From positions 256,001-320,000 of the forward strand of contig CBDFFH010000005.1 of the NCBI GenBank assembly GCA_965246715.1: DNA of 64,000 nt. Direction: 5' to 3'. Source of the DNA: Chamaesiphon sp. Its GTDB lineage: Bacteria > Cyanobacteriota > Cyanobacteriia > Cyanobacteriales > Chamaesiphonaceae. Under the pieces are notes generated by a model, which searched no databases, was not told where the DNA came from, and saw nothing but the letters and a program-made list of their open reading frames with translations. The position numbers were made by a program, and so were the translations under genes. Positions 1 through 64,000 of this stretch are shown piece by piece. Every line of letters begins with the position of its first letter. The first letter of the stretch is position 1.

Positions 1-106
1 TGTCGATAATGCCCTCATATCCATTACTAGCAGCCATTTGCAGGTGAAGAACAGAGCGAGAACACTACCTCGATCCATGCCTAGAGATCGGCATCAACTG
101 CTAGCG

Positions 107-616
107 TCAGCGATCGTTACCAGCGCGATCGCCATTTAACGCTCCTAATGCTTCGCCTAATGCCCACAGCGCACCGCCCAACAGCACAATGTCTTTAAGC
201 AAAAACTGTCCTGGAATTGCCGATAGGAGTGGAAAGGCTGGATCGGAAACACCAGGAGTAGTTAACATAAAACTTATGGTGATTAGGAATGTGATTACTG
301 CCATCGCGCTGCCGATCGCCGAAACCAGTGCTGACCAGGGACGAGTGGCGATCGAGATCGCTGCCGTCACCTCAATCACGCCAACCAGATTCGACACACC
401 TTGCAACCCCAAAATCGGCACCAGCCAGCTAAAAAACGGGCTGTTCTCCACAAAGGGCTGAATGCCGCGAGCTTCGGCACTAGTAAACTTCAGTAGCCCA
501 ATCCAAACCAAAATCAGTACGATACCGTAACGCACGAGAAAGAGTCCTGCTTTCTCAAACTTGTAAGCATTTGCCCTGGAGACAGGAAAGACTGGACGAG
601 TTCTGGGGGTAGTCAT
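107..616 (-). CDS. DUF417/YkgB family (RclC-like) inner membrane protein
   Basis: Motifs WIGLLKFT..EA.GI.PFV.NSP and FLLKD; about 4 hydrophobic helices. Confidence 0.85.
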   Translation of the reverse strand: MTTPRTRPVFPVSRANAYKFEKAGLFLVRYGIVLILVWIGLLKFTSAEARGIQPFVENSPFFSWLVPILGLQGVSNLVGVIEVTAAISIATRPWSALVSAIGSAMAVITFLITISFMLTTPGVSDPAFPLLSAIPGQFLLKDIVLLGGALWALGEALGALNGDRAGNDR

Positions 617-644
617 GATGAAATCTCCTGTTGGTGTTTGAGTG

Positions 645-2777
645 TTAGTTCGAGCGATCGCTGAGACATACGGTTAATTCACCGTGTTGGTGGATAACTT
701 CCCATTTGGTCTGTTCATCCTCACGCCAAAAGCGCAAGTCAACGGTTGCATCGCCCACGACTAAATTCGTGAGTTGCAGATCCGGCAACCAAGTTGGTAA
801 GACGGGTTGCACGTACAATCGGCGATTTGACGCATCAGCTTCCAGCCCCAATAAGCTGCTAATCAGCCAGAGGAGCGCACCTGCTGCCCACGCCTGGGGA
901 ATATTGGCATCACTATACGGAACTGGAAAATTCTCAGACTGCCATTCGATGCCGCCAAACAGTTCGGGCATCTGGTAGTTTTGAAACAGGCTGGCAGCCG
1001 CAAACAGCCCTTCCGCGATTCGATTGGCTTCTGCGTGGTAGCCAGATCGTTTCAGTCCAGCGGCAATGAAGGAGTTGTCGTGTGCCCAAACGCTGCCAGT
1101 GTGATAGCCGATCGGGTCGTAAGCCGGGTTTTGAGCAGACAGGGTCCGAATGCCCCAACCACACCATAAGTCGGGCTGGAATAGTCGCTCTACCAACCGT
1201 TGTGCTCGACCGGACGGCACGATCCCCGACCAGAGTAAGTGCCCAGGATTGGAGGTAATCGAGCGAATCTGCTGTTTCTGACTATCTAAACCCAAACAAT
1301 AGAAGCCTTCCTCCTCCATCCAGAAGCGATCGTTGAATCGTTGATACAGTTCGTCTGCTTTGTGACGCAACTCTTGGGCACGCTCAGGTTGACCTCGAAC
1401 GTCGTAGAGATCCGCCGCTCGTCGCCACGCATCGTATACCTGACCTTGAGTTTCGCAAAGCGCGATCGGGGCGTTGACGATGTTGCCATCCGCATCCCGA
1501 ATCGCATCCCCCGAATCTTTCCAGCCCTGATTTTGAATGCCGTCTTTAGAGCGACTGCAATACTCGACGAAGCCATCGCCATCAAAGTCGCCGTAGCGCT
1601 CGATCCAAGTTAATGCCTTTTCTAGAGCTGCATGGCAGCGATCTAATAGAATGCGATCGCCCGTCCAGCGATAGGCTTCGGATAGAGTGATAATCCACAA
1701 GATCGTGGTATCGATCGCGCCGTAGTATGGATTATTGGGAATCTGATGCAAGTGGGCGAGTTCCCCCTGGCGTAGTTCATGCAGAATTTTACCGGGTTGT
1801 GCATCTCGCCAATCGTCCTTGGACGTTGCCTGAAAGTCGGCTAACTTGAGCAACGTGCCTTGCGCTAAGTTGGGTACTACTGCCATCGTTTGCAAACTTG
1901 CGATCAGTGGGTCGCGTCCAAATACGGCAACAAACCAGGGAATGCCTGCCGCCGGAATCCAAGCTAGCTCGCCATCATCTACAGGAATTCGCAGTGCCGC
2001 TAGATCGACGAGGGCTTGCTGGTAGATTTGCTCAACCTCCCGATTGGATGACTGTAGATGAGTTGCCAATTTCAGGAAACTCGCCATCTCCTTGCCTGCG
2101 GGGGTGACATCGATCGCGGCATCGGTATGTTTCGGCATCAGTTCTTCTCCATCTACCAAGGCGATAAAGTTAATGCAAGTGTGCCACGTTTCACCAGGGT
2201 CGAGAGTAATATCAAAAATCAACCGACCGTTAGAGTAGCGGGGGGGTGAACTTTCTCCTTCTGGATGAATGCGAACCCCTCTGGTGAACGAGCCGTTACG
2301 ATAGATGTTGCTCAACGTGTTGTCGTTCCAAGTCGTTTCGATCCTACCCTCCGTCACAAGCTGTTGGGCTTTAACCCGGAAAACATCGACAAAATCAGAG
2401 CGAATCTCCAGCATCAACTGAAGATCAACGCGCTCTTGATGATGATTTGTAATGTCAATGTCTTCGTGCATCCCGCCAATGATATCGCGCCGCAGGCTCA
2501 CCAGCAGTTTTTTGGCAGGCACGGTTCCTTTCGCCGTCAACAGTTCTGGATTGGTGAACTCATAGCGGGCAACTCGATGCGTGATGCAGCTAGAGGTAAT
2601 TGGCGTGAGTGGTTGTCGAGCGAGCGAGATTTCGTAGTAGGAAATCAGTCGTGTGTCGCGTACAAACAAACCTTGAGCGCGCCGATCGTCGATCGACCCG
2701 TCGGCAGCCGTCAGTAGAAACGAACCGCCATCATTAATTGTAATTTGTCCAGTTACAACCGCAACTTTCGCAGACAT
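645..2777 (-). CDS. Glycogen debranching enzyme / amylo-alpha-1,6-glucosidase, copy 1
   Basis: AGIPWFVAVFGRD, QPGKILHE, NQGWKDS and YHTGSVW motifs; start moved to MSAKVAV by alignment with the paralog at 8211-10334. Confidence 0.88.
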   Translation of the reverse strand: MSAKVAVVTGQITINDGGSFLLTAADGSIDDRRAQGLFVRDTRLISYYEISLARQPLTPITSSCITHRVARYEFTNPELLTAKGTVPAKKLLVSLRRDIIGGMHEDIDITNHHQERVDLQLMLEIRSDFVDVFRVKAQQLVTEGRIETTWNDNTLSNIYRNGSFTRGVRIHPEGESSPPRYSNGRLIFDITLDPGETWHTCINFIALVDGEELMPKHTDAAIDVTPAGKEMASFLKLATHLQSSNREVEQIYQQALVDLAALRIPVDDGELAWIPAAGIPWFVAVFGRDPLIASLQTMAVVPNLAQGTLLKLADFQATSKDDWRDAQPGKILHELRQGELAHLHQIPNNPYYGAIDTTILWIITLSEAYRWTGDRILLDRCHAALEKALTWIERYGDFDGDGFVEYCSRSKDGIQNQGWKDSGDAIRDADGNIVNAPIALCETQGQVYDAWRRAADLYDVRGQPERAQELRHKADELYQRFNDRFWMEEEGFYCLGLDSQKQQIRSITSNPGHLLWSGIVPSGRAQRLVERLFQPDLWCGWGIRTLSAQNPAYDPIGYHTGSVWAHDNSFIAAGLKRSGYHAEANRIAEGLFAAASLFQNYQMPELFGGIEWQSENFPVPYSDANIPQAWAAGALLWLISSLLGLEADASNRRLYVQPVLPTWLPDLQLTNLVVGDATVDLRFWREDEQTKWEVIHQHGELTVCLSDRSN

Positions 2778-3066
2778 AGATTTTTCTCTCACTAAGGTTG
2801 CTGTCAATCTTACTTAAAGATTGCTATAAGCTATATATACCAGTCATTTTCAGACCCAGAATGCAGGTCTGTACAACAACTGGGCTAAATGCTATTTACA
2901 AGGTCAAAGAGCTATTGAGCATATCCTGTTTGCGTTCTAGCTTTCATGTTGCCCCCTGTGCAGTGGATTGTGACGATCGATCTGGCGTTCGCAGCCTGCA
3001 TGATGCCTCGGCGATCGCTAAATCATCCGCACTGCCTAAAATACATTACAAGCACTTGCACCAAAC

Positions 3067-3110
3067 AGTATGACAGTCAAATCTGAGATAATCCTGAGAA
3101 ACAGATAAGA
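3067..3110 (-). promoter_or_regulatory. 11-bp-periodic direct-repeat box plus -10 element
   Basis: Minus strand: TCTTAT-N5-TCTCAG-N5-TCTCAG-N10-CATACT. Confidence 0.65.
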
Positions 3111-3280
3111 TTTGGCGATCGATCGGACGATGTTTGTAGATCGAAGCTCGACAGCACCGGAGTGAGGAAGCAGCATTCGATTACCAAAAACTTTTACTCG
3201 ATCGGGCTGTAAAGTAGTCAGATGAAAGTGGGCCGCAAGTCATCATGTCTGTGCTCGGTTAATCTAATTGAGTCAAAGTG

Positions 3281-4039
3281 CTAACTATTAGCTTCAATGA
3301 CATTGACAGCAAAGCTCTTGTAAGCCTCGCCCATTTGCGTTGCTCTGGTGCCAGGAAAGACATGAAAATCGCCAACTTTGAGTGCTGCGAAGATGGCATC
3401 GGCAACTAAGATCGGCGGTTCGGCGATCGCACTCAGACCTGCGGCATCGCCCATATCGGTGGCGATCGGTCCAGGATGTATGCTCAAGACGATCGTGCCC
3501 TGTTCGCTCAGCGATTCGCGTAATGCTTGGGTAATAGAATATGCAGCCGCTTTTGAGGCAGCGTAGGTAGCATAGCTAGCTGACGATCTGAGTGATGCGA
3601 CAGAGTTGAGTTGGGCAAAGACACCGCCGCCATTTGCTTTCAGTACTGGGGCAAACGCTTGCGCCATGTGGATTAATCCATACACGTTGACGTTCATCTG
3701 AAATTCGAGCGCGGCGATCGCATCTTTATCCAGGGGATTACCTTCTTTAAAGACCCCCGCGTTATTGACAATTACCTGGACATCTGTGGCTATTCGAGCG
3801 GCAGCAGCGATCGATTGGGGATCGGCTAAATCGATCTGAATCGGCACGACTCGTTGGCTCAGGTGCTCTGAAAGAGAATCGGGATATTTTTCGACTAGTG
3901 GCGTGGCACTGTCCAAGTTACGCACGCCAGCATAGATCTTGGTAGCTCCGCGAGCGAGAAAGGATTCGACTAGTGCTTTGCCGATGCCCCGATTTGCGCC
4001 TGTAACTAAAATGATTTTGTCTTTGAGGTCGTAGTTCAT
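3281..4039 (-). CDS. SDR family oxidoreductase
   Basis: TGANRGIG, NNAG and YAASK motifs; AGGAG RBS before MNYDLK; carries an in-frame 24-nt insertion at 3854-3877. Confidence 0.9.
   Translation of the reverse strand: MNYDLKDKIILVTGANRGIGKALVESFLARGATKIYAGVRNLDSATPLVEKYPDSLSEHLSQRVVPIQIDLADPQSIAAAARIATDVQVIVNNAGVFKEGNPLDKDAIAALEFQMNVNVYGLIHMAQAFAPVLKANGGGVFAQLNSVASLRSSASYATYAASKAAAYSITQALRESLSEQGTIVLSIHPGPIATDMGDAAGLSAIAEPPILVADAIFAALKVGDFHVFPGTRATQMGEAYKSFAVNVIEANS
3854..3877 (+). mobile_element. 24-nt small dispersed repeat inserted at CG^ATCG
   Basis: CG|TTGGCTCAGGTGCTCTGAAAGAGA|ATCG; removal restores CGATCG and keeps the frame. Confidence 0.7.
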
Positions 4040-4162
4040 CTCAATTGCTCCTGTTGGGTTAATGTTGATACCGATCGTCACCGCAACCGCACGATAACCA
4101 GCTAATTTCATGCCAAGCTGCGACCAAATAGTCACAGGCGATCTTCGATAGCTCCAATTACT

Positions 4163-4206
4163 AGCGTGACCGCCAAAACTGAGAAAATCCTGAGAGCCAG
4201 ATGAAA
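4163..4206 (-). promoter_or_regulatory. 11-bp-periodic direct-repeat box plus -10 element
   Basis: Minus strand: TTTCAT-N5-TCTCAG-N5-TCTCAG-N10-CACGCT, upstream of the SDR. Confidence 0.65.
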
Positions 4207-4389
4207 TTTTGCGATCGATCGAGTGGCGATCGGACAAATTCACGAGCTTGCTGGCGATAATTTTGCGACACTCGATTGTTGTAAATTTACGATCGATCTT
4301 GAAATAATCTGTAGACTAAACTCATCACGATCGATCGACTGACAGCAGCTATTGAGGATAATTTCAGTGTATGGAAGAGTGCAGATTTC

Positions 4390-5232
4390 TCAGGACTTTG
4401 ATAGTTGTACCCGAACATTGCGAGCAGTCGAGCCATACCGACCTATGACTAATTCAAATTCAACCTGTACTCCTGCTGGCAACGTGCGGTACCCCTCCCC
4501 AGGAATCGCCGTGAAGTTAAAGAACACATCCTCACCACCACCATCTGGCGAGATCGTCCCACTCCCTGCTTTAAGATCGAACGATCGCACGACACCTTTT
4601 AGCACTGGCAATCTAGTCGCGCCCAAACTTGGCACACCTTCACTCCACGTTTGTTGCGGAATGCGAACTTGCTTTACCTCTGGCGTATCGTATGCCTCAT
4701 AGCGATAGTCAGTTCGCGTCGCCATCAGCGTCCGTAAATCTTGGCGTAATTCCTCGATCGACGGTCGCCCTACGAAAAACCACCCATTGTAGATTTTGTG
4801 AATGCTCAAGTCGGGATGCAACACGAAGGTATACGGTTGTGCGCGGTAAGCATACTCACCTTCGGTTTCATCTAAAATATTAATCTGCTTGATGACTTCG
4901 CGCCGTTCGTCGCATAAAAAGGGCCACTGTGCGCCCAACCCCGCGCGAAAGGCAGCTTGAACTAACGGCGGATCGACCCCAATCGTTGCCAGCTTGCCAT
5001 AATTGACAGTTAATTCGCTTTGGAACAGGACTAACTGTGGTAGTTGCTGCCGATCGCGTGGGCAAAAGAAGCCACGATAGAATACGAGAATCAACGGATA
5101 GCCATCAGTAAATCCCAGATACCGATCCATCAAGCTTGGTTGTGTCAATGTCGAGAGTTTTATCGGTTCATTGTCCTGATTTGGGAGTTCGAGATCGGGA
5201 AAGCGATCGCCTACATTCAGATTAGTTGTCAT
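4390..5232 (-). CDS. AhpC/TSA (redoxin) domain fused to a C-terminal cold-shock domain
   Basis: N-term VGDRFPDLELPNQD..LVFYRGFFCPRD; C-term GVVRSFD..GSGTISPDGGGEDVFFNFTAI..GYRTL..G.QVEFE..G..ARNV. Confidence 0.85.
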   Translation of the reverse strand: MTTNLNVGDRFPDLELPNQDNEPIKLSTLTQPSLMDRYLGFTDGYPLILVFYRGFFCPRDRQQLPQLVLFQSELTVNYGKLATIGVDPPLVQAAFRAGLGAQWPFLCDERREVIKQINILDETEGEYAYRAQPYTFVLHPDLSIHKIYNGWFFVGRPSIEELRQDLRTLMATRTDYRYEAYDTPEVKQVRIPQQTWSEGVPSLGATRLPVLKGVVRSFDLKAGSGTISPDGGGEDVFFNFTAIPGEGYRTLPAGVQVEFELVIGRYGSTARNVRVQLSKS

Positions 5233-5326
5233 AATTACTGCTTACATATTCGAGTAGGTTGGTGAGAAGTAGCTCACTTTAGAACAGCGGCGATCGAAAG
5301 TAAGCAGATCCCGATTGACGTGTCTT

Positions 5327-6673
5327 TCAAAATAACTGCCGTGCGAGCGTGGGTAATGATTCCGCAAAGGTGGGATGAATGTGCACCGAGCGTTCGAGGA
5401 CTTGCCAAGTGGCTCCAGCTTCCATCAGTGCCAGAAAGACATGTACTAATTCGGAAGTTTCATAGCCCACTAACGTTGCACCTAAAATCAGATTTGTCTG
5501 CGTGTCAACGACCATGCGGAAAAAGCCTAAATCTTGTCCCCACTCAATCCCTCGTGCGGTTTGGGCTACTTGCGTAGTGACTGCGCGAGCATTGATGCCT
5601 TGTTGCTGCGCCTGTTCGATCGTCATCCCGACACGACCGACTTGTGGCTCGGTGAAAACGGCATAGCCCAGCACCCGATCGTGACGATTCCGGTCGCCGC
5701 CTGCCAAAATCGCTTGCAAGCGGCGATAGTCTTCCCAAGAAACATGAGTAAAAGCAGGCTGTTTGGCGACATCTCCGATCGCATATACTCCCGCGCAGCT
5801 AGTCCCAAATCGATCGTCGATTTTCACATAGCCGCGATCGTCTAATTCAATCCCAGTCGCCGCACAATTCAATGCTGGAGTATTGGGCTTGCGTCCGGTG
5901 GCAATTAGCAGGGCTTCACCGTCGAGCGTCTTGCCATCATCAAGCGTGAGGGTAAATACGCCATTGGTATGTGCAACTCGATCGACTTTCGTGTTGAAAT
6001 GCAGTCCGATGCCATTGCGATCGAATGCCTCCGCCATCACGCTGCTGACATCAGCTTCTTCCTGAGCCAATAATCGATCGCCCCGCACGATTAATTCTGT
6101 CTTGCTGCCCAACTGTGCCATACCCTGACCTAATTCCATCGCGATATAGCCACCCCCAATGACGATTAGACGCGGCGGAAGCTGTTTTAGATCGAAGAAA
6201 TTACGGTTGGTCAGATAAGGCGTTCCCGCTAACCCAGGCAGATCGGGGATGCTGGAAGATGTGCCTGTGTTGATAACGACAATCGGTGCTTGCACAGTTA
6301 CCCCGCCGCCAGTTACCATCCGCTCTCCGACGAACGCGGCTTCAGTACAAACGACTTTCACCCCCGCACCTTCTAACCGCTTTTGTACACCCTGATTGAA
6401 CTGACTGCGAATGTCCTGTACCCGCTCCATCACTGCCGTAAAATCCATCTCTACCTGGGTGTGGATGCCAAGCTTATCGGCTTGGTGTGCGCGACCTGCG
6501 GCATGAGCGGCGGCGAGAAATGCTTTAGAAGGCGTGCAGCCATAGTTAACGCAACTGCCGCCTAAAGCATCGCGCTCGAATAAAACGACTTTTTGCCCAG
6601 CTTTAGCACAGTCAACTGCGAAGGGAACGCCGCCTTGACCGCTACCGATGACGATTACATCTACTGTTTCCAT
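5327..6673 (-). CDS. Pyridine nucleotide-disulfide oxidoreductase (RclA/MerA-like, no C-terminal CC)
   Basis: GSGQGG, GGSCVNYGCTPSK, GGGYIA, GD and HPTFAE motifs. Confidence 0.88.
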   Translation of the reverse strand: METVDVIVIGSGQGGVPFAVDCAKAGQKVVLFERDALGGSCVNYGCTPSKAFLAAAHAAGRAHQADKLGIHTQVEMDFTAVMERVQDIRSQFNQGVQKRLEGAGVKVVCTEAAFVGERMVTGGGVTVQAPIVVINTGTSSSIPDLPGLAGTPYLTNRNFFDLKQLPPRLIVIGGGYIAMELGQGMAQLGSKTELIVRGDRLLAQEEADVSSVMAEAFDRNGIGLHFNTKVDRVAHTNGVFTLTLDDGKTLDGEALLIATGRKPNTPALNCAATGIELDDRGYVKIDDRFGTSCAGVYAIGDVAKQPAFTHVSWEDYRRLQAILAGGDRNRHDRVLGYAVFTEPQVGRVGMTIEQAQQQGINARAVTTQVAQTARGIEWGQDLGFFRMVVDTQTNLILGATLVGYETSELVHVFLALMEAGATWQVLERSVHIHPTFAESLPTLARQLF

Positions 6674-6865
6674 AAATACCTGTTACCTGTGGTGAGGAGG
6701 ATGAGCTAGCTATTCTCTAGACTAACAAATGCTTTTTATGACCTTGGCAGCCTATTTCAGTCTGGATCTTTGCTGGAGAGAGTTCCAGCGAACTTCGATG
6801 TTAGCTCGTTAAAAACACAATTAAGACTTTTCAAATATCCGTTGAGAAGCTCAGAAATACCAAAT

Positions 6866-8149
6866 TCACACATCGATCGCGAGTGCAGTCTTCGGTCGAG
6901 CAATACAGATGAGCACCGAGCCTGGTTCGATCTCCGCAGTCGGCGGTTGGAGATATTCCACTTCGCCCTCAGTCAACTCACACATGCAAGTACCGCAAAT
7001 TCCTTGCCGACAACTGTAGGGCGGGTTGAGACCATTTGCTTCTGCCAATTCCAGAATACTGCCATCATCAGGCTGCCAGGTGACTGTTTGACCAGAACTG
7101 GCAAACGTAATTTCGGCAGGTTCGGCGGTTTGATCGCTCGATCCTGTTTCAGCAGCCCCAGCTTTACTTGAGGTAAACACTTCAAAGAAAATTCGGTGTT
7201 CGGCTACTCCCGCTTGTTTGAGTCCATCCCGCAACGATTGTAAAAATGGTGGTGAGCCACACAGGTAATACTCTGCTTCTTGCTTAACCAAGCGTTGCAA
7301 CAGAGCCGTATCGACATATCCGGTACTTTGATAGCGACCTCGATCCTCCGCTGTGGGGCGACTGTAGGCATAGTGAACCGTCAGATGGGGATTTTGCTCG
7401 TCGAGTTCCATCACCTCATGTCGAAATGCTTGATGATTGCCATCTCGCGCACCATGCACGAACCAAATGGTTCGATCGAGCTGGAGTTGAGTCGCCGCTT
7501 TTGCCATACTCATCATCGGCGTAATGCCCACGCCATTACTGACTAGCACTGCTGGCAAGGATTGCTGCACGTCCAAAATAAATTTACCGCTCGGTGGTTT
7601 AGCTGCAATGACCGTTCCTTCGATCGCGAGATCGTGCATGAAGTTAGATGCTAATCCTGCTGGTACATCCTGTCCTTCCGGCATCCGTTCCCGCTTAATC
7701 GACAAGCGATAACGGTCGCAAGGCTCGACATAATCTGACAAAGTATAGGTACGAATTACGGGTTTTGCCTGTCCGGGAATATCTAACTTGATGGTGAGAT
7801 ATTGACCAGGCTTGAAGTTTGGAATCTCCTTTTTATCTTCAGGCTGTAAATAAAAGGACGTAATCTCTTCGCTCTCCTTAACTTTGCTGGTCACGACAAA
7901 ATTGCGCCAATCTTTCCAACCACTCCGATCGTCAATGGTGCGATCCTGCTGGCTATTCGGTTTCGATTTCAGACCGAACACCGCGCCACCAGCCGCTCCC
8001 ACTAGTACAGCATACACAGCCGCACGATAAGCATCGGGGGCTTTATCTTTGGTCGATCCGAGTGCCAAGCCAAATGCTAATGTCAGCACCGATCCGACTG
8101 TTGCAGCTCCGGCTAGACTTCTAATTAATGGGTTATTATTTTTAAGCAT
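6866..8149 (-). CDS. Membrane-anchored FAD/NAD(P) reductase with C-terminal 2Fe-2S ferredoxin, copy 1
   Basis: RTYTLS, GVGITPM, YLCG and CRQGICGTC..C motifs; two N-terminal hydrophobic segments. Confidence 0.88.
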   Translation of the reverse strand: MLKNNNPLIRSLAGAATVGSVLTLAFGLALGSTKDKAPDAYRAAVYAVLVGAAGGAVFGLKSKPNSQQDRTIDDRSGWKDWRNFVVTSKVKESEEITSFYLQPEDKKEIPNFKPGQYLTIKLDIPGQAKPVIRTYTLSDYVEPCDRYRLSIKRERMPEGQDVPAGLASNFMHDLAIEGTVIAAKPPSGKFILDVQQSLPAVLVSNGVGITPMMSMAKAATQLQLDRTIWFVHGARDGNHQAFRHEVMELDEQNPHLTVHYAYSRPTAEDRGRYQSTGYVDTALLQRLVKQEAEYYLCGSPPFLQSLRDGLKQAGVAEHRIFFEVFTSSKAGAAETGSSDQTAEPAEITFASSGQTVTWQPDDGSILELAEANGLNPPYSCRQGICGTCMCELTEGEVEYLQPPTAEIEPGSVLICIARPKTALAIDV

Positions 8150-8210
8150 CGTCGCCTCCTAGAGCGCATAATGTAGTTTACGTATTGTGCGGAGCGGATC
8201 GAACATTACA

Positions 8211-10334
8211 TCAGTCTTCGTAAACATTCAACTTACCGTCGAGATGGGTGACTTCCCAGTAAGTGAGATCGTCCACTCGCCAGAACCGCAAATTAACTTT
8301 GGCAGCACCGACAACCAAGTGATTTAGGGTCAAATCGGGGAGCCACTCAGGTAAATTGGGCTGCACTCGCAACCGTTGATGCGGGGCATCTGCTTCGAGT
8401 CCGAGAATACTACGAATGAGGAAGAAAATCGACCCCGCCGCCCAAGCTTGGGGAATGTTGGCATCGGGATACGGTACGGGGAAGCTTTCAGGGGTGCGAT
8501 CGATCCCGGCAAATAGTTCGGGCATTCGTCCTGACTCAAAGTAACTCGCGGCGGCAAAGGTCGCTTCCGCAATCCGATTGGCTTCCTGGTGATAGCCGTA
8601 CCGCTTCAGTCCAGCAGCAATAATTGAATTATCATGCGGCCACACACTACCGAGTTGGTAACTAATCGGGTTGTAGGCTGGATTCTGAGCGGAGAGCGTG
8701 CGGATACCCCAGCCGCACCATAAGTCGGGCTGGAATAGCCGCTTTACCAGCCGCTGTGCTCGATCTGGTGGCACGATCCCCGACCAGAGTAAGTGCCCAG
8801 GATTGGATGTAATCGATCGAATCTGCTGTTTGTGGCTATCTAAACCCAAACAGTACAACCCCTCTTTTTCCATCCAAAAGCGATCGTTAAACCGTTGATA
8901 GAGATCTTTGGCTTTGCGATCTAGCTGCTTGGCGCGATCGTGTTCGCCCCAAATTTCATAGATTTGGGCAGCACATTTCCAGGCATCATAGACATAGCCC
9001 TGGACTTCGCACAGCGCGATCGGTGGATCGACTTGACTGCCATCGGCAGCCACGATTGAGTCGCCGGAATCCTTCCAGCCCTGATTTCGCAAGCCGTCTT
9101 TAGATCGGGTGATATACTCCACAAATCCATCGCCATCAAAATCGCCATCCCGCTCGATCCAGGCTAACGCCCGTTCGAGCGGCACGCGACAGGTATCTAG
9201 CAGCTTAAGATCGGCATTCCAACAGTAGGCTTCTGCCAGCGTAATAATCCAGAGAATCGTCGCTTCGATCGTCCCATAGTAGGGCGTATGCGGCACCTCG
9301 TGCAGTTGAGCGAGTTCGCCTTGACGGATCTCATGCAGGATTTTTCCAGGTTGAGCATCCCGCCAGTCATCCCGCTCGATCGCTTGTAACTGAGCTAACT
9401 TAACTAGGGTACCGTGACTAAATTCACAATTTACCGCCATCGTTTGGAGACTGGCAATAATCGAGTCCCGCCCAAATACTGCCACAAACCACGGAATTCC
9501 AGCGGCTGGCATCCAGCAAGTTTGGCCGTTGTCCTCCACTTCGATCCGCAGCGATCCCATATCCAGCAATGCTTGTTGGTAAGTTGCCATCACTTCCGCA
9601 TTCGAGGATTGTAATTGGGTTGCCGTATTGAGAAAATTGACCATCTCGCGTCCGGCTTTGGTTTCGGTCAGCGCAGTATCTTTGGTATGTCTGGGTTCGA
9701 GGACTTCGCCATCTACCAGCGCGGTAAAATTGATGCAGCTATGCCAGGTGTGACCTGGATCGAGAGCAATGTCAAAGAACAGCCGACCATTAGCATAACG
9801 CGGCAACATTTTGGGATCGGGTGCGACAATGATGCCTCTGTGAAACGTGCCGTGCTGGTAAGTGGTTGTGAGTGCGCCATTTTGCCAGACAGTTTCAATC
9901 TGACCGCGCGTAAGCAATCGCTTCCCCCTGACTTGAAAGATGTCTGCAAAGTCCGATCGAGTTGCCAGCATTAACTGAAATTCCACCCGATCGCCGTGAT
10001 GATTCGTGATGTCAATATCCTCGTGCATCCCACCGAGAATATCGCGGCGCACGGTGATGATTAGACTACCTTGGGGTAACGTTCCACTAATAGCCAGCAG
10101 TTCGGGATTAGTGAAGGTGTAGACCGCCACCCGATGGCTGACACTGCTCGATGCCAGCAGTTGGAGGGGTGAACGATCGATCGAGATTTCGTAGTAGGAA
10201 ATCAAGCGGGTATCGCGGACAAAGAAGCCTTGAGCGCGATCGTCATTAATCGAGCCATCGCGAGCGGTAACGAGAAAGGAAGACCCATCGCTAATGGCAA
10301 TCTGTTCGGCATTAACGGCAACTTTTGCAGGCAT
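8211..10334 (-). CDS. Glycogen debranching enzyme / amylo-alpha-1,6-glucosidase, copy 2
   Basis: Full-length paralog of 645-2777 with the same motifs. Confidence 0.88.
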   Translation of the reverse strand: MPAKVAVNAEQIAISDGSSFLVTARDGSINDDRAQGFFVRDTRLISYYEISIDRSPLQLLASSSVSHRVAVYTFTNPELLAISGTLPQGSLIITVRRDILGGMHEDIDITNHHGDRVEFQLMLATRSDFADIFQVRGKRLLTRGQIETVWQNGALTTTYQHGTFHRGIIVAPDPKMLPRYANGRLFFDIALDPGHTWHSCINFTALVDGEVLEPRHTKDTALTETKAGREMVNFLNTATQLQSSNAEVMATYQQALLDMGSLRIEVEDNGQTCWMPAAGIPWFVAVFGRDSIIASLQTMAVNCEFSHGTLVKLAQLQAIERDDWRDAQPGKILHEIRQGELAQLHEVPHTPYYGTIEATILWIITLAEAYCWNADLKLLDTCRVPLERALAWIERDGDFDGDGFVEYITRSKDGLRNQGWKDSGDSIVAADGSQVDPPIALCEVQGYVYDAWKCAAQIYEIWGEHDRAKQLDRKAKDLYQRFNDRFWMEKEGLYCLGLDSHKQQIRSITSNPGHLLWSGIVPPDRAQRLVKRLFQPDLWCGWGIRTLSAQNPAYNPISYQLGSVWPHDNSIIAAGLKRYGYHQEANRIAEATFAAASYFESGRMPELFAGIDRTPESFPVPYPDANIPQAWAAGSIFFLIRSILGLEADAPHQRLRVQPNLPEWLPDLTLNHLVVGAAKVNLRFWRVDDLTYWEVTHLDGKLNVYED

Positions 10335-10447
10335 GATTCACCTCTCAAATTTTTACTAATCCATTCTTAAAGATCGTTTTGCTGACGCTCCACACACATC
10401 CCACGTTGTTCCATCGCTCCAATCCGTTTTACTCGATCGTAATGAGT

Positions 10448-10491
10448 AAAATAACCATTAAACCTGAATCAGTCCTGAGTAGCACATAAAT
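10448..10491 (-). promoter_or_regulatory. 11-bp-periodic direct-repeat box plus -10 element
   Basis: Minus strand: ATTTAT-N5-ACTCAG-N5-ATTCAG-N10-TATTTT. Confidence 0.55.
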
Positions 10492-10579
10492 TATTGCTAC
10501 CAAATAAATGACAACATTAATTTTTGACGCGATCGCCGCATAAATTAATAGCAAGATCGATAGAATTGAAATGTAGACA

Positions 10580-10742
10580 GACGGGTCAGCCGTTCTTTTC
10601 AACCAAACCCGAAGGAATGGGATTGGGACTCGCGATCGTCAACCGGATTGTCAAGGCTCATGCAGGAAGATTGCAGTTCCAGTCCGATGCTTCTGGAGCT
10701 TGCGTCAGCGTTGAATTACCCATCCAATGCGGTGTTAAATAG
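10580..10742 (+). pseudogene. C-terminal HATPase_c fragment of a sensor histidine kinase
   Basis: QPFFSTKPEGMGLGLAIVNRIVKAHAG (F and G2 boxes only); no H- or N-box upstream. Confidence 0.8.
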
Positions 10743-10894
10743 TCCTAAATCGCTCGTTATTTTGTCAGTGTTGCATAACCAAAAGTCGCATCGAATTTCT
10801 CACACCAAATCCCAACGGATTGAAATCCTTCGAGATTAATATCGCTCGGTATTTCATAGCAACGGACTACCATTCGATTACCTGCCCAAAAAAA

Positions 10895-11332
10895 TCAATT
10901 TCTTCCTCCAAATAGTTGGAGTTCGACGGCATTAAGATAAGCCCGATCTATTTGAGTTTCTGGCGATAAATCCTTTGCCTCGATTGCAGCTTGCACTAAA
11001 TCTTTTGCAGCAATTCGACCGCTGGAAAAATCGGTACGCAACGATCCAAAACTGGAAATTCCCTGTGCTTTATAGGCACCCTGATATGCTCGTGAAGCTA
11101 ATTCAAAGGGAGTGATTTCAGCAGCATTTGCATTCATAACTGTAGCGAAGGTTCGACCGCCTCGACCTACTGCTTTTGAAGTAGGATCTGAGGAACTAAT
11201 TGCTGTATCGGTAGCATTGGAGTTCATCGCCATGATGAAGGGATGGTCTCCTTGCCCTACTGCTTTTGCCGAGGTAGCTGCCGATAGAGATAGGGTGAGA
11301 ACAGAGAGACTAAGAAGAATAAAGCGTTTCAT
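10895..11332 (-). CDS. Secreted hypothetical protein, family A copy 1
   Basis: Signal peptide; PF.L...AYQG.Y..QGI and AKDLV.AAI..YLNAV motifs shared with 21174 and 21678. Confidence 0.8.
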   Translation of the reverse strand: MKRFILLSLSVLTLSLSAATSAKAVGQGDHPFIMAMNSNATDTAISSSDPTSKAVGRGGRTFATVMNANAAEITPFELASRAYQGAYKAQGISSFGSLRTDFSSGRIAAKDLVQAAIEAKDLSPETQIDRAYLNAVELQLFGGRN

Positions 11333-11379
11333 AATTAATAACCTTTGGTGTGAGGAGATTCGATAGATTTCATACTTTT

Positions 11380-11412
11380 ATAATGTCAGATGATTATGAA
11401 ATTAAGCTGAGT
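11380..11412 (-). promoter_or_regulatory. 11-bp-periodic direct-repeat box plus -10 element
   Basis: Minus strand: ACTCAG-N5-TTTCAT-N10-CATTAT. Confidence 0.5.
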
Positions 11413-11487
11413 ATAGGTAGAATTTGATATTAAAATTGGTCGAGAAAAATCATATTTAAACAGAGATTAAAAATGTAAATATTTACA

Positions 11488-11530
11488 ACAAAAATACCTA
11501 CAGCAGGTTAATTGCTGTAGGTATTTTTGT
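11488..11530. terminator. Perfect 18-bp hairpin downstream of the trx-ccdA-cytb-Mo enzyme operon
   Basis: ACAAAAATACCTACAGCA-N7-TGCTGTAGGTATTTTTGT. Confidence 0.7.
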
Positions 11531-11552
11531 AAATTACTAAGAAATATCTAAA

Positions 11553-12266
11553 TTAAATGCCACCAAACCATTCATAGCCTTGGTCTTCCCAATAGCCACT
11601 TCGTCCCGTGGGTATCTGACTGCTAAACGTCACCTGTGTTACCCATTTAGATTGTTTATAGCCCAATTTAATCGGTGCGGCGAGGCGGATTGGTGCGCCA
11701 TTATCGATCGGTAGTGGTGCCCCATTCTTACTACTTGCAAGTAGAGTCTGAGGGTGTAGAGCCGAAGCTAAATCCCAACTTTCATAATATTTATCCGCCG
11801 ACTGAAAGATGACATATCGCACACTCGGCTTGGGTTTGACCAGCATCGCTAAATCCCGCAATCTGACTCCACCCCATTGCACGATCGCCGCCCAACCTTC
11901 CACGCAGACGTGTTGAATTACCATTGACGCTTGGGGAAGTTTATTCAATTGTGGGAGCGAAAGCCTAATTGGATTATCTACTTCACCATCAATTATCAAT
12001 CGATAGGCATCCAAATCCAGTTTTGGATTGCCTTCAGCACTATTGATAATCAAAGCTTTAGGATCGATCGCACTCACCGGATATTCAGGAATGAGTAATT
12101 GGGGTTTAACTAATAATTCCTCGAACGGTTGATTCAGCGGTTCGGTAAGATTACCGATCCGTTCGGCAAGTTTATCGTCACTACAACTGCTAAGTAAATA
12201 ACCGATACCAGACATTCCCAGTAGTTGCAGGGTTTGCCGACGATTGAGCCGAGCGGGAAGAATCAT
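11553..12266 (-). CDS. Sulfite-oxidase-family molybdopterin oxidoreductase (MsrP/YedY-like), predicted Tat lipoprotein
   Basis: NRRQTL twin-arginine signal, LSSC lipobox, HVCVEGW Mo-Cys motif, GAPIRL..P.KLGYK..KW. Confidence 0.85.
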   Translation of the reverse strand: MILPARLNRRQTLQLLGMSGIGYLLSSCSDDKLAERIGNLTEPLNQPFEELLVKPQLLIPEYPVSAIDPKALIINSAEGNPKLDLDAYRLIIDGEVDNPIRLSLPQLNKLPQASMVIQHVCVEGWAAIVQWGGVRLRDLAMLVKPKPSVRYVIFQSADKYYESWDLASALHPQTLLASSKNGAPLPIDNGAPIRLAAPIKLGYKQSKWVTQVTFSSQIPTGRSGYWEDQGYEWFGGI

Positions 12267-12298
12267 AAAATTATAAATTATGAGTTATGAATTATGAA

Positions 12299-12901
12299 TT
12301 ACCAGGGACGAAACATCGATTGAGTTAACTTCAATCCACCAGCCTTAATCCCCATGATTAGATGAACCAAGATAAATATTAAAGAAATCGGTACGGTCAA
12401 AAAATGTACCGTGCGAAGAATTTGCCAATTGATAAATAAGCCAGAGAGCAAATGCAATTGAGCTGGTTTATACATCGCTAAACCTGACGTAATTGCCAGG
12501 AGCATGACAGGGATAATTCCTGTATAAACCAGTCGATGCCAAGCATAAGTCTTTCGTTTGGGATTTTGACCGACTTGCAATGCCTTGAGATCTTGATCGG
12601 AAAAGAACCGTTTTTTCCACCGTTGAGTGAGAAAAATATAAATTCCATAAATCAGCAAGGTAAAGGCAAACACCCACATCACAGCAAAGTGCCAATCTCT
12701 ACCACTAGCCAAATAACTACCTAAAGTCGCCCATTTCGGTATATGCCAACCGGCTCTCCCGCCAAACACCGGATTAGCATTATAAATCGTTAACCCGCTG
12801 CCCATCATCATCAACAAGCTGATAATTAACAAACCATGCAGAATTTTGATAAAAGTCTGCTGTTGGGGCAGTGGTGGAGATTTAGGTTTCTGCTTATTCA
12901 T
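12299..12901 (-). CDS. Cytochrome b/b6-domain membrane protein, probable partner of the Mo enzyme
   Basis: Four TM helices with candidate heme His (LHG, WHF, VHF, VHL). Confidence 0.82.
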   Translation of the reverse strand: MNKQKPKSPPLPQQQTFIKILHGLLIISLLMMMGSGLTIYNANPVFGGRAGWHIPKWATLGSYLASGRDWHFAVMWVFAFTLLIYGIYIFLTQRWKKRFFSDQDLKALQVGQNPKRKTYAWHRLVYTGIIPVMLLAITSGLAMYKPAQLHLLSGLFINWQILRTVHFLTVPISLIFILVHLIMGIKAGGLKLTQSMFRPW

Positions 12902-12932
12902 TTTATTGTCATTCGATTAAATGCTAAAAAAC

Positions 12933-13625
12933 TTAGATGGGTAACTTGGGAAATAGTGGTAACAACCACAATTGGATCTCAACATCCCAACCTAATAAAA
13001 TCGCGATCGCGGTGCCTGTCATCAAAATCCCACCAATTCGTTGCAACTTAGCAGTATGCGGAATTATCCATCGCCAAGATTGACTGAGATACCGACTAGT
13101 ATAAGCCAAAATCAGTAAGGGAATTCCCGCTCCTAGCCCGTAGAAAGTTAATAAGATTAAAGCAGCTAAAATGTCATGTTTGACGGCTGCTAAAACTAAA
13201 ATACTCCCTAATGCGGGGCCAGCGCAGGGAGTCCAGAGCAAGCCTAATTGCGTCCCGATCGCAAATTCGCCCCACAAGTTCGGTTGCTCTGGCTCTCGAA
13301 AATTACCAAATTGCCAACGGCTAAATACCCAATAACTCAACTTGGGGAAAATTGATAACAGACCAAAGAAAATTAGTGCAGCGATCGCGACACCACGTAA
13401 TATATTTGCAAATCCAGCGAACCATGAACTAGCAATTCCGAGTAGGCTACCGATCGCGGCAAACCCACAGATTAAGCCCGCAACTAATGCGATGGGGCCA
13501 AATCGATGAGTTTTAAAAGACCGTCCTAAAACTAACGGTAAGATCGGCAGCACACAGGGAAAAATAATTGTTAATAATCCTCCCAAGATAGCCAGACTTA
13601 AAGAGCCGAATGATACTCCATTCAT
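12933..13625 (-). CDS. ccdA: CcdA/DsbD transmembrane electron transporter
   Basis: PCVLPILP and WTPCAGP.LG motifs; six TM segments. Confidence 0.88.
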   Translation of the reverse strand: MNGVSFGSLSLAILGGLLTIIFPCVLPILPLVLGRSFKTHRFGPIALVAGLICGFAAIGSLLGIASSWFAGFANILRGVAIAALIFFGLLSIFPKLSYWVFSRWQFGNFREPEQPNLWGEFAIGTQLGLLWTPCAGPALGSILVLAAVKHDILAALILLTFYGLGAGIPLLILAYTSRYLSQSWRWIIPHTAKLQRIGGILMTGTAIAILLGWDVEIQLWLLPLFPKLPI

Positions 13626-13631
13626 GCTGTG

Positions 13632-14225
13632 TCACCCTAATAACTGACGAATTTTAGTTTCGGTTTCAGCGTAAGCACCTTCGCCAATATGGTCGTACAC
13701 GATTTGACCCTGGCGATTGGCTAAAAATAAGTGCGGCCAATATTCATTATTGTAAGCCTTCCAAGTTTCAAAGCCGTTATCTACCGCGACGGGATACTTA
13801 ATATGGCGTTTACTTACTGCTTGTTTGATATTACCTAGCACGCGCTCGTAGGGAAATTCGGGCGTGTGTACGCTGACGATCTTTAAACCTTTGTCAGCAT
13901 ATCGATCGTGCCAACCGACTAAATGCGGGATAGTCGCCTGACAGTTGCTACAGGCAAATGTCCAGAATTGGAGCAAGACAACATTCCCACGTAAACTCGC
14001 CAGTGTAAGCGGTTCGGTATTGATCCAATTGCTAATTCCTTGGAGTTCTGGCAGGGTTTTACCAGCAGATTCGAGCGCTATTTCATTACTGGGTGCTGCG
14101 GATGTGGGAGCGAAGGTTTTGGCGTTAGATGGTGCTGGTTGCAATTTCTGTCCGATGGTAGTGGCGATGCCAGCACCAACGATGCCTAATCCTAAGTATT
14201 TGAGAATGTCGCGTCTGTGGCTCAT
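13632..14225 (-). CDS. Exported thioredoxin-like (DipZ-type redoxin) protein, copy 1
   Basis: HRRDIL Tat-like signal, FWTFACSNC, VHTPEF, YWP. Confidence 0.88.
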   Translation of the reverse strand: MSHRRDILKYLGLGIVGAGIATTIGQKLQPAPSNAKTFAPTSAAPSNEIALESAGKTLPELQGISNWINTEPLTLASLRGNVVLLQFWTFACSNCQATIPHLVGWHDRYADKGLKIVSVHTPEFPYERVLGNIKQAVSKRHIKYPVAVDNGFETWKAYNNEYWPHLFLANRQGQIVYDHIGEGAYAETETKIRQLLG

Positions 14226-14482
14226 AAAATTTACCTATCAATCGAGATTTATCTTTAAAACTACAAGATGGAATTACAGTTTAGCTGTCTAACTAAAACC
14301 GATCGAGATATTGACAAACTACGTGTTGAATTAAGTCACCAGCGATAATTAAATACAAAATAGCGTGTAGGATTGGGACTCTCAGGTATCTAGGTTCGAT
14401 CGTCATCACTTGGTTGTGGCTAATTGTGCTTCATATCCTACTTAACTTATTACCTCCCCACAGCTACGAGTGAGCTAGCTAA

Positions 14483-14851
14483 TTATTTGACTTCTGCGGG
14501 TGCGAACATTTCGACTTTACCCTTTCTCAAGGCAACTACTACGTCATAGTGAGCGCAGTAGGAGAAAGTATAATCATTAGTCTTGTTGTACAAATTCACT
14601 ACATGACCGCCGCCACCAACCTGAATCCCAATTGGTTCGAGTTCGCCGAAGAAGAACCGACGGAGCGCGTCACCACCACCAAATTTCCCTTTTTCTTGGG
14701 TAATTAGAGCGATTTTTTGGTCGAAACTAAGTCCGGTAACGTCTTGAGCGTGAGCGGTACCGAACTGAGGATTGACCAAAGAATCGGGTACTCCAGCGAG
14801 GGTCGTGATGCCAACTAGGAATGCAATTGCCAAAGAACTAACTGCTTTCAT
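14483..14851 (-). CDS. Secreted hypothetical protein, family B copy 1
   Basis: Signal peptide; GD.LR..PIGIQ.GG.G.VVNLY..C..DVVVA..KG..EVK shared with 15676; GGAG RBS. Confidence 0.8.
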   Translation of the reverse strand: MKAVSSLAIAFLVGITTLAGVPDSLVNPQFGTAHAQDVTGLSFDQKIALITQEKGKFGGGDALRRFFFGELEPIGIQVGGGGHVVNLYNKTNDYTFSYCAHYDVVVALRKGKVEMFAPAEVK

Positions 14852-14992
14852 GTTCGATCTCCAATTTAGTTAAGTAATTGTTTCCAGCACGTCTTGGCTG
14901 GGTATGTCTTAATTATTAACTGGAAATTTGGGTCTTAAATTAGCAGTGGTTAAGGGATAACTGTGTGGATGATGAGAGTTTTAGGGAGTAAT

Positions 14993-15020
14993 CTTTAGGA
15001 ATTTCTCAGCAAATTCTCAT
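14993..15020 (+). promoter_or_regulatory. 11-bp-periodic direct-repeat box
   Basis: CTTTAG-N5-TCTCAG-N5-TCTCAT. Confidence 0.5.
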
Positions 15021-15134
15021 CTAATCGTGTTCACATTACCGTAAAACCAGTTTTATCGTTAGTTAAGGGACTTTCCAATAAAAAATCATGCCGAATGTGG
15101 TTGTGGATGATAAAAAATATCAACAAACCACTTG

Positions 15135-15465
15135 CCTGCCACACATCACTGCTTGAAACTGACCACTCATAAGATCGCTAACGACTTGTGCCTTGAGCGT
15201 ATGACGCTTGTGCTTGCCAAAATAATGTTATTTTTGTTGCTCGGTGCAATGCACGCTGAGGAGACCGTCTAGCGACACGTCTTCGCCTACAGCGCGTAGG
15301 GCAAAGCCCCGCCAAAGGCGTATGCATCCGCTTTTTTTGGACGCTCAATGGCAACTTCGGTAACATCGAGCGCTACGACTTCTGATGGTGCATCATATTG
15401 TTGGAGTTGTTGCCGACCTAGTAAGCGGAACCGTCCCGATTGCACTAGTAAGTTTTCTACCTTTT
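15135..15465 (-). pseudogene. IS5-family (DDE_Tnp_4-type) transposase remnant
   Basis: Minus-strand translation KVENLLVQSGRFRLLG..VVALDVTEVAIERPKK, then after about 100 bp of inserted hairpins HYFGKHKRHTLKAQVV. Confidence 0.75.
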
Positions 15466-15527
15466 AACAGACCAGTGCCTACTGGCTAATCTTTTAATTT
15501 CTAGTTCGGCTTTCTCACCAAATATTA

Positions 15528-15598
15528 CTGAGAATTAGCTGAGAACTAACTGAAAGATCTAGATCCAAAAACTCAGGAAACTCTTAGTCTCAGTTCAG
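15528..15598. promoter_or_regulatory. Back-to-back 11-bp-periodic repeat arrays
   Basis: CTGAGA/CTGAGA/CTGAAA at 15528/15539/15550 and ACTCAG/TCTTAG/GTTCAG at 15571/15582/15593. Confidence 0.65.
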
Positions 15599-15675
15599 GA
15601 GTGGTTCAATCCTAACTGCGATTCTATAAGTAATCGCTCTCATACCTCTTACCACTCAAAATTAGGATTGATAAC

Positions 15676-16050
15676 ATGAAACTCACTTCTCTTCTCGCTA
15701 CCACGATCGTCAGTAGCGGCATGGCAATTTCGCTAGCTTCCTTACCAGCATTTAACCCCAATTCTTTCCAGGCATCCGCCCAAAGCATGAGCGCAAGTAA
15801 AAGTGAAAGCCAAGGCAAGATCGACCAAATTCTGGCTATCAAAGGTAAACCTGGAAGTGGGGATTTACTCCGCAAACTGTACCCAAAAGACCTCAATCCA
15901 ATTGGAATTCAAACAGGTGGAGCGGGTATGGTAGTTAACCTATACAGCAAGAAAGATAACACTACACTTTCACTCTGCACGACCTTTGATGTAGTTGTTG
16001 CAGCGAAGAAAGGTCGAATTGCTAAGTTCAAGCCAAGTGAAGTTAAATAA
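15676..16050 (+). CDS. Secreted hypothetical protein, family B copy 2
   Basis: Signal peptide; paralog of 14483-14851. Confidence 0.8.
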   Translation: MKLTSLLATTIVSSGMAISLASLPAFNPNSFQASAQSMSASKSESQGKIDQILAIKGKPGSGDLLRKLYPKDLNPIGIQTGGAGMVVNLYSKKDNTTLSLCTTFDVVVAAKKGRIAKFKPSEVK

Positions 16051-16308
16051 TCCAATCTTCGATCGAATTGGTAACGCACAATCTTTCAAGCAAGACTTAT
16101 CTGCAATGGTTGTGCGATCGACAACTTGAAACTGTTATGCACTGTTCCAAGTAAGACAATTATGAGTTGCCTTACTTAGGTTCCATTTTTTAATAAGTTA
16201 CCGATCGCTTAACTGAATCCTCATCCCTAATCAAAATGGAATTCAATAAAATCATTGCTAAATTAACTCGACTCTCGTAGAGAGGCCACACCAACGAGGA
16301 ATAAAATA

Positions 16309-17697
16309 ATGATAAAAAATATTAGAGAAATATCCAATCCCATTCTCAGAGCGATTATTGCTGGCATCTTTCTAGGCACTTTAGTCACAATTCCTGCTGC
16401 ACTTGCAGTTCAGTTAGCGAAGTCTCCAAAAGATTTGAATGTGGAATCTACTAGTAAATTAGCCGTTTACGCCTCCCTTGCTAGTACTGCGATCGGTGCA
16501 GCAATCGGTTTAGGTGCGGGAAAACGAAAGGATGAGCGCGATCGATTATCTGACGATAGGCTAACGCGAACGAATGATCCAATTGAGATCGAATCCTCAA
16601 CTAATGGATGGAAAGATTGGCGGAAATTCATTGTCATGCGAAAAGTAAAAGAAAGCGATGGGATTACATCTTTCTATTTACACCCTGAAGATAATAGGGT
16701 AATTCCTGACTTTAGTCCCGGACAATTTTTGACGCTCAAGCTCGATATTCCCGGACAATTGAAGCCAGTAATTCGGACTTATTCACTATCCGATTACGAT
16801 CGATCGCCGATGAATTATCGGATATCAATTAAGCGGGAACTCGCCCCAGCAAATCTGAATGTTTCGCCCGGTATTGCATCCAACTTTATGCACGACAGCA
16901 TTCAGGAAGATTCGATAATTTGGGTAAAACCTCCGGCTGGCAGGTTCGTACTCGATATTTATAGTCCCAAACCTGCGGTATTAATTAGCAATGGGGTGGG
17001 GATTACGCCGATGATTGCAATGGCAAAGGCGGCGGTTCAGATCGATCCATTGCGACAGATCTGGTTCTTACATGGAGCTAGAGATGGAAATTCTCATGCT
17101 TTTCGTGATGAAATCAATGCGCTCCGTGCAAATCATCCTAATTTACACGTTATCTACTGCTATAGCCGACCAATAGCCACAGATACCGGAAAATATCATC
17201 AGCAAGGATACGTCGATTCGACGTTAATTCAAAACATTGTCGCACCAGAAATGCAGCAATTGTGTGGCTCCACTGAAGCCGATTATTTCTTATGTGGTTC
17301 GCCATCATTTATGGACGCGCTCAGAGATGGATTGAGAATGTGGGGAGTACCCGATCGTAATGTGATGTCTGAATCCTTTGATAAGGCAACGCCAAAAGCA
17401 ACAGAAACAGTTGGGGATCTAACAACAGCACAAAGCGATCCAGTCGAAATTGTATTTAGTAAATCTGGCAAAACTCACACTTGGAATCCCGCTGACGGGA
17501 CGATTTTAGAGTTTGCCGAAGCCAATGGTCTTAGTCCCGATTATAGCTGTCGGGCGGGGGTTTGCGGTACTTGTATGTGCCGGATTTTGGAGGGAGAGGT
17601 GGAGTATGAAGAATCACCATCAGCCAGTGTCGATGCTGGTTCAGTGCTGATTTGTATTTCTAAACCCAAAACAGCCAGAGTCGTTCTCGATCTCTAA
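16309..17697 (+). CDS. Membrane-anchored FAD/NAD(P) reductase with C-terminal 2Fe-2S ferredoxin, copy 2
   Basis: RTYSLS, GVGITPM and CRAGVCGTC motifs; paralog of 6866-8149. Confidence 0.88.
   Translation: MIKNIREISNPILRAIIAGIFLGTLVTIPAALAVQLAKSPKDLNVESTSKLAVYASLASTAIGAAIGLGAGKRKDERDRLSDDRLTRTNDPIEIESSTNGWKDWRKFIVMRKVKESDGITSFYLHPEDNRVIPDFSPGQFLTLKLDIPGQLKPVIRTYSLSDYDRSPMNYRISIKRELAPANLNVSPGIASNFMHDSIQEDSIIWVKPPAGRFVLDIYSPKPAVLISNGVGITPMIAMAKAAVQIDPLRQIWFLHGARDGNSHAFRDEINALRANHPNLHVIYCYSRPIATDTGKYHQQGYVDSTLIQNIVAPEMQQLCGSTEADYFLCGSPSFMDALRDGLRMWGVPDRNVMSESFDKATPKATETVGDLTTAQSDPVEIVFSKSGKTHTWNPADGTILEFAEANGLSPDYSCRAGVCGTCMCRILEGEVEYEESPSASVDAGSVLICISKPKTARVVLDL
16547..16570 (-). mobile_element. 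24-nt small dispersed repeat inserted at CG^ATCG
   Basis: Reverse strand CG|TTCGCGTTAGCCTATCGTCAGATA|ATCG; in frame, adds 8 aa. Confidence 0.7.
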
Positions 17698-17740
17698 AGT
17701 TATTTGTTTGGGGAATTATTCCTAACGATTAAAAAACGTC

Positions 17741-18502
17741 ATGTTATATGCGATCGAGGCTGTATGTTTAGGCATCTTCATGGTTGTGGCGACTCTAGCG
17801 ACAACCGCGTTTCAACTTCCGGCTTCACCACTCCATCAAGCGATCGCCGATCCACTCCTCCGCCGCTTATTAATTGGTATTGTCATCGGCATCACAGCAA
17901 TTTCAATTATTTATTCTCCTTGGGGTAAGCGATCGGGAGCGCATCTCAATCCGGCGGTAACATTAACGTTTTGGCGGCTCAAGAAAATTTGGACTATTGA
18001 TGCGGGATTTTATATTTTAGCTCAATGTCTGGGTGGAATCTGTGGGATTTGGTTGGCGGGATTATTAATTGGTCGATCGATCGCCGATCCTGCCATTAAC
18101 TATATTGTTACAGTTCCAGGGATAGCGGGAGAATTGGGAGCTTTTGGGGCTGAATTCCTGCTCTCCTTTGGACTGATGACTTTAGTATTGCAGGTATCAA
18201 ATCGTCCTCATTTATCGCAATTAACAGGGCTATTTTGCGGCATTTTAATCGCGATTTATATCACATTTGCAGCACCATTTTCAGGGATGAGTATGAATCC
18301 CGCTCGCAGTTTGGCTTCGGCTTTAGCTGCCCATGTATGGCATGGTTTTTGGATCTATTGCATTGCACCACCATTGGGGATGCAAGCAGCAGCAGGAGTC
18401 TATTTACGCAGTGGTAAAGGGAAGACCCAAATCCAAATTTGTAGTAAACTTTGTCCGAATAATACGACTGAGTGCATCAGCCCAACTTGTTGTCAAAAGT
18501 GA
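17741..18502 (+). CDS. MIP/aquaporin family channel with Cys-rich C-terminal tail
   Basis: SGAHLNPAVT and SMNPARS (two NPA boxes). Confidence 0.92.
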   Translation: MLYAIEAVCLGIFMVVATLATTAFQLPASPLHQAIADPLLRRLLIGIVIGITAISIIYSPWGKRSGAHLNPAVTLTFWRLKKIWTIDAGFYILAQCLGGICGIWLAGLLIGRSIADPAINYIVTVPGIAGELGAFGAEFLLSFGLMTLVLQVSNRPHLSQLTGLFCGILIAIYITFAAPFSGMSMNPARSLASALAAHVWHGFWIYCIAPPLGMQAAAGVYLRSGKGKTQIQICSKLCPNNTTECISPTCCQK

Positions 18503-18544
18503 CCCACCCAGCCCTACGGGCACCCCTCCTTGGAGGGGATTTTC
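18502..18544. repeat. Short REP-like double-hairpin repeat
   Basis: ACCCACCCA-GCCC-TAC-GGGC-A-CCCCTCC-TT-GGAGGGG-ATTTTC. Confidence 0.5.
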
Positions 18545-18562
18545 AATAAACTCACAATAAAT

Positions 18563-19372
18563 ATGATGAAACTAAACGGAAAAGTTGCGTTGGTCACTGG
18601 TAGCAGTGGCGGGATCGGTCAAAGTATTGCGATTAGATTAGCACAGGAAGGTGCGAAAGTTGTCGTTAATTATCGTTCTAATCCGCAGGGAGCAGAACAA
18701 ACACTGGAGGCAATTAAAGCGATCGATGGTGAATGTATGATGGCTGAGGGATTTTGCGATGACAATCGGGGTTATGCGATCGGTGCAGATTTGGGCATGG
18801 TTGATGATGTCCGACGATTAATTGACACAAGTATCGAACATTTTGGGACGATCGATATCTTGGTTAATAATGCGGGGATTGAAAAACGTGCTGATTTTTG
18901 GGATGTGACGGAGCAAGATTTTGATGCAGTTATGAATATCAATTTCAAAGGAGTTTTCTTTGCTACCCAATCATTTGTCAAACATCAAATTGAAAAATGC
19001 AAGCACAATGGCAGAGTTATTAATATTAGTTCCGTTCATGAAGACTTGCCATTTCCACATTTCACCTCTTACTGTGCTAGTAAAGGTGCTTTGAAAATGA
19101 TGATGCGAAATCTCTCAGTAGAATTCGGTGCTTTGGGCATCACCATCAATAACGTGGCTCCAGGTGCGATCGAAACACCGATTAATAAACAGTTATTAAG
19201 TAACCCCGCTCAATTACAACCTTTACTTAAAAATATTCCCTTGGGTCGATTGGGACAACCAGATGATATCGCTGCGGTAGTAGCTTTTTTAGCTTCAGAT
19301 GATGCTCGATATATTACGGGTTCTACGGTCGTTGTCGATGGTGGATTGATGTGGAATTACCAAGAACAATAG
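18563..19372 (+). CDS. Glucose 1-dehydrogenase-like SDR
   Basis: TGSSGGIG, NNAGIE, SSVHE..P.P.F..YCASKG and APGAI.TPIN motifs. Confidence 0.88.
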   Translation: MMKLNGKVALVTGSSGGIGQSIAIRLAQEGAKVVVNYRSNPQGAEQTLEAIKAIDGECMMAEGFCDDNRGYAIGADLGMVDDVRRLIDTSIEHFGTIDILVNNAGIEKRADFWDVTEQDFDAVMNINFKGVFFATQSFVKHQIEKCKHNGRVINISSVHEDLPFPHFTSYCASKGALKMMMRNLSVEFGALGITINNVAPGAIETPINKQLLSNPAQLQPLLKNIPLGRLGQPDDIAAVVAFLASDDARYITGSTVVVDGGLMWNYQEQ

Positions 19373-19373
19373 G

Positions 19374-20969
19374 ATGGAAATCATGATTGCCCAACATTAT
19401 GATGTGATTATTATCGGTACTGGTGCAGGCGGTGGTACCCTAGCGCATCATTTGGCTCCCAGCGGTAAAAAGATCTTAGTTCTCGAACGCGGCACATTCC
19501 TCCCCAGAGAAAAAGAAAACTGGAGTGCGCTGGAAGTTTACCAACGAGAACGATATCACACCCAGGAACAGTGGTTTGACACCAAAGATCGCGCCTTCCG
19601 TCCGGCGACGAACTATTGTGTGGGCGGTAACACAAAAGTCTATGGTGCGGCTCTGCTCAGAATGCGCGAACGGGATTTTGAAGAGGTAGTACACAAGGAT
19701 GGCATTTCGCCAGCGTGGGGGCTGAAATATGCCGATTTTGCCCCATATTACGATCGAGCAGAGCAACTTTATGACGTACATGGGCAAGCAGGTAGCGACC
19801 CCACCGAACCCACACGCAATCAGCCCTATCCTTACCCGCCAGTCAGTCACGAACTCCGAATGCAAGAGCTAGCGGATGGCTTTGGCAATGTCGGTTTGCA
19901 CCCCTTCAATCTACCATTGGGCTTGAAACTCAATGAAGTCGATCGAAGCTTGGGTAACTGCATTCGCTGTAATACTTGCGACGGTTTTCCCTGTCTGACG
20001 CAAGGGAAGGCTGATGCTGATGTCAATTGTATCGAACCGATTCGCCACAATAGTAACGTCACTTTGCTAACGGAAGCTAAGGTGACTCGCTTGCTGACTA
20101 ATGCTTCTGGGCGAGAAGTAACGCAAGTAGAAACAGAAATTGACGGGAAATTACAGACTTTTAGTGGCGATATTATTGTAGTTGCTTGTGGAGCGATTAA
20201 CTCGGCGGCATTACTATTGCGATCGAGTAACGACAAGCACCCCAATGGTTTGGCAAATAGTTCCGATTTAGTGGGACGCAATCTCATGAAACATATTTGC
20301 ACAGCGTTGGTACAACTCAGTCCTACATTCAATCCCGCAGTTTTTCAAAAAACCATCTGTATCAGCGATTTCTACTGGGGGGAACCCGACTTTCCCTACC
20401 CGATGGGTTTAATTCAAAATACAGGCAACGTCTTGGCGGATATGTTGCCAGCCGAAGCCCCAGCACTCCTAGCTCCACTGCTCAAACTGCGCCCAGAGGC
20501 AGAACTCAAGACCTTTGCCGATCGCACCGTCGGCTGGTGGCTGCAAACTGAAGACTTGCCAGATCCTAAAAATCGGGTGCGCGTTGATGGGGAGCGGCTG
20601 TATATGGACTATACACCGAATAATTTAGAGGCAAGTAACCGCCTAGTCACCCGCTGGATTGACACGCTCAAACAAGTCGATCGAGCAGAGCATACGATTC
20701 CCTTTAGTATCTATCCGCGCAACACGATGACGCTACCATCCGTGGGGCACCAGTGCGGTACTTGTAGCTTTGGCACAGATCCTACCACTTCAGTCCTAGA
20801 TTTGAACTGTCGCACCCACGATCTGGACAACCTCTATGTGGTCGATGGCAGCTTCTTTCCCTCCAGTTCGGCTGTCAATCCCACCTTGACGATTATTGCC
20901 AATGCTTTGCGAGTGGGAGATATTCTACTCGATTCTCATTCTGAGAGGCTACGCCAACGGCTGAAATAG
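19374..20969 (+). CDS. GMC family oxidoreductase
   Basis: GTGAGG, GGNTKVYGA, HQCGT and NPTLTIIANALRV motifs. Confidence 0.92.
   Translation: MEIMIAQHYDVIIIGTGAGGGTLAHHLAPSGKKILVLERGTFLPREKENWSALEVYQRERYHTQEQWFDTKDRAFRPATNYCVGGNTKVYGAALLRMRERDFEEVVHKDGISPAWGLKYADFAPYYDRAEQLYDVHGQAGSDPTEPTRNQPYPYPPVSHELRMQELADGFGNVGLHPFNLPLGLKLNEVDRSLGNCIRCNTCDGFPCLTQGKADADVNCIEPIRHNSNVTLLTEAKVTRLLTNASGREVTQVETEIDGKLQTFSGDIIVVACGAINSAALLLRSSNDKHPNGLANSSDLVGRNLMKHICTALVQLSPTFNPAVFQKTICISDFYWGEPDFPYPMGLIQNTGNVLADMLPAEAPALLAPLLKLRPEAELKTFADRTVGWWLQTEDLPDPKNRVRVDGERLYMDYTPNNLEASNRLVTRWIDTLKQVDRAEHTIPFSIYPRNTMTLPSVGHQCGTCSFGTDPTTSVLDLNCRTHDLDNLYVVDGSFFPSSSAVNPTLTIIANALRVGDILLDSHSERLRQRLK
20934..20957 (-). mobile_element. 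24-nt small dispersed repeat inserted at CG^ATCG
   Basis: Reverse strand CG|TTGGCGTAGCCTCTCAGAATGAGA|ATCG; removal gives the C-terminus LDRLK*. Confidence 0.75.
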
Positions 20970-20980
20970 CCATCCTAAAA

Positions 20981-21008
20981 GCACTCTGACAATTTTATGA
21001 CAGAGTGC
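20981..21008 (+). terminator. Putative terminator hairpin
   Basis: GCACTCTG-N12-CAGAGTGC just after the GMC stop codon. Confidence 0.45.
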
Positions 21009-21080
21009 GATCTCAAATTTTGGGTCGGGGTTTAGCTGAATATCCTCTAAATTAAGATCCTTAATTTATTCACCGCTATT

Positions 21081-21135
21081 TCTTATCAATTTCTCAGGAA
21101 TCTATCAAGACAGACTCAGGTAAGAGCCTCATAGT
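21081..21135 (+). promoter_or_regulatory. 11-bp-periodic direct-repeat box plus -10 element
   Basis: TCTTAT/TCTCAG/TATCAA/ACTCAG at 21081/21092/21103/21114, then N10-CATAGT. Confidence 0.7.
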
Positions 21136-21173
21136 AGTAGTAATCAAGTTAAACAACTAAGAGGTTATCACTT

Positions 21174-21536
21174 ATGAAACACTTTGCACTTATCGGTTTA
21201 TCAATCCTTTGTCTATCTTTAGCTGCAACTACATCTGTAAAAGCAGAAACCAGAACCGAACGGATTGCGATGTCTACAGCAACGATCATTAATAATCCTG
21301 TTGTCACCAAAAAAATCACTCCATTTAGATTAGTTTCGCTTGCTTATCAAGGTGAGTATCGGACACAAGGCATTCCTGGGTTTGCAGCATTCCAATTTGC
21401 TACTTCTAATCAGACAATTACTGCCAAAGATTTAGTTAAAGCAGCAATCGCTGCCAATCAATTATCTCCAGATGCTCAAACCGACAGTGGTTATCTCAAT
21501 GCTGTCGAGCAGCAACTATTGTCTACAGACAACTAA
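21174..21536 (+). CDS. Secreted hypothetical protein, family A copy 2
   Basis: Signal peptide; paralog of 10895 and 21678. Confidence 0.82.
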   Translation: MKHFALIGLSILCLSLAATTSVKAETRTERIAMSTATIINNPVVTKKITPFRLVSLAYQGEYRTQGIPGFAAFQFATSNQTITAKDLVKAAIAANQLSPDAQTDSGYLNAVEQQLLSTDN

Positions 21537-21587
21537 TCAATCTAGCTAGTAACTTTATTCGACATCCTTAATTTACACACCGCTATT

Positions 21588-21642
21588 TCTTATCAAATTC
21601 TCAGCAATCGATCGCTATTATCTCAGGCAAGAGTCTGATGAT
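21588..21642 (+). promoter_or_regulatory. Duplicated repeat-box promoter
   Basis: TCTTAT 21588, TCTCAG 21599, TCTCAG 21621, then N10-GATGAT; near copy of 21081-21135. Confidence 0.65.
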
Positions 21643-21677
21643 AGTAATTAAGTTAAACAACTAAGAGGTTATCACTT

Positions 21678-22136
21678 ATGAAACGCTTTGCACTTGTCGG
21701 TTTGTCAATTCTCTGTCTATCTTTAGCTACAACTACAGCCGTAAAAGCAGGTACCAGAACCGAACGTATCGCTATGTCAACGGAGACAGTAACAGTAACT
21801 ACAATCGGCAACACGCAACTCACCCCGTTTGCATTGCCACTACGAGCAGGAACCAGAACCGGACTTACTGCGATGTCCACAGCAACGATCGGTAGCAATC
21901 TGGCAAGCACAAAACTTACTCCATTTGGATTAGTTTCTCTTGCTTACCAAGGTGGGTATCAGACGCAGGGTATTCCTGGATTTGGTTCATTCAAAACTGG
22001 TGTTTCTAGCAAAACAATTACTGCTAAAGATTTAGTTAAAGCAGCAATCGCCTCAAATCAATTATCGCCAGATACCCAAACAGACAGTGGTTATCTCAAT
22101 GCTGTCGATCTACAATTATCGAGCACACGACAATAA
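21678..22136 (+). CDS. Secreted hypothetical protein, family A copy 3 (tandem duplicate with internal repeat)
   Basis: Same RBS/leader as 21174; AGTRT...AMST occurs twice. Confidence 0.82.
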   Translation: MKRFALVGLSILCLSLATTTAVKAGTRTERIAMSTETVTVTTIGNTQLTPFALPLRAGTRTGLTAMSTATIGSNLASTKLTPFGLVSLAYQGGYQTQGIPGFGSFKTGVSSKTITAKDLVKAAIASNQLSPDTQTDSGYLNAVDLQLSSTRQ

Positions 22137-22197
22137 TCGATCTAGCTGCTAATTATGGGTTATGGCAAACAGATAAAAGGCTAGAATAAATTGTAAA

Positions 22198-24213
22198 ATG
22201 AGTATCGAATTTGGGCGAGAAATCTGTGGCAATCTGAGTAATGCCCAAACGCGAGAATGGCTAGTCACTAATGGGATTGGTGGTTATGCTTCCGGCAATG
22301 TCGCTGGATTACTCACCCGTCGCTATCATGGCTTACTCATCGCCGCATTAAAACCACCCTTGGGTCGGACTTTGTTACTTGCCAAACTGGATGAAACGGT
22401 CGGATATGACAATATTACTTATGCTCTCCACACAAATCGCTGGGCAGATGGTAGTGTCGAGCCGCACGGATATCGCCACATTGAAAGCTTTAAATTAGAA
22501 GGCACCATCCCCACTTGGCAGTTCGCTTGTGCGGATGCCCTGTTGGAAAAACGGATCTGGGTGCAGCACGGAGCCAACACGACCTACGTTCGCTATACAT
22601 TAAGCTGTGCTACTCAACCGCTAATCCTCACCCTCAAAGCTTTAGTCAATTACCGAGATTATCATGGTAGTACTCAGGGTAACAACTGGCAGATGAATGT
22701 CGAGCGAATCGAAGGCGGTATTAAGATCGCTGCCTATGATAATGCGACACCGTTATACTTATCGAGCGATACTGCCACTGCCACACCCGCCCATAATTGG
22801 CACTATAACTTCGATCTAGCCGCCGAACGATATCGAGGATTGAGCGATCGCGAAGACCACCTTCACGCCGCTACCTTCACAGTTACACTCAATCCTGGTG
22901 AATCGTTGACATTTGTGGCTAGCACAGGACCACAGCCGAATTTAGATGGGGCAAAAGCACTCAGATCGTACCAAGATCGAGAGCATAAGCTGCTCAATCT
23001 GTGGAAACTCAACCGACCAGAAAGCATTACCCACAAACAAGATCGTCCGGCTTGGATCGAGCAATTGGTATTAGCCGCCGACCAATTTATCGTAGATCGA
23101 TCGATTCCGAATATATCCAATGGTAAAACCATCATTGCTGGCTACCACTGGTTTGGAGACTGGGGACGCGATACGATGATTAGTCTACCTGGATTGACGA
23201 TCGCGACGGGTAGATCGGAAATTGCCCGTTCTATTCTGCTCACCTTCGCTAAGTATGTCGATAAAGGAATGCTGCCAAATCGTTTTCCTGATGCGGGTGA
23301 TGTGCCTGAATACAATGCTGTCGATGCCACGCTCTGGTACTTTGAGGCAATTCGCAGTTACTACGATGCTACCGCTGACGATGAATTGTTAGAACAACTC
23401 TTTCCCGTACTGGCAGAGATTATCGATTGGCACTGTCGCGGCACTCGGTACAATATTCATCTCGATGCTGGCGATGGGTTACTCTATGCTGGCGAAGCGG
23501 GCGTACAATTGACTTGGATGGATGCCAAAGTTGATGATTGGGTAGTGACACCGCGCATTGGTAAACCGATCGAAGTTAATGCTCTTTGGTACTGTGCATT
23601 GCGATCGATCTCCAAGTTTGCCCGTCAGCTTGGCAAACCCTATAAAAAATATGACGCGATTGCAGATCGGACTTCGATCGAGTTTTCCCGATTCTGGAAC
23701 GCCGATACTGGCTATTGCCATGATGTCCTCGATAGTCCCGATGGCGATGATGCGTCCCTACGTCCAAATCAAATCTTTGCTGTATCCTTACCAGGCATCG
23801 GCGCAAAAGGTTATGCACCACTACTCACCCCAACTCAACAACGCGGGGTTGTCGATACTTGCGGACGATCGTTGTTGACTTCATATGGCTTGCGTTCGCT
23901 AGCTCCCAGTCATTCCCAATATCAGGGGCATTATGGCGGAAATCAGTTGCAGCGCGATGGAGCTTATCATCAGGGTACTACTTGGGGCTGGTTGTTAGGT
24001 TCGTTTGTATTGGCACATTTGCAGGTATATGGCGATCGATTACAGGCTAGAAAATTCTTAGAACCGATCGCTCATCACTTGCTGGCTGACGGTTTGGGCA
24101 CTTGTAGCGAAATCTTCGATGGGGATGCGCCGATGACCGCGCGTGGTTGTATCGCTCAAGCTTGGACTGTTGCTGAGGTACTACGGGCTTGGGTAGCAAC
24201 TGAAAATCGCTAA
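22198..24213 (+). CDS. Amylo-alpha-1,6-glucosidase (archaeal-type glycogen debranching enzyme)
   Basis: REWLVTNGIGGYA, AGYHWFGDWGRDTMI, TWMDA, RPNQ and QAW motifs. Confidence 0.9.
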   Translation: MSIEFGREICGNLSNAQTREWLVTNGIGGYASGNVAGLLTRRYHGLLIAALKPPLGRTLLLAKLDETVGYDNITYALHTNRWADGSVEPHGYRHIESFKLEGTIPTWQFACADALLEKRIWVQHGANTTYVRYTLSCATQPLILTLKALVNYRDYHGSTQGNNWQMNVERIEGGIKIAAYDNATPLYLSSDTATATPAHNWHYNFDLAAERYRGLSDREDHLHAATFTVTLNPGESLTFVASTGPQPNLDGAKALRSYQDREHKLLNLWKLNRPESITHKQDRPAWIEQLVLAADQFIVDRSIPNISNGKTIIAGYHWFGDWGRDTMISLPGLTIATGRSEIARSILLTFAKYVDKGMLPNRFPDAGDVPEYNAVDATLWYFEAIRSYYDATADDELLEQLFPVLAEIIDWHCRGTRYNIHLDAGDGLLYAGEAGVQLTWMDAKVDDWVVTPRIGKPIEVNALWYCALRSISKFARQLGKPYKKYDAIADRTSIEFSRFWNADTGYCHDVLDSPDGDDASLRPNQIFAVSLPGIGAKGYAPLLTPTQQRGVVDTCGRSLLTSYGLRSLAPSHSQYQGHYGGNQLQRDGAYHQGTTWGWLLGSFVLAHLQVYGDRLQARKFLEPIAHHLLADGLGTCSEIFDGDAPMTARGCIAQAWTVAEVLRAWVATENR

Positions 24214-24243
24214 GATTAAATAAATTCCTAGATCGACTTCAAT

Positions 24244-25080
24244 ATGCCTATTTCACGCCGTCAATTTGTCGTTGCTAGCACTTTTACCGTAGGTTTTGCC
24301 TTGGCGGTACAGCCGATTGTCAACAGTGCCATTCAAACTAGTAACAAAAACTTAGTTAGTGGTTCAATTTCTATTCCCAGTGGCACAGGTGCGATTTCAG
24401 CTTATTATGCCGCGCCTGCGAAGGGCGATGGGTTTCCGGTAGTGTTGGTGATTCAAGAAATTTTTGGCGTTCACGAGCATATTCGCGATGTAGTGCGCCG
24501 ATTTGCCCAACTTGGATATGTCGCGATCGCACCAGAACTCTTTGCCCGTCAGGGTGATGTCAGCAAACTCAAAGACATTGATGAGATCCGCAAGATTGTC
24601 GCGAAAGTTCCCGATGTCCAGGTGTTAGCAGATATCGATGCTAGCTTAAATTGGGTCGTCCAAAATGCCAAAGGCTCGATCGAGCGGGTGGCAATTACCG
24701 GATTTTGTTGGGGTGGACGCATTACTTGGCTCTATGCGGCACATAATCCCAACATCAAGGCTGGAGTTGCTTGGTACGGTAAACTAACAGGCGATAAAAA
24801 TGCGCTCAATCCTCAGCAGCCGATCGATATTGCTGCAAATCTAACGGTACCTGTATTAGGACTCTATGGTGGACAAGATACCGGAATTCCAATAGATTCG
24901 GTCGAATTAACCCGCCAACAACTTCAAAAAGGTAGAAGTGGTTCCCAGATCGTTGTTTACCCTGATGCTCCTCACGCATTTTTTGCCGACTATCGCCCTT
25001 CCTATCGTCAAAAGGATGCTCAAGATGGCTGGAAACGTCTACAGGCTTGGTTTAAAGCTAAAGGGGTAGCACCGAACTAA
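24244..25080 (+). CDS. Dienelactone hydrolase family protein
   Basis: QEIFG, GFCWGG nucleophile motif, H.F.ADYR; SRRQF Tat-like N-terminus. Confidence 0.92.
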   Translation: MPISRRQFVVASTFTVGFALAVQPIVNSAIQTSNKNLVSGSISIPSGTGAISAYYAAPAKGDGFPVVLVIQEIFGVHEHIRDVVRRFAQLGYVAIAPELFARQGDVSKLKDIDEIRKIVAKVPDVQVLADIDASLNWVVQNAKGSIERVAITGFCWGGRITWLYAAHNPNIKAGVAWYGKLTGDKNALNPQQPIDIAANLTVPVLGLYGGQDTGIPIDSVELTRQQLQKGRSGSQIVVYPDAPHAFFADYRPSYRQKDAQDGWKRLQAWFKAKGVAPN

Positions 25081-25341
25081 TTTAGTCGATCGCAGCGCAG
25101 ATAAAACCCCACATCCATGAGTGGAAGGAGTTTTTAGAGTTTGAGGATATGAGAAGGCAACTTTAAGGGGAGTTGAAATTGAGAGTTTTGATGATATAGG
25201 GTGGTTGATGGGTTGGCTAGAGTGGGTTTTGCGAGATATAGGACGTAACGCCAGTAATCTGGATCACTAAACATGTCACGAATATCGTATAGAATTATTA
25301 TTAAAGCTCAGTAACAGAATCTAGGGATAGTTGACCCAGCT

Positions 25342-25560
25342 ATGCAGTTTGACTTGCTTGTTGATTTGAGGAAGAAACATGAAGAGGGGATCTACACCCG
25401 CAGAGGCTATATCTTAGAAGCTTGCAATACCCTTCAAGTTGATGTAGCCACGGTTGATAGAAAATGGCTAGCCAATCAGTTGGGGATTAGTTATACATCA
25501 CTCACAAGCCAGATATGCCAGATGAGGAAAAGAGGATTAGTTGATTTCCGAAATAACTAA
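25342..25560 (+). CDS. Small hypothetical protein, possibly winged-helix
   Basis: WLANQLGISYTSL..QICQMRKRGLV resembles an HTH. Confidence 0.45.
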   Translation: MQFDLLVDLRKKHEEGIYTRRGYILEACNTLQVDVATVDRKWLANQLGISYTSLTSQICQMRKRGLVDFRNN

Positions 25561-25612
25561 CAAAAACCATTGCCGAATTTATTGAGACAACTGTTATACA
25601 AGAAATTGAATT

Positions 25613-26017
25613 ATGAGTGAAAATTTACATTCTATTGGGACATATCACGTTACAATAGGTTCTTTGGGTAGATCTACAGTAGTAGAGCCTTCGAGCAAAT
25701 CTCTTATCTCTTTTGATAAAGGCAATTTTGAAGCTTCAACTTATTCCAAATCAAACTTTAAAGCTCTAAGTAATTTTGTTATTTCATCCGAATCTAAGTT
25801 TGAAGAAAAGAGCGATATTCCATTGATTGAGTCTGCCGAAAAGCCAGATAATCAAATTGAAGAGGCTCAACTCGATCTATTCTTAGATAGTATATTCTTG
25901 GCACTAGAAGATACTGATAAAAGTATTGAGGTAATGCAAGAGTCAATTGATTCTAATAAGAAAGATATTCGAGAAATGCTCGATCGTATTAAGGAATTAG
26001 TTGTTAATGCTCGATAA
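25613..26017 (+). CDS. Hypothetical protein, acidic with coiled-coil C-terminus
   Basis: 134-aa AT-rich ORF that overlaps the next ORF. Confidence 0.6.
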   Translation: MSENLHSIGTYHVTIGSLGRSTVVEPSSKSLISFDKGNFEASTYSKSNFKALSNFVISSESKFEEKSDIPLIESAEKPDNQIEEAQLDLFLDSIFLALEDTDKSIEVMQESIDSNKKDIREMLDRIKELVVNAR

Positions 26018-26366
26018 AGCTTGGGAGTATACAAAACAGCTAATTGCCCTTAAAGGTCAAGTTGACAAGAGTACATCGGATCTTAAAGAATTAAGTAGAG
26101 ATCTCAAAGAACTTACTACATTGGTTAGAGATTTGGCTGAATCTAATAGAGAGATTAGAACTTTATTCAATCATCTTAAAGAAACAGAAAAAAGTGAAAG
26201 AGAAAATCTACGAAAAGACTTCCAATCACTTGAGAGAGAGCAACGTCACTCCCAAGAGAATCTTATGCTGAAGTTGCAGATTGCCATTCAAGAAGCACAG
26301 CTTTCTCGTCTCCCCCGACATGGTGAATCTGCACAATTGCCGGAAGGGCGTGATAAGCCCGAATAA
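26007..26366 (+). CDS. Hypothetical coiled-coil protein
   Basis: Heptad-rich ORF; ATG at 26007 overlaps the end of the upstream ORF. Confidence 0.65.
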   Translation: MLDKAWEYTKQLIALKGQVDKSTSDLKELSRDLKELTTLVRDLAESNREIRTLFNHLKETEKSERENLRKDFQSLEREQRHSQENLMLKLQIAIQEAQLSRLPRHGESAQLPEGRDKPE

Positions 26367-26575
26367 TCAATCTACTTTAGAGCAATTATCCATAACTCAA
26401 TCTCACTGCCTCCGAAATAGCACGAACGATAATTCCAATTCCGCGAATACCGATCGGATCGGCTGCTCGAATCACCCGTAGCACAGCATCGCGAAACCAC
26501 GTATGTCCCGATCCTAGCTGTCTCGATCGAGTTTAGGAATGGACATAAAATTATCTCCACTCCTAAAAATCACTG

Positions 26576-26971
26576 CTATCCTCGCTTGGGCATTTCACTC
26601 ACAATTGAGACCAAAACGCCGTTACAATCGCGTACCCGTGAAATTGTCTGTCCCCAAGGCATTTGGTGCGGTTCGACCACACTAATTGCTCCGGCACTAA
26701 TTGCTCGATCGAAGGCTTGCGGCACATTCTCGGCAATAAAGGAAATTTGGATGCCAGCCGGATCTTGAGCTATTTGATTTTCCCGAAATGGAATTGGCAG
26801 TTCGCTCCGCTCATTGCGATTGGCTCCAAATGCTAGGGAAACTTCACCTGTCTGCATTTGAGCAAAATTGGGCGTGACGACTGCTCGTTGGATGTCAAAG
26901 GCGCGTTCGTAGAACTCGACGGTATTAACTACATCTTCGACAAAAATAATTGTGTAACCAAATTTCATCAT
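26576..26971 (-). CDS. VOC/glyoxalase family protein
   Basis: I.VEDV...EFY..AF and MPWGQ....VRD.NG motifs. Confidence 0.9.
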   Translation of the reverse strand: MMKFGYTIIFVEDVVNTVEFYERAFDIQRAVVTPNFAQMQTGEVSLAFGANRNERSELPIPFRENQIAQDPAGIQISFIAENVPQAFDRAISAGAISVVEPHQMPWGQTISRVRDCNGVLVSIVSEMPKRG

Positions 26972-27059
26972 TTTGCTCCAAGTTTGTATGTTTAAACGAT
27001 AGTTGTTAAAACAAGTATTTGTGCTTACATAGGCTTAAATCCCTTGAATTAACTGACTG

Positions 27060-27548
27060 TCAATCTTTTTGAGGATATCTAGCTTCCACCAGCAACTCAT
27101 TCAACAAATTCAGCTTCTCTGGATTCATGTGCTCCAGTTGTTGGTGATGAAGAGTCTGCAATAACGGGTCGATGACTTCAACTTTCTGGTATCCAGCAGT
27201 TGTAATCTTGACCCAAATCACTCGGCGATCGCGATCGTCTCGGATGCGCTCGACTAATTTCATCTTTTCCAATCGATCGATTAATCGAGTTAAATCTGGA
27301 TCGTTGGCGAGCATATATTTTGCAATCGACTGACTGGGAATACCCTGTGTCCCGGCTAACATGACTACCCGCAGCACATTATAAAGTGGTGCTGAAAGTT
27401 CGTACTCTCGAAACAATTTGACAAATTCGGCCTCTAGCACTGCATGTGTGCGAATTAGATTGAGATACACCTCCTGTTCCAGAACTGCAAAGGGTTCGGA
27501 CTTATCGAGTTCTTGTTGTAAGTTTAGTTTGTTTGTGCCTTCACTCAT
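27060..27548 (-). CDS. MarR family transcriptional regulator
   Basis: DLTRLIDRLEK..LV.R.RD..DRR...V.IT. Confidence 0.9.
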   Translation of the reverse strand: MSEGTNKLNLQQELDKSEPFAVLEQEVYLNLIRTHAVLEAEFVKLFREYELSAPLYNVLRVVMLAGTQGIPSQSIAKYMLANDPDLTRLIDRLEKMKLVERIRDDRDRRVIWVKITTAGYQKVEVIDPLLQTLHHQQLEHMNPEKLNLLNELLVEARYPQKD

Positions 27549-27636
27549 ACTGTCGAATATATCATACGAGGATAGTCGTGTCAACAACTATCTGTAAGCA
27601 TTGATTATGCGTCGCTCCAGGAAGATGTGTAGAGCG

Positions 27637-27702
27637 TTTCATCAAATTCTCATTCTAATCTCAGGATTGGTTCAGGACTGGCTCAGATCGATCGGGCATG
27701 AT
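27637..27702 (+). promoter_or_regulatory. Five-copy 11-bp-periodic repeat box plus -10 element
   Basis: TTTCAT/TCTCAT/TCTCAG/GTTCAG/GCTCAG at 27637/27648/27659/27670/27681, then N10-CATGAT. Confidence 0.75.
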
Positions 27703-27799
27703 TGTGGTGTAGATGTGAAACCTAATTAATCAACTATCGCTGGTGTAGCGATTTCGATGGCTGCACTAGCCTTTTCTTAAAAAGATCGGGAGCACAACA

Positions 27800-30550
27800 A
27801 TGACAATCGCGCCAACTCAAGAAGAAATCAGGCTACAGGAGGCACAAAGCCGCACAGCTCACTGGCGACGCTGGGGGCCGTATTTGAGCGATCGCCAGTG
27901 GGGGACAGTGCGCGAAGATTATAGCAAGTATGGTTCGGCTTGGGATTATTTTACCCACGACCAGGCGCGATCGCGGGCTTATCGGTGGGGGGAAGATGGT
28001 TTATTGGGGATTTCGGACAATCATCAGCGATTGTGTTTAGGGATTGCGCTATGGAATGGTGAAGATCCGATTCTCAAGGAGCGACTATTTGGGTTGACGG
28101 GGAATGAAGGCAATCATGGGGAAGATGTCAAGGAATATTACTTTTATCTTGACAATACGCCGACCCATTCATATATGAAGGCGTTGTATAAATATCCCCA
28201 TCAAGCCTTTCCTTACGATCGATTAGTTGCCGAGAATCATCAGCGCACGCGGCAAGATCCAGAGTTTGAACTGTTAGATACAGGGATATTTGATGACGAG
28301 CGATATTTCGATGTCTGCGTTGAATATGCTAAAGATAGTGCTGAAGATATCTTGATGCAAGTTACGGTCAGCAATCGCGGAGCTGAAGCTCGAACGCTCC
28401 ATCTACTCCCTACGCTGTGGTTTCGCAATACTTGGTCGTGGAATGGTGATGAAGAGCATAAACCAACTCTCCAAGCAATTCAGACCAGCAATTACACGAA
28501 AGTCATCGAAGTAAATCACTCTACATTAGGGAAATATTGGCTATATGCTCGTGGCAATGGCGAACTGTTATTTACAGAGAATGAAACTAATAACGAACGC
28601 ATATTTGACAATCCAAATGCTTCGCCTTATGTCAAAGACAGCATTAATGATTTTGTTGTTAATAGAAATAAACAGGCTGTAAATCCCGCTCTTATCGGTA
28701 CGAAAGCAGCTATTCATTATGTCCTATCGATCGAGCCTGGAGCGACTCAGACGATCCAGTTGCGACTTAGTAATGTCCATCCAAAAGATTTTGAATTGGA
28801 TGTTCGGGTTAACAATCTGCTAAAATCGCCTTTCCAAGAATTTGAAACTATACTTGCAAGTCGCCAACAAGAAGCCGATGAATTTTATCACCGAGTTACG
28901 CCCTTTTCCCTGAGTGAAGATATGCGAAATGTCCAACGTCAGGCGTTTGCTGGAATGTTGTGGTGCAAGCAATATTACCACTATATTGTCGAAGATTGGC
29001 TCAAGGGCGATGCCGGGGAACCGATGCCGCCCAAAGAACGCAAACAGGGCAGAAATCAAGCGTGGTTTCATCTGTACACCGATGATATTCTGTCCATGTG
29101 TGACAAGTGGGAATATCCTTGGTTTGCGGCTTGGGATTTAGCATTTCATTGTATAACTTTAGCGACGATCGATCCGGATTTTGCTAAGTATCAATTGGAT
29201 GTCTTGACGCGCGAGTGGTATATGCACCCTAATGGCCAAATTCCGGCTTATGAGTGGGCATTTGGCGATGTAAATCCCCCCGTTCACGCTTGGGCAACTT
29301 GGCGCGTTTATCAGATCGAGCAGCAGATGTATGGGAAATCCGACACTCAGTTTCTAGAGCGCGTTTTTCAGAAATTGATGCTCAATTTTACCTGGTGGGT
29401 AAATCGCAAGGATGTGCGAGGTAACAATGTTTTTCAGGGTGGATTTTTGGGATTGGATAATATTGGTGTATTCGATCGCAGTAACGAATTGCCGACGGGT
29501 GGATACATCGACCAATCCGACGGGACTAGTTGGATGGGGATGTATTGTTTGAATATGCTCGAAATCGCCCTAGAACTAGCCAAAACTAATTCAGTTTATG
29601 AAGATATCGCCAGCAAGTTCTTCGAGCACTATTTATACATTGCCAATGCCATGAACCACATCGGTGAAATGGAAGAATCATTGTGGAATGAGGACGATGG
29701 TTTTTATTACGATGTGCTGCATTTGCCCGACAATCGCCAAATCGAAATGAAAGTCCGCTCGCTAGTGGGATTAATCCCGCTGTTTGCGGTGGGAACTTTG
29801 GAACCCGAAACACTCAAACAGTTACCCAGCTTTAAGAAGCGGATGGAATGGTTTATCAAAAATCGTCCTGACTTACGCCGGAATGTTGCTTGTATGGACA
29901 CCCCTGGCAGAGGAGCGCGCCGATTACTGGCGATCGTTTATAAGGAGAAACTGCAACGCATTTTACAAAAAATGTTAGATGAATCCGAATTCTTTAGCGA
30001 TTATGGCATTCGGGCAATTTCTCGCCACCATGCCGAACATCCCTACCATTTTCAGACTAATGGCATGGATTTTTACGTCAATTATGAACCAGCCGAATCT
30101 ACCAGTGGATTATTTGGCGGAAATTCTAATTGGCGCGGCCCCGTCTGGTTTCCAGTCAATTTTCTTCTAATTGAATCGCTCCAAAAGTTTCATCGTTATT
30201 ATGGTGATGACTTTAAGGTTGAATGCCCGACGGGTTCAGGCCGAATGCTGACACTAGCAGAAGTGGCGATCGAATTATCCCGACGACTCACGCAAATTTT
30301 CTTGAGAAATTCCGCTGGGAATCGTCCTGTTTATGGCGGAGCTGAGAAGTTTCAAAAAGATCCGCATTGGCGCGATTTAATCCTGTTCTATGAATATTTT
30401 CATGGAGATAATGGAGCCGGAATCGGTGCCAGTCATCAAACGGGATGGACGGGTCTGGTGGCGCAGTTGATTCAACAATTGGGCGAGCATGACGCGATCG
30501 ATCGACAGTCAGATGTAGAGTCAGAAATTCACTTAGAAGCAATCGAATAA
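27800..30550 (+). CDS. MGH1-like / GH63 glucosidase
   Basis: [37 protein letters not shown] and GASHQTGWT motifs. Confidence 0.9.
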
Positions 30551-30585
30551 ATCGTAAATCTTACTAACAAATACTAGAAAAACTC

Positions 30586-31749
30586 ATGTTAAATATACCA
30601 ACTGCTCGGATGAATTCATTGCAATTATTACCAACATACGGTCAGTCAGCTTGGCTGGACTATATTCGCCGCAGTTCGATTACTAGTGGCGAACTTCAAC
30701 AGATGGTCGAAGCAGGTGAGATTTGGGGCGTGACCTCGAATCCAGCGATTTTTGAGAAGGCGATCGCAGGTAGTACGGATTATGATGTGGCTATCCAAGC
30801 ATTGGAAGCAGAGCAAGATAGAGACGCGATTGCCCTTTACGAGCAACTAGCGATCGCCGATATCCAAGCCACTGCCGATATTCTCGCCCCGATTTATGCT
30901 CAAACCGATCGCCGCGATGGTTATGTCAGTCTCGAAGTCGCTCCTTACCTAGCAAATGACTTGGAGCAGACACTCCAGGAAGCTCGGCGGTTGTGGCAAG
31001 AAGTCGATCGTCCCAATCTGATGGTTAAAGTCCCCGCTACCCCCGCCGGGATACTGGCAATCGAACAATTGATAAGCGAAGGGATTAACATCAATGTGAC
31101 CCTATTATTCTCGCAAGCGGCTTACCAACAGGTTGCTGCTGCTTATGTGTCGGGCTTGGAAAAATATGTCGAGGCTGGAGGCGATGTCAGCCGAGTTGCC
31201 AGTGTAGCGAGCTTCTTTGTCAGTCGGATCGATACGGCGATCGATACTTTAATCACCGAGCGACTTAAAACCACTACCGATCCTCAACAGCAAAATTTGC
31301 TCGCATCATTGTCGGGACAGGTAGCGATCGCCAATGCCAAACTTGCCTATGAATACTATCAAGGTCTTTATCAGAGCGAGCGGTGGCAGCGACTCGCCGC
31401 ACATGGAGCGCAATCGCAACGTCTGTTATGGGCGAGTACGGGTACAAAAAATCCGCACCAAAACGAGGTTTTATATGTCGAGGAATTGATTGGTGCCGAT
31501 ACGGTCAATACTATTCCCCCAGCGACTCTAGCAGCTTTTCGCGATCGCGGTCGAGCTAGTGCCACACTCACCAAAGATGTCCAAATCGCCCGTGAAGTGT
31601 TGTCGAACCTCAATCGAGTCGGCATCTCCCTCCCAGAGGTGACAGATCGATTGCTACAAGAGGGATTGCAACTATTTAGCGATGCCTTCGATCGATTGTT
31701 GAGTGCCGTGGAGCAAAAACGTGCAGCAGTTTTGGTCGATCGGGTTTAG
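30586..31749 (+). CDS. tal: Transaldolase
   Basis: GVTSNPAIF, MVKVPAT, NVTLLFS, SFFVSR and LLWASTG motifs. Confidence 0.93.
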   Translation: MLNIPTARMNSLQLLPTYGQSAWLDYIRRSSITSGELQQMVEAGEIWGVTSNPAIFEKAIAGSTDYDVAIQALEAEQDRDAIALYEQLAIADIQATADILAPIYAQTDRRDGYVSLEVAPYLANDLEQTLQEARRLWQEVDRPNLMVKVPATPAGILAIEQLISEGININVTLLFSQAAYQQVAAAYVSGLEKYVEAGGDVSRVASVASFFVSRIDTAIDTLITERLKTTTDPQQQNLLASLSGQVAIANAKLAYEYYQGLYQSERWQRLAAHGAQSQRLLWASTGTKNPHQNEVLYVEELIGADTVNTIPPATLAAFRDRGRASATLTKDVQIAREVLSNLNRVGISLPEVTDRLLQEGLQLFSDAFDRLLSAVEQKRAAVLVDRV

Positions 31750-31827
31750 TCAAGTGGCAAGCAGCGATTCAACAATAACTCTTGAAGTAGAAAGAGGGAA
31801 AAACAACGCAACCCGGAGCATTACACC

Positions 31828-33357
31828 ATGAACATATCGGCAGATCGGCTCGATAACACGCCCAGTCAACCCGCAGGCCCTTGTGCGATCGTCATTTTTG
31901 GCGCAGCCGGAGACTTAACCCAACGCTTACTGATTCCCGCACTCTACAACCTGTTACGCAGCAACTTACTCTCCCCAGAATTCGCGATCGTTGGTGTCGC
32001 CCGCGCCGACATGAGTACGGAAGATTTTCGGGGCAAGATGCGTCAGGCAATTCACGAATTTGCCACCGTGGAAGTTGACGACAGGCTATGGCAGACTTTT
32101 GAAGACCGCTGTTATTATTTAGCTGGCGATTTCCAAGATCCTCAGACCTACCAACAGCTTCAGGGCTTATTGGGGCAAGTAGATACAGAATGCGGTACCC
32201 AAGGTAACTACCTTTATTACCTAGCTGCCGCCTCCAGCTTTTTTTGTGATATCGTCGATCGACTCGGCGAGATCGGACTTACCACAGAAAAGAACGGACA
32301 GTGGCGGCGGGCGATCGTCGAAAAACCGTTCGGACGCGATCTAGAATCTGCTCGTGCGTTAAATCAAAGCATCAGCAAGGTTTTACAAGAAAGCCAGATC
32401 TACCGAATCGACCACTATCTGGGCAAAGAAACCGTCCAAAATATGCTCGTCTTCCGGTTTGGTAATGGCATCTTCGAGCATATTTGGAACCATCACTACA
32501 TCGACCACGTACAGATTACCGTTGCCGAAACAGTCGGCGTAGAAAACCGAGGCGGCTTCTACGAGGGAGTCGGAGCCTTGCGGGATATGATGCAAAACCA
32601 CATGTTCCAACTCTTAGCCACGATCGCGATGGAGCCGCCCGTTTCCTTTAATGCCGATGCCGTCCGCGATGAAAAGTCGAAATTACTCCAAGCCATTCAA
32701 CCCTTGAGTGCGGAAGCCGTACTGACGCAGGTGGTGCGAGGGCAATATGGCGAGGGCATCCTGAACGATCGGACTCTAGCAGGATATCGATCGGAAGCCC
32801 GCGTCGCCCCAAATTCGCCCACCGAAACCTATGCCGCCCTCAAACTGACGATCGACAACTGGCGATGGGCGAATGTACCGTTCTATCTCCGCACGGGTAA
32901 ACGGCTGCCCAAACGGGTGACGGAGATCGCCATTCAGTTCAAACAAGTGCCCTCCCTGCTCTTTCGGGACACATCGATCGATAGTCTCACCCCCAATTTT
33001 CTAATTATTCGCATCCAGCCATCGGAAGGTATTCATCTGCACTTTGGCGCAAAAGTGCCAGGGCCGCGCGTCACCATGACTGGCGTAGAAATGGATTTTT
33101 GCTACAAAAACCACTTTGGCACTGCCCGCAGCACTGGCTACGAAACGCTGCTCTACGATTGCGCGATCGGCGATGCGACCTTATTTCAGCGATCGGACAA
33201 CGTGGAATTGGGTTGGAGTATAGTTGCGCCGATTCTAGATGTGTGGTCGGCACTCCCACCGCGCAACTTTGCCAATTATGCGGCGGGAACCTGGGGGCCA
33301 ACCGCAGCAGATGCTTTGTTAGCTCGCGATGGTCGCAAGTGGCGGGAGATTAAATAA
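31828..33357 (+). CDS. zwf: Glucose-6-phosphate dehydrogenase
   Basis: GAAGDL, EKPFG and RIDHYLGKE motifs. Confidence 0.95.
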
Positions 33358-34337
33358 TGATTCTAGCTGGTGATATTGGCGGCACAAATACCCGTCTGGC
33401 ATTATTTGAATTGAATGGAGGTGCGCTCGCTCCGATCGAGTCAGCCACTTTTCCTAGCGGCGACTATCTCAATCTAGAGGCGATCGTCAGTAAGTTTCGA
33501 TCGACTCATCCGCAGCCCATAACTCATGCCTGTTTTGGGATTGCTGGGCCAGTCAAGCACGGTCGCTGTGAGGCGACCAATCTACCGTGGGTGGTCGATG
33601 CCCAGATTTTAGCCAGTAGCTTGAGTCTAGCCACCGTCGGTTTAATTAATGACCTCGAAGCCAATGCTCTAGGCATTGCCGTCCTCAAACCCACCGACTT
33701 TGTAACTCTCAATCCTGGCGATCCCAAAGCTGAGGGCAATGCGGCACTGATCTCGGCTGGCACTGGTTTGGGTGAAGCAGGACTGTACTGGGATGGTCGA
33801 GAGTATCGAGCGATCGCCTCCGAAGGCGGTCATAGTGATTTTGCGCCCCGCGACGAGCTAGAAATCGATTTATTGCGCTATTTAATGGCTCAATTCGGTC
33901 GAGTCAGTTGGGAACGAGTCCTATCTGGGCCAGGGTTGTATAACATCTACAAATTTTTGCGCGATACCGGACGGGGAACAGAACCGGATTGGCTAGCCGC
34001 CGAAATTCAGCACCAAGATCCCCCTAGTGTCATCACTCAAGCCGCTTTAGCCAGACAGTCTACCCTGTGCGAGTTAGCACTAGATCTGTTTATTTCCATC
34101 TACGGTGCTGAGGCTGGCAACCTGGCACTCACAATGAAAGCAACGGGAGGAGTATTTATCGGCGGTGGGATCGCCCCCAGAATCATCGACCACATCAGCA
34201 GTTCGACAACATTTATGGATGCCTTTACTGCCAAAGGTCGGCTGGCATCGCTGCTCAAAGCAATGCCCGTGAGAGTCATTATGTATGACAAAACGGCACT
34301 TTTGGGTGCAGCAGTTGCGGCGAGTAAATCGAACTAA
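33357..34337 (+). CDS. glk: Glucokinase
   Basis: DIGGTN, INDLEA, GTGLG and SEGGH motifs. Confidence 0.95.
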   Translation: MILAGDIGGTNTRLALFELNGGALAPIESATFPSGDYLNLEAIVSKFRSTHPQPITHACFGIAGPVKHGRCEATNLPWVVDAQILASSLSLATVGLINDLEANALGIAVLKPTDFVTLNPGDPKAEGNAALISAGTGLGEAGLYWDGREYRAIASEGGHSDFAPRDELEIDLLRYLMAQFGRVSWERVLSGPGLYNIYKFLRDTGRGTEPDWLAAEIQHQDPPSVITQAALARQSTLCELALDLFISIYGAEAGNLALTMKATGGVFIGGGIAPRIIDHISSSTTFMDAFTAKGRLASLLKAMPVRVIMYDKTALLGAAVAASKSN

Positions 34338-34361
34338 AATCTATCAAATCGGAGACAACAC

Positions 34362-34940
34362 ATGACAGCACGAGTAAAAGAAATCCTCAGTTGGTACGGT
34401 AGCGACAATCCTGGCACCCTAACCAACATAGCCCGCTTACTCAATCACGGTAAACTTGCTGGCACGGGCAAATTAGTAATTTTGCCCGTAGATCAGGGAT
34501 TTGAACATGGCCCCGCTCGGAGTTTCGCCGCCAATCCAGCAGCTTATCATCCCCATTATCACTTTGAACTAGCGATCGAGGCCGGATGCAATGCTTATGC
34601 GGCTCCCCTTGGTTTTCTCGAAGCTGGAGCCAGAGACTTTGCTGGACAAATTCCGTTAATTCTCAAAGTCAACGACCACGACGTGTTAGTAGATGAGCCA
34701 GACCCGTTCCAGGCATTGACTGGTAGCGTCCAGGATGCTCTCCGGCTGGGCTGTGTGGGCATTGGTTTTACGATCTATCCTGGTTCTACGCATCGCCTAG
34801 AAATGTACGGTCAAATCCGCGCCTACGCTGAAGAAGCCAAGCGGCATGGGTTAGCCGTAATTATTTGGTCTTATCCGCGCGGATCGAGCTTGAGTAAAGC
34901 AGGTGAAACCGCGATCGATGTTACGGCTTATGCGGCTCAT
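34362..34940 (+). pseudogene. fbaB: Class I fructose-bisphosphate aldolase, 3'-truncated
   Basis: ILPVDQGFEHGP, WSYPRG; homology stops at DVTAYAAH, before the Schiff-base Lys region. Confidence 0.85.
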
Positions 34941-35560
34941 TATTGGAGCGATATCCCGAGCTTCAATTGTGCGGCATTGCGGGAACTTACGAGCAAGCAT
35001 TAGCACAATTACCCTCGGCAGAATTAGAAAATCGATTGCTGATTTTCTTAGGCAGTACCTTGGGTAATCTCACTGACGAGCAACGCAGCAGTTTCCTCGC
35101 CCAAATTAAACAGGCACTCCAGCCTGGAGAGTTTTTCCTACTAGGTGTCGATTTACAAAAACCGATCGAGACGATTGAAGCTGCCTACAATGACAAGCCA
35201 GGTGTGACGGCTAAGTTTAATCTGAATATTCTCAGTCATCTCAATCATCGCTTCGATGGTAACTTCAATCTCGACCTCTTCAAGCATTTGGCTTTTTACA
35301 GCCACAAACAACACCGAATTGAAATGCACTTACGCAGTCTGGCAACTCAAACTATTTTTTTGAAAGCATTAAACTATCAATTTACTATTAATGCTGAAGA
35401 AACAATCCATACGGAAATTTCACGTAAGTTTCACTTACCGACACTGGTAGATATTCTAGCAACTCATGCTTTTAAGCCTTTGAAAATATGGACAGATCCA
35501 CAGGATTGGTTTGGGTTACTGCTATGTCAACGTCAATGTACTAGCGATGATTGTCCTTGA
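34941..35560 (+). pseudogene. egtD: L-histidine N-alpha-methyltransferase, 5'-truncated
   Basis: FLGSTLGN, GVDLQK, AYND..GVTA.FNLN, RIEMHL and HTEISRKF motifs; N-terminal SAM-binding part missing. Confidence 0.85.
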
Positions 35561-35664
35561 ATTCTAGAATAATCTGTAATCTTCACAGGTTATTATCGAT
35601 ATATTTTCATTCATACACTCTTTCACAATCGATAGTAACACCTAACTAAAATCGTTACCAGATC

Positions 35665-36303
35665 ATGACTCTAAATATTTACTTGCTCCGTCACGGACAA
35701 ACAGCATCCAGTCGTGGCAATCTATTTTGTGGCTCGATCGATCCGTCGCTAACTGCCGATGGTGAAGAAATGGCACAATTGTTTGCAGCAACTTATGCCA
35801 ATACTCATTGGGAAGCGATTTATTGTAGTCCTAAAGAACGGGCAATGTTAACCGCCGAACCTTTGGCAACTAAGTTGAACATCGAGCTACATCTGCGCGA
35901 TGGACTACAAGAGATTAATTATGGTGCCTGGGAAGGCAAGGATGTGGATACAGTTAATGCCGAGTATCATGATGACTATCTGCGCTGGTTGGCAGATCCG
36001 GGCTGGAATCCGCCCACAGGTGGCGAAACAGCAATGGCGATCGCCGCGCGTGCTTTAGCGGTAGTTGAGGAAATCAGTCAAAAACATCCCACAGGTAATG
36101 TTTTGGTCGTATCGCACAAGGCCACAATTCGGATCTTATTATGCAGCCTACTCGGTATCGATGCGGGGCGATTTCGGTATCGATTGGGGATGCCTGTTTG
36201 TGGTGTGAGTATTGTCGAATTTGGCAAACATGGCCCACTATTAAAAGTACTTGCCGATCGATCGCATTTGACCGATCGATTGCGCGATTTACCAGGAACA
36301 TGA
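35665..36303 (+). CDS. Histidine phosphatase family protein
   Basis: LLRHGQT, E..YG.WEG and VVSH motifs. Confidence 0.92.
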   Translation: MTLNIYLLRHGQTASSRGNLFCGSIDPSLTADGEEMAQLFAATYANTHWEAIYCSPKERAMLTAEPLATKLNIELHLRDGLQEINYGAWEGKDVDTVNAEYHDDYLRWLADPGWNPPTGGETAMAIAARALAVVEEISQKHPTGNVLVVSHKATIRILLCSLLGIDAGRFRYRLGMPVCGVSIVEFGKHGPLLKVLADRSHLTDRLRDLPGT

Positions 36304-36405
36304 GAAATTTCGATCTCTAATTTCGATCGTCATGTTCTTTAAAATCATTCGGGCTTTTGAAATTGTATACTGCCCAATGGAAAACTACTCTGTGGAGAAA
36401 AGCTG

Positions 36406-36828
36406 ATGAACAACACCGATAAAAACAAGCAAATCGTCCAGAACTTTATCCGAGTGGTTTGGAACGGTCGCGATCTCTCGGCATTGCCAGATTTCTGGGC
36501 AGAAGATTGCATAAACCATGCGATGCCAGGAACAGACAATCTTGGACTTAATGCGCTTCGGATTTATCATGATTCATTCTTTGATGATTTTTTCTTCGCC
36601 TTCCCTGATATCCAGATTGAGATCGTGCAACAGGTTGGCGAAGGCGATCGAATTGCGACGTACATCACCAGCCAAGGCACACATAGTGGTACATTTTATG
36701 GCATTCCGCCAACAGGTAAGCACATCTCGACATCGGTAATCCGCATCGATCGGGTTCGAGACGATAAGATTATCGAGCATTGGTCTGTTTCCGATGCAGC
36801 AGGTCTGATGCAGCAAATTCAATCTTGA
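36406..36828 (+). CDS. SnoaL-like ester cyclase
   Basis: AFPD, EGD, GTH.G.F.GIPPTGK and KI.EHW motifs. Confidence 0.88.
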   Translation: MNNTDKNKQIVQNFIRVVWNGRDLSALPDFWAEDCINHAMPGTDNLGLNALRIYHDSFFDDFFFAFPDIQIEIVQQVGEGDRIATYITSQGTHSGTFYGIPPTGKHISTSVIRIDRVRDDKIIEHWSVSDAAGLMQQIQS

Positions 36829-36940
36829 ACGAGTGATTAATTATTATAATTCGATGAACTACGCCCAATGATGTAACTAATTTGCTCATTTTGGCAGAAG
36901 CGAGTGAATTGTTCGAGCCAAGCCAAACAGAAGTCATTAA

Positions 36941-37600
36941 TTAGGAGTGTTTTACACCTGCCAAAATAAATGAGATCGCCTCTTCTATATGTTCTTCAAT
37001 CATTTGTGGACTCAAACGATCGACATCTGGCATTAGATGTTTCCAGTTTTCATGCACTGTAAAATAGAGGCAAACACAGAAAAATAGGCAAACACTCAAG
37101 ATGTGAGTTAGAGCCAAAAACGGCTTGAGAGGGCGGAAATATCCTTCTGCCATACCCTGTTCTAGAATCTTGAGCAAATATTCATGCAGACTCAAAACGT
37201 TACACTCTTTGAAGTAAATCCCTTGATTTTGGCTTGCTTCTTGAAACCACAACATTTGTCGGTGGGGATTTTTAGCTTCATTGGAGATCGCGATCCGAAT
37301 AATTTGCTTCAGGGCTGCTTCAGGAGATAAATCATCAAAATTCAACTGCCCAAGCGAGGATTGGACTTCATCGATCGGGCGTTGTAGAACCGCCTTGTAC
37401 AAGTTTTCCTTGTTCTCAAAGTAGTAGTGCAGTGATGCAGTTGTGACCTGAGCGAGAGTTGCGATCGCACTCAACCGCGCACCATTTAAGCCATGCCGTG
37501 AAAATTCTTGTTCTGCGGCATCCAAAATGCGCTGCTGTGTCATCTGGGCATCGCGAACAGAGGGGATGGGTTTTGCGCCTCGTTTACTGGGTCGAACCAC
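36941..37600 (-). CDS. TetR/AcrR family regulator
   Basis: ILDAA..EF...G..GA....IA..A.V....LHYYF.NKE.L. Confidence 0.9.
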   Translation of the reverse strand: MVRPSKRGAKPIPSVRDAQMTQQRILDAAEQEFSRHGLNGARLSAIATLAQVTTASLHYYFENKENLYKAVLQRPIDEVQSSLGQLNFDDLSPEAALKQIIRIAISNEAKNPHRQMLWFQEASQNQGIYFKECNVLSLHEYLLKILEQGMAEGYFRPLKPFLALTHILSVCLFFCVCLYFTVHENWKHLMPDVDRLSPQMIEEHIEEAISFILAGVKHS

Positions 37601-37673
37601 GGCATTTTAATTTATTATTTGCCTTTCCATCGTAGCAAAGAGGCAGCTAGGCTGAAGACATTCAATCTCTGAA

Positions 37674-37720
37674 TTGACACAAAGACAGGGGTTTGATAAA
37701 CTTACTAATTAATTAGTAAG
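37674..37720 (+). promoter_or_regulatory. Sigma70 promoter overlapped by a 20-bp palindromic operator
   Basis: TTGACA-N17-TAAACT; perfect palindrome CTTACTAATTAATTAGTAAG at 37701-37720. Confidence 0.75.
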
Positions 37721-37738
37721 TAAGAAATCTAGGCAATC

Positions 37739-38752
37739 ATGAATCAATTGCAAGGCGCGCCGTGGCTTTTGGCACATCGTTCTATGCTAAAACCCAATCA
37801 GCCGATGAAAATTTCACTATTGGGTCATGATTACGTCCTTTGGCAAGACAGCCGTGGCAATATTAACGCCTTGCCGAACGCTTGTCCTCACATGGGCGCA
37901 ATGCTTTCTGAGGGCTGGTGTGTGGCTCAAGCGGATGGCAGTAGTGCGTTCGCGGAGCGTGGCGTTAGCCGTATCGCTTGTCCCTTCCATGCCTTGGAAT
38001 TTGACAATTTGGGTTGCACAGTTCTACCAGGATCGAAGAAACAGACCAAATCGCTCTTTCAACCCCTGGAATTAATTATCCAAGGGGATTTTATTTGGTC
38101 ATATGGCAGCTATGAGCCGAAAATTCCAATTCCTGCAATTATGAATGAGATTGCAACGGAGTACGAGTTCATTGGCGTGACGGGAGAACGCAGCATTCCG
38201 ACCGACCTTCTGAGCTTGCTACTAAACATGCACGACTACAATCACCAAAACGGCACTCATCGAGAATTATTTGAGATTGAAGAAGTGCAAATGAAGCAGT
38301 TCATTGATGAGGGGTTACATTCTCATGCGTATTTATCACAACCCCGCAAACAACCTACATTTCGTGACATTCTAAGAAATCCTGCTCAGCTTGCGATGCC
38401 AAAGGTGCTAGAGGCTCATCTAGAAAATTTTTTCCCGTTCATGGGATTGTTGCACGGTGAAGATAAGCTATTGAGCCTCAAGGAATGTCACTTCTATCTT
38501 CCAGAAGCAGATCGTCAATCTCGTGTATTTGTGTTGATGTATATGAAGGCACATTCTCCGATCGCACATTTGCTTAAAGGCAATCTGCTGAAGTTGATTG
38601 ATGTGGTTGTGGCTCAAGATGCCAAGATTTTAGAAAGGATCTACGCCAACGCACCACAGCGGATCAAGCTAAATAATGAAGTGGGAATGGATTGGGTGCG
38701 ACGCAATTTTGAGAGTTTTCCAGCCGTTGTCGAACCCAATCTATCTCGGTAA
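37739..38752 (+). CDS. Rieske 2Fe-2S aromatic-ring oxygenase family protein
   Basis: CPHMG...CPFH Rieske motif; N.HD..H....H mononuclear Fe motif. Confidence 0.88.
   Translation: MNQLQGAPWLLAHRSMLKPNQPMKISLLGHDYVLWQDSRGNINALPNACPHMGAMLSEGWCVAQADGSSAFAERGVSRIACPFHALEFDNLGCTVLPGSKKQTKSLFQPLELIIQGDFIWSYGSYEPKIPIPAIMNEIATEYEFIGVTGERSIPTDLLSLLLNMHDYNHQNGTHRELFEIEEVQMKQFIDEGLHSHAYLSQPRKQPTFRDILRNPAQLAMPKVLEAHLENFFPFMGLLHGEDKLLSLKECHFYLPEADRQSRVFVLMYMKAHSPIAHLLKGNLLKLIDVVVAQDAKILERIYANAPQRIKLNNEVGMDWVRRNFESFPAVVEPNLSR
37949..37972 (+). mobile_element. 24-nt small dispersed repeat inserted in HIP1
   Basis: GCG|TTCGCGGAGCGTGGCGTTAGCCGT|ATCGC; in frame between the two Rieske ligand boxes. Confidence 0.78.
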
Positions 38753-39019
38753 TTGCCAGCCACATAACCACACCCATGCACACCGACAGCCGAGAGTTGG
38801 AGGGTTGTGGATACAAAGGTGATTTACGGCGGTTGATGGGCAACGTTAGCTGGCTCTGACCCTGCTTGGGGCAATCACTTAGATTCTGTCTGTTGGTGTT
38901 CAACTTTTGTTGGACAGGGTATTTAGACAAAAAGTTGAACAATGCCTGTGATATTCTCATGCCCATCCCCTTGCGCGATCTCCCAGGAATATAATAATTG
39001 CCCGTAAAATTCGATAAAT

Positions 39020-39610
39020 ATGAATGTTCTGAATTCTCAATCACTGCTGACCTTAATTCAGGGATCGATCGCCTACCGCGATTTGGTAAATGGACAAATG
39101 CTGTTTTACCAAGGCGATCGGGCTGAGTCAGTTTTTGTCGTAGAGTCAGGAAAAGTTAGGCTTGCCCATTTTACCCAAGCTGGAAAAGTCATTCAACACT
39201 ATGACGCGGTGGCTGGTGAGAGCTTCGCCGAAGCAGCATTGTTCAATTCAATCTATGATTGTGCGGCGATCGCGGCGATCCCGTCAAGAGTGATGGTGTT
39301 GCCTAAAGAGATTTTATTGAAGACTTTAGAAGAACAGCCAACTTTAGCAATGGAAGTAATGGCACAACTGGCGAAACGGGCATATGACACTAAAGTCTTG
39401 CTGCATCTCCGCAGTATTCGCTCCCCGCGCGATCGCGTTCTCCACTACCTTCAACTGGTTGCCGAGTCTAACAGAGTGAGTTTGAAGCGTCCGTTCAAGG
39501 ATATTGCTGAGGAGATTGGCATCGCCCCTGAGGTCTTCTCCAGAGCACTCTCAAGCTTGGAGCAAGAGGGTGTAATTAGTCGTAGTCAGCGCGATATAGA
39601 GCTTCATTAG
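39020..39610 (+). CDS. Crp/Fnr family transcriptional regulator
   Basis: LFYQGD, GESFAE cNMP-like domain and C-terminal HTH IAEEIGIAPEVFSR. Confidence 0.9.
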   Translation: MNVLNSQSLLTLIQGSIAYRDLVNGQMLFYQGDRAESVFVVESGKVRLAHFTQAGKVIQHYDAVAGESFAEAALFNSIYDCAAIAAIPSRVMVLPKEILLKTLEEQPTLAMEVMAQLAKRAYDTKVLLHLRSIRSPRDRVLHYLQLVAESNRVSLKRPFKDIAEEIGIAPEVFSRALSSLEQEGVISRSQRDIELH

Positions 39611-39670
39611 TCTGCGATCTTCAGGATGGGGGTTTCGCTTAACAATCAGTTTCCAAAATTCGATTGAAAC

Positions 39671-39684
39671 TTGACCCCAGTCAA
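39671..39684. promoter_or_regulatory. Fnr-type box
   Basis: TTGAC-CCCA-GTCAA between the Crp/Fnr gene and the SDR. Confidence 0.55.
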
Positions 39685-39821
39685 TGCGGCTGACGATTGA
39701 AAGCAATAGACTTATGCAGATGGCCTCAAATAAAATCGATGGAATCTAGAGTAGCCTAGCCCTAGAGGGGTACAACATGGCTGTTCGGCAAAAATTTTGA
39801 TGATTAACTAAGGAGATTGTT

Positions 39822-40559
39822 ATGAACGTTCAAAACTCAGTTGCTTTTGTCACAGGTGCAAATCGCGGAATTGGTAGAGCCTATGTTGAAGCTCTCTTAC
39901 AAGCAGGTGCTCGCCGCATTTATGCAACTGCTCGATCGATCGACACACTCCAAGATTTAGTTGCACTTGCGCCCGATCGGATTATGCCCATCGGGTTGGA
40001 TGTGACCGATATCGAACAAATCAAAGCGGCTGCTGAAACTGCTCGGGATGTCACCTTGCTAATTAATAACGCTGGAGTAATCGGTTCTGGTGGTTTATTT
40101 ACCCCTAACAGCGTGGAGACAGCTCAATGGGAAATGAATACCAACTACTTCGGAACACTCTCAATGGTTCGTACTTTTGCGCCGATTCTGAAGCGTAATG
40201 GAGGCGGGACAATTGTCAACATGATGTCAGTGGTCGCTATTGCAAATGCACCTGTGTTTGGCTCTTACAGTGCTTCTAAAGCTGCTCTTCATTCCCTAAC
40301 CCAAGACATTCGAGCCGAGTTGGCAGCACAAGGCACACAGATAGTGGGCGTTTTTCCTGGCCCCGTAGATACGGCGATGACTGAAGGTTTACCTTTTGAT
40401 AAAGCTGAACCGAGCGATGTGGCGAAAACAGTTCTGCAAGCGATCGAAGCAGGGATTGAGGATGTCTATCCCGATCCAGTCTCTCAAGGTGCGTTTGCGG
40501 CGATCGCCGCGCCATTAAAAGCCGTTGAAAAACAGTTTGCAGGTTGGATGCCTCAATAG
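39822..40559 (+). CDS. SDR family oxidoreductase, related to 3281-4039
   Basis: TGANRGIG, NNAG and YSASK motifs; AGGAG RBS. Confidence 0.92.
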   Translation: MNVQNSVAFVTGANRGIGRAYVEALLQAGARRIYATARSIDTLQDLVALAPDRIMPIGLDVTDIEQIKAAAETARDVTLLINNAGVIGSGGLFTPNSVETAQWEMNTNYFGTLSMVRTFAPILKRNGGGTIVNMMSVVAIANAPVFGSYSASKAALHSLTQDIRAELAAQGTQIVGVFPGPVDTAMTEGLPFDKAEPSDVAKTVLQAIEAGIEDVYPDPVSQGAFAAIAAPLKAVEKQFAGWMPQ

Positions 40560-40597
40560 GCGGGAATGTCTTTTCCTCAGCTAATCGATTGAGGGTT

Positions 40598-41170
40598 TTA
40601 AATCAAGAGATTTAAAGCACGGCGAACATAGTCCGTCCAAGACTCGGATGTCGGTGGAAAAATTAAGGCGTAGAGCATGATGCCGCTCATCGTATCAAAG
40701 ACAAGATCGGAGTCTAAATCTGTTGAAATTTCGTTTCTTGCCTTTGCGCGTTCTAAGACAATCGCAAAGGTTTTGCGTCGCGGTTCCAGGTATTTTGTCC
40801 AGTAAATGCGGGCGAATTGAGGATTACTTGCTGCACTGCTGACGATCGTGGCAACAGTTTGTCGTCCGAGTGGACTGAGGGTGATCTGGGCGGCATTTTG
40901 AACCAGCGCATCAAGATCGCTCTGAAGACTCCCCGTATCGGGAAGAATGATTTCTTCTCGCACACTTTCGATCGCATCTGCCACCAGCTCTTCTTTGGAG
41001 GTATAACGCCGATAGATCGTCGTCTTACCCACACCAGCACGCGCCGCGATCGCTTCGATACTCAGTCGATCGAATCCAACTTCTCCAAGTAATTCTAACG
41101 TAGCTTGCAGCATCGCTTGATGCGATTGCTGACTACGCGGTCTGCCGAGTGATTTGTCGATCTTAGCCAT
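40598..41170 (-). CDS. TetR/AcrR family regulator
   Basis: GRPRS..., IAARAGVGKTTIYRRY.SKEEL; start moved to MAKIDK. Confidence 0.9.
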   Translation of the reverse strand: MAKIDKSLGRPRSQQSHQAMLQATLELLGEVGFDRLSIEAIAARAGVGKTTIYRRYTSKEELVADAIESVREEIILPDTGSLQSDLDALVQNAAQITLSPLGRQTVATIVSSAASNPQFARIYWTKYLEPRRKTFAIVLERAKARNEISTDLDSDLVFDTMSGIMLYALIFPPTSESWTDYVRRALNLLI

Positions 41171-41188
41171 ATCTGCTATGATAATATA

Positions 41189-41206
41189 CGATACAGTACC
41201 GTATCG
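41189..41206. promoter_or_regulatory. Putative TetR operator
   Basis: CGATAC-N6-GTATCG in the 41-bp gap between divergent starts. Confidence 0.6.
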
Positions 41207-41211
41207 AAAAT

Positions 41212-41706
41212 ATGCTAGATCGAAATCGTCCCCATTACATGGATCGCAATAGTATTCAGACGCTTCGAGCAGGTCTGACGGAATACTATGCACTCAACCC
41301 TCATGTTACGCCGCCGGAAACACAACCAGCCGAATTTGGCAAAATCTTGTACGCTCATGATGTCGGTCATGTTATTTATGCTTGCGACACGGGCATGTTC
41401 GATGAATTAAAGATTTTACCGCTATTTTGGTGGACGAGTGAGTGTACGTTTGGGACTTATCTCCAGATGAAAAATTCACCCGCTGTCGATGTGATGTATG
41501 CCGATATGATAAGAGAAAAAGGCGTGCTGTGGCTGTATGGCGCGGTGCTAAAAGTACTGCCGACGCTCATCCCTACGTTAATACCGATTTGGTTCAAAAC
41601 TCGCAATCGTCAGAAGTTGCTCCCGTTTCTAGAATTTGAGCCGTTACTCGATCGATCTCTCCTCGATATTCGTCAAGAGTTCGATCTGTTGCAGTTTATT
41701 AACTGA
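41212..41706 (+). CDS. Hypothetical protein with Coq4-like HD..H motif
   Basis: AHDVGHVI...DT...DE; divergent from the TetR gene. Confidence 0.7.
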   Translation: MLDRNRPHYMDRNSIQTLRAGLTEYYALNPHVTPPETQPAEFGKILYAHDVGHVIYACDTGMFDELKILPLFWWTSECTFGTYLQMKNSPAVDVMYADMIREKGVLWLYGAVLKVLPTLIPTLIPIWFKTRNRQKLLPFLEFEPLLDRSLLDIRQEFDLLQFIN

Positions 41707-42035
41707 CAGATTTATTCGTTCAATCGCATTCGAGTCAATACCATAGCTCCCTGGTTTCTTTAAACGCTGCTGGTAATCAGTTCACACTCACACAATCCGC
41801 AGCCATTCTAGTTTTTCTGGCTGAAAAACATGGTCGATTACTATCAACAGAGCAGATCGCCCGCGCCCGCGTATTTGAACAGTTATTCTTTCACGCATTC
41901 GATCGCCTTCAATCTCATTTACCCCGATCGAAAGTGGAGGAGCGCAAATATCTAGATCGAGCGAAGCATTGGCGATCTCCTCGCGCTGTTGATCGATATT
42001 ATTAGATGACAGTTAAATTTTGATATGAATATCTT

Positions 42036-42305
42036 TTAACTCAAATGTCTCCGCCCTTGCCGATCGCGTGTTGACGTTTGTTTCGTCGCAAACTTACGTC
42101 GGTAGCTGTATTGCCCATATACACTCACTAAATAGGGCATTAAGTAGGTCATTACTACAGCAATCCACCGATCGGTAGTCATTTCCCCGCGCGATAGTGC
42201 TAACCCATGATTGATGACAAATAGTAACGAGCCAACTACTAATGCTGTCTTTAATCCTGTAGAAACAAATTCGGGATCGAATAGGCTGACTAAATACTTG
42301 ACCAT
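42036..42305 (-). CDS. nrtS: NrtS-family small nitrate/nitrite transporter
   Basis: ALVVGS.LF.INHG, RW....TY..PY.VS.YG. Confidence 0.8.
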   Translation of the reverse strand: MVKYLVSLFDPEFVSTGLKTALVVGSLLFVINHGLALSRGEMTTDRWIAVVMTYLMPYLVSVYGQYSYRRKFATKQTSTRDRQGRRHLS

Positions 42306-42440
42306 CGTGATGGATGATTGACTGGGAATATTTGAGTATTTTATCCGGTTGTTACAGTGAGAACTGTTCGTCTCAAACAAATTAAGGGCAGCGGATCGAT
42401 GTGAAATTAATTCACAGTTAGTTGGCGCGTCATGAGTTCG

Positions 42441-42464
42441 TTCGCACCAGCGTACAGTCAGATA
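42441..42464 (+). mobile_element. Degenerate 24-nt small dispersed repeat at CG^ATCG
   Basis: CG|TTCGCACCAGCGTACAGTCAGATA|ATCG; closely similar to the 16547 copy. Confidence 0.6.
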
Positions 42465-42612
42465 ATCGTCTCACTCACGTTCACGCCACCTTTTTTAATG
42501 ATTTAATCCTGGCTTCTGTGCATATTCTTAGCTCGTTCACAGCGAAATTTAAGGAAACTTTTTGATAATAGAAAAGTAGAAAATAATCTTTCCTTAGAAG
42601 ACACCAATCGCT

Positions 42613-42984
42613 ATGTCTGTTCACCATGATTTGATTAACTTGACCGCAGACAACTTTCAGTCCGAAGTTATTCATTCACCAATTCCGGTGGTGGTAGATT
42701 GCTGGGCAAGCTGGTGTCTGCCTTTTTACAAGGATAATCTGCTCCTCGACAACCTCTCACAAGAGTTTGCCGGACGCATCAAAATCTGTCGCTTGAATGT
42801 GGCAACTGCCGATGAGATAGCAGCCTGCTATAGCATTCGTGCTGTACCTACACTGCTAATCTTCCGTGATGGCAAAATTGTAAATCGATCGATCGGTTCA
42901 GCGCAACCAGATAAAATCGTCGATCGGCTTAACACATTAACCCGAACTGCTGAATCAAATAAAAGACTAATTAGCTGTCAATGA
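42613..42984 (+). CDS. Thioredoxin-like protein with atypical WCLPF active site
   Basis: VVVDCWASWCLPF, IRAVPTLLIF.DG. Confidence 0.85.
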   Translation: MSVHHDLINLTADNFQSEVIHSPIPVVVDCWASWCLPFYKDNLLLDNLSQEFAGRIKICRLNVATADEIAACYSIRAVPTLLIFRDGKIVNRSIGSAQPDKIVDRLNTLTRTAESNKRLISCQ

Positions 42985-43589
42985 ATTCCTCGCAACTAAA
43001 TCGGCTCCTCTTAGAAATAAGCTCATTTGCCTATCCTGTAGAGCTAGCCGCAGGAGAGATCCTATTTACTCAAACCGATCTTGCCGAAGCAGTATTTATG
43101 GTGGAATCTGGCTGCATCTTGCTGTTTAACTATACCGAAGATGGACACAGAATAAACCACTATAGTGCCAGAACCGGAGAACTCTTTGCCGAACTGATGT
43201 TGTTTCATGACGCATATCTCTGTACGGCGATCGCCGATACTCGATCGCGGGTATTGGTTTTGCCAAAGCAACCCTTTTTAACAGCACTCAAACATTCTCC
43301 CGAACTAACTGAAGCATTGATGTTGCAGTTAGCCAAACGACTCCATGAGAGCAAAATGTTGTTGGAACTACGAAGCATTCGTTCTGCTCATAAACGGGTG
43401 TTGCACTATTTACAACTACTGACCCCATCCCAGTCAAATACCTTAATTCTGGATCGTCCCCTGAAAGACATCGCTCTCGATGTGGGATTAACGCCTGAAG
43501 CTTTATCGCGATCGCTCAAATATCTACAAGAAATGGGTGTAATCTCTCGCAGCCAGCGGTCAATTAAGATTCATCGAAATCGGCTCTAA
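42981..43589 (+). CDS. Crp/Fnr family transcriptional regulator, paralog of 39020
   Basis: GELFAE, LRSIRSA..RVLHYL, IA..VGLTPEALSR. Confidence 0.9.
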   Translation: MNSSQLNRLLLEISSFAYPVELAAGEILFTQTDLAEAVFMVESGCILLFNYTEDGHRINHYSARTGELFAELMLFHDAYLCTAIADTRSRVLVLPKQPFLTALKHSPELTEALMLQLAKRLHESKMLLELRSIRSAHKRVLHYLQLLTPSQSNTLILDRPLKDIALDVGLTPEALSRSLKYLQEMGVISRSQRSIKIHRNRL

Positions 43590-43674
43590 ATTGATTCTAA
43601 TCATTGAAAGTTCTGGGTGCAAATCCTATAGTGGGTCTATTTATTTCCCAGCTCTTCATTATGAGTATCTGTCT

Positions 43675-44940
43675 ATGAGTTCTCTAGACCCCCGCTCCTC
43701 TGCGTTCAGTCACCATGTGTTGGCATGTTTAACGGAACTAAGTTATCATGCTGGCGACTTGGATGGCTACTTAACAAAGCTGGTGCTGGGTGTCAGCAGA
43801 TTAATTCAGTCTGATTGGTCGATCGTGACTATTTGTGAGGGCGATACAGGTCGAGTTGTCGCCAGTAGCCTCGATACGGGACAGGAAGATGCTGGTTTCT
43901 CGGTTCACGGGACACTCGCCAATGAAGTGACTATCTCAGGGCGACCGCTGATCGTTGAAGATAGTCGCAAACAATTGAGAGTAAATAATCCGCCCCCAGA
44001 ATATCCCTGCTATTTGGGAGTCCCGTTAAGAACATCTAGCAAAGAAGTAATTGGGACGATTTGTTCTTTCCTGCGGGAGCCGCGTCCCTTCACAGATTCG
44101 GAAGTCAAAATTGTGGAATTATTTGCCGAAAGAGCAGCTACAGCAATTGAAAATTATCGGCTCTATCAGCAGCAGATCCGATTCAATCAACGGCTGGCTG
44201 AAGAGGTTGCTGCCCGAACAAACGAGCTTCAGCTTGCCCAAGCACAGCTAATCGAACGGGAACGATTAGCTGCCATTGGCGAATTTACAGCCACGATCGT
44301 CCATGAAGTGCGGAATCCCCTGATGACGATTGAAATGGGCTTAAAATATGCCCATAGAGTTTTGGATTCCAATGCCGATCGAGAGCGGCTAGCCCTGTCG
44401 CTGAGCGAATCCGATCGGCTCAAACATCTATTGCAGGAAATTCTTTCCTATGCAAAACCCCAACCATTGCAGCTCTCCAGGTTGAATATCAGTGAATTCT
44501 TGAAGCTGCTGTTAATCCAGATTCAGGAACTACCCGAAGCTGTCGATCGCCGGATCGATTTTGAAAACCATCTTCCAGCGGGTGAGGTGATGGCAGATAT
44601 TAATAAGTTAAAACAAGTTTTTATCAATCTGTTTCGGAATGCCTGTGAGGCGATCGATCCCCACGATAGTATTAGTTGTTCGCTCGGTATCGAAATCGAC
44701 TCGAACTATGTTTGGATTCAAATCCATAACGGTGGAGAGCCGATTCCACCAGAATTATTGCCCCAACTTACCACACCTTTCTGTTCGTCCAAATCCTCTG
44801 GTACTGGATTGGGGTTGGCAATTTCCAAGCGAATTCTTACGGCGCACGATGGCAAACTGACGATCGCCTCTTCTAGTCTAGGAACGACAGTAAGCGTTTA
44901 TCTGCCGATCTGCTCCCATCCGATCGCAAATTCGGGTTGA
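43675..44940 (+). CDS. GAF-domain sensor histidine kinase
   Basis: GAF domain (YLGVPL..IGTIC), H-box HEVRNPL, N-box, GTGLGL; start uncertain. Confidence 0.9.
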   Translation: MSSLDPRSSAFSHHVLACLTELSYHAGDLDGYLTKLVLGVSRLIQSDWSIVTICEGDTGRVVASSLDTGQEDAGFSVHGTLANEVTISGRPLIVEDSRKQLRVNNPPPEYPCYLGVPLRTSSKEVIGTICSFLREPRPFTDSEVKIVELFAERAATAIENYRLYQQQIRFNQRLAEEVAARTNELQLAQAQLIERERLAAIGEFTATIVHEVRNPLMTIEMGLKYAHRVLDSNADRERLALSLSESDRLKHLLQEILSYAKPQPLQLSRLNISEFLKLLLIQIQELPEAVDRRIDFENHLPAGEVMADINKLKQVFINLFRNACEAIDPHDSISCSLGIEIDSNYVWIQIHNGGEPIPPELLPQLTTPFCSSKSSGTGLGLAISKRILTAHDGKLTIASSSLGTTVSVYLPICSHPIANSG

Positions 44941-45069
44941 GGATCTCAACATCTGTAATTCAGGTTTTATTCTGGAAAGACGATCGAAAACTTGATGCTT
45001 TCACCTAATGTCGATCGCGATCGCGAATCGGTGGTGTTTTGAGATTGCGAAACAAAGCGAGTATCAGCT

Positions 45070-45096
45070 TGTCACAAACCAAGTGTCTGCCTCGTC
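45070..45096 (+). promoter_or_regulatory. ECF41-type promoter
   Basis: Exact TGTCACA-N16-CGTC upstream of an operon ending in an ECF41 sigma factor. Confidence 0.85.
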
Positions 45097-45137
45097 TTAG
45101 TTAAGATAGACCAATCTCTAATCATAGGCAAGACATT

Positions 45138-45800
45138 ATGTCTGAGCTACTTACCTGTTTTGATGCCATTCTGAGCCAAACGGCTCCTAAAATCTCCACT
45201 CGTCTACAGCCTGGACTGGAGATCGCTGAAATTGAGACCCAAATCACTTCATTCTCATGGCAGTTTCCTCAGGACGCTTTCGATCTGTATTCATGGCACA
45301 ACGGGCTATCTGGTATACCAGGAAAGTTAAATTTGGTAGAGAAGCTGCTTAGGGTAAAAGGAAAATGGCATGGAGAGTTATCGGGTCGAGAGAATGAAGT
45401 GCATCTATATCTGGGAAATCGCCTGATTATTGCAAAATTCTTGCCTCTGGACTATGCCTTAGCAGGACATCGCCACTTAAAGCTGGGCAGATGCCCCATC
45501 GATCTACTGCCTTTTTCGATCTTGACTGATGCCAACGATACGATTTACTGCATGATGCGATTAGATCCAGAGAATCCCGTCATTTACTGTGCCAACGGGA
45601 CAAACCTGCCGCCGATGAAAGTCACTGAGTCATTTTTATCAACACAGCCTCAATTTAGCCAATTGAGCGATTTCATCATGTTCTTGACCGCAGTAGGTCA
45701 GCAGAGCATTCGACCGATCGCGACAAATCAACAAAACACGATTGATTGCGAACTCAATCAGATGCAGTTTGAGCAAAGCTACCAACAATGTAAAGGCTAA
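45138..45800 (+). CDS. SMI1/KNR4-like hypothetical protein
   Basis: LQPGL...EI......W.FP.D...LY.WHNG N-terminal motif. Confidence 0.6.
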   Translation: MSELLTCFDAILSQTAPKISTRLQPGLEIAEIETQITSFSWQFPQDAFDLYSWHNGLSGIPGKLNLVEKLLRVKGKWHGELSGRENEVHLYLGNRLIIAKFLPLDYALAGHRHLKLGRCPIDLLPFSILTDANDTIYCMMRLDPENPVIYCANGTNLPPMKVTESFLSTQPQFSQLSDFIMFLTAVGQQSIRPIATNQQNTIDCELNQMQFEQSYQQCKG

Positions 45801-45831
45801 ATCGTCTCATCGAAAATTATATCGCAGCCTC

Positions 45832-46455
45832 ATGAAACTACTTGAAATTCAATCCAGTGTACGGGCAGAAAAATCGATTTCTCGCACCCTCAGTCACGAA
45901 TTTATTCAAACATGGCAGAATTTTCATCCTGATGGAAGACACCAACAGCGAGATGTCGGTTTGAATCCTCCGGCTCATCCTACAGAACTGTGGACAACGG
46001 CAAATTATCTTCCGTCAGATAGCCATACTTCAGAAATGGAATCAGCACTCGCTGAATCTGAGCAACTCATTCAGGAATTGCTGTGGGCAGATTATCTATT
46101 GCTCGGTGTGCCGATGTATAACTTTAGCGTTCCATCTACGTTTAAGGTGTATGTGGATAATATCGTTCGAGTGAATCGCACCTTTGCATTCGATCCGGCT
46201 AATTCAACCTTTGAAGGACTTGTCACCCATAAAAAGGCATTAGTCATTACTCCGAGTGCTGGAGACTTTGCGCCCGATACGCGACTGGGCAGTATGAATT
46301 TTTGTGAAACCTATCTGCGATCGATTCTCGGTTTTATTGGCATTGAAGACATCATTATTGTTTCTGTTCCTAATCAGTTTATGCCCGATGAGATTCGGCA
46401 ACAGTCAATCGAACAGGCCCGCACAAAGCTGATGAGTTTAGCGGCAACTTGGTAA
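45832..46455 (+). CDS. azoR: FMN-dependent NADH-azoreductase
   Basis: LL.IQSS.R...S.SR and PMYNFSVPS.FK.Y.D motifs. Confidence 0.9.
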   Translation: MKLLEIQSSVRAEKSISRTLSHEFIQTWQNFHPDGRHQQRDVGLNPPAHPTELWTTANYLPSDSHTSEMESALAESEQLIQELLWADYLLLGVPMYNFSVPSTFKVYVDNIVRVNRTFAFDPANSTFEGLVTHKKALVITPSAGDFAPDTRLGSMNFCETYLRSILGFIGIEDIIIVSVPNQFMPDEIRQQSIEQARTKLMSLAATW

Positions 46456-46458
46456 CTT

Positions 46459-47313
46459 ATGAACCAATTAGATCTGTTTAACCAGTATCGCTCTCTTTTA
46501 TTTGCGATCGCCTATCGAATGCTAGGCAGCGTGACTGAGGCAGAAGATATTGTTCAGGAAGCCTGGATTCGCTGGCAAAGTATCGATAGCATTGTACAAT
46601 CGCCCAAAGCGTTTCTGTCGAGTGTTGTGACTCGTTTATGTATCGACCATCTGCGATCGGCGCGGGTCAAACGAGAGCAGTATACAGGCACATGGTTGCC
46701 AGAGCCACTCATCACGGAACCAGCAGCAGACTGTGCTGAATTAGCAGAATCTCTTTCATTCGCATTTCTGATGCTGCTTGAATGCCTCTCTCCGACCGAA
46801 AGAGCCGTTTTCCTGTTACGTGAAGTGTTTGATTATGACTACGAGTCGATTGCCCTGACTGTTAGAAAAAGTGTCCCCAACTGCCGTCAGATTGTGCGCC
46901 GCGCCCGTCAGCATCTAGTACTACGCAGACCAGCGATAGATCCTAATTCCCATGATAAAGAAATCTTGGTCGAGCAATTCCTTGAATATTGGAGTCATGG
47001 CGATTTACAGGGACTCGTTGCGCTGATGGCGCAAGATGTCACGTTCTGGGCAGATGGCGGGGGAAAAGTAGTTGCCGCACAGAAACCATTGTGTGGCTGT
47101 CTAAAAGTCGCTCGTTTTTTAGTCGCGATCCGTCGCAGCCAACGAACACCGATACTGATTTCGCGAGTGATAGAGTTCAATGGTCAGACTGGAGTTGTTA
47201 ATGTCGCCGATGGGAAACCTCACAGTACGTTTAGCTTTGAGTTTGCAGGAGATAAAATCCAATCAATTTTTGCAGTGGTTAATCCAGAGAAGTTAGGAGC
47301 CGTAAAATCATAG
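46459..47313 (+). CDS. ECF41 (SigJ-like) sigma factor with C-terminal SnoaL domain
   Basis: AYRMLGS..EAEDIVQE, WLPEP, DGGGK and NPEKL motifs. Confidence 0.92.
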   Translation: MNQLDLFNQYRSLLFAIAYRMLGSVTEAEDIVQEAWIRWQSIDSIVQSPKAFLSSVVTRLCIDHLRSARVKREQYTGTWLPEPLITEPAADCAELAESLSFAFLMLLECLSPTERAVFLLREVFDYDYESIALTVRKSVPNCRQIVRRARQHLVLRRPAIDPNSHDKEILVEQFLEYWSHGDLQGLVALMAQDVTFWADGGGKVVAAQKPLCGCLKVARFLVAIRRSQRTPILISRVIEFNGQTGVVNVADGKPHSTFSFEFAGDKIQSIFAVVNPEKLGAVKS

Positions 47314-47397
47314 TTAAGTCTTTAGGCAACAGCAGCCCAACAACCTGATTGGAGCGGACTTGGGCAAAGGATGGATATCTTTACGCTCAGAATTTCT

Positions 47398-48084
47398 CTA
47401 CCAGAATGCAGGTTTATGACGAATTAAACTGAGGAATTCCTCACGAGTTTTGGGATCTTCCTGAAACGCACCTACCATAGCACTCGTAACCGTCCAAGCT
47501 CCGGGCTTCTGCACGCCGCGCATCGACATACACATGTGAGTTGCTTCGATAACCACCGCCACCCCCTGGGGTGCTAACACCTCTTGAATAGCATCGGCAA
47601 TTTGACGAGTCAATCGTTCCTGTACTTGCAAACGCCGCGCATACATTTCGACAATTCGAGCGAGTTTGCTCAAACCCACCACTTTTTGGTTGGGAAGATA
47701 GGCGATGTGTGCGCGACCGACAAATGGCAACATGTGATGCTCGCACAAGCTAAACAGATCGATATCCCGCACCAATACCATTTCGTTGTGCCCTTCGTCG
47801 AACACCGCATCGTTGATGATTTCTTCCAACGATTGATGATAGCCACTGGTGAGGAATTGCATTGCTTTTGCCACTCGATCGGGTGTTTTGAGCAAGCCTT
47901 CCCGATCGGGGTTTTCATCTACACCTAAAATTAGGGTACGCACGGCATCTGCCATGTCTACTTGGCTGACTTTATAGATCGCGGGCGATTTATTGGCATT
48001 CATACCATTGAGAGAATTGCCTTTAGGTGAGGTCGATTGGGGCTGAGAACTTTTTGGAGATGAATGACGATCGGCAATAGTCAT
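47398..48084 (-). CDS. folE: GTP cyclohydrolase I
   Basis: [23 protein letters not shown] and H.CM.MRGV motifs. Confidence 0.96.
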
Positions 48085-48115
48085 GATAGATGTAGATAAA
48101 GAATATGATGGCGAT

Positions 48116-48139
48116 CCGGCAAAGCCGACGCTACGCGAT
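48116..48139 (-). mobile_element. 24-nt small dispersed repeat at CG^ATCG (intergenic)
   Basis: Reverse strand CG|ATCGCGTAGCGTCGGCTTTGCCGG|ATCGC. Confidence 0.7.
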
Positions 48140-48156
48140 CGAATAGCGAAAACTTG

Positions 48157-48783
48157 TTATGAATGGAGTAGTTTCTGGATCGTGCGTTCGGTTTCGGCAT
48201 AAGCTCCTTCGCCAATATGGTCGTAGGTGATATTGCCCTGACGATCTGCTAAAAATAGATGCGGCCAATATTCATTTTTGTAAGCCTGCCAAGTTTTGAA
48301 GTTATTATCGATCGCGACTGGATAGGTAATGCCCTGCCGCCGCATCGCAGCTCGAACGTTACTTATCTTCCGCTCGTAGGGGGACTCTGGCGTATGGATG
48401 CCGACTACTTTGAGTCCTTGCGCTGCATACTTACGATGCCAAGCAGTGACGTGGGGTAAGGTGCGCTGACAGTTGATGCACGAATACGTCCAAAACTGAA
48501 TCAAAGCTACGCTACCCTTGAGATCTTGGCTGGTGAGTGGGGATGAATTCAACCACTCTTGGATGCCCTGAAATTCAGGCAGAGCGTTACCTGTAGATTG
48601 AAGGGCAAGGATCTGGGTAGAATCGGCATCCAACATTGCTTTGGTATTAGCAGGATCGATTTGATGCGCCGATCCGAAGCTCCCTTCATTAGCGGTAGCT
48701 CTAAATGCAGATGTGGCTCCTGCACCCACTAAACCTAATCCTAAATACAGAATTCGTCGTCTTTGCCAGATTGACTTATCCAT
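48157..48783 (-). CDS. Exported thioredoxin-like (DipZ-type) protein, copy 2
   Basis: QRRRIL Tat-like signal, FWTYSCINC, IHTPE, YWP. Confidence 0.88.
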   Translation of the reverse strand: MDKSIWQRRRILYLGLGLVGAGATSAFRATANEGSFGSAHQIDPANTKAMLDADSTQILALQSTGNALPEFQGIQEWLNSSPLTSQDLKGSVALIQFWTYSCINCQRTLPHVTAWHRKYAAQGLKVVGIHTPESPYERKISNVRAAMRRQGITYPVAIDNNFKTWQAYKNEYWPHLFLADRQGNITYDHIGEGAYAETERTIQKLLHS

Positions 48784-48916
48784 TTGCTTATCTCATAAGT
48801 GGATGAAGAGTTACTAGATCGGCAGATTTCACTATTCGTTCGCGTCCCAATTTCCAGGGGGAGAGGCTCCGTCCACCAACGAGATGAGGTCGCGTAACCT
48901 GCCACCGATCTCAAAT

Positions 48917-49201
48917 CTACGGCTTGGATGTTGGCGTTGGTTTTACATCACCTTTCATAGCACCGCCCTTATCCTTCATTGCGTCGCCTTTCATAGCACC
49001 GCCCTTATCCTTCATGGCATCACCCTTCATCGCACCGTCTTTATCTTTCATGGCATCACCTTGTTGGGTAGCGTCAGGGGTTGCAGTTGGCGGAGTCGAG
49101 CATGAAGTAAGAGTAGTAGATAAGATGAGTCCAGCGAGGAGAACTAAGATTTTCCAGTTTTTGGTGCGATCGCTCCCGGCAAAAACAGTAGCTAATTTCA
49201 T
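48917..49201 (-). CDS. Methionine-rich MXKDX-repeat lipoprotein
   Basis: LTSC lipobox; three GDAMKDK(D/G)GAMK repeats (36-nt tandem unit). Confidence 0.82.
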   Translation of the reverse strand: MKLATVFAGSDRTKNWKILVLLAGLILSTTLTSCSTPPTATPDATQQGDAMKDKDGAMKGDAMKDKGGAMKGDAMKDKGGAMKGDVKPTPTSKP

Positions 49202-49270
49202 GGATTACTCCCGATCGATTGTCGATCGATATAATGTTTTTAAGCGAACCGAATGTGGCTCGACAATTAC

Positions 49271-49368
49271 AGTATCTCCAACTGTCCTGAAACCTTTGTG
49301 AGCCAAACCCTAAAATTACCTAAATTTATTCTGAGAACGTTCTCATGCCAATCTCAGCAATTTATCAG
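49271..49368. promoter_or_regulatory. Back-to-back 11-bp-periodic arrays plus -10 element for the Met-rich gene
   Basis: Minus: TCTCAG (49331) ... GCTCAC (49298), TTTCAG (49287)-N10-GATACT; plus: TCTCAT/TCTCAG/TATCAG at 49341/49352/49363. Confidence 0.7.
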
Positions 49369-49404
49369 ACTAACATTACATTCGGAATTACTACTAATTA
49401 AATT

Positions 49405-49959
49405 CTATCGATCGCGTCGTTCCAAACGCACATCAACCTCGCGTTCTACATAATCCCATTCCTTGCTCGATCGCATCCGCACGAGTAATTCATCAAATGC
49501 CTGGGTATGTTCTGGCGCAAATTCAAACCAGGTGAGAAAATCAAAGGGTTCGCCGATGTCGCGACAGTGGAGTAGCCGACGGGCAACTCCAGGCAGATAG
49601 TCCATCCCCACAGCGGTGTGATGCGACTCTTCCTCAAAAATCGCCCTTCGTTCGTCTTTCGCCATTTCCCACCATTGGAGCGATTTTTTAATCGGAATCA
49701 GCACCGCACAAATTGCGTCCGATCGATTCAATACGGGCTGAATTGCTTTTAATGCCATAACTTCATCGTGCATGGCATACCGAACATTACTGCTAAAGCC
49801 TTGGAGAATCCACGAACTATCTAATGGTAATTCCTTAATATCATCATTCACTACATCTACTCGTTCTACAAATTCTAGATTAGCACCGAAAATACTTCGC
49901 ACATCTACTACGTGCCATGTGCCTTGGTTGCCACCAATAAACGAATATCTGTTGTTCAT
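49405..49959 (-). CDS. cld: Chlorite dismutase, short clade-2 type
   Basis: YSFIGG, SNVRY, LIPIKKS..WW, SHH (proximal His), VARRL.HCR (distal Arg), FDFLTWFEF, EW.YV.RE. Confidence 0.9.
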   Translation of the reverse strand: MNNRYSFIGGNQGTWHVVDVRSIFGANLEFVERVDVVNDDIKELPLDSSWILQGFSSNVRYAMHDEVMALKAIQPVLNRSDAICAVLIPIKKSLQWWEMAKDERRAIFEEESHHTAVGMDYLPGVARRLLHCRDIGEPFDFLTWFEFAPEHTQAFDELLVRMRSSKEWDYVEREVDVRLERRDR

Positions 49960-50124
49960 ATTATTCTACAAATCACTATGCACTCGATCGAGAAGTACAC
50001 AAATAATTCTAAGGTGGTTGAAATTCTCAAAAATTAATAGCAGATTAAAATTTCCGTTTATTTAAATAAGTTTTTGCTGAAAATCCCATCTGACGTTTTT
50101 AGACGATCGCGTTACTTCTGGCGA

Positions 50125-50175
50125 TCTCGATCTCATCCCATTAGCAGCATAACTGCTAATGGGATGAGATCGAGA
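50125..50175. repeat. Perfect 23-bp inverted repeat
   Basis: TCTCGATCTCATCCCATTAGCAG-CATAA-CTGCTAATGGGATGAGATCGAGA. Confidence 0.9.
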
Positions 50176-50251
50176 CAGAGATTGATGATTTCGCTCTGGG
50201 CACTAGAGATCGCCTCTCGATCTGTCTACCATTTTGGATCGTGAGTGCCAC

Positions 50252-50812
50252 TTAGACTGTGACTAATCGCTTTAACCGATCGGTGACTTCATCCATCAAC
50301 TCTGGACGCTTTAGGGTCACTGCCAAAATCATCGTGCCTTGCAAAGTCCCGATCGTGTGAACGGCTAATGTTGCAGCATCAGCGAGATCGCCCAATGCTG
50401 ATTCAATCCAATCGAGTAACCGGGTGAAAAATCGCCGCGCCGCTGCTGACACCGCCTCTGGTAAATCCTTCGACTCTGCTCCCAACATACAGCCCAAACA
50501 AATCATCCCGTCATTCTGCACAGCCGCTCGATAGCAGTCGCATAATCGTTGTAAATGTTCTGCTGTTGTCGAGCGGGTGAGATCCACAGCACCCAACGTT
50601 GCTAACAATTTATCGCTATAGCGATCGATTACCGCTGCACCCAGCAATGCCTTCTGCGGAAAATGGTAATGCACACTGGCAGCCTTAATTCCCACATCTG
50701 CTGCCAGATCCCGATAGCTCACGGCTTCAAATCCGCCTCGGCGAATCCGAATCTCCGCCGCCTCAAGTATTTCGATCGCCTTGTCTGAATATTCCGTTGC
50801 ATCATCTTTCAT
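50252..50812 (-). CDS. TetR family regulator (NemR-like)
   Basis: G..AVSYRDLAADVGIKAASVHYHFP.K; Cys-containing ICLGCMLGAE. Confidence 0.88.
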   Translation of the reverse strand: MKDDATEYSDKAIEILEAAEIRIRRGGFEAVSYRDLAADVGIKAASVHYHFPQKALLGAAVIDRYSDKLLATLGAVDLTRSTTAEHLQRLCDCYRAAVQNDGMICLGCMLGAESKDLPEAVSAAARRFFTRLLDWIESALGDLADAATLAVHTIGTLQGTMILAVTLKRPELMDEVTDRLKRLVTV

Positions 50813-50821
50813 AATTTCAAT

Positions 50822-50890
50822 TATCTAACGTTAGATAGGGGTTGACAACCATCCATGTCTCGCCGCATAAGTTGTCTAACGAACGTTAGA
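50822..50890. promoter_or_regulatory. Two TetR operators flanking a -35 element
   Basis: TATCTAACGTTAGATA (50822-50837), TTGACA (50842), TCTAAC-N4-GTTAGA (50875-50890). Confidence 0.75.
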
Positions 50891-50922
50891 TAGATAGAAT
50901 CCTTTTAGTTTGGAGAACTGCC

Positions 50923-51537
50923 ATGAAAGTCTACGAATACAAAGCCTTCCCCAACCCTTGGAGAGTCCGCATGGCTCTGGCGGAAAAAGGGTTAACCGAT
51001 CGAGTAGAATTTATCCAAGTCGATCTGCCCCACGGCGAACATAAGCAACCAGCGTTCCTGGCAAAAAATCCGGCGGGTGCTGTGCCCTTGCTGGAACTAG
51101 AGGATGGTACCTGTATTACCGAATGTACCGCCATTACCGAGTATTTCGACCATTTTACGGGCGAGCCAACTCTGACGGGTCAGAATGCCACGGAGCGAGC
51201 CACAATCCATATGATGCAACGGCGAGTAGAAGCAAATTTTTTGGATGCGATCGCCCACTACTTCCACCATGCCACGCCCGGATTGGGCTTTGAAGCTTAT
51301 CAAGTTAAGGAATGGGGCCAAAAGCAGAAGGAACAGGCGATCGCCACCCTGAACGGCTTAGATAAATTATTGGCAACTCAGCCTTATATTGCGGGCGATC
51401 GCTTTACGGTGGCAGATATTACGGCTTTGGCTGGGATTGCGTTTGGTGGCTTTTGTCAAATTACGATTCCCGCAACGGCAACTCATCTAGCAGCTTGGCA
51501 CGATCGAATGCAGCAACGACCGAGTTTTGGTGCGTAA
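50923..51537 (+). CDS. Glutathione S-transferase family protein
   Basis: PNP.RVR, KNP.G.VP.LE..DG..I.E and FTVADI motifs. Confidence 0.92.
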   Translation: MKVYEYKAFPNPWRVRMALAEKGLTDRVEFIQVDLPHGEHKQPAFLAKNPAGAVPLLELEDGTCITECTAITEYFDHFTGEPTLTGQNATERATIHMMQRRVEANFLDAIAHYFHHATPGLGFEAYQVKEWGQKQKEQAIATLNGLDKLLATQPYIAGDRFTVADITALAGIAFGGFCQITIPATATHLAAWHDRMQQRPSFGA

Positions 51538-51561
51538 TTGCCATGATTGATGGGGGAGAGA

Positions 51562-52230
51562 ATGATGGAACTCAATGCTGATTTTACCAAACGAGCGGTG
51601 GTGCATGGGGCGGCGATGCCTTGGCAAGCATCACCCATGCCAGGGGTGGAGCGGCGAATGCTCGATCGTATTGGAGAGGAAGTGGCACGGGCAACAACGA
51701 TCGTCCGCTATGCTCCCAAGAGCCAGTTCTCTCCCCATACCCACGGCGGTGGCGAAGAATTTTTGGTTTTGGCTGGGGTTTTTCAGGATGAATATGGGGA
51801 TTATCCGATGGGCACCTATGTGCGGAATCCACCAACATCCCGTCATACGCCAAGTTCGGTCGGTGGCTGCATCATTCTGGTCAAACTCTGGCAATTCAAC
51901 CCAGACGATCGTACCCAAGTGACGATCGATACCACGAACCAGCCATACATCGCCGATCTGACGCGGCGCGGAGTTACCACGCTGCCGTTGTTTGAAGACG
52001 ATCGAGAAACGGTGCGACTGGAAAAATGGGAGGCGAATGCTTCAATCGATTTACTCGCACCCGATGGGTTAGAAACGTTTGTACTTCAAGGTGGCTTTCG
52101 TGAGAGTGGTGATGTCTTTGAGCTTTACTCTTGGTTGCGATTGCCGCCAGATTCTCGGCTATTGGCGCAATCTGGTGCGGCAGGATGCCAAGTTTGGCTC
52201 AAGCAGTTGAGATCGAGAACTTCCTACTAA
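51562..52230 (+). CDS. ChrR-like cupin domain protein
   Basis: GVERRMLDR.G.E.ARAT.IVRY, H.H.GGEE and VKLWQF motifs. Confidence 0.88.
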   Translation: MMELNADFTKRAVVHGAAMPWQASPMPGVERRMLDRIGEEVARATTIVRYAPKSQFSPHTHGGGEEFLVLAGVFQDEYGDYPMGTYVRNPPTSRHTPSSVGGCIILVKLWQFNPDDRTQVTIDTTNQPYIADLTRRGVTTLPLFEDDRETVRLEKWEANASIDLLAPDGLETFVLQGGFRESGDVFELYSWLRLPPDSRLLAQSGAAGCQVWLKQLRSRTSY

Positions 52231-52430
52231 AATCTGATGCAGAAATACAGTTAGCGATTAAAATTATCGATCGCAGTCTGAACTTGAAGTTCGCCCTAAG
52301 TTAGAAAATGCCAGTTAGAATCGATCGCACCCAAGGATGGAATAGCATCTTTAGGTATTTGTCGCGATCGCCCGATGATCCATCGCTACCACGATCGCTC
52401 AGGCTAAAATAGAAGAACAATGTCGAAATC

Positions 52431-52724
52431 GAGTGCAACCGATTGGCTATTTGAGCGTCAGCCCGATGCTCAACCTTGGACGATTCGGATTGGTTACAGT
52501 GCAGTCTATCATTTTGGCTCCAGGAGTCTGAAAAAGAATTAATGATTTATGGAGTTGTGAATTTTCGTCATGAATTAACGCTTCCCCTTGTAGTTAGAAA
52601 CTCGAATGGGCAACGGGAGTTTTTTAATACCATGATTGACACTATCGTCAAAATTGAAGCACTGTGGTTGTGTTCGGAAGCGATCGAGAAAGTGCGATCT
52701 AACAGGGTTTTGATCGTCATCTGA
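52431..52724 (+). pseudogene. Remnants of a small partner gene and a clan AA aspartic protease gene
   Basis: LFERQPDAQPWTIRIG..HFGSRSLKK* overlapping MIYGVVN....TLPL.V......IDT; the DTG region is deleted. Confidence 0.55.
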
Positions 52725-52730
52725 TTTCCA

Positions 52731-52901
52731 GGTAATATCCCGATTTGGGGTGATATCCAGAAAGTTTCCGTATATCATCCTAAATTAGCGTGATATACGG
52801 AAAGTCTTTGCAGGACATAAGGCTTTTAGAGAAAATTTTTCCGTCTATCACCCCATTTGGGGTTATTATACAGAAAGTTTCCGTCTAATAAATAGTTGGG
52901 C
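52731..52901 (+). other. Putative integron attI-like site
   Basis: Repeated TTTCCGT(A/C)TA motifs and a 13-bp IR (52765-52803), ending in the core site GTTGGGC at 52895. Confidence 0.5.
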
Positions 52902-53097
52902 GAACGGACTGATGAAATTAAGTCTGCAAAATCATACTCAGCAGATCAACTCTAGAAGTTTCTATTCATGCTTCCCACTAGTCTGGGTAGGTTATGAACC
53001 AGATAATTCCTAAGAAACAACATATGTTAGAGTCATAATTGCTTTTCTATGCGTGAAGTAGTATTTATGTTCTAATTTATGAGGAGACAAATGGACG

Positions 53098-54252
53098 ATG
53101 CCCAAATTTTCGCTGAATATCGTTCCGGCTCATGGAGAAAAGGGTAAGCTCGAAAGCCGTTTAAATATAAATGGTCAAGTTTCTGAGGATATGGTGGCTT
53201 TTAGTCTCTGTGGAACTGAAAGTAAAAAGTTTAGCCTAGTTAGCAAAGGGTGGGGTGGCACCAATTCACAGCAATTGCTTGCCGATATTCCACTAGAACA
53301 ACTGAGTGAGCTATTTTGCTCCATTCTCATTGATATAGATCCCAAGATAGGAGATATCTTTGGGAAAATTCAGCTTGTCTTTGAGCCTTGTAAAGATAAT
53401 CTTCCTACAGGTGCAGTGTTCTGGCCATCAATACAGTTTAAAGACTGGGCAGGGCCGTTCAGCTTGCCTGTACTCTCAGACGAAATTCGTGTCAGGATTG
53501 AGGCGGGAGGTGTGGAGCCTCTGAGCTTTTGCTCAAAAGAGCCTGATACAAACGTAACAAACTTTGGGATCGCAGTTCCATTTAAGGAAGAAATAACAAC
53601 TCTCCGAGAACTTATTGAGTTCTATCGTCCGATGGTTGCAAAGCTACTGGAAGAGTGTGTACGTTCTGTCCTCGCAGAAATGAACAGGGATTCACTGGTC
53701 ACATTTTTTGAATTTCCTCAAACTGTGAGAACCGCATGTCAACAATATCTTCTGTACTTTGTGCAATTTCTTTCTGATCTGGGCATTGATGCTGATGCTG
53801 AAATTAAGGAAGATGCACAGCGTATTCTCTTTAGCGTTACGCCAAGAGATGATGGCGAAGCCTTGGAGCGCATTCAAGAAGCGCTCCAAGCATTCCTAAG
53901 CATTCCTGGTTCGAGCGCGTTTAATGACTATGCAGCGACAACTCTTGATATCGCAGGCCAGCAACTAGCCGCAAATGTCATGCACCTTCAATCGCAACTT
54001 GTACTTGCTCGTGCAATTGATCAGGCAAAAAGTGCAACAATTGAGACTTTGCAATTAGCCAATTTTCAATACCGACAAATGATGCTAGTTCAAGCACCAG
54101 ATGCCCTTCCATCAATTCCTAAAACTGTCAGTGGAACTTCTGAAAGAGAAGAGTTGATAGAGGGAGTTATTGCAATAACACCCCTGAAAGGAAACGGCTT
54201 TGAGATTAATCTCCCAAATATTCTCCGCTTGCTTAAAAGGCGCTTTCGTTGA
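53098..54252 (+). CDS. Hypothetical protein carried as a putative integron gene cassette
   Basis: 384-aa ORF with GAGGAG RBS, no CGATCG seen inside, bounded by GTTGGGC and an attC. Confidence 0.8.
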   Translation: MPKFSLNIVPAHGEKGKLESRLNINGQVSEDMVAFSLCGTESKKFSLVSKGWGGTNSQQLLADIPLEQLSELFCSILIDIDPKIGDIFGKIQLVFEPCKDNLPTGAVFWPSIQFKDWAGPFSLPVLSDEIRVRIEAGGVEPLSFCSKEPDTNVTNFGIAVPFKEEITTLRELIEFYRPMVAKLLEECVRSVLAEMNRDSLVTFFEFPQTVRTACQQYLLYFVQFLSDLGIDADAEIKEDAQRILFSVTPRDDGEALERIQEALQAFLSIPGSSAFNDYAATTLDIAGQQLAANVMHLQSQLVLARAIDQAKSATIETLQLANFQYRQMMLVQAPDALPSIPKTVSGTSEREELIEGVIAITPLKGNGFEINLPNILRLLKRRFR

Positions 54253-54341
54253 TACTCTGATAACCCTACCTGATTTACCTTTAAAACATGAGCTACGATT
54301 CCAGCTTTTCTCACTCATGATCTTCATTGTCAATGGCAGCA

Positions 54342-54426
54342 GCCCAACAATTCAAATGCAGCGGACAGTTGAGAGCTGCTGGTACTGAGTTTAAGGTTTT
54401 ACCGCCGCTGATTTGAGGCGTTATGC
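54342..54426 (+). other. Integron attC site
   Basis: R'' GCCCAAC; L'' TCAAAT(G)CAGCGG pairs with L' CCGCTGATTTGA leaving one extrahelical G; R' GTTATGC. Confidence 0.78.
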
Positions 54427-54603
54427 GACTTAGACTATCGATCGATACAAATATTTGAAAATTGCCTGTCAGATATTAATAGTTAGACTTTTTAAGATTG
54501 TCGATCAGTCAGAGCTTTGGTGTCGATCGCATCCATCGTAACTAATGGTGGTAACGATAGAGAAACGGCGATCGCTCAACTACTAGATAAATTATGTTTA
54601 ACT

Positions 54604-55137
54604 TTAGAGTTCGGTGGAATGTCCACTGCCTGGGAATTCATCGGCATGAGAAAGGTCGTACTCAGCCGATCGCGCTCTGCGTTGACTCATTTTCTTGGCA
54701 TACCGATCGTAAGCAATACAGATCCACACCAGTGTCATAAAAAAAATGTTTTTATTAAAACTTTCCGCCGCATTGGGAAACAGGCTCCCAGCAGGGACGA
54801 CACCAAAGGCGAGAATGATACTAAAAGTCATCAGGATGAGTAGCAATCCCGTCCACTCGATCCAGAAATTGAACGCGAATAAGGCTCCTAACACAATTTC
54901 TGCTAATGGTAATAGCCAGCCGTAAGGCACGGCAATAAGCGCAGGCAACGGGCCAATTCCCTGCCAGCCAGCGGGGAATGGCCCCCACAATTGCAATTTT
55001 TGAGTTAGTACGGTTTGATAGAAGCCATCTTTAATACTAAAGTTGAGGTAGTTGGCAATCCCAGAGCAAAAGAAAAACAGTCCGAGTACGACACGATTGA
55101 CAGTGACAGCGGTATGAAGATTGTAGATAGATTTCAT
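54604..55137 (-). CDS. DoxX family membrane protein
   Basis: R..LGLFF..SG..., LP.AE..LG; four TM segments. Confidence 0.75.
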   Translation of the reverse strand: MKSIYNLHTAVTVNRVVLGLFFFCSGIANYLNFSIKDGFYQTVLTQKLQLWGPFPAGWQGIGPLPALIAVPYGWLLPLAEIVLGALFAFNFWIEWTGLLLILMTFSIILAFGVVPAGSLFPNAAESFNKNIFFMTLVWICIAYDRYAKKMSQRRARSAEYDLSHADEFPGSGHSTEL

Positions 55138-55238
55138 AGCAAGATCCTCGTAGAAGAATTTTGGATTGTGGATTAAATAAGGGTGGTAGCTTTGCGTTTA
55201 GACTGAATAAAATCTAGATGCAATAGAAATTGAGATCG

Positions 55239-56660
55239 CTACTTTTTGGGTGCCATCCGATCGAGTAAAGTCGGCATCCCTGTCGAATTCATCTGTTGTT
55301 GAAACTGTGTCGGTTGGGCGGCACGCCAGATCAGTGGCGTGGCGATGAGGACTCCTGCGGCAATGGTTGCCATCCCTGAGAGCCAAGGCGTGCGACCCAA
55401 TCTGTGGGAGTGAAAAGGTTGATGCTGTTGAAAGATTTCGTCAGTCAGCCAATCGGCAGTAACTTTGACGTTACGCCAGATGGTGGGTAGTAATTCGAGA
55501 TAGGTAGCCGTGCGAACTAGATGTCCTGGTTGACCTTTGATAGGGAATTTATCGAACAGGTTGGCAACCCCTTCATTTAGCCCCAATTTCATTAAGGTGC
55601 CCCGTAGATGCACTGTAGCTGTTACCAGGGGTTTGTCCTCCACGATTGCTTGTAAATTGTAGGCGATCGCTTTACCTTGTTGATACGCAACTTGGGCGGT
55701 AGGCGGCTGCGGATCGTCACTATTAGTAGCGCAATCTCCAGCGGCAAATACTTCTGGAAAATCGGGCAATTGCAACGTCGGGATGACGAATAATCGCCCC
55801 TTGAGATCGCGATATTCTGGTTTACTAATTGGTAACTCCATCAATAACGGATGGGGTGAGGTTCCCGCTGTCCAGGCAATCGTGCCAGCTTTGATGGAGT
55901 AGGTGCGCTCGCCCCGTTTGAACTCTACTGCATCAGGATGAATGGCGGCAACTGCGGCATCGAATAGCAATTGAACACCCCGCTGTTTGAGCGCACGGTA
56001 GGCATTAGGGCGCAATTTACTATTGATATCGCCTTTGAGCAGTTCGCCGCTGCGGTTGATGAGCACTACTCTTATTTCATCGACATCGCCGCCGAGATCT
56101 TCGTACCACAGGGGCAACAAATCGCCCAAGGTGCAGGCTAATTCGATCCCCGCAGGCCCCGCGCCAATAATTGCGACTGTCAGTAACGCACACCGTTCCT
56201 GGGGGTCTGGAGTCATGACTGCTTGTCGTAATTGGGCTTGTAACCTTTCGCGTAAAGCGATCGCCTCTGCACCAGATGTCAGCGGCAGTGCGTACTCCGC
56301 CGCACCAGGGGTATCCAGATAAGTTACCTTACTACCCAATGCCAGCACCAAGCGATCGTAAGCATAATCTCGTCCAGAAGCGAGTGCCACCCGCTGGCGG
56401 TGCAAATCGATCGATTTTACAGTGTCTTGCACGAAACTAACGCCCGATTCGGCGAGCAAGTCGGCATAGCGCGGATGAACTTGGCGAGCGTGAAGTTCGC
56501 CGCTGAGTAGTTCGTAGAGGAGTGGCTTGAAACTAAATCGATCTTGTCGATCGATTAGGACGATCGGTTGTTGGTAGTTTTGGCGGCTCAGATGCAAGGC
56601 TGTAAATAGCCCGACAAAACCGCCGCCTAAGATCAGAGTTGGATTGGATTTCTGATTCAT
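55239..56660 (-). CDS. NAD(P)/FAD-dependent oxidoreductase (type II NADH dehydrogenase-like)
   Basis: GGGFVG, FKPLLYE, GAGPAGIE, GD and PPTAQVAYQQG motifs. Confidence 0.88.
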   Translation of the reverse strand: MNQKSNPTLILGGGFVGLFTALHLSRQNYQQPIVLIDRQDRFSFKPLLYELLSGELHARQVHPRYADLLAESGVSFVQDTVKSIDLHRQRVALASGRDYAYDRLVLALGSKVTYLDTPGAAEYALPLTSGAEAIALRERLQAQLRQAVMTPDPQERCALLTVAIIGAGPAGIELACTLGDLLPLWYEDLGGDVDEIRVVLINRSGELLKGDINSKLRPNAYRALKQRGVQLLFDAAVAAIHPDAVEFKRGERTYSIKAGTIAWTAGTSPHPLLMELPISKPEYRDLKGRLFVIPTLQLPDFPEVFAAGDCATNSDDPQPPTAQVAYQQGKAIAYNLQAIVEDKPLVTATVHLRGTLMKLGLNEGVANLFDKFPIKGQPGHLVRTATYLELLPTIWRNVKVTADWLTDEIFQQHQPFHSHRLGRTPWLSGMATIAAGVLIATPLIWRAAQPTQFQQQMNSTGMPTLLDRMAPKK

Positions 56661-56699
56661 AATTTGAGCAGAGGTACAATACCATTTGAATCTGCTGTT

Positions 56700-56824
56700 A
56701 GTATGACTTGAAAATCCAGGCGATGAATGATTTTGAGCTAAACATTGGCTGAGAAATTCGACCGATTACACTCATAAACTATTCAGCAATTTCTCATGAG
56801 AAACTCAGGCTAGGAGTTTACCAT
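56700..56824. promoter_or_regulatory. Divergent pair of repeat-box promoters
   Basis: Plus: ACTCAT/ATTCAG/TCTCAT/ACTCAG (56770-56808)-N10-TACCAT; minus: TCTCAG/GTTTAG/AATCAT/GCCTGG-N10-CATACT. Confidence 0.72.
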
Positions 56825-56977
56825 TAATAATCGTAAAAATATTTTGATAAATTAAACAACCCTAGAAATATGGCTTGCAGCTATGAAATTTTACTTGTCC
56901 AAGCATAATACCTCATTCGATCGATATATTTTTCCGACATCAATTATTTACCAACTATTTATTGACTAAAATAAATT

Positions 56978-57442
56978 GTGAGCAAGAATATAATTTTCAA
57001 TCTATTCCGATGGCTGACGATCGGGATTATCATTATTAATTTAATAGCTTATATGGATCTAGCTGAAAGTAGAAATATTTCGTCGCCACAAGAGATTCGC
57101 GCGATCGTCGAGCGAGCTAAAAATGCCTGGGTAGCACGCGATGCCGATGCTCTGGCGCAGTTATTTACACCGGATGCCCAGCTCATCGTCCCCGGTCAAC
57201 GATGGCAGGGACAGGCTAAAATTCGGGAAGAAGTTGCTAAGTTTTCGCGACTGTATACCGATGTCCAAATTACCATCCACCGCACGATCGTCGATGGCAA
57301 TCACGCGGCAGTAGAATGGCATTATGAGGATACCGAAAAAGCTACGGGGAAACGTAGCCAAGCCGATGATGCGATCGTCATTGAGGTCAAAAACGGTCGG
57401 ATTAGTTATTGGCGAGAGTATTTCGATACCAGTGGTAAATAA
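56978..57442 (+). CDS. SnoaL/NTF2-like protein with N-terminal signal or TM segment
   Basis: DADALAQLF..DA, AVEW and G.I.YWREYFD motifs. Confidence 0.85.
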   Translation: MSKNIIFNLFRWLTIGIIIINLIAYMDLAESRNISSPQEIRAIVERAKNAWVARDADALAQLFTPDAQLIVPGQRWQGQAKIREEVAKFSRLYTDVQITIHRTIVDGNHAAVEWHYEDTEKATGKRSQADDAIVIEVKNGRISYWREYFDTSGK

Positions 57443-57501
57443 GCGAGCGTTTAGAAAGTTATGCTAGTAGTGTAAGTATTCCTAAATGCACGTTTTAGAG
57501 A

Positions 57502-58020
57502 TTAGGCAGCGATAAATTTCATCGCTACTCCGTTCATACAATATCGCAGTCCAGTGGGTTTCGGGCCATCCTCAAATACATGTCCTAAGTGCCCCCCACA
57601 GCGACGACAATGGACTTCAGTTCGAGTCGCACCGAAGGATGTGTCTACGGAAGTTTTAACTGCATTAGCGATCGGTGCATAGAAACTCGGCCAGCCAGTA
57701 CCGCTCTCAAACTTGGTTTCGGAAACAAACAGCGGCAAGTTACAGCCAGCACAGGCAAATTTACCCGTGCGATGTTCTTGAGTCAGTGAGCTAGTGCCAG
57801 CCCGTTCTGTACCCTCTTTTCGGAGTACCTCGAATTGAGCTGGAGTCAGGATCTTACGCCACTGAGCTTCAGTTTTAGTAACCTCGAATTTACCTAATGT
57901 TTTTGCGTTGGCATAGCCTCTCTGAAATAAAATCGATTCAGATCTTCTGGATGAAAAAAATAGCGTGCTAGCAGCACTAAGTGGTACGAGAGAAGCAAAT
58001 AATAAAGTTCGTCTGTTCAT
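57502..58020 (-). CDS. msrB: Peptide-methionine (R)-S-oxide reductase with Tat signal
   Basis: MNRRTLL; KFESGTGWPSF, HLGHVF.DGP and RYCMN motifs. Confidence 0.95.
   Translation of the reverse strand: MNRRTLLFASLVPLSAASTLFFSSRRSESILFQRGYANAKTLGKFEVTKTEAQWRKILTPAQFEVLRKEGTERAGTSSLTQEHRTGKFACAGCNLPLFVSETKFESGTGWPSFYAPIANAVKTSVDTSFGATRTEVHCRRCGGHLGHVFEDGPKPTGLRYCMNGVAMKFIAA
57908..57931 (+). mobile_element. 24-nt small dispersed repeat at CG^ATCG
   Basis: GCG|TTGGCATAGCCTCTCTGAAATAAA|ATCG; in frame in the msrB leader. Confidence 0.7.
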
Positions 58021-58075
58021 TTTTTAATTAGTTAGTTTAGATATCTCTACAATCGGCAGAAGCTAAATTAAAGCT

Positions 58076-58834
58076 CTAACCTTTTTTAATCAGCGTGGGG
58101 AATTGTTGACGGAGTTGGGCTAGTTTTGGCAGATCGAACCTGACGATATAGAATTGAGTAGGATTACGCTCGATAAAATTTTGATGATAATCTTCAGCCG
58201 CATAAAACTCAGCTAAGGGTACTATTTGGGTCGCAATTGGTTCTCTGAAAATGCGAGCTTTGTTCAGCCGATCGATATAATCTTTGGCTACTTGCTGCTG
58301 TTCGGAGCTGGTAAAAAATATTGCCGATCGATACTGGGTACCGCTATCTGGCTCCTGGCGATTTACCTGCGTGGGATCGTGAGCGATGAGAAAGTAAATC
58401 TTCAATAACTGTCCGTAGGAAATTTGAGTAGGATCGTAAGTAATTTTAACCGCCTCTGCATGACCTGTCGTACCAGTGCTGACGAGATCGTAGTTAGCAG
58501 TTACCGCAGTGCCACCAGAGTAACCAGAGACAACATTAGAAACACCTTTAAGATGTTCAAATACTGCTTCTACACCCCAAAAACAGCCGCCAGCGAGGAC
58601 GATCGTTTGTTCTCCTTTGACTTTAGCGGCGGGAATATCAACTGGCGGATCGATTTTCATGCCTGCTAAAGATACTGGAGCCGATTCAGCAGTAGGACTA
58701 GAGAAAATCGTGTGCGACATAATGCCAAAGGCAACTGCGATTAGTGACACGATCGAGAGGCTAAATACGAATCTATAGTTATGTGACATCATAGGCGAAG
58801 TGGTAAGTTTAGACGGGGTAAATTTAGCTTTCAT
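58076..58834 (-). CDS. msrA: Peptide-methionine (S)-S-oxide reductase with N-terminal signal or TM segment
   Basis: GGCFWG, GHAE, QYRS and AEDYHQ motifs. Confidence 0.95.
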   Translation of the reverse strand: MKAKFTPSKLTTSPMMSHNYRFVFSLSIVSLIAVAFGIMSHTIFSSPTAESAPVSLAGMKIDPPVDIPAAKVKGEQTIVLAGGCFWGVEAVFEHLKGVSNVVSGYSGGTAVTANYDLVSTGTTGHAEAVKITYDPTQISYGQLLKIYFLIAHDPTQVNRQEPDSGTQYRSAIFFTSSEQQQVAKDYIDRLNKARIFREPIATQIVPLAEFYAAEDYHQNFIERNPTQFYIVRFDLPKLAQLRQQFPTLIKKG

Positions 58835-59015
58835 TTGCGATTTTCCTAATATTTGGATGGCTCTATTATTTTCTAGAGGACAGTAGAAATCTGCTCTAAA
58901 CCCATAACAACCGATCGATTAGATCTACGAGCAGAACGTTCGATCGGATTCATTTATGTAGCGATTTATGGTCAGATAAATACTGTGAAGCTGACAACAT
59001 TAGCTTAGGAATTTA

Positions 59016-59113
59016 ATTATCTCCGCTCGCACTAGAATTTATCTGAGAAAAGACCGAGAACATTCTAAGTTTTTTCTGAGAGTTTTCTTATGGCATTCTC
59101 AGCAATTTCTCAG
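59016..59113. promoter_or_regulatory. Back-to-back repeat arrays upstream of msrA-msrB
   Basis: CTAGAA/CTGAGA/CCGAGA/CTAAGT/CTGAGA at 59032/59043/59054/59065/59076 (minus strand, N10-GATAAT); TCTTAT/TCTCAG/TCTCAG at 59086/59097/59108. Confidence 0.72.
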
Positions 59114-59283
59114 ATTGTGTCGGTCTAACCTCTGGGCACAAGATTGTCAACAAGCGAGCGAGTTGTGGTTGCTGAGACCATCGCCAGAGTCAAATCGACA
59201 CGACTATAAGTAATCCATTGCACAGCACTAACTTTAAATAAACGATATAGTTCGAGCGGTCTATTATTGCCAATTACTGTGAT

Positions 59284-60020
59284 GTGATGTCTAATAATTT
59301 GTCCGCACCCACTCCTCAACAGGCTGCATTAGCGGCAATTTTGCCCACTATTCCTCTGCTTTCTAGCAAACTAGCTGGGTGGGAAGGGGTTTCACTGGAA
59401 TATTTTCGTTATCCGCCGTTTCAGACACCAGAATATTCTTATCCAGAACATAAAATTGCGATCCATACCCAGATTCCGCCAGAGTTACTAGTCGAGCGGC
59501 GATTAGATGGCAAGTTTCAAACCGATCGAGTATTGGAAAATCAGGCGATCGTCGTGCCAGCTCATGTTACTCATCAAATCGAGTGGAATCGAGAGTCAGA
59601 ATTTTTGATTATTAGCCTCGATCCTCAACTATTGAGTCAGATTGCCGATGAAACTATCGATCCAGATCGGGTGGATTTAGTGCCCAGTTTACCCAAACCC
59701 GATCCGCTGATTCATCAGATCGGGCTGACGCTTAAGCAGGAACTAACTGAAAATGGGGGCAGCGATCGCCTGTACGTTCAATCCCTCGTCAACTGTCTGT
59801 CCTTACATCTGCTCAAAAAGTACTCGACATTGACACGATCCCTCTTCCCCACCACCGATCGATCCTCACCGGATCGCCTCAAGCTGGTGCTGGAGTATAT
59901 CCATGACAACTTGGCGCAAAATCTCTCTCTGACGGATTTGGCGGCGATCGCTAATCTGAGTATCTCTCGCTTTTATCGGGTCTTTCGTCAGGGAACGGGT
60001 GTATCGCCCCATCAATATTT
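59284..60020 (+). pseudogene. AraC family regulator truncated by IS1
   Basis: First HTH present (LA..A.LS..RF.R.F...G.SP.QY); second HTH missing; IS1 IR starts at 60021. Confidence 0.85.
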
Positions 60021-60083
60021 GGCGTTGCTGGATTAGGATATGATCTAAGGCGATCGAGAGAAGTAACAAGAGCAAATATCTAA

Positions 60084-60443
60084 ATGGAATGTCCTGAATG
60101 TAGATCGTCCAATATCAATAAAAATGGGCGAATAAAGGGAAAGCAGAACCATATTTGTAAAGACTGCGGACGGCAATTTATAGATTGTTATGAAGCACAC
60201 AGAGGATATTCACCACAAATCAAGCAGAAATGTTTGTCAATGTATGTTAATGGGATGGGATTTCGAGCAATAGAAAGAGTAATGGGTGTGCATAATACAA
60301 CTGTCATGGATTGGGTGAAGCAAGTAGGGGCAAATCTCCCAGATTACTATAATTCAGACCAAATACCAGAAGTTGGTGAGTTGGATGAGTTAGAGACGTT
60401 TGTTGGCTCAAAAAAAACAAGATCTGGCTCTGGACGGCAGTAA
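60084..60443 (+). CDS. insA: IS1 InsA (Zn ribbon plus HTH)
   Basis: CPEC...C..CGRQF; HTH. Confidence 0.9.
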   Translation: MECPECRSSNINKNGRIKGKQNHICKDCGRQFIDCYEAHRGYSPQIKQKCLSMYVNGMGFRAIERVMGVHNTTVMDWVKQVGANLPDYYNSDQIPEVGELDELETFVGSKKTRSGSGRQ

Positions 60444-60835
60444 ATCACTTTCAGATGGGTATTTTAGGATGGGTATTAGGCGACCACAGTGCTAAGACAT
60501 TTAGACCGCTATGGGAGAATTTGGTAAGTACATGGAAATGTTATTTTTATGTGACGGATGGGTGGAGGGTCTATCCAATATTTATTCCAGATGGTGACCA
60601 AATCGTGAGTAAAACTTATATGACAAGAGTTGAGGGTGAAAACACTAGGCTCAGACATTACTTAGCTCGATTAAAAAGAAAAACATTATGTTATTCTAAG
60701 TGCGAACAAATGCTAAAGCATTCTATTAGATTGTTAATTCATTATCTTAAATTTGGTGAAGTACCAACTCCTAATTCAGTTAGTTCTGGCGATCGACGGC
60801 ACAGATTACCTCTCGATCGCCAAATCATATCTTAA
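60410..60835 (+). CDS. insB: IS1 InsB catalytic part (-1 frame)
   Basis: KNKIWLWTAVN, TDGW..Y and E..N.RLRH.LARL.R.T.CYSK motifs. Confidence 0.88.
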   Translation, partial: KKNKIWLWTAVNHFQMGILGWVLGDHSAKTFRPLWENLVSTWKCYFYVTDGWRVYPIFIPDGDQIVSKTYMTRVEGENTRLRHYLARLKRKTLCYSKCEQMLKHSIRLLIHYLKFGEVPTPNSVSSGDRRHRLPLDRQIIS

Positions 60836-60847
60836 TCCAGCAACGCC

Positions 60848-62138
60848 CATTTTTCTTCCTGGCGGTCATGGCCCGATGTTCGATCTGCCAGATAATCTCG
60901 ATTTGCAACGTCTGCTCCGGGAATTTTACGAAGCTGGCAAGATCGTTAGTGCCGTCTGTCATGGCCCAGCCGGACTCGTAGGTGCCACTTTAACTGACGG
61001 CACCCCTTTGGTGAAAGGTAAAATTCTCACCGCCTATACCTACGCCGAAGAAGTTGCTGCTAAACTCGATCGCGATGTCCCCTTTATCCTGGAGCATCGG
61101 TTGCGGGAACTAGGCGCACAATTTATCGCTGGTGCCAATAAAGCGAACCACGTCGAACGCGATGGACAACTAATTACCGGACAAAACCCCAACTCTAGTA
61201 CCAGCATTGCCCGTGCGATCGTCGCTACTTTAACTAATCGCCTACCACCGATCTTTGAAACTACCCCAATCGCGATCGTCCCGTCCCAAATAATTGCCAA
61301 ATTTCCGGTGAATACCTTCCTGGAAAATATTGCCACCGATCCTTACGGAAATCTGTTTGTTACTGACTACGAAGCCGGAAAAATTTACTGCGTCACCACA
61401 ACTGGAGACATCACTGAGATTGCCGATGTCGATGGTAATGCTGCTGGAATTGTCGTTGACGATCGCGGCGATCTCCTCGTCGCTGGGGCAACAAAAGCGA
61501 AAATCGCCACTGTTTTTCGGATTCATACCGATGGCACCGTCGAGCCAATTATTACTATCCCAGAGGCGATCTTCCTCAATGGGATGACTCCCTTAGCTCC
61601 CAACCGTTATCTGATTGCCGATTCGTATCTAGGCGCGATTTGGGAGATCGATCCCGTCGCGAAAACTGCCCAGATTTGGCTCCAACACGAACGCCTAGCC
61701 CGCTCCAATCCCCAGCATCCCTTTCCCGCAGTCAATGGCTTAAAAATCTATGACAACACGGTGTATGCCTCAAATACGCAGCGACAGCATTTGGTTCGGA
61801 TTCCAATTAATCCCGATCTTACCGCCGGATCGCCGGAATTATGGCTGACAAATGTTAATCTCGATGACTTTGCCTTTGATGTAACGGGCAATCTCTATGC
61901 CACAACTCATGTTTATGACAGTGTGGTGCGAATTGCTCCCGACGGATCGATCGCGACGATTGCGACCGCCGCCGAGGGGATGGTAGGGACTACCGCACTA
62001 GCCTTCGGGCGCACCGAGGGCGATCGCACGGAGATATTTGTAGTTACTAATGGGGGCATGTCTCTACCGCCAGCCACCGGAGTAGAACCAGCCAAAGTCG
62101 TGCGTCTAACCGTCGGCAGCGAAGGAGTTCTTAAATAA
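60848..62138 (+). pseudogene. DJ-1/PfpI domain fused to an SMP-30/gluconolactonase-like beta-propeller, 5'-truncated by IS1
   Basis: IFLPGGHG, AVCHGP, ITGQNP; then FLENIA, FLNG, NG and DDFA propeller motifs. Confidence 0.82.
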
Positions 62139-62139
62139 G

Positions 62140-62457
62140 ATGCGGTATGCAATTCAATGTATTTTGGCAGATAATACCGATGAAAAACGGGTCGCTTTGA
62201 GATCGGCACATCTTCGCTATATCGATGCTCACAAAGAGGAGATCTTCTGTGGTGGCCCAACTGTCACCGCAGACGGTCAGCCTGAGATGATGTTGATTAT
62301 TCTCACTGCCCCAGATCTGCGATCGGCACAAGCTTTTATTGATGCCGAACCCTACCATCAAGCGGGAATATTTGCACGAGTCACGATTCGCTTGTGGCAA
62401 CAAGTATTACCAGAGTCTCAACCAGGAGAGCTATTGAAAAAGATCGGTAGTCGGTGA
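62140..62457 (+). CDS. YciI family protein
   Basis: R..LR.AH..Y, GP and F...EPY...G motifs. Confidence 0.88.
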   Translation: MRYAIQCILADNTDEKRVALRSAHLRYIDAHKEEIFCGGPTVTADGQPEMMLIILTAPDLRSAQAFIDAEPYHQAGIFARVTIRLWQQVLPESQPGELLKKIGSR

Positions 62458-62580
62458 GCAATTGGGGAGATCTGCGATCGCTTGGAGCGAGCTGAAACTA
62501 ATCTTTAGTTGCCAAATCCGATCGACATGATTTAGCTAAAGTTCGAGTCAACTCTGAAGCGAGCGGGAACTATCGGAGGA

Positions 62581-62606
62581 AGAAATCGAGCGATCGCTCG
62601 ATTTCT
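62581..62606. repeat. Perfect 26-bp palindrome centred on HIP1, between convergent genes
   Basis: AGAAATCGAGCGATCGCTCGATTTCT. Confidence 0.7.
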
Positions 62607-62642
62607 CGCCATAATTACCAATGAAGATCGTCCGGCTTCAGG

Positions 62643-63993
62643 TTAGGCAGGAAAACACTTCCCAAATGCCTGAAGTAGCTGGATCGATCCTTTGACCCGA
62701 ATTTTGCGTCGTACTAAAGCCCAAATAATATTCTCGTCCTTACACAGAAACCCGATCCAGGTTTTACTATCGGCAATCACAGTCAGATCTGCCTTCCCGA
62801 TGTGCCCCGTCTGCACCTGCAATGTCTTGTTTTGAATCGTCACAGTGGCTCGATCGCGTTCGGCACCAGTAAAAGTAAAGTGATAAACTGCATTCAATCC
62901 CTGCGACTGGTTTCGTTGAAATAACAGCGGTAGCCCAAACAGAAAACCCGCGATCGATTGGGGACGAATCCCACTACTGACGGGTTTGACGATTTTATGA
63001 GGAAAGCGTTTGGCAGTATAGGTTTGGGCATCCGAACCTGGGATGACATAAATCGTTTCTGTTTTGTCCTGTAAGGGTTTGACCACCTCGCGCACGAACC
63101 CCTGGCGATCGCTCAAAAATGGTGCGATGACATCTTCCCCCGCCGGACAAGCTGCCATACAGTAAGCAGCCTTATAATTGGCTTTGTAGGACAGACTTTG
63201 CCACATTGAGGCAGATTCGGCAGCACTGACTTTTTGGCGATAGTCATGGGCACTATTACTGTCAGCGATCGTTTCTACCCAATCAGTAAATCCGCTCATG
63301 AACTCGCGGTAATTGTGGGTATAGCAAGCTGAGAAATTGAAATGGCCATCTGTCGCAGATCGCCCCCACCGGACAAGCCGCAACACAGAGCTTGCAATCG
63401 ATACAGGGGTTGTAATCGATCGGCTGACTGTATGCCGTCACATCCGCATCCATCAACACCACGCCCAGCAGGATAAAATTGCCAAATTTTGGATGGATGA
63501 CATTCCGGTGCAAACCCATCTGCCCCAAGCCAGCAGCTACAGACACTGGCTTGTACGACACGATCCATACTTTCCCTGGAAACCGATCCATTTCCTGGGG
63601 AAACGCCACCGATGGATTCAAAGCGCGAATGCCAATCTGTGTCAATCTTTCAACGATCGATCGCCCCACCCGATCGATCTCCTCACCACTAGCATGAAAT
63701 TCGGTATTGGCGATCGATCTGCGCCGGACTGAGGATATTATCGCGGTTCATCCGACAGACGAAGCTAATTATGGTTTTCGCCCGTGGGAATGCTGTCTAG
63801 AATATCAGCACGTTGGTCGGCGATTTCCGGTCGATCGATCTCGACAAACCCCACATCATCGGCTCCGGCTTGCAAACACATCTCTCTCAGCGAATCAGCA
63901 TTTAGAGGCGTAAATTGGCGACAACTGAAGTTTGATGCAGTCAGATCGCTCTTTCCACCAGCGGACTGTCGGATGTTCGTCAAATTTGGTCAT
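62643..63993 (-). pseudogene. QueG-like 4Fe-4S protein with C-terminal SCP2 domain, four +1 frameshifts
   Basis: MTKFDEHPTV..., GADDVG, AAGLG..G, CIDCKLCVAACPVG, C...CP and an SCP2-like tail distributed over successive frames. Confidence 0.78.
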
Positions 63994-64000
63994 GGTTAGC

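Follow-up and report, generated by a model that had tools for sequence, protein, structure and literature searches.

A shared repeat operator and a candidate OmpR-type regulator for a stress island of Chamaesiphon sp.

Introduction

Can a promoter architecture that recurs in front of many genes of one cyanobacterial island be traced to a single regulator, and what would such a regulator control? The question was raised by a sequence-only reading of 64,000 nucleotides of Chamaesiphon sp. DNA (contig CBDFFH010000005.1, positions 256,001 to 320,000; the window hereafter), which listed hexamer repeats with an 11-bp period followed by 10 nt (N10) and a -10 hexamer, and attributed them to one response regulator encoded elsewhere. 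The candidate regulator that we describe here, RR-A, is related to Rre28, which a recent network study, in the passages concerned, presents as a high-influence regulator whose output and downstream function are undefined (10.64898/2026.06.09.731130, preprint).

Results

Repeat arrays and promoter geometry

Arrays with an 11-bp period were found at all 16 positions listed by the sequence-only reading, which places minus-strand sites by the lower end of their -10 hexamer, and one site (42527-42569), also present in genome G401, is an addition to its list (Table 1). A matrix-free count over 16.5 kb of window intergenic DNA gave 17 occurrences of YTCAK-N6-YTCAK, compared with a mean of 0.87 (maximum 5) in 200 dinucleotide shuffles. 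YTCAK pairs in the same DNA number 17 at a period of 11 and 11 at a period of 22; no other period between 7 and 24 has more than three. Pairs at either of these two periods that are followed by N10 and nAnnnT are seen 10 times against 0.19 in shuffles (maximum 3), a figure that counts start positions, such that a single promoter may score twice. The distance of nAnnnT after the last box peaks at a gap of 10 (10 cases), with a gap of 8 as the runner-up (6). In the 1.64 Mb of intergenic DNA outside the window there is no 11-bp peak (57 vs. 42-167 at other periods).

The core of the box is CTCAG, 28 of the 38 window cores ending in G, and the predicted -10 begins with C or G at 11 of 13 window sites. 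A last box followed by N10 and nAnnnT had been claimed for 11 sites; nine have a last box that fits YTCAK, whereas 56700 and 59016 have a degenerate last slot, with the -10 position kept in relatives. Site 10448 has a further in-register box downstream of its proposed -10. Among the arrays said to lack a clean N10/-10, the one at 15528-15598 conforms, with TTCAA as its last box and the -10 at 15620-15625. Those at 49341, 59086 and 14993 form the inverted upstream halves of the operators at 49271, at 59016 and facing 14851 (the last without a clean -10) and are parts of compound operators, not separate promoters. The inverted halves keep the same 11-bp register as the direct boxes. Weak pairs without a clear -10 precede 49959 and 60753. 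Promoters 3067 and 4163 are 84% alike, 21081 and 21588 are 80% alike, and those of the Met-rich, msrA and regulator operons are homologous to each other; because several promoters are duplicates or homologues, the window sites are not all independent.

As at an OmpR/PhoB-activated promoter, direct repeats at a period of about 11 bp end with the last repeat at the -35 position, at a fixed distance from the predicted -10. This geometry is that of ordinary OmpR activation, a well-known mechanism class; no description of the motif and regulon was found in the literature searched.

Table 1. Operators and related features of the window, with the candidate regulator and kinase. Positions are those of the window, except in the last three rows, which lie outside it on contig C5 of the same genome (G000).
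Position	Strand	Feature	Gene context
3067..3109	-	3 direct boxes + N10 + -10 CATACT	~290 nt before glucosidase GDE1 (645-2777)
4163..4205	-	3 direct boxes + N10 + weak -10; copy of 3067 promoter	before SDR gene
10448..10490	-	2-3 direct boxes + N10 + -10	before GDE2 - ferredoxin reductase - RclA/MerA-like - Prx/CSD
11380..11411	-	2 direct boxes + N10 + -10	before family-A exported protein (10895-11332)
11553..14225	-	no box directly upstream	Trx - CcdA - cytochrome b561 - MsrP-like molybdoenzyme operon
14923..15020	-	decayed compound operator: 3 inverted + one good direct box	before family-B gene 14483-14851
15528..15625	+	compound operator: 3 inverted + direct boxes + N10 + GATTCT	before family-B gene 15676
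21082..21135	+	4-slot direct array + N10 + CATAGT	before family-A gene 21174
21589..21642	+	copy of 21082..21135 promoter	before family-A gene 21678 and GDE3
27638..27702	+	5 direct boxes + N10 + CATGAT	before GH63/MGH1-like hydrolase - tal - zwf - glk
42527..42569	+	weaker site: 3 slots + N10 + GATAAT	before thioredoxin - Crp - GAF kinase genes
49271..49368	-	compound operator: 3 inverted + 5 direct slots + N10 + GATACT	Met-rich exported protein - Trx - folE
56700..56824	both	divergent operator	common to ndh2-doxX (-) and SnoaL-like gene (+)
59016..59113	-	compound operator: 3 inverted + 5 direct slots (last degenerate) + N10 + GATAAT	exported msrA-msrB
G000:C5:326845-328365	+	HK-A (HAMP kinase)	
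G000:C5:332693-333367	-	RR-A (OmpR-type regulator)	
G000:C5:334847-334944	-	operator	RR-A operon

Genes behind the operators

The divergent operator has its -10 at 56700-56705 and a degenerate last slot on the ndh2-doxX side, and four boxes with a -10 at 56819-56824 on the SnoaL-like side. The operator at 15528..15625 and the promoter at 27638..27702 are both conserved in G401 and G425, and no orthologous promoter for 3067, 4163, 10448 or 11380 was found in the two relatives compared. The family-A and family-B exported proteins have no family match in Pfam, NCBIfam or Atlas. No tRNA lies at the island ends, the contig's sole tRNA being at 131 kb.

The functions once assigned to the regulon fared unevenly. 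Envelope methionine repair is partly supported, by the box of msrA-msrB but not by the window's MsrP-like operon (Table 1), the molybdoenzyme of which scores 88.8 with the MsrP model, below the cut-off of 207; a paralogous MsrP-like operon 1.6-5.6 kb past the window end has a perfect box. Glucan breakdown is not established, as the hydrolases belong to amylo-alpha-1,6-glucosidase/MGH1-like families with putative substrates. Neither is a general link to the pentose phosphate pathway, given that zwf is absent from the same operon in G401; tal is absent behind the GH63 gene in G425. The link to zwf is strain-specific.

A candidate regulator and kinase

An OmpR/PhoB-type activator encoded outside the window had been predicted, and a candidate does lie 12.7 kb past it: RR-A, the operon of which has the full operator in its own promoter. 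With a matrix trained on eight other genera only, this promoter ranks 1 of 3757 gene heads, and 11 of the top 30 belong to the 37 heads of the window, in a ranking that counts divergent pairs twice. RR-A consists of receiver and Trans_reg_C domains and keeps the canonical phosphorylation residues, with the acidic pocket, Asp, Thr and Lys all present, and its copy at a duplicate locus on C13 is frameshifted.

The best hit of RR-A in G167 is Rre28, at 64% identity in a one-way comparison, and that hit has no mismatches to either of the published Rre28 primers (PMC4361706 Table 1). Rre28 (Sll0396, Synechocystis sp. PCC 6803), an OmpR regulator of NblR-like type, resembles RR-A in its 224 aa and its near-identical recognition helix; unlike Rre28, RR-A falls in a separate subclade linked to famB, DUF4079, EamA and HK-A, most members of which are 77-86% identical to RR-A. 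The family occurs in 87 of 401 cyanobacterial genomes (E<=1e-85). Clade A has an SH-aLRT of 90 in a quick tree of the regulators, in which the branch order of Rre28 relative to clades A and B is not fixed. G167 has no strict-pattern match and merely a weak pair near its Rre28 gene, and the RR-A regulon is therefore not transferable to Synechocystis. Anabaena alr5188/alr5182, considered as possible orthologues, were set aside and carry no weight in this analysis.

Several other assignments were rejected. RR-A scores 284.4 with the NblR model NF045914 (cut-off 300), and C42 and L152, which we take to be NblR, sit on a separate branch with a support of 100. With the RppA model it reaches 237.6 against a cut-off of 250, and most of the cores end in G, unlike the TTCAT type of CopR/RppA. 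The HprR score is 185.3 against 353, with the molybdoenzyme also under its MsrP cut-off. Hik10-Rre3 (Sll0649), an early candidate for the two-component system, was dropped after the best hit matched the Rre28 primers. The TetR, MarR, Crp, AraC and SigJ-type sigma regulators of the window have known site symmetries, and were set aside on these and on missing linkage. For the box of mycobacterial MprA (MprAB), considered as a similar hexamer repeat, no statement was found in the literature searched, PMC5650626 included.

In G000, the promoter of HK-A holds a single box, which no -10 follows at N10. Among kinases on the HK-A side, periplasmic Met84 and Met113 are each conserved in 26/28, Met161 in 22/28 and Met156 in 20/28; clade-B kinases likewise have periplasmic Met (mean 4.5 vs. 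6.1). Boxes stand upstream of kinase or kinase-regulator genes in L006, L257, L262 and L263. Kinase-upstream boxes were found for 11/23 in clade A/other vs. 1/10 in clade B, an unfair control here because clade-B kinases are usually operon-internal.

Conservation across genomes

The operator of the RR-A operon recurs in 20 of 30 homologous famB promoters from 10 genera, although these conservation counts overstate independence, as the promoters are partly duplicates and the genomes kin. In 19 of the 20 operator-bearing promoters nAnnnT lies exactly 10 nt past the last box; at the same distance it follows slots 4, 5, 6 and 8 in none and slot 3 in five. Within the genus, positions in good cores are identical in 401/445 cases vs. 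590/828 between boxes, and the -10 A/T in 35/36 vs. 123/180 in the spacer. A regulator sharing 78% identity or more with RR-A, in one case partial, was found in 19 of the 20 box-bearing genomes and in none of the 10 box-less genomes.

On G401:C2, 12 box places lie in a ~102-kb island with RR-A vs. two in the next 80 kb, and in two relatives small replicons carry both island and regulator. Matches to the strict pattern number 17 in G000 intergenic DNA (eight in the island, two at the duplicate RR-A locus on C13) and 23 overall vs. 14 in the control, with no genome-wide enrichment in G189, which has RR-A (7 vs. 7). Six of seven promoters outside the training window fit box, N10 and nAnnnT, the misfit being that of HK-A; two of the six stand before genes of Met-rich proteins with GDAMK repeats, which lie upstream of a second msrB-msrA pair, and one member of this GDAMK-linked set passes the TIGR02953 cut-off. 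Homologues of target genes in other genera mostly lack boxes: a forward pair scoring at least 14 precedes 3/20 GH63, 4/30 family-A, 0/5 msrA and 0/2 trx-operon genes.

Discussion

From these comparisons it is probable that RR-A binds the boxes and thereby activates a dozen or so promoters in a mobile stress island, its own among them. HK-A would sense an envelope signal and phosphorylate RR-A, which would then bind box pairs as head-to-tail dimers, with the last pair covering the -35 position and drawing sigma-70 polymerase to a weak -10. At compound operators, the strong inverted upstream pair and the middle pair may add cooperative binding. The outputs would comprise exported Met-rich proteins, MsrA/MsrB and a Trx-CcdA-cytochrome b-MsrP-like chain, along with glucoside hydrolases and glucose-oxidizing enzymes which could supply reductant.

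It is rather improbable that the boxes are instead read by other or several related regulators (the NblR of the core genome, RR-B, which is the island's second regulator, at C5:229934, or CopR/RppA), with RR-A as one contributor. The recognition helix of RR-A hardly differs from the helices of NblR and Rre28 and resembles the one in RR-B, a protein 63% identical to RR-A, and sequence therefore cannot assign the binder. Geometry is also shared, both by TTCAT boxes beside RppA-type genes (the pair adjoining the RppA/CopR-type gene of G000 has the same 11-bp period, N10 and -10) and by boxes of a third class on G401:C2, and G273 has the operator while the best regulator found there is merely 67% identical to RR-A. 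However, none of 12 nblA loci has an upstream pair scoring at least 10, RR-B loci bear a TTCAT-N6-CTCAT class unlike the mostly G-ending window cores, no box reaches a score of 14 in the 20-kb RR-B region of G401, and nine famB promoters of genomes without RR-A carry no boxes. It seems very improbable that the arrays, without joint activation, are what remains of a duplicated promoter cassette or serve as sites for a repressor. Several promoters are indeed copies of each other, one operator appears decayed, and the RR-A copy on C13 carries a frameshift; yet boxes and -10 A/T persist where spacers have diverged, both within the genus and over 10 genera, and the two box promoters in the scanned 6 kb lack a canonical -35.

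What RR-A responds to is a more delicate matter. Oxidation of envelope proteins is our tentative first choice of signal, with drying or osmotic stress close behind. The RR-A regulon could possibly, if somewhat doubtfully, be a drying, osmotic or general-stress response in which the hydrolases free glucose from compatible solutes and Met repair is a branch and not the trigger. The targets and neighbors include MGH1-like and trehalase-like hydrolases, glucokinase, glucose dehydrogenase, an aquaporin and an EamA transporter, and hydrolase genes adjoin RR-A in G145, G044 and G263. On the other hand, compound operators stand at the Met-rich, msrA and regulator operons, the island holds RclC-like, RclA-like and chlorite-dismutase-like genes, and Met conservation in the kinase parallels HprS. 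A bolder proposal, which we hold to be unlikely as a whole, is that HK-A/RR-A is the first cyanobacterial methionine-oxidation-sensing two-component system, plasmid- and island-borne, whose regulon ties envelope Met repair to glucoside breakdown and the supply of reductant, with a compound operator (two tandem dimer sites plus an upstream one in inverted orientation, all on one helical register) that builds a higher-order complex undescribed for OmpR proteins.

For one Rre28 subclade, this analysis gives a predicted binding motif and promoter geometry, together with a candidate cognate kinase and a list of targets. It points to how cyanobacteria may shield envelope proteins from oxidation, and the multi-box promoters with a weak -10 could serve as inducible parts.

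Comparison with known systems

Cyanobacterial CopRS/RppA similarly joins an OmpR-type pair to a direct-repeat box, and the CopR site, given as TTCAT-N4-5-TTCAT, controls copper genes (PMC4182526). Unlike those of CopR, the cores here mostly end in G, and CopR-type proteins form a separate tree branch. HprSR (YedVW/HypVW)-msrPQ of Escherichia coli, where periplasmic Met residues of HprS are described as mattering (10.1101/2021.09.09.459708), places periplasmic methionine repair under two-component control as proposed here; unlike it, the present regulon is larger and includes sugar enzymes, and its Met sensing is putative. In Azospira suillum, SigF/NrsF, yedYZ and mrpX are reported to unite an exported Met-rich scavenger and a molybdoenzyme reductase under one regulator (PMC4436054), through an ECF sigma/anti-sigma pair with a four-gene regulon, whereas here an OmpR-type operator precedes about a dozen units. 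PhoP/PhoB activation, as far as the relevant part of one account describes it, uses one to three head-to-tail dimers in tandem, overlapping the -35 (PMC11825685); by contrast with these tandem dimers, the operator here has its upstream pair inverted in the same 11-bp register, across 10 genera.

Box arrays and compound operators

Judged from the sequence, the box arrays (hexamer repeats with a CTCAG core at an 11-bp period, the last box followed by N10 and an nAnnnT -10 element) are genuine and conserved, the signature of a regulon whose mechanistic class is an ordinary one. Every array listed by the sequence-only reading was found at its place, and the motif exceeds shuffled controls: YTCAK-N6-YTCAK occurs 17 times in the 16.5 kb of window intergenic DNA, against a mean of 0.87 and a maximum of 5 in 200 shuffles. 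There, among periods of 7 to 24, pairs number 17 at 11, 11 at 22 and at most 3 at all others; the box-to-nAnnnT gap peaks at 10, and pairs with N10 and nAnnnT behind them number 10 vs. 0.19 in shuffles. Of 13 sites, 11 have a predicted -10 whose first base is C or G. The signal is local to the window region, since a genome-wide period scan gave no 11-bp peak in the remainder of the Chamaesiphon sp. genome (G000) and the strict pattern totals only 23 genome-wide vs. 14 for a reversed control. Of the 11 sites listed, nine have a good last box and two (56700 and 59016) a degenerate one, and several window promoters are copies of one another, so that independent sites are fewer than listed.

Four arrays had been described as lacking a clean -10. 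Arrays do lie at 49341, 59086, 15528 and 14993, but each consists of three inverted boxes directly upstream of direct slots, and 15528-15598 does fit the geometry after all. When these regions are printed in 11-bp register, the inverted boxes share it with up to five direct slots ending in N10 and a -10, forming a compound operator. The best-matching positions in it tend to be inverted boxes one and two, the fifth slot and the final two, and the operator that faces 14851 has decayed.

For 68 ORFs of the window, Pfam and NCBIfam matches supported the proposed gene labels, with cautions: the MsrP-like enzyme and RclC-like protein fall short of the thresholds of their families, and the genes labelled "GDE" and "glucosidase" match the amylo-alpha-1,6-glucosidase and MGH1-like families, but this does not fix their substrates. 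The window corresponds to G000:C5:256001-320000, and the 6.1 Mb genome is rich in HIP1, the cyanobacterial octamer.

Conservation and mobility

Homologues of famB, a family-B exported protein gene, occur in 38 of 401 sampled genomes. The operator is present at 20 of 30 famB loci (G000's own included), across 10 genera. In 19 of these 20 promoters nAnnnT lies exactly 10 nt past the last box (the twentieth is shifted by one base), and in 14 of the 19 the -10 is GATGCT, usually preceded by TG. Boxes were absent at nine of the other ten loci fetched; eight of these nine face a gene whose start we take to be LysR-type. A response regulator at least 78% identical to RR-A, the Rre28-like OmpR-type regulator encoded 12.7 kb beyond the window, was found in 19 of 20 box-bearing genomes (one partial) vs. 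none of ten others, these genomes including kin and thus not being independent; G273 is the exception.

Orthologous promoters also bear out the pattern. Compared inside the genus, they show 90% identity in good box cores and keep the A/T of the -10 in 35 of 36 cases; identity falls to 71% in the stretches separating boxes and to 68% in the spacer. This comparison contained no orthologue for four window promoters. Island genes recur near RR-A and the HAMP kinase HK-A, with boxes upstream, in 16 regions selected around RR-A, famB or GH63 matches. Most target homologues elsewhere are box-free, with a box (forward score at least 14) at 3/20 GH63, 4/30 family A (a second exported-protein family), 0/5 msrA and 0/2 trx operons, and G189 shows no genome-wide enrichment of the strict pattern. 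The conserved regulon core is small, and this genus holds an expanded version.

The window is largely collinear with a 447-kb replicon of a relative (G401:C2, with RR-A identity at 97%) and shares matching stretches with a 154-kb replicon of another (G425:C1; 93%). On G401:C2, integrase-like genes bracket some 102 kb with 12 box places, and the next 80 kb has 2; contig C5 of G000 has integrase-like ORFs (labels read from sequence) at positions 217 kb and 335 kb. In G000 the GH63 operon carries zwf and tal, but zwf is missing in G401 and tal in G425, which makes the proposed pentose-phosphate link strain-specific.

The candidate regulator

G000 encodes 14 OmpR-type DNA-binding domains. An OmpR-family gene was expected near such boxes outside the window, and RR-A is one, its own operon bearing a full compound operator. 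With a matrix built on window sites, most of the best hits elsewhere came from less than 15 kb beyond the window and from a partly duplicated region on C13. Seven promoters outside the window were examined, and all but that of HK-A show the arrangement of box, N10 and -10. With a second matrix, for which famB promoters of eight other genera were the only training set, the RR-A operon promoter ranks first of 3757 gene heads, and 11 of the top 30 fall in the window, which holds 37 (divergent pairs counted twice).

Coordinates and character of features in and around the island
Feature	Location	Remarks
RR-A	C5:332693-333367, minus strand	last gene of famB-DUF4079-RR-A operon
famB-DUF4079-RR-A promoter	C5:334847-334944	full compound operator
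HK-A, HAMP kinase	C5:326845-328365	4.3 kb from RR-A
Insertion sequence	C5:325781-326727	just upstream of HK-A's box
Second HK-A copy	C55:32026-33459	90% identical
Partial duplicate of regulator region	C13:13599-21257	operators intact, RR-A frameshifted
RR-A copy in G425	G425:C3	similarly split
Met-rich repeat protein promoters (n=2)	outside window	fit geometry; upstream of second msrB-msrA pair
EamA-Trx-CcdA-cytochrome b-MsrP-like operon promoters (n=2)	outside window	fit geometry
famB-led operons ending in regulator gene (n=2)	outside window	promoters fit geometry
Family-B exported proteins	window 14483-14851, 15676-16050; L001:14419-14784	a single Cys invariant across an alignment of 36
Clade-B module (L004)	C5:226969-232042	Cys-repeat thioredoxin facing cupin-like - kinase - RR-B; own TTCAT-N6-CTCAT box before spondin/RTX-repeat gene
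Further box class (L374-L376)	G401:C2:95000-140000	same N10/-10 geometry, around 705-aa multidomain OmpR-type gene
Additional weaker site	window 42527-42569	
Class I aldolase and egtD	window 34362-35560	both truncated, abutting; ~830 bp skipped in match to G401:C2, which suggests a deletion in G000
AraC-family gene	window 59284-60850	interrupted by IS1, near-identical to many other G000 copies
50-nt unit, internal inverted repeats	window 52725-52887	three copies; reminiscent of a recombinase resolution site
Chlorite-dismutase-like gene (short)	window 49405-49959	weak box pair only upstream; also found close to island genes in other cyanobacteria
Cold-shock domain fused to peroxiredoxin-like domain	window 4390-5232	

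The closest named homologues of RR-A come from Chamaesiphon. Its best model score is to NblR, under the cut-off, and 12 nblA loci carried no box. Its best match in the Rre28-bearing genome G167 exactly matches both Rre28 primers as given in PMC4361706. RR-A, Rre28 and NblR hardly differ in their recognition helices, which is why linkage, autoregulation and co-occurrence are the basis for the assignment. A quick tree (SH-aLRT) supported clade A with RR-A at 90, clade B with the second island regulator RR-B (C5:229934) at 100, and a pair that we take to be NblR-like at 100, with no supported placement of Rre28 itself relative to clades A and B.

Other OmpR-type genes have their own boxes: RR-B loci carry TTCAT-N6-CTCAT, an RppA/CopR-type gene has a TTCAT pair with the geometry of the CTCAG arrays, and a third class surrounds the multidomain gene on G401:C2. 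This geometry is thus shared by cyanobacterial OmpR proteins in general, and the CTCAG class is, by its distribution, the one accompanying RR-A. Going by labels taken from the sequence, genes behind the third class resemble those for copper handling and fermentative sugar use, possibly a second undescribed regulon.

Mechanism, signal and comparison with known systems

OmpR/PhoB dimers are described as binding head-to-tail, singly or in tandem, overlapping the -35 (PMC11825685). By analogy, phosphorylated RR-A on the last box pair would recruit polymerase to the weak -10, upstream pairs would make the binding more cooperative, and RR-A would reinforce its own expression through the box at its operon, as positive feedback. 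Family-B proteins, which matched no known family, are encoded by the first gene of the regulator operon and may modulate the kinase.

Met is kept at four positions of the periplasmic domain in 20-26 of 28 HK-A-side kinases. Oxidation is a tentative reading of the HK-A/RR-A signal, a little short of an even bet, because clade-B kinases also have Met and because the sugar, aquaporin and EamA genes would be just as consistent with drying or osmotic stress.

A full-text literature search, judged by titles and abstract openings and covering few subscription journals, found no description of the motif or regulon, and a 2026 preprint (10.64898/2026.06.09.731130) gives the downstream function of Rre28 as undefined. 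The activation mode is textbook. The candidate regulator is a specific one that had not been assigned before; its binding, its signal and the sugar link are candidate readings. As those systems are outlined in the sources, the periplasmic Met of HK-A-side kinases parallels HprS/YedV (10.1101/2021.09.09.459708), and the candidate targets of RR-A parallel the SigF-yedYZ-mrpX regulon (PMC4436054).
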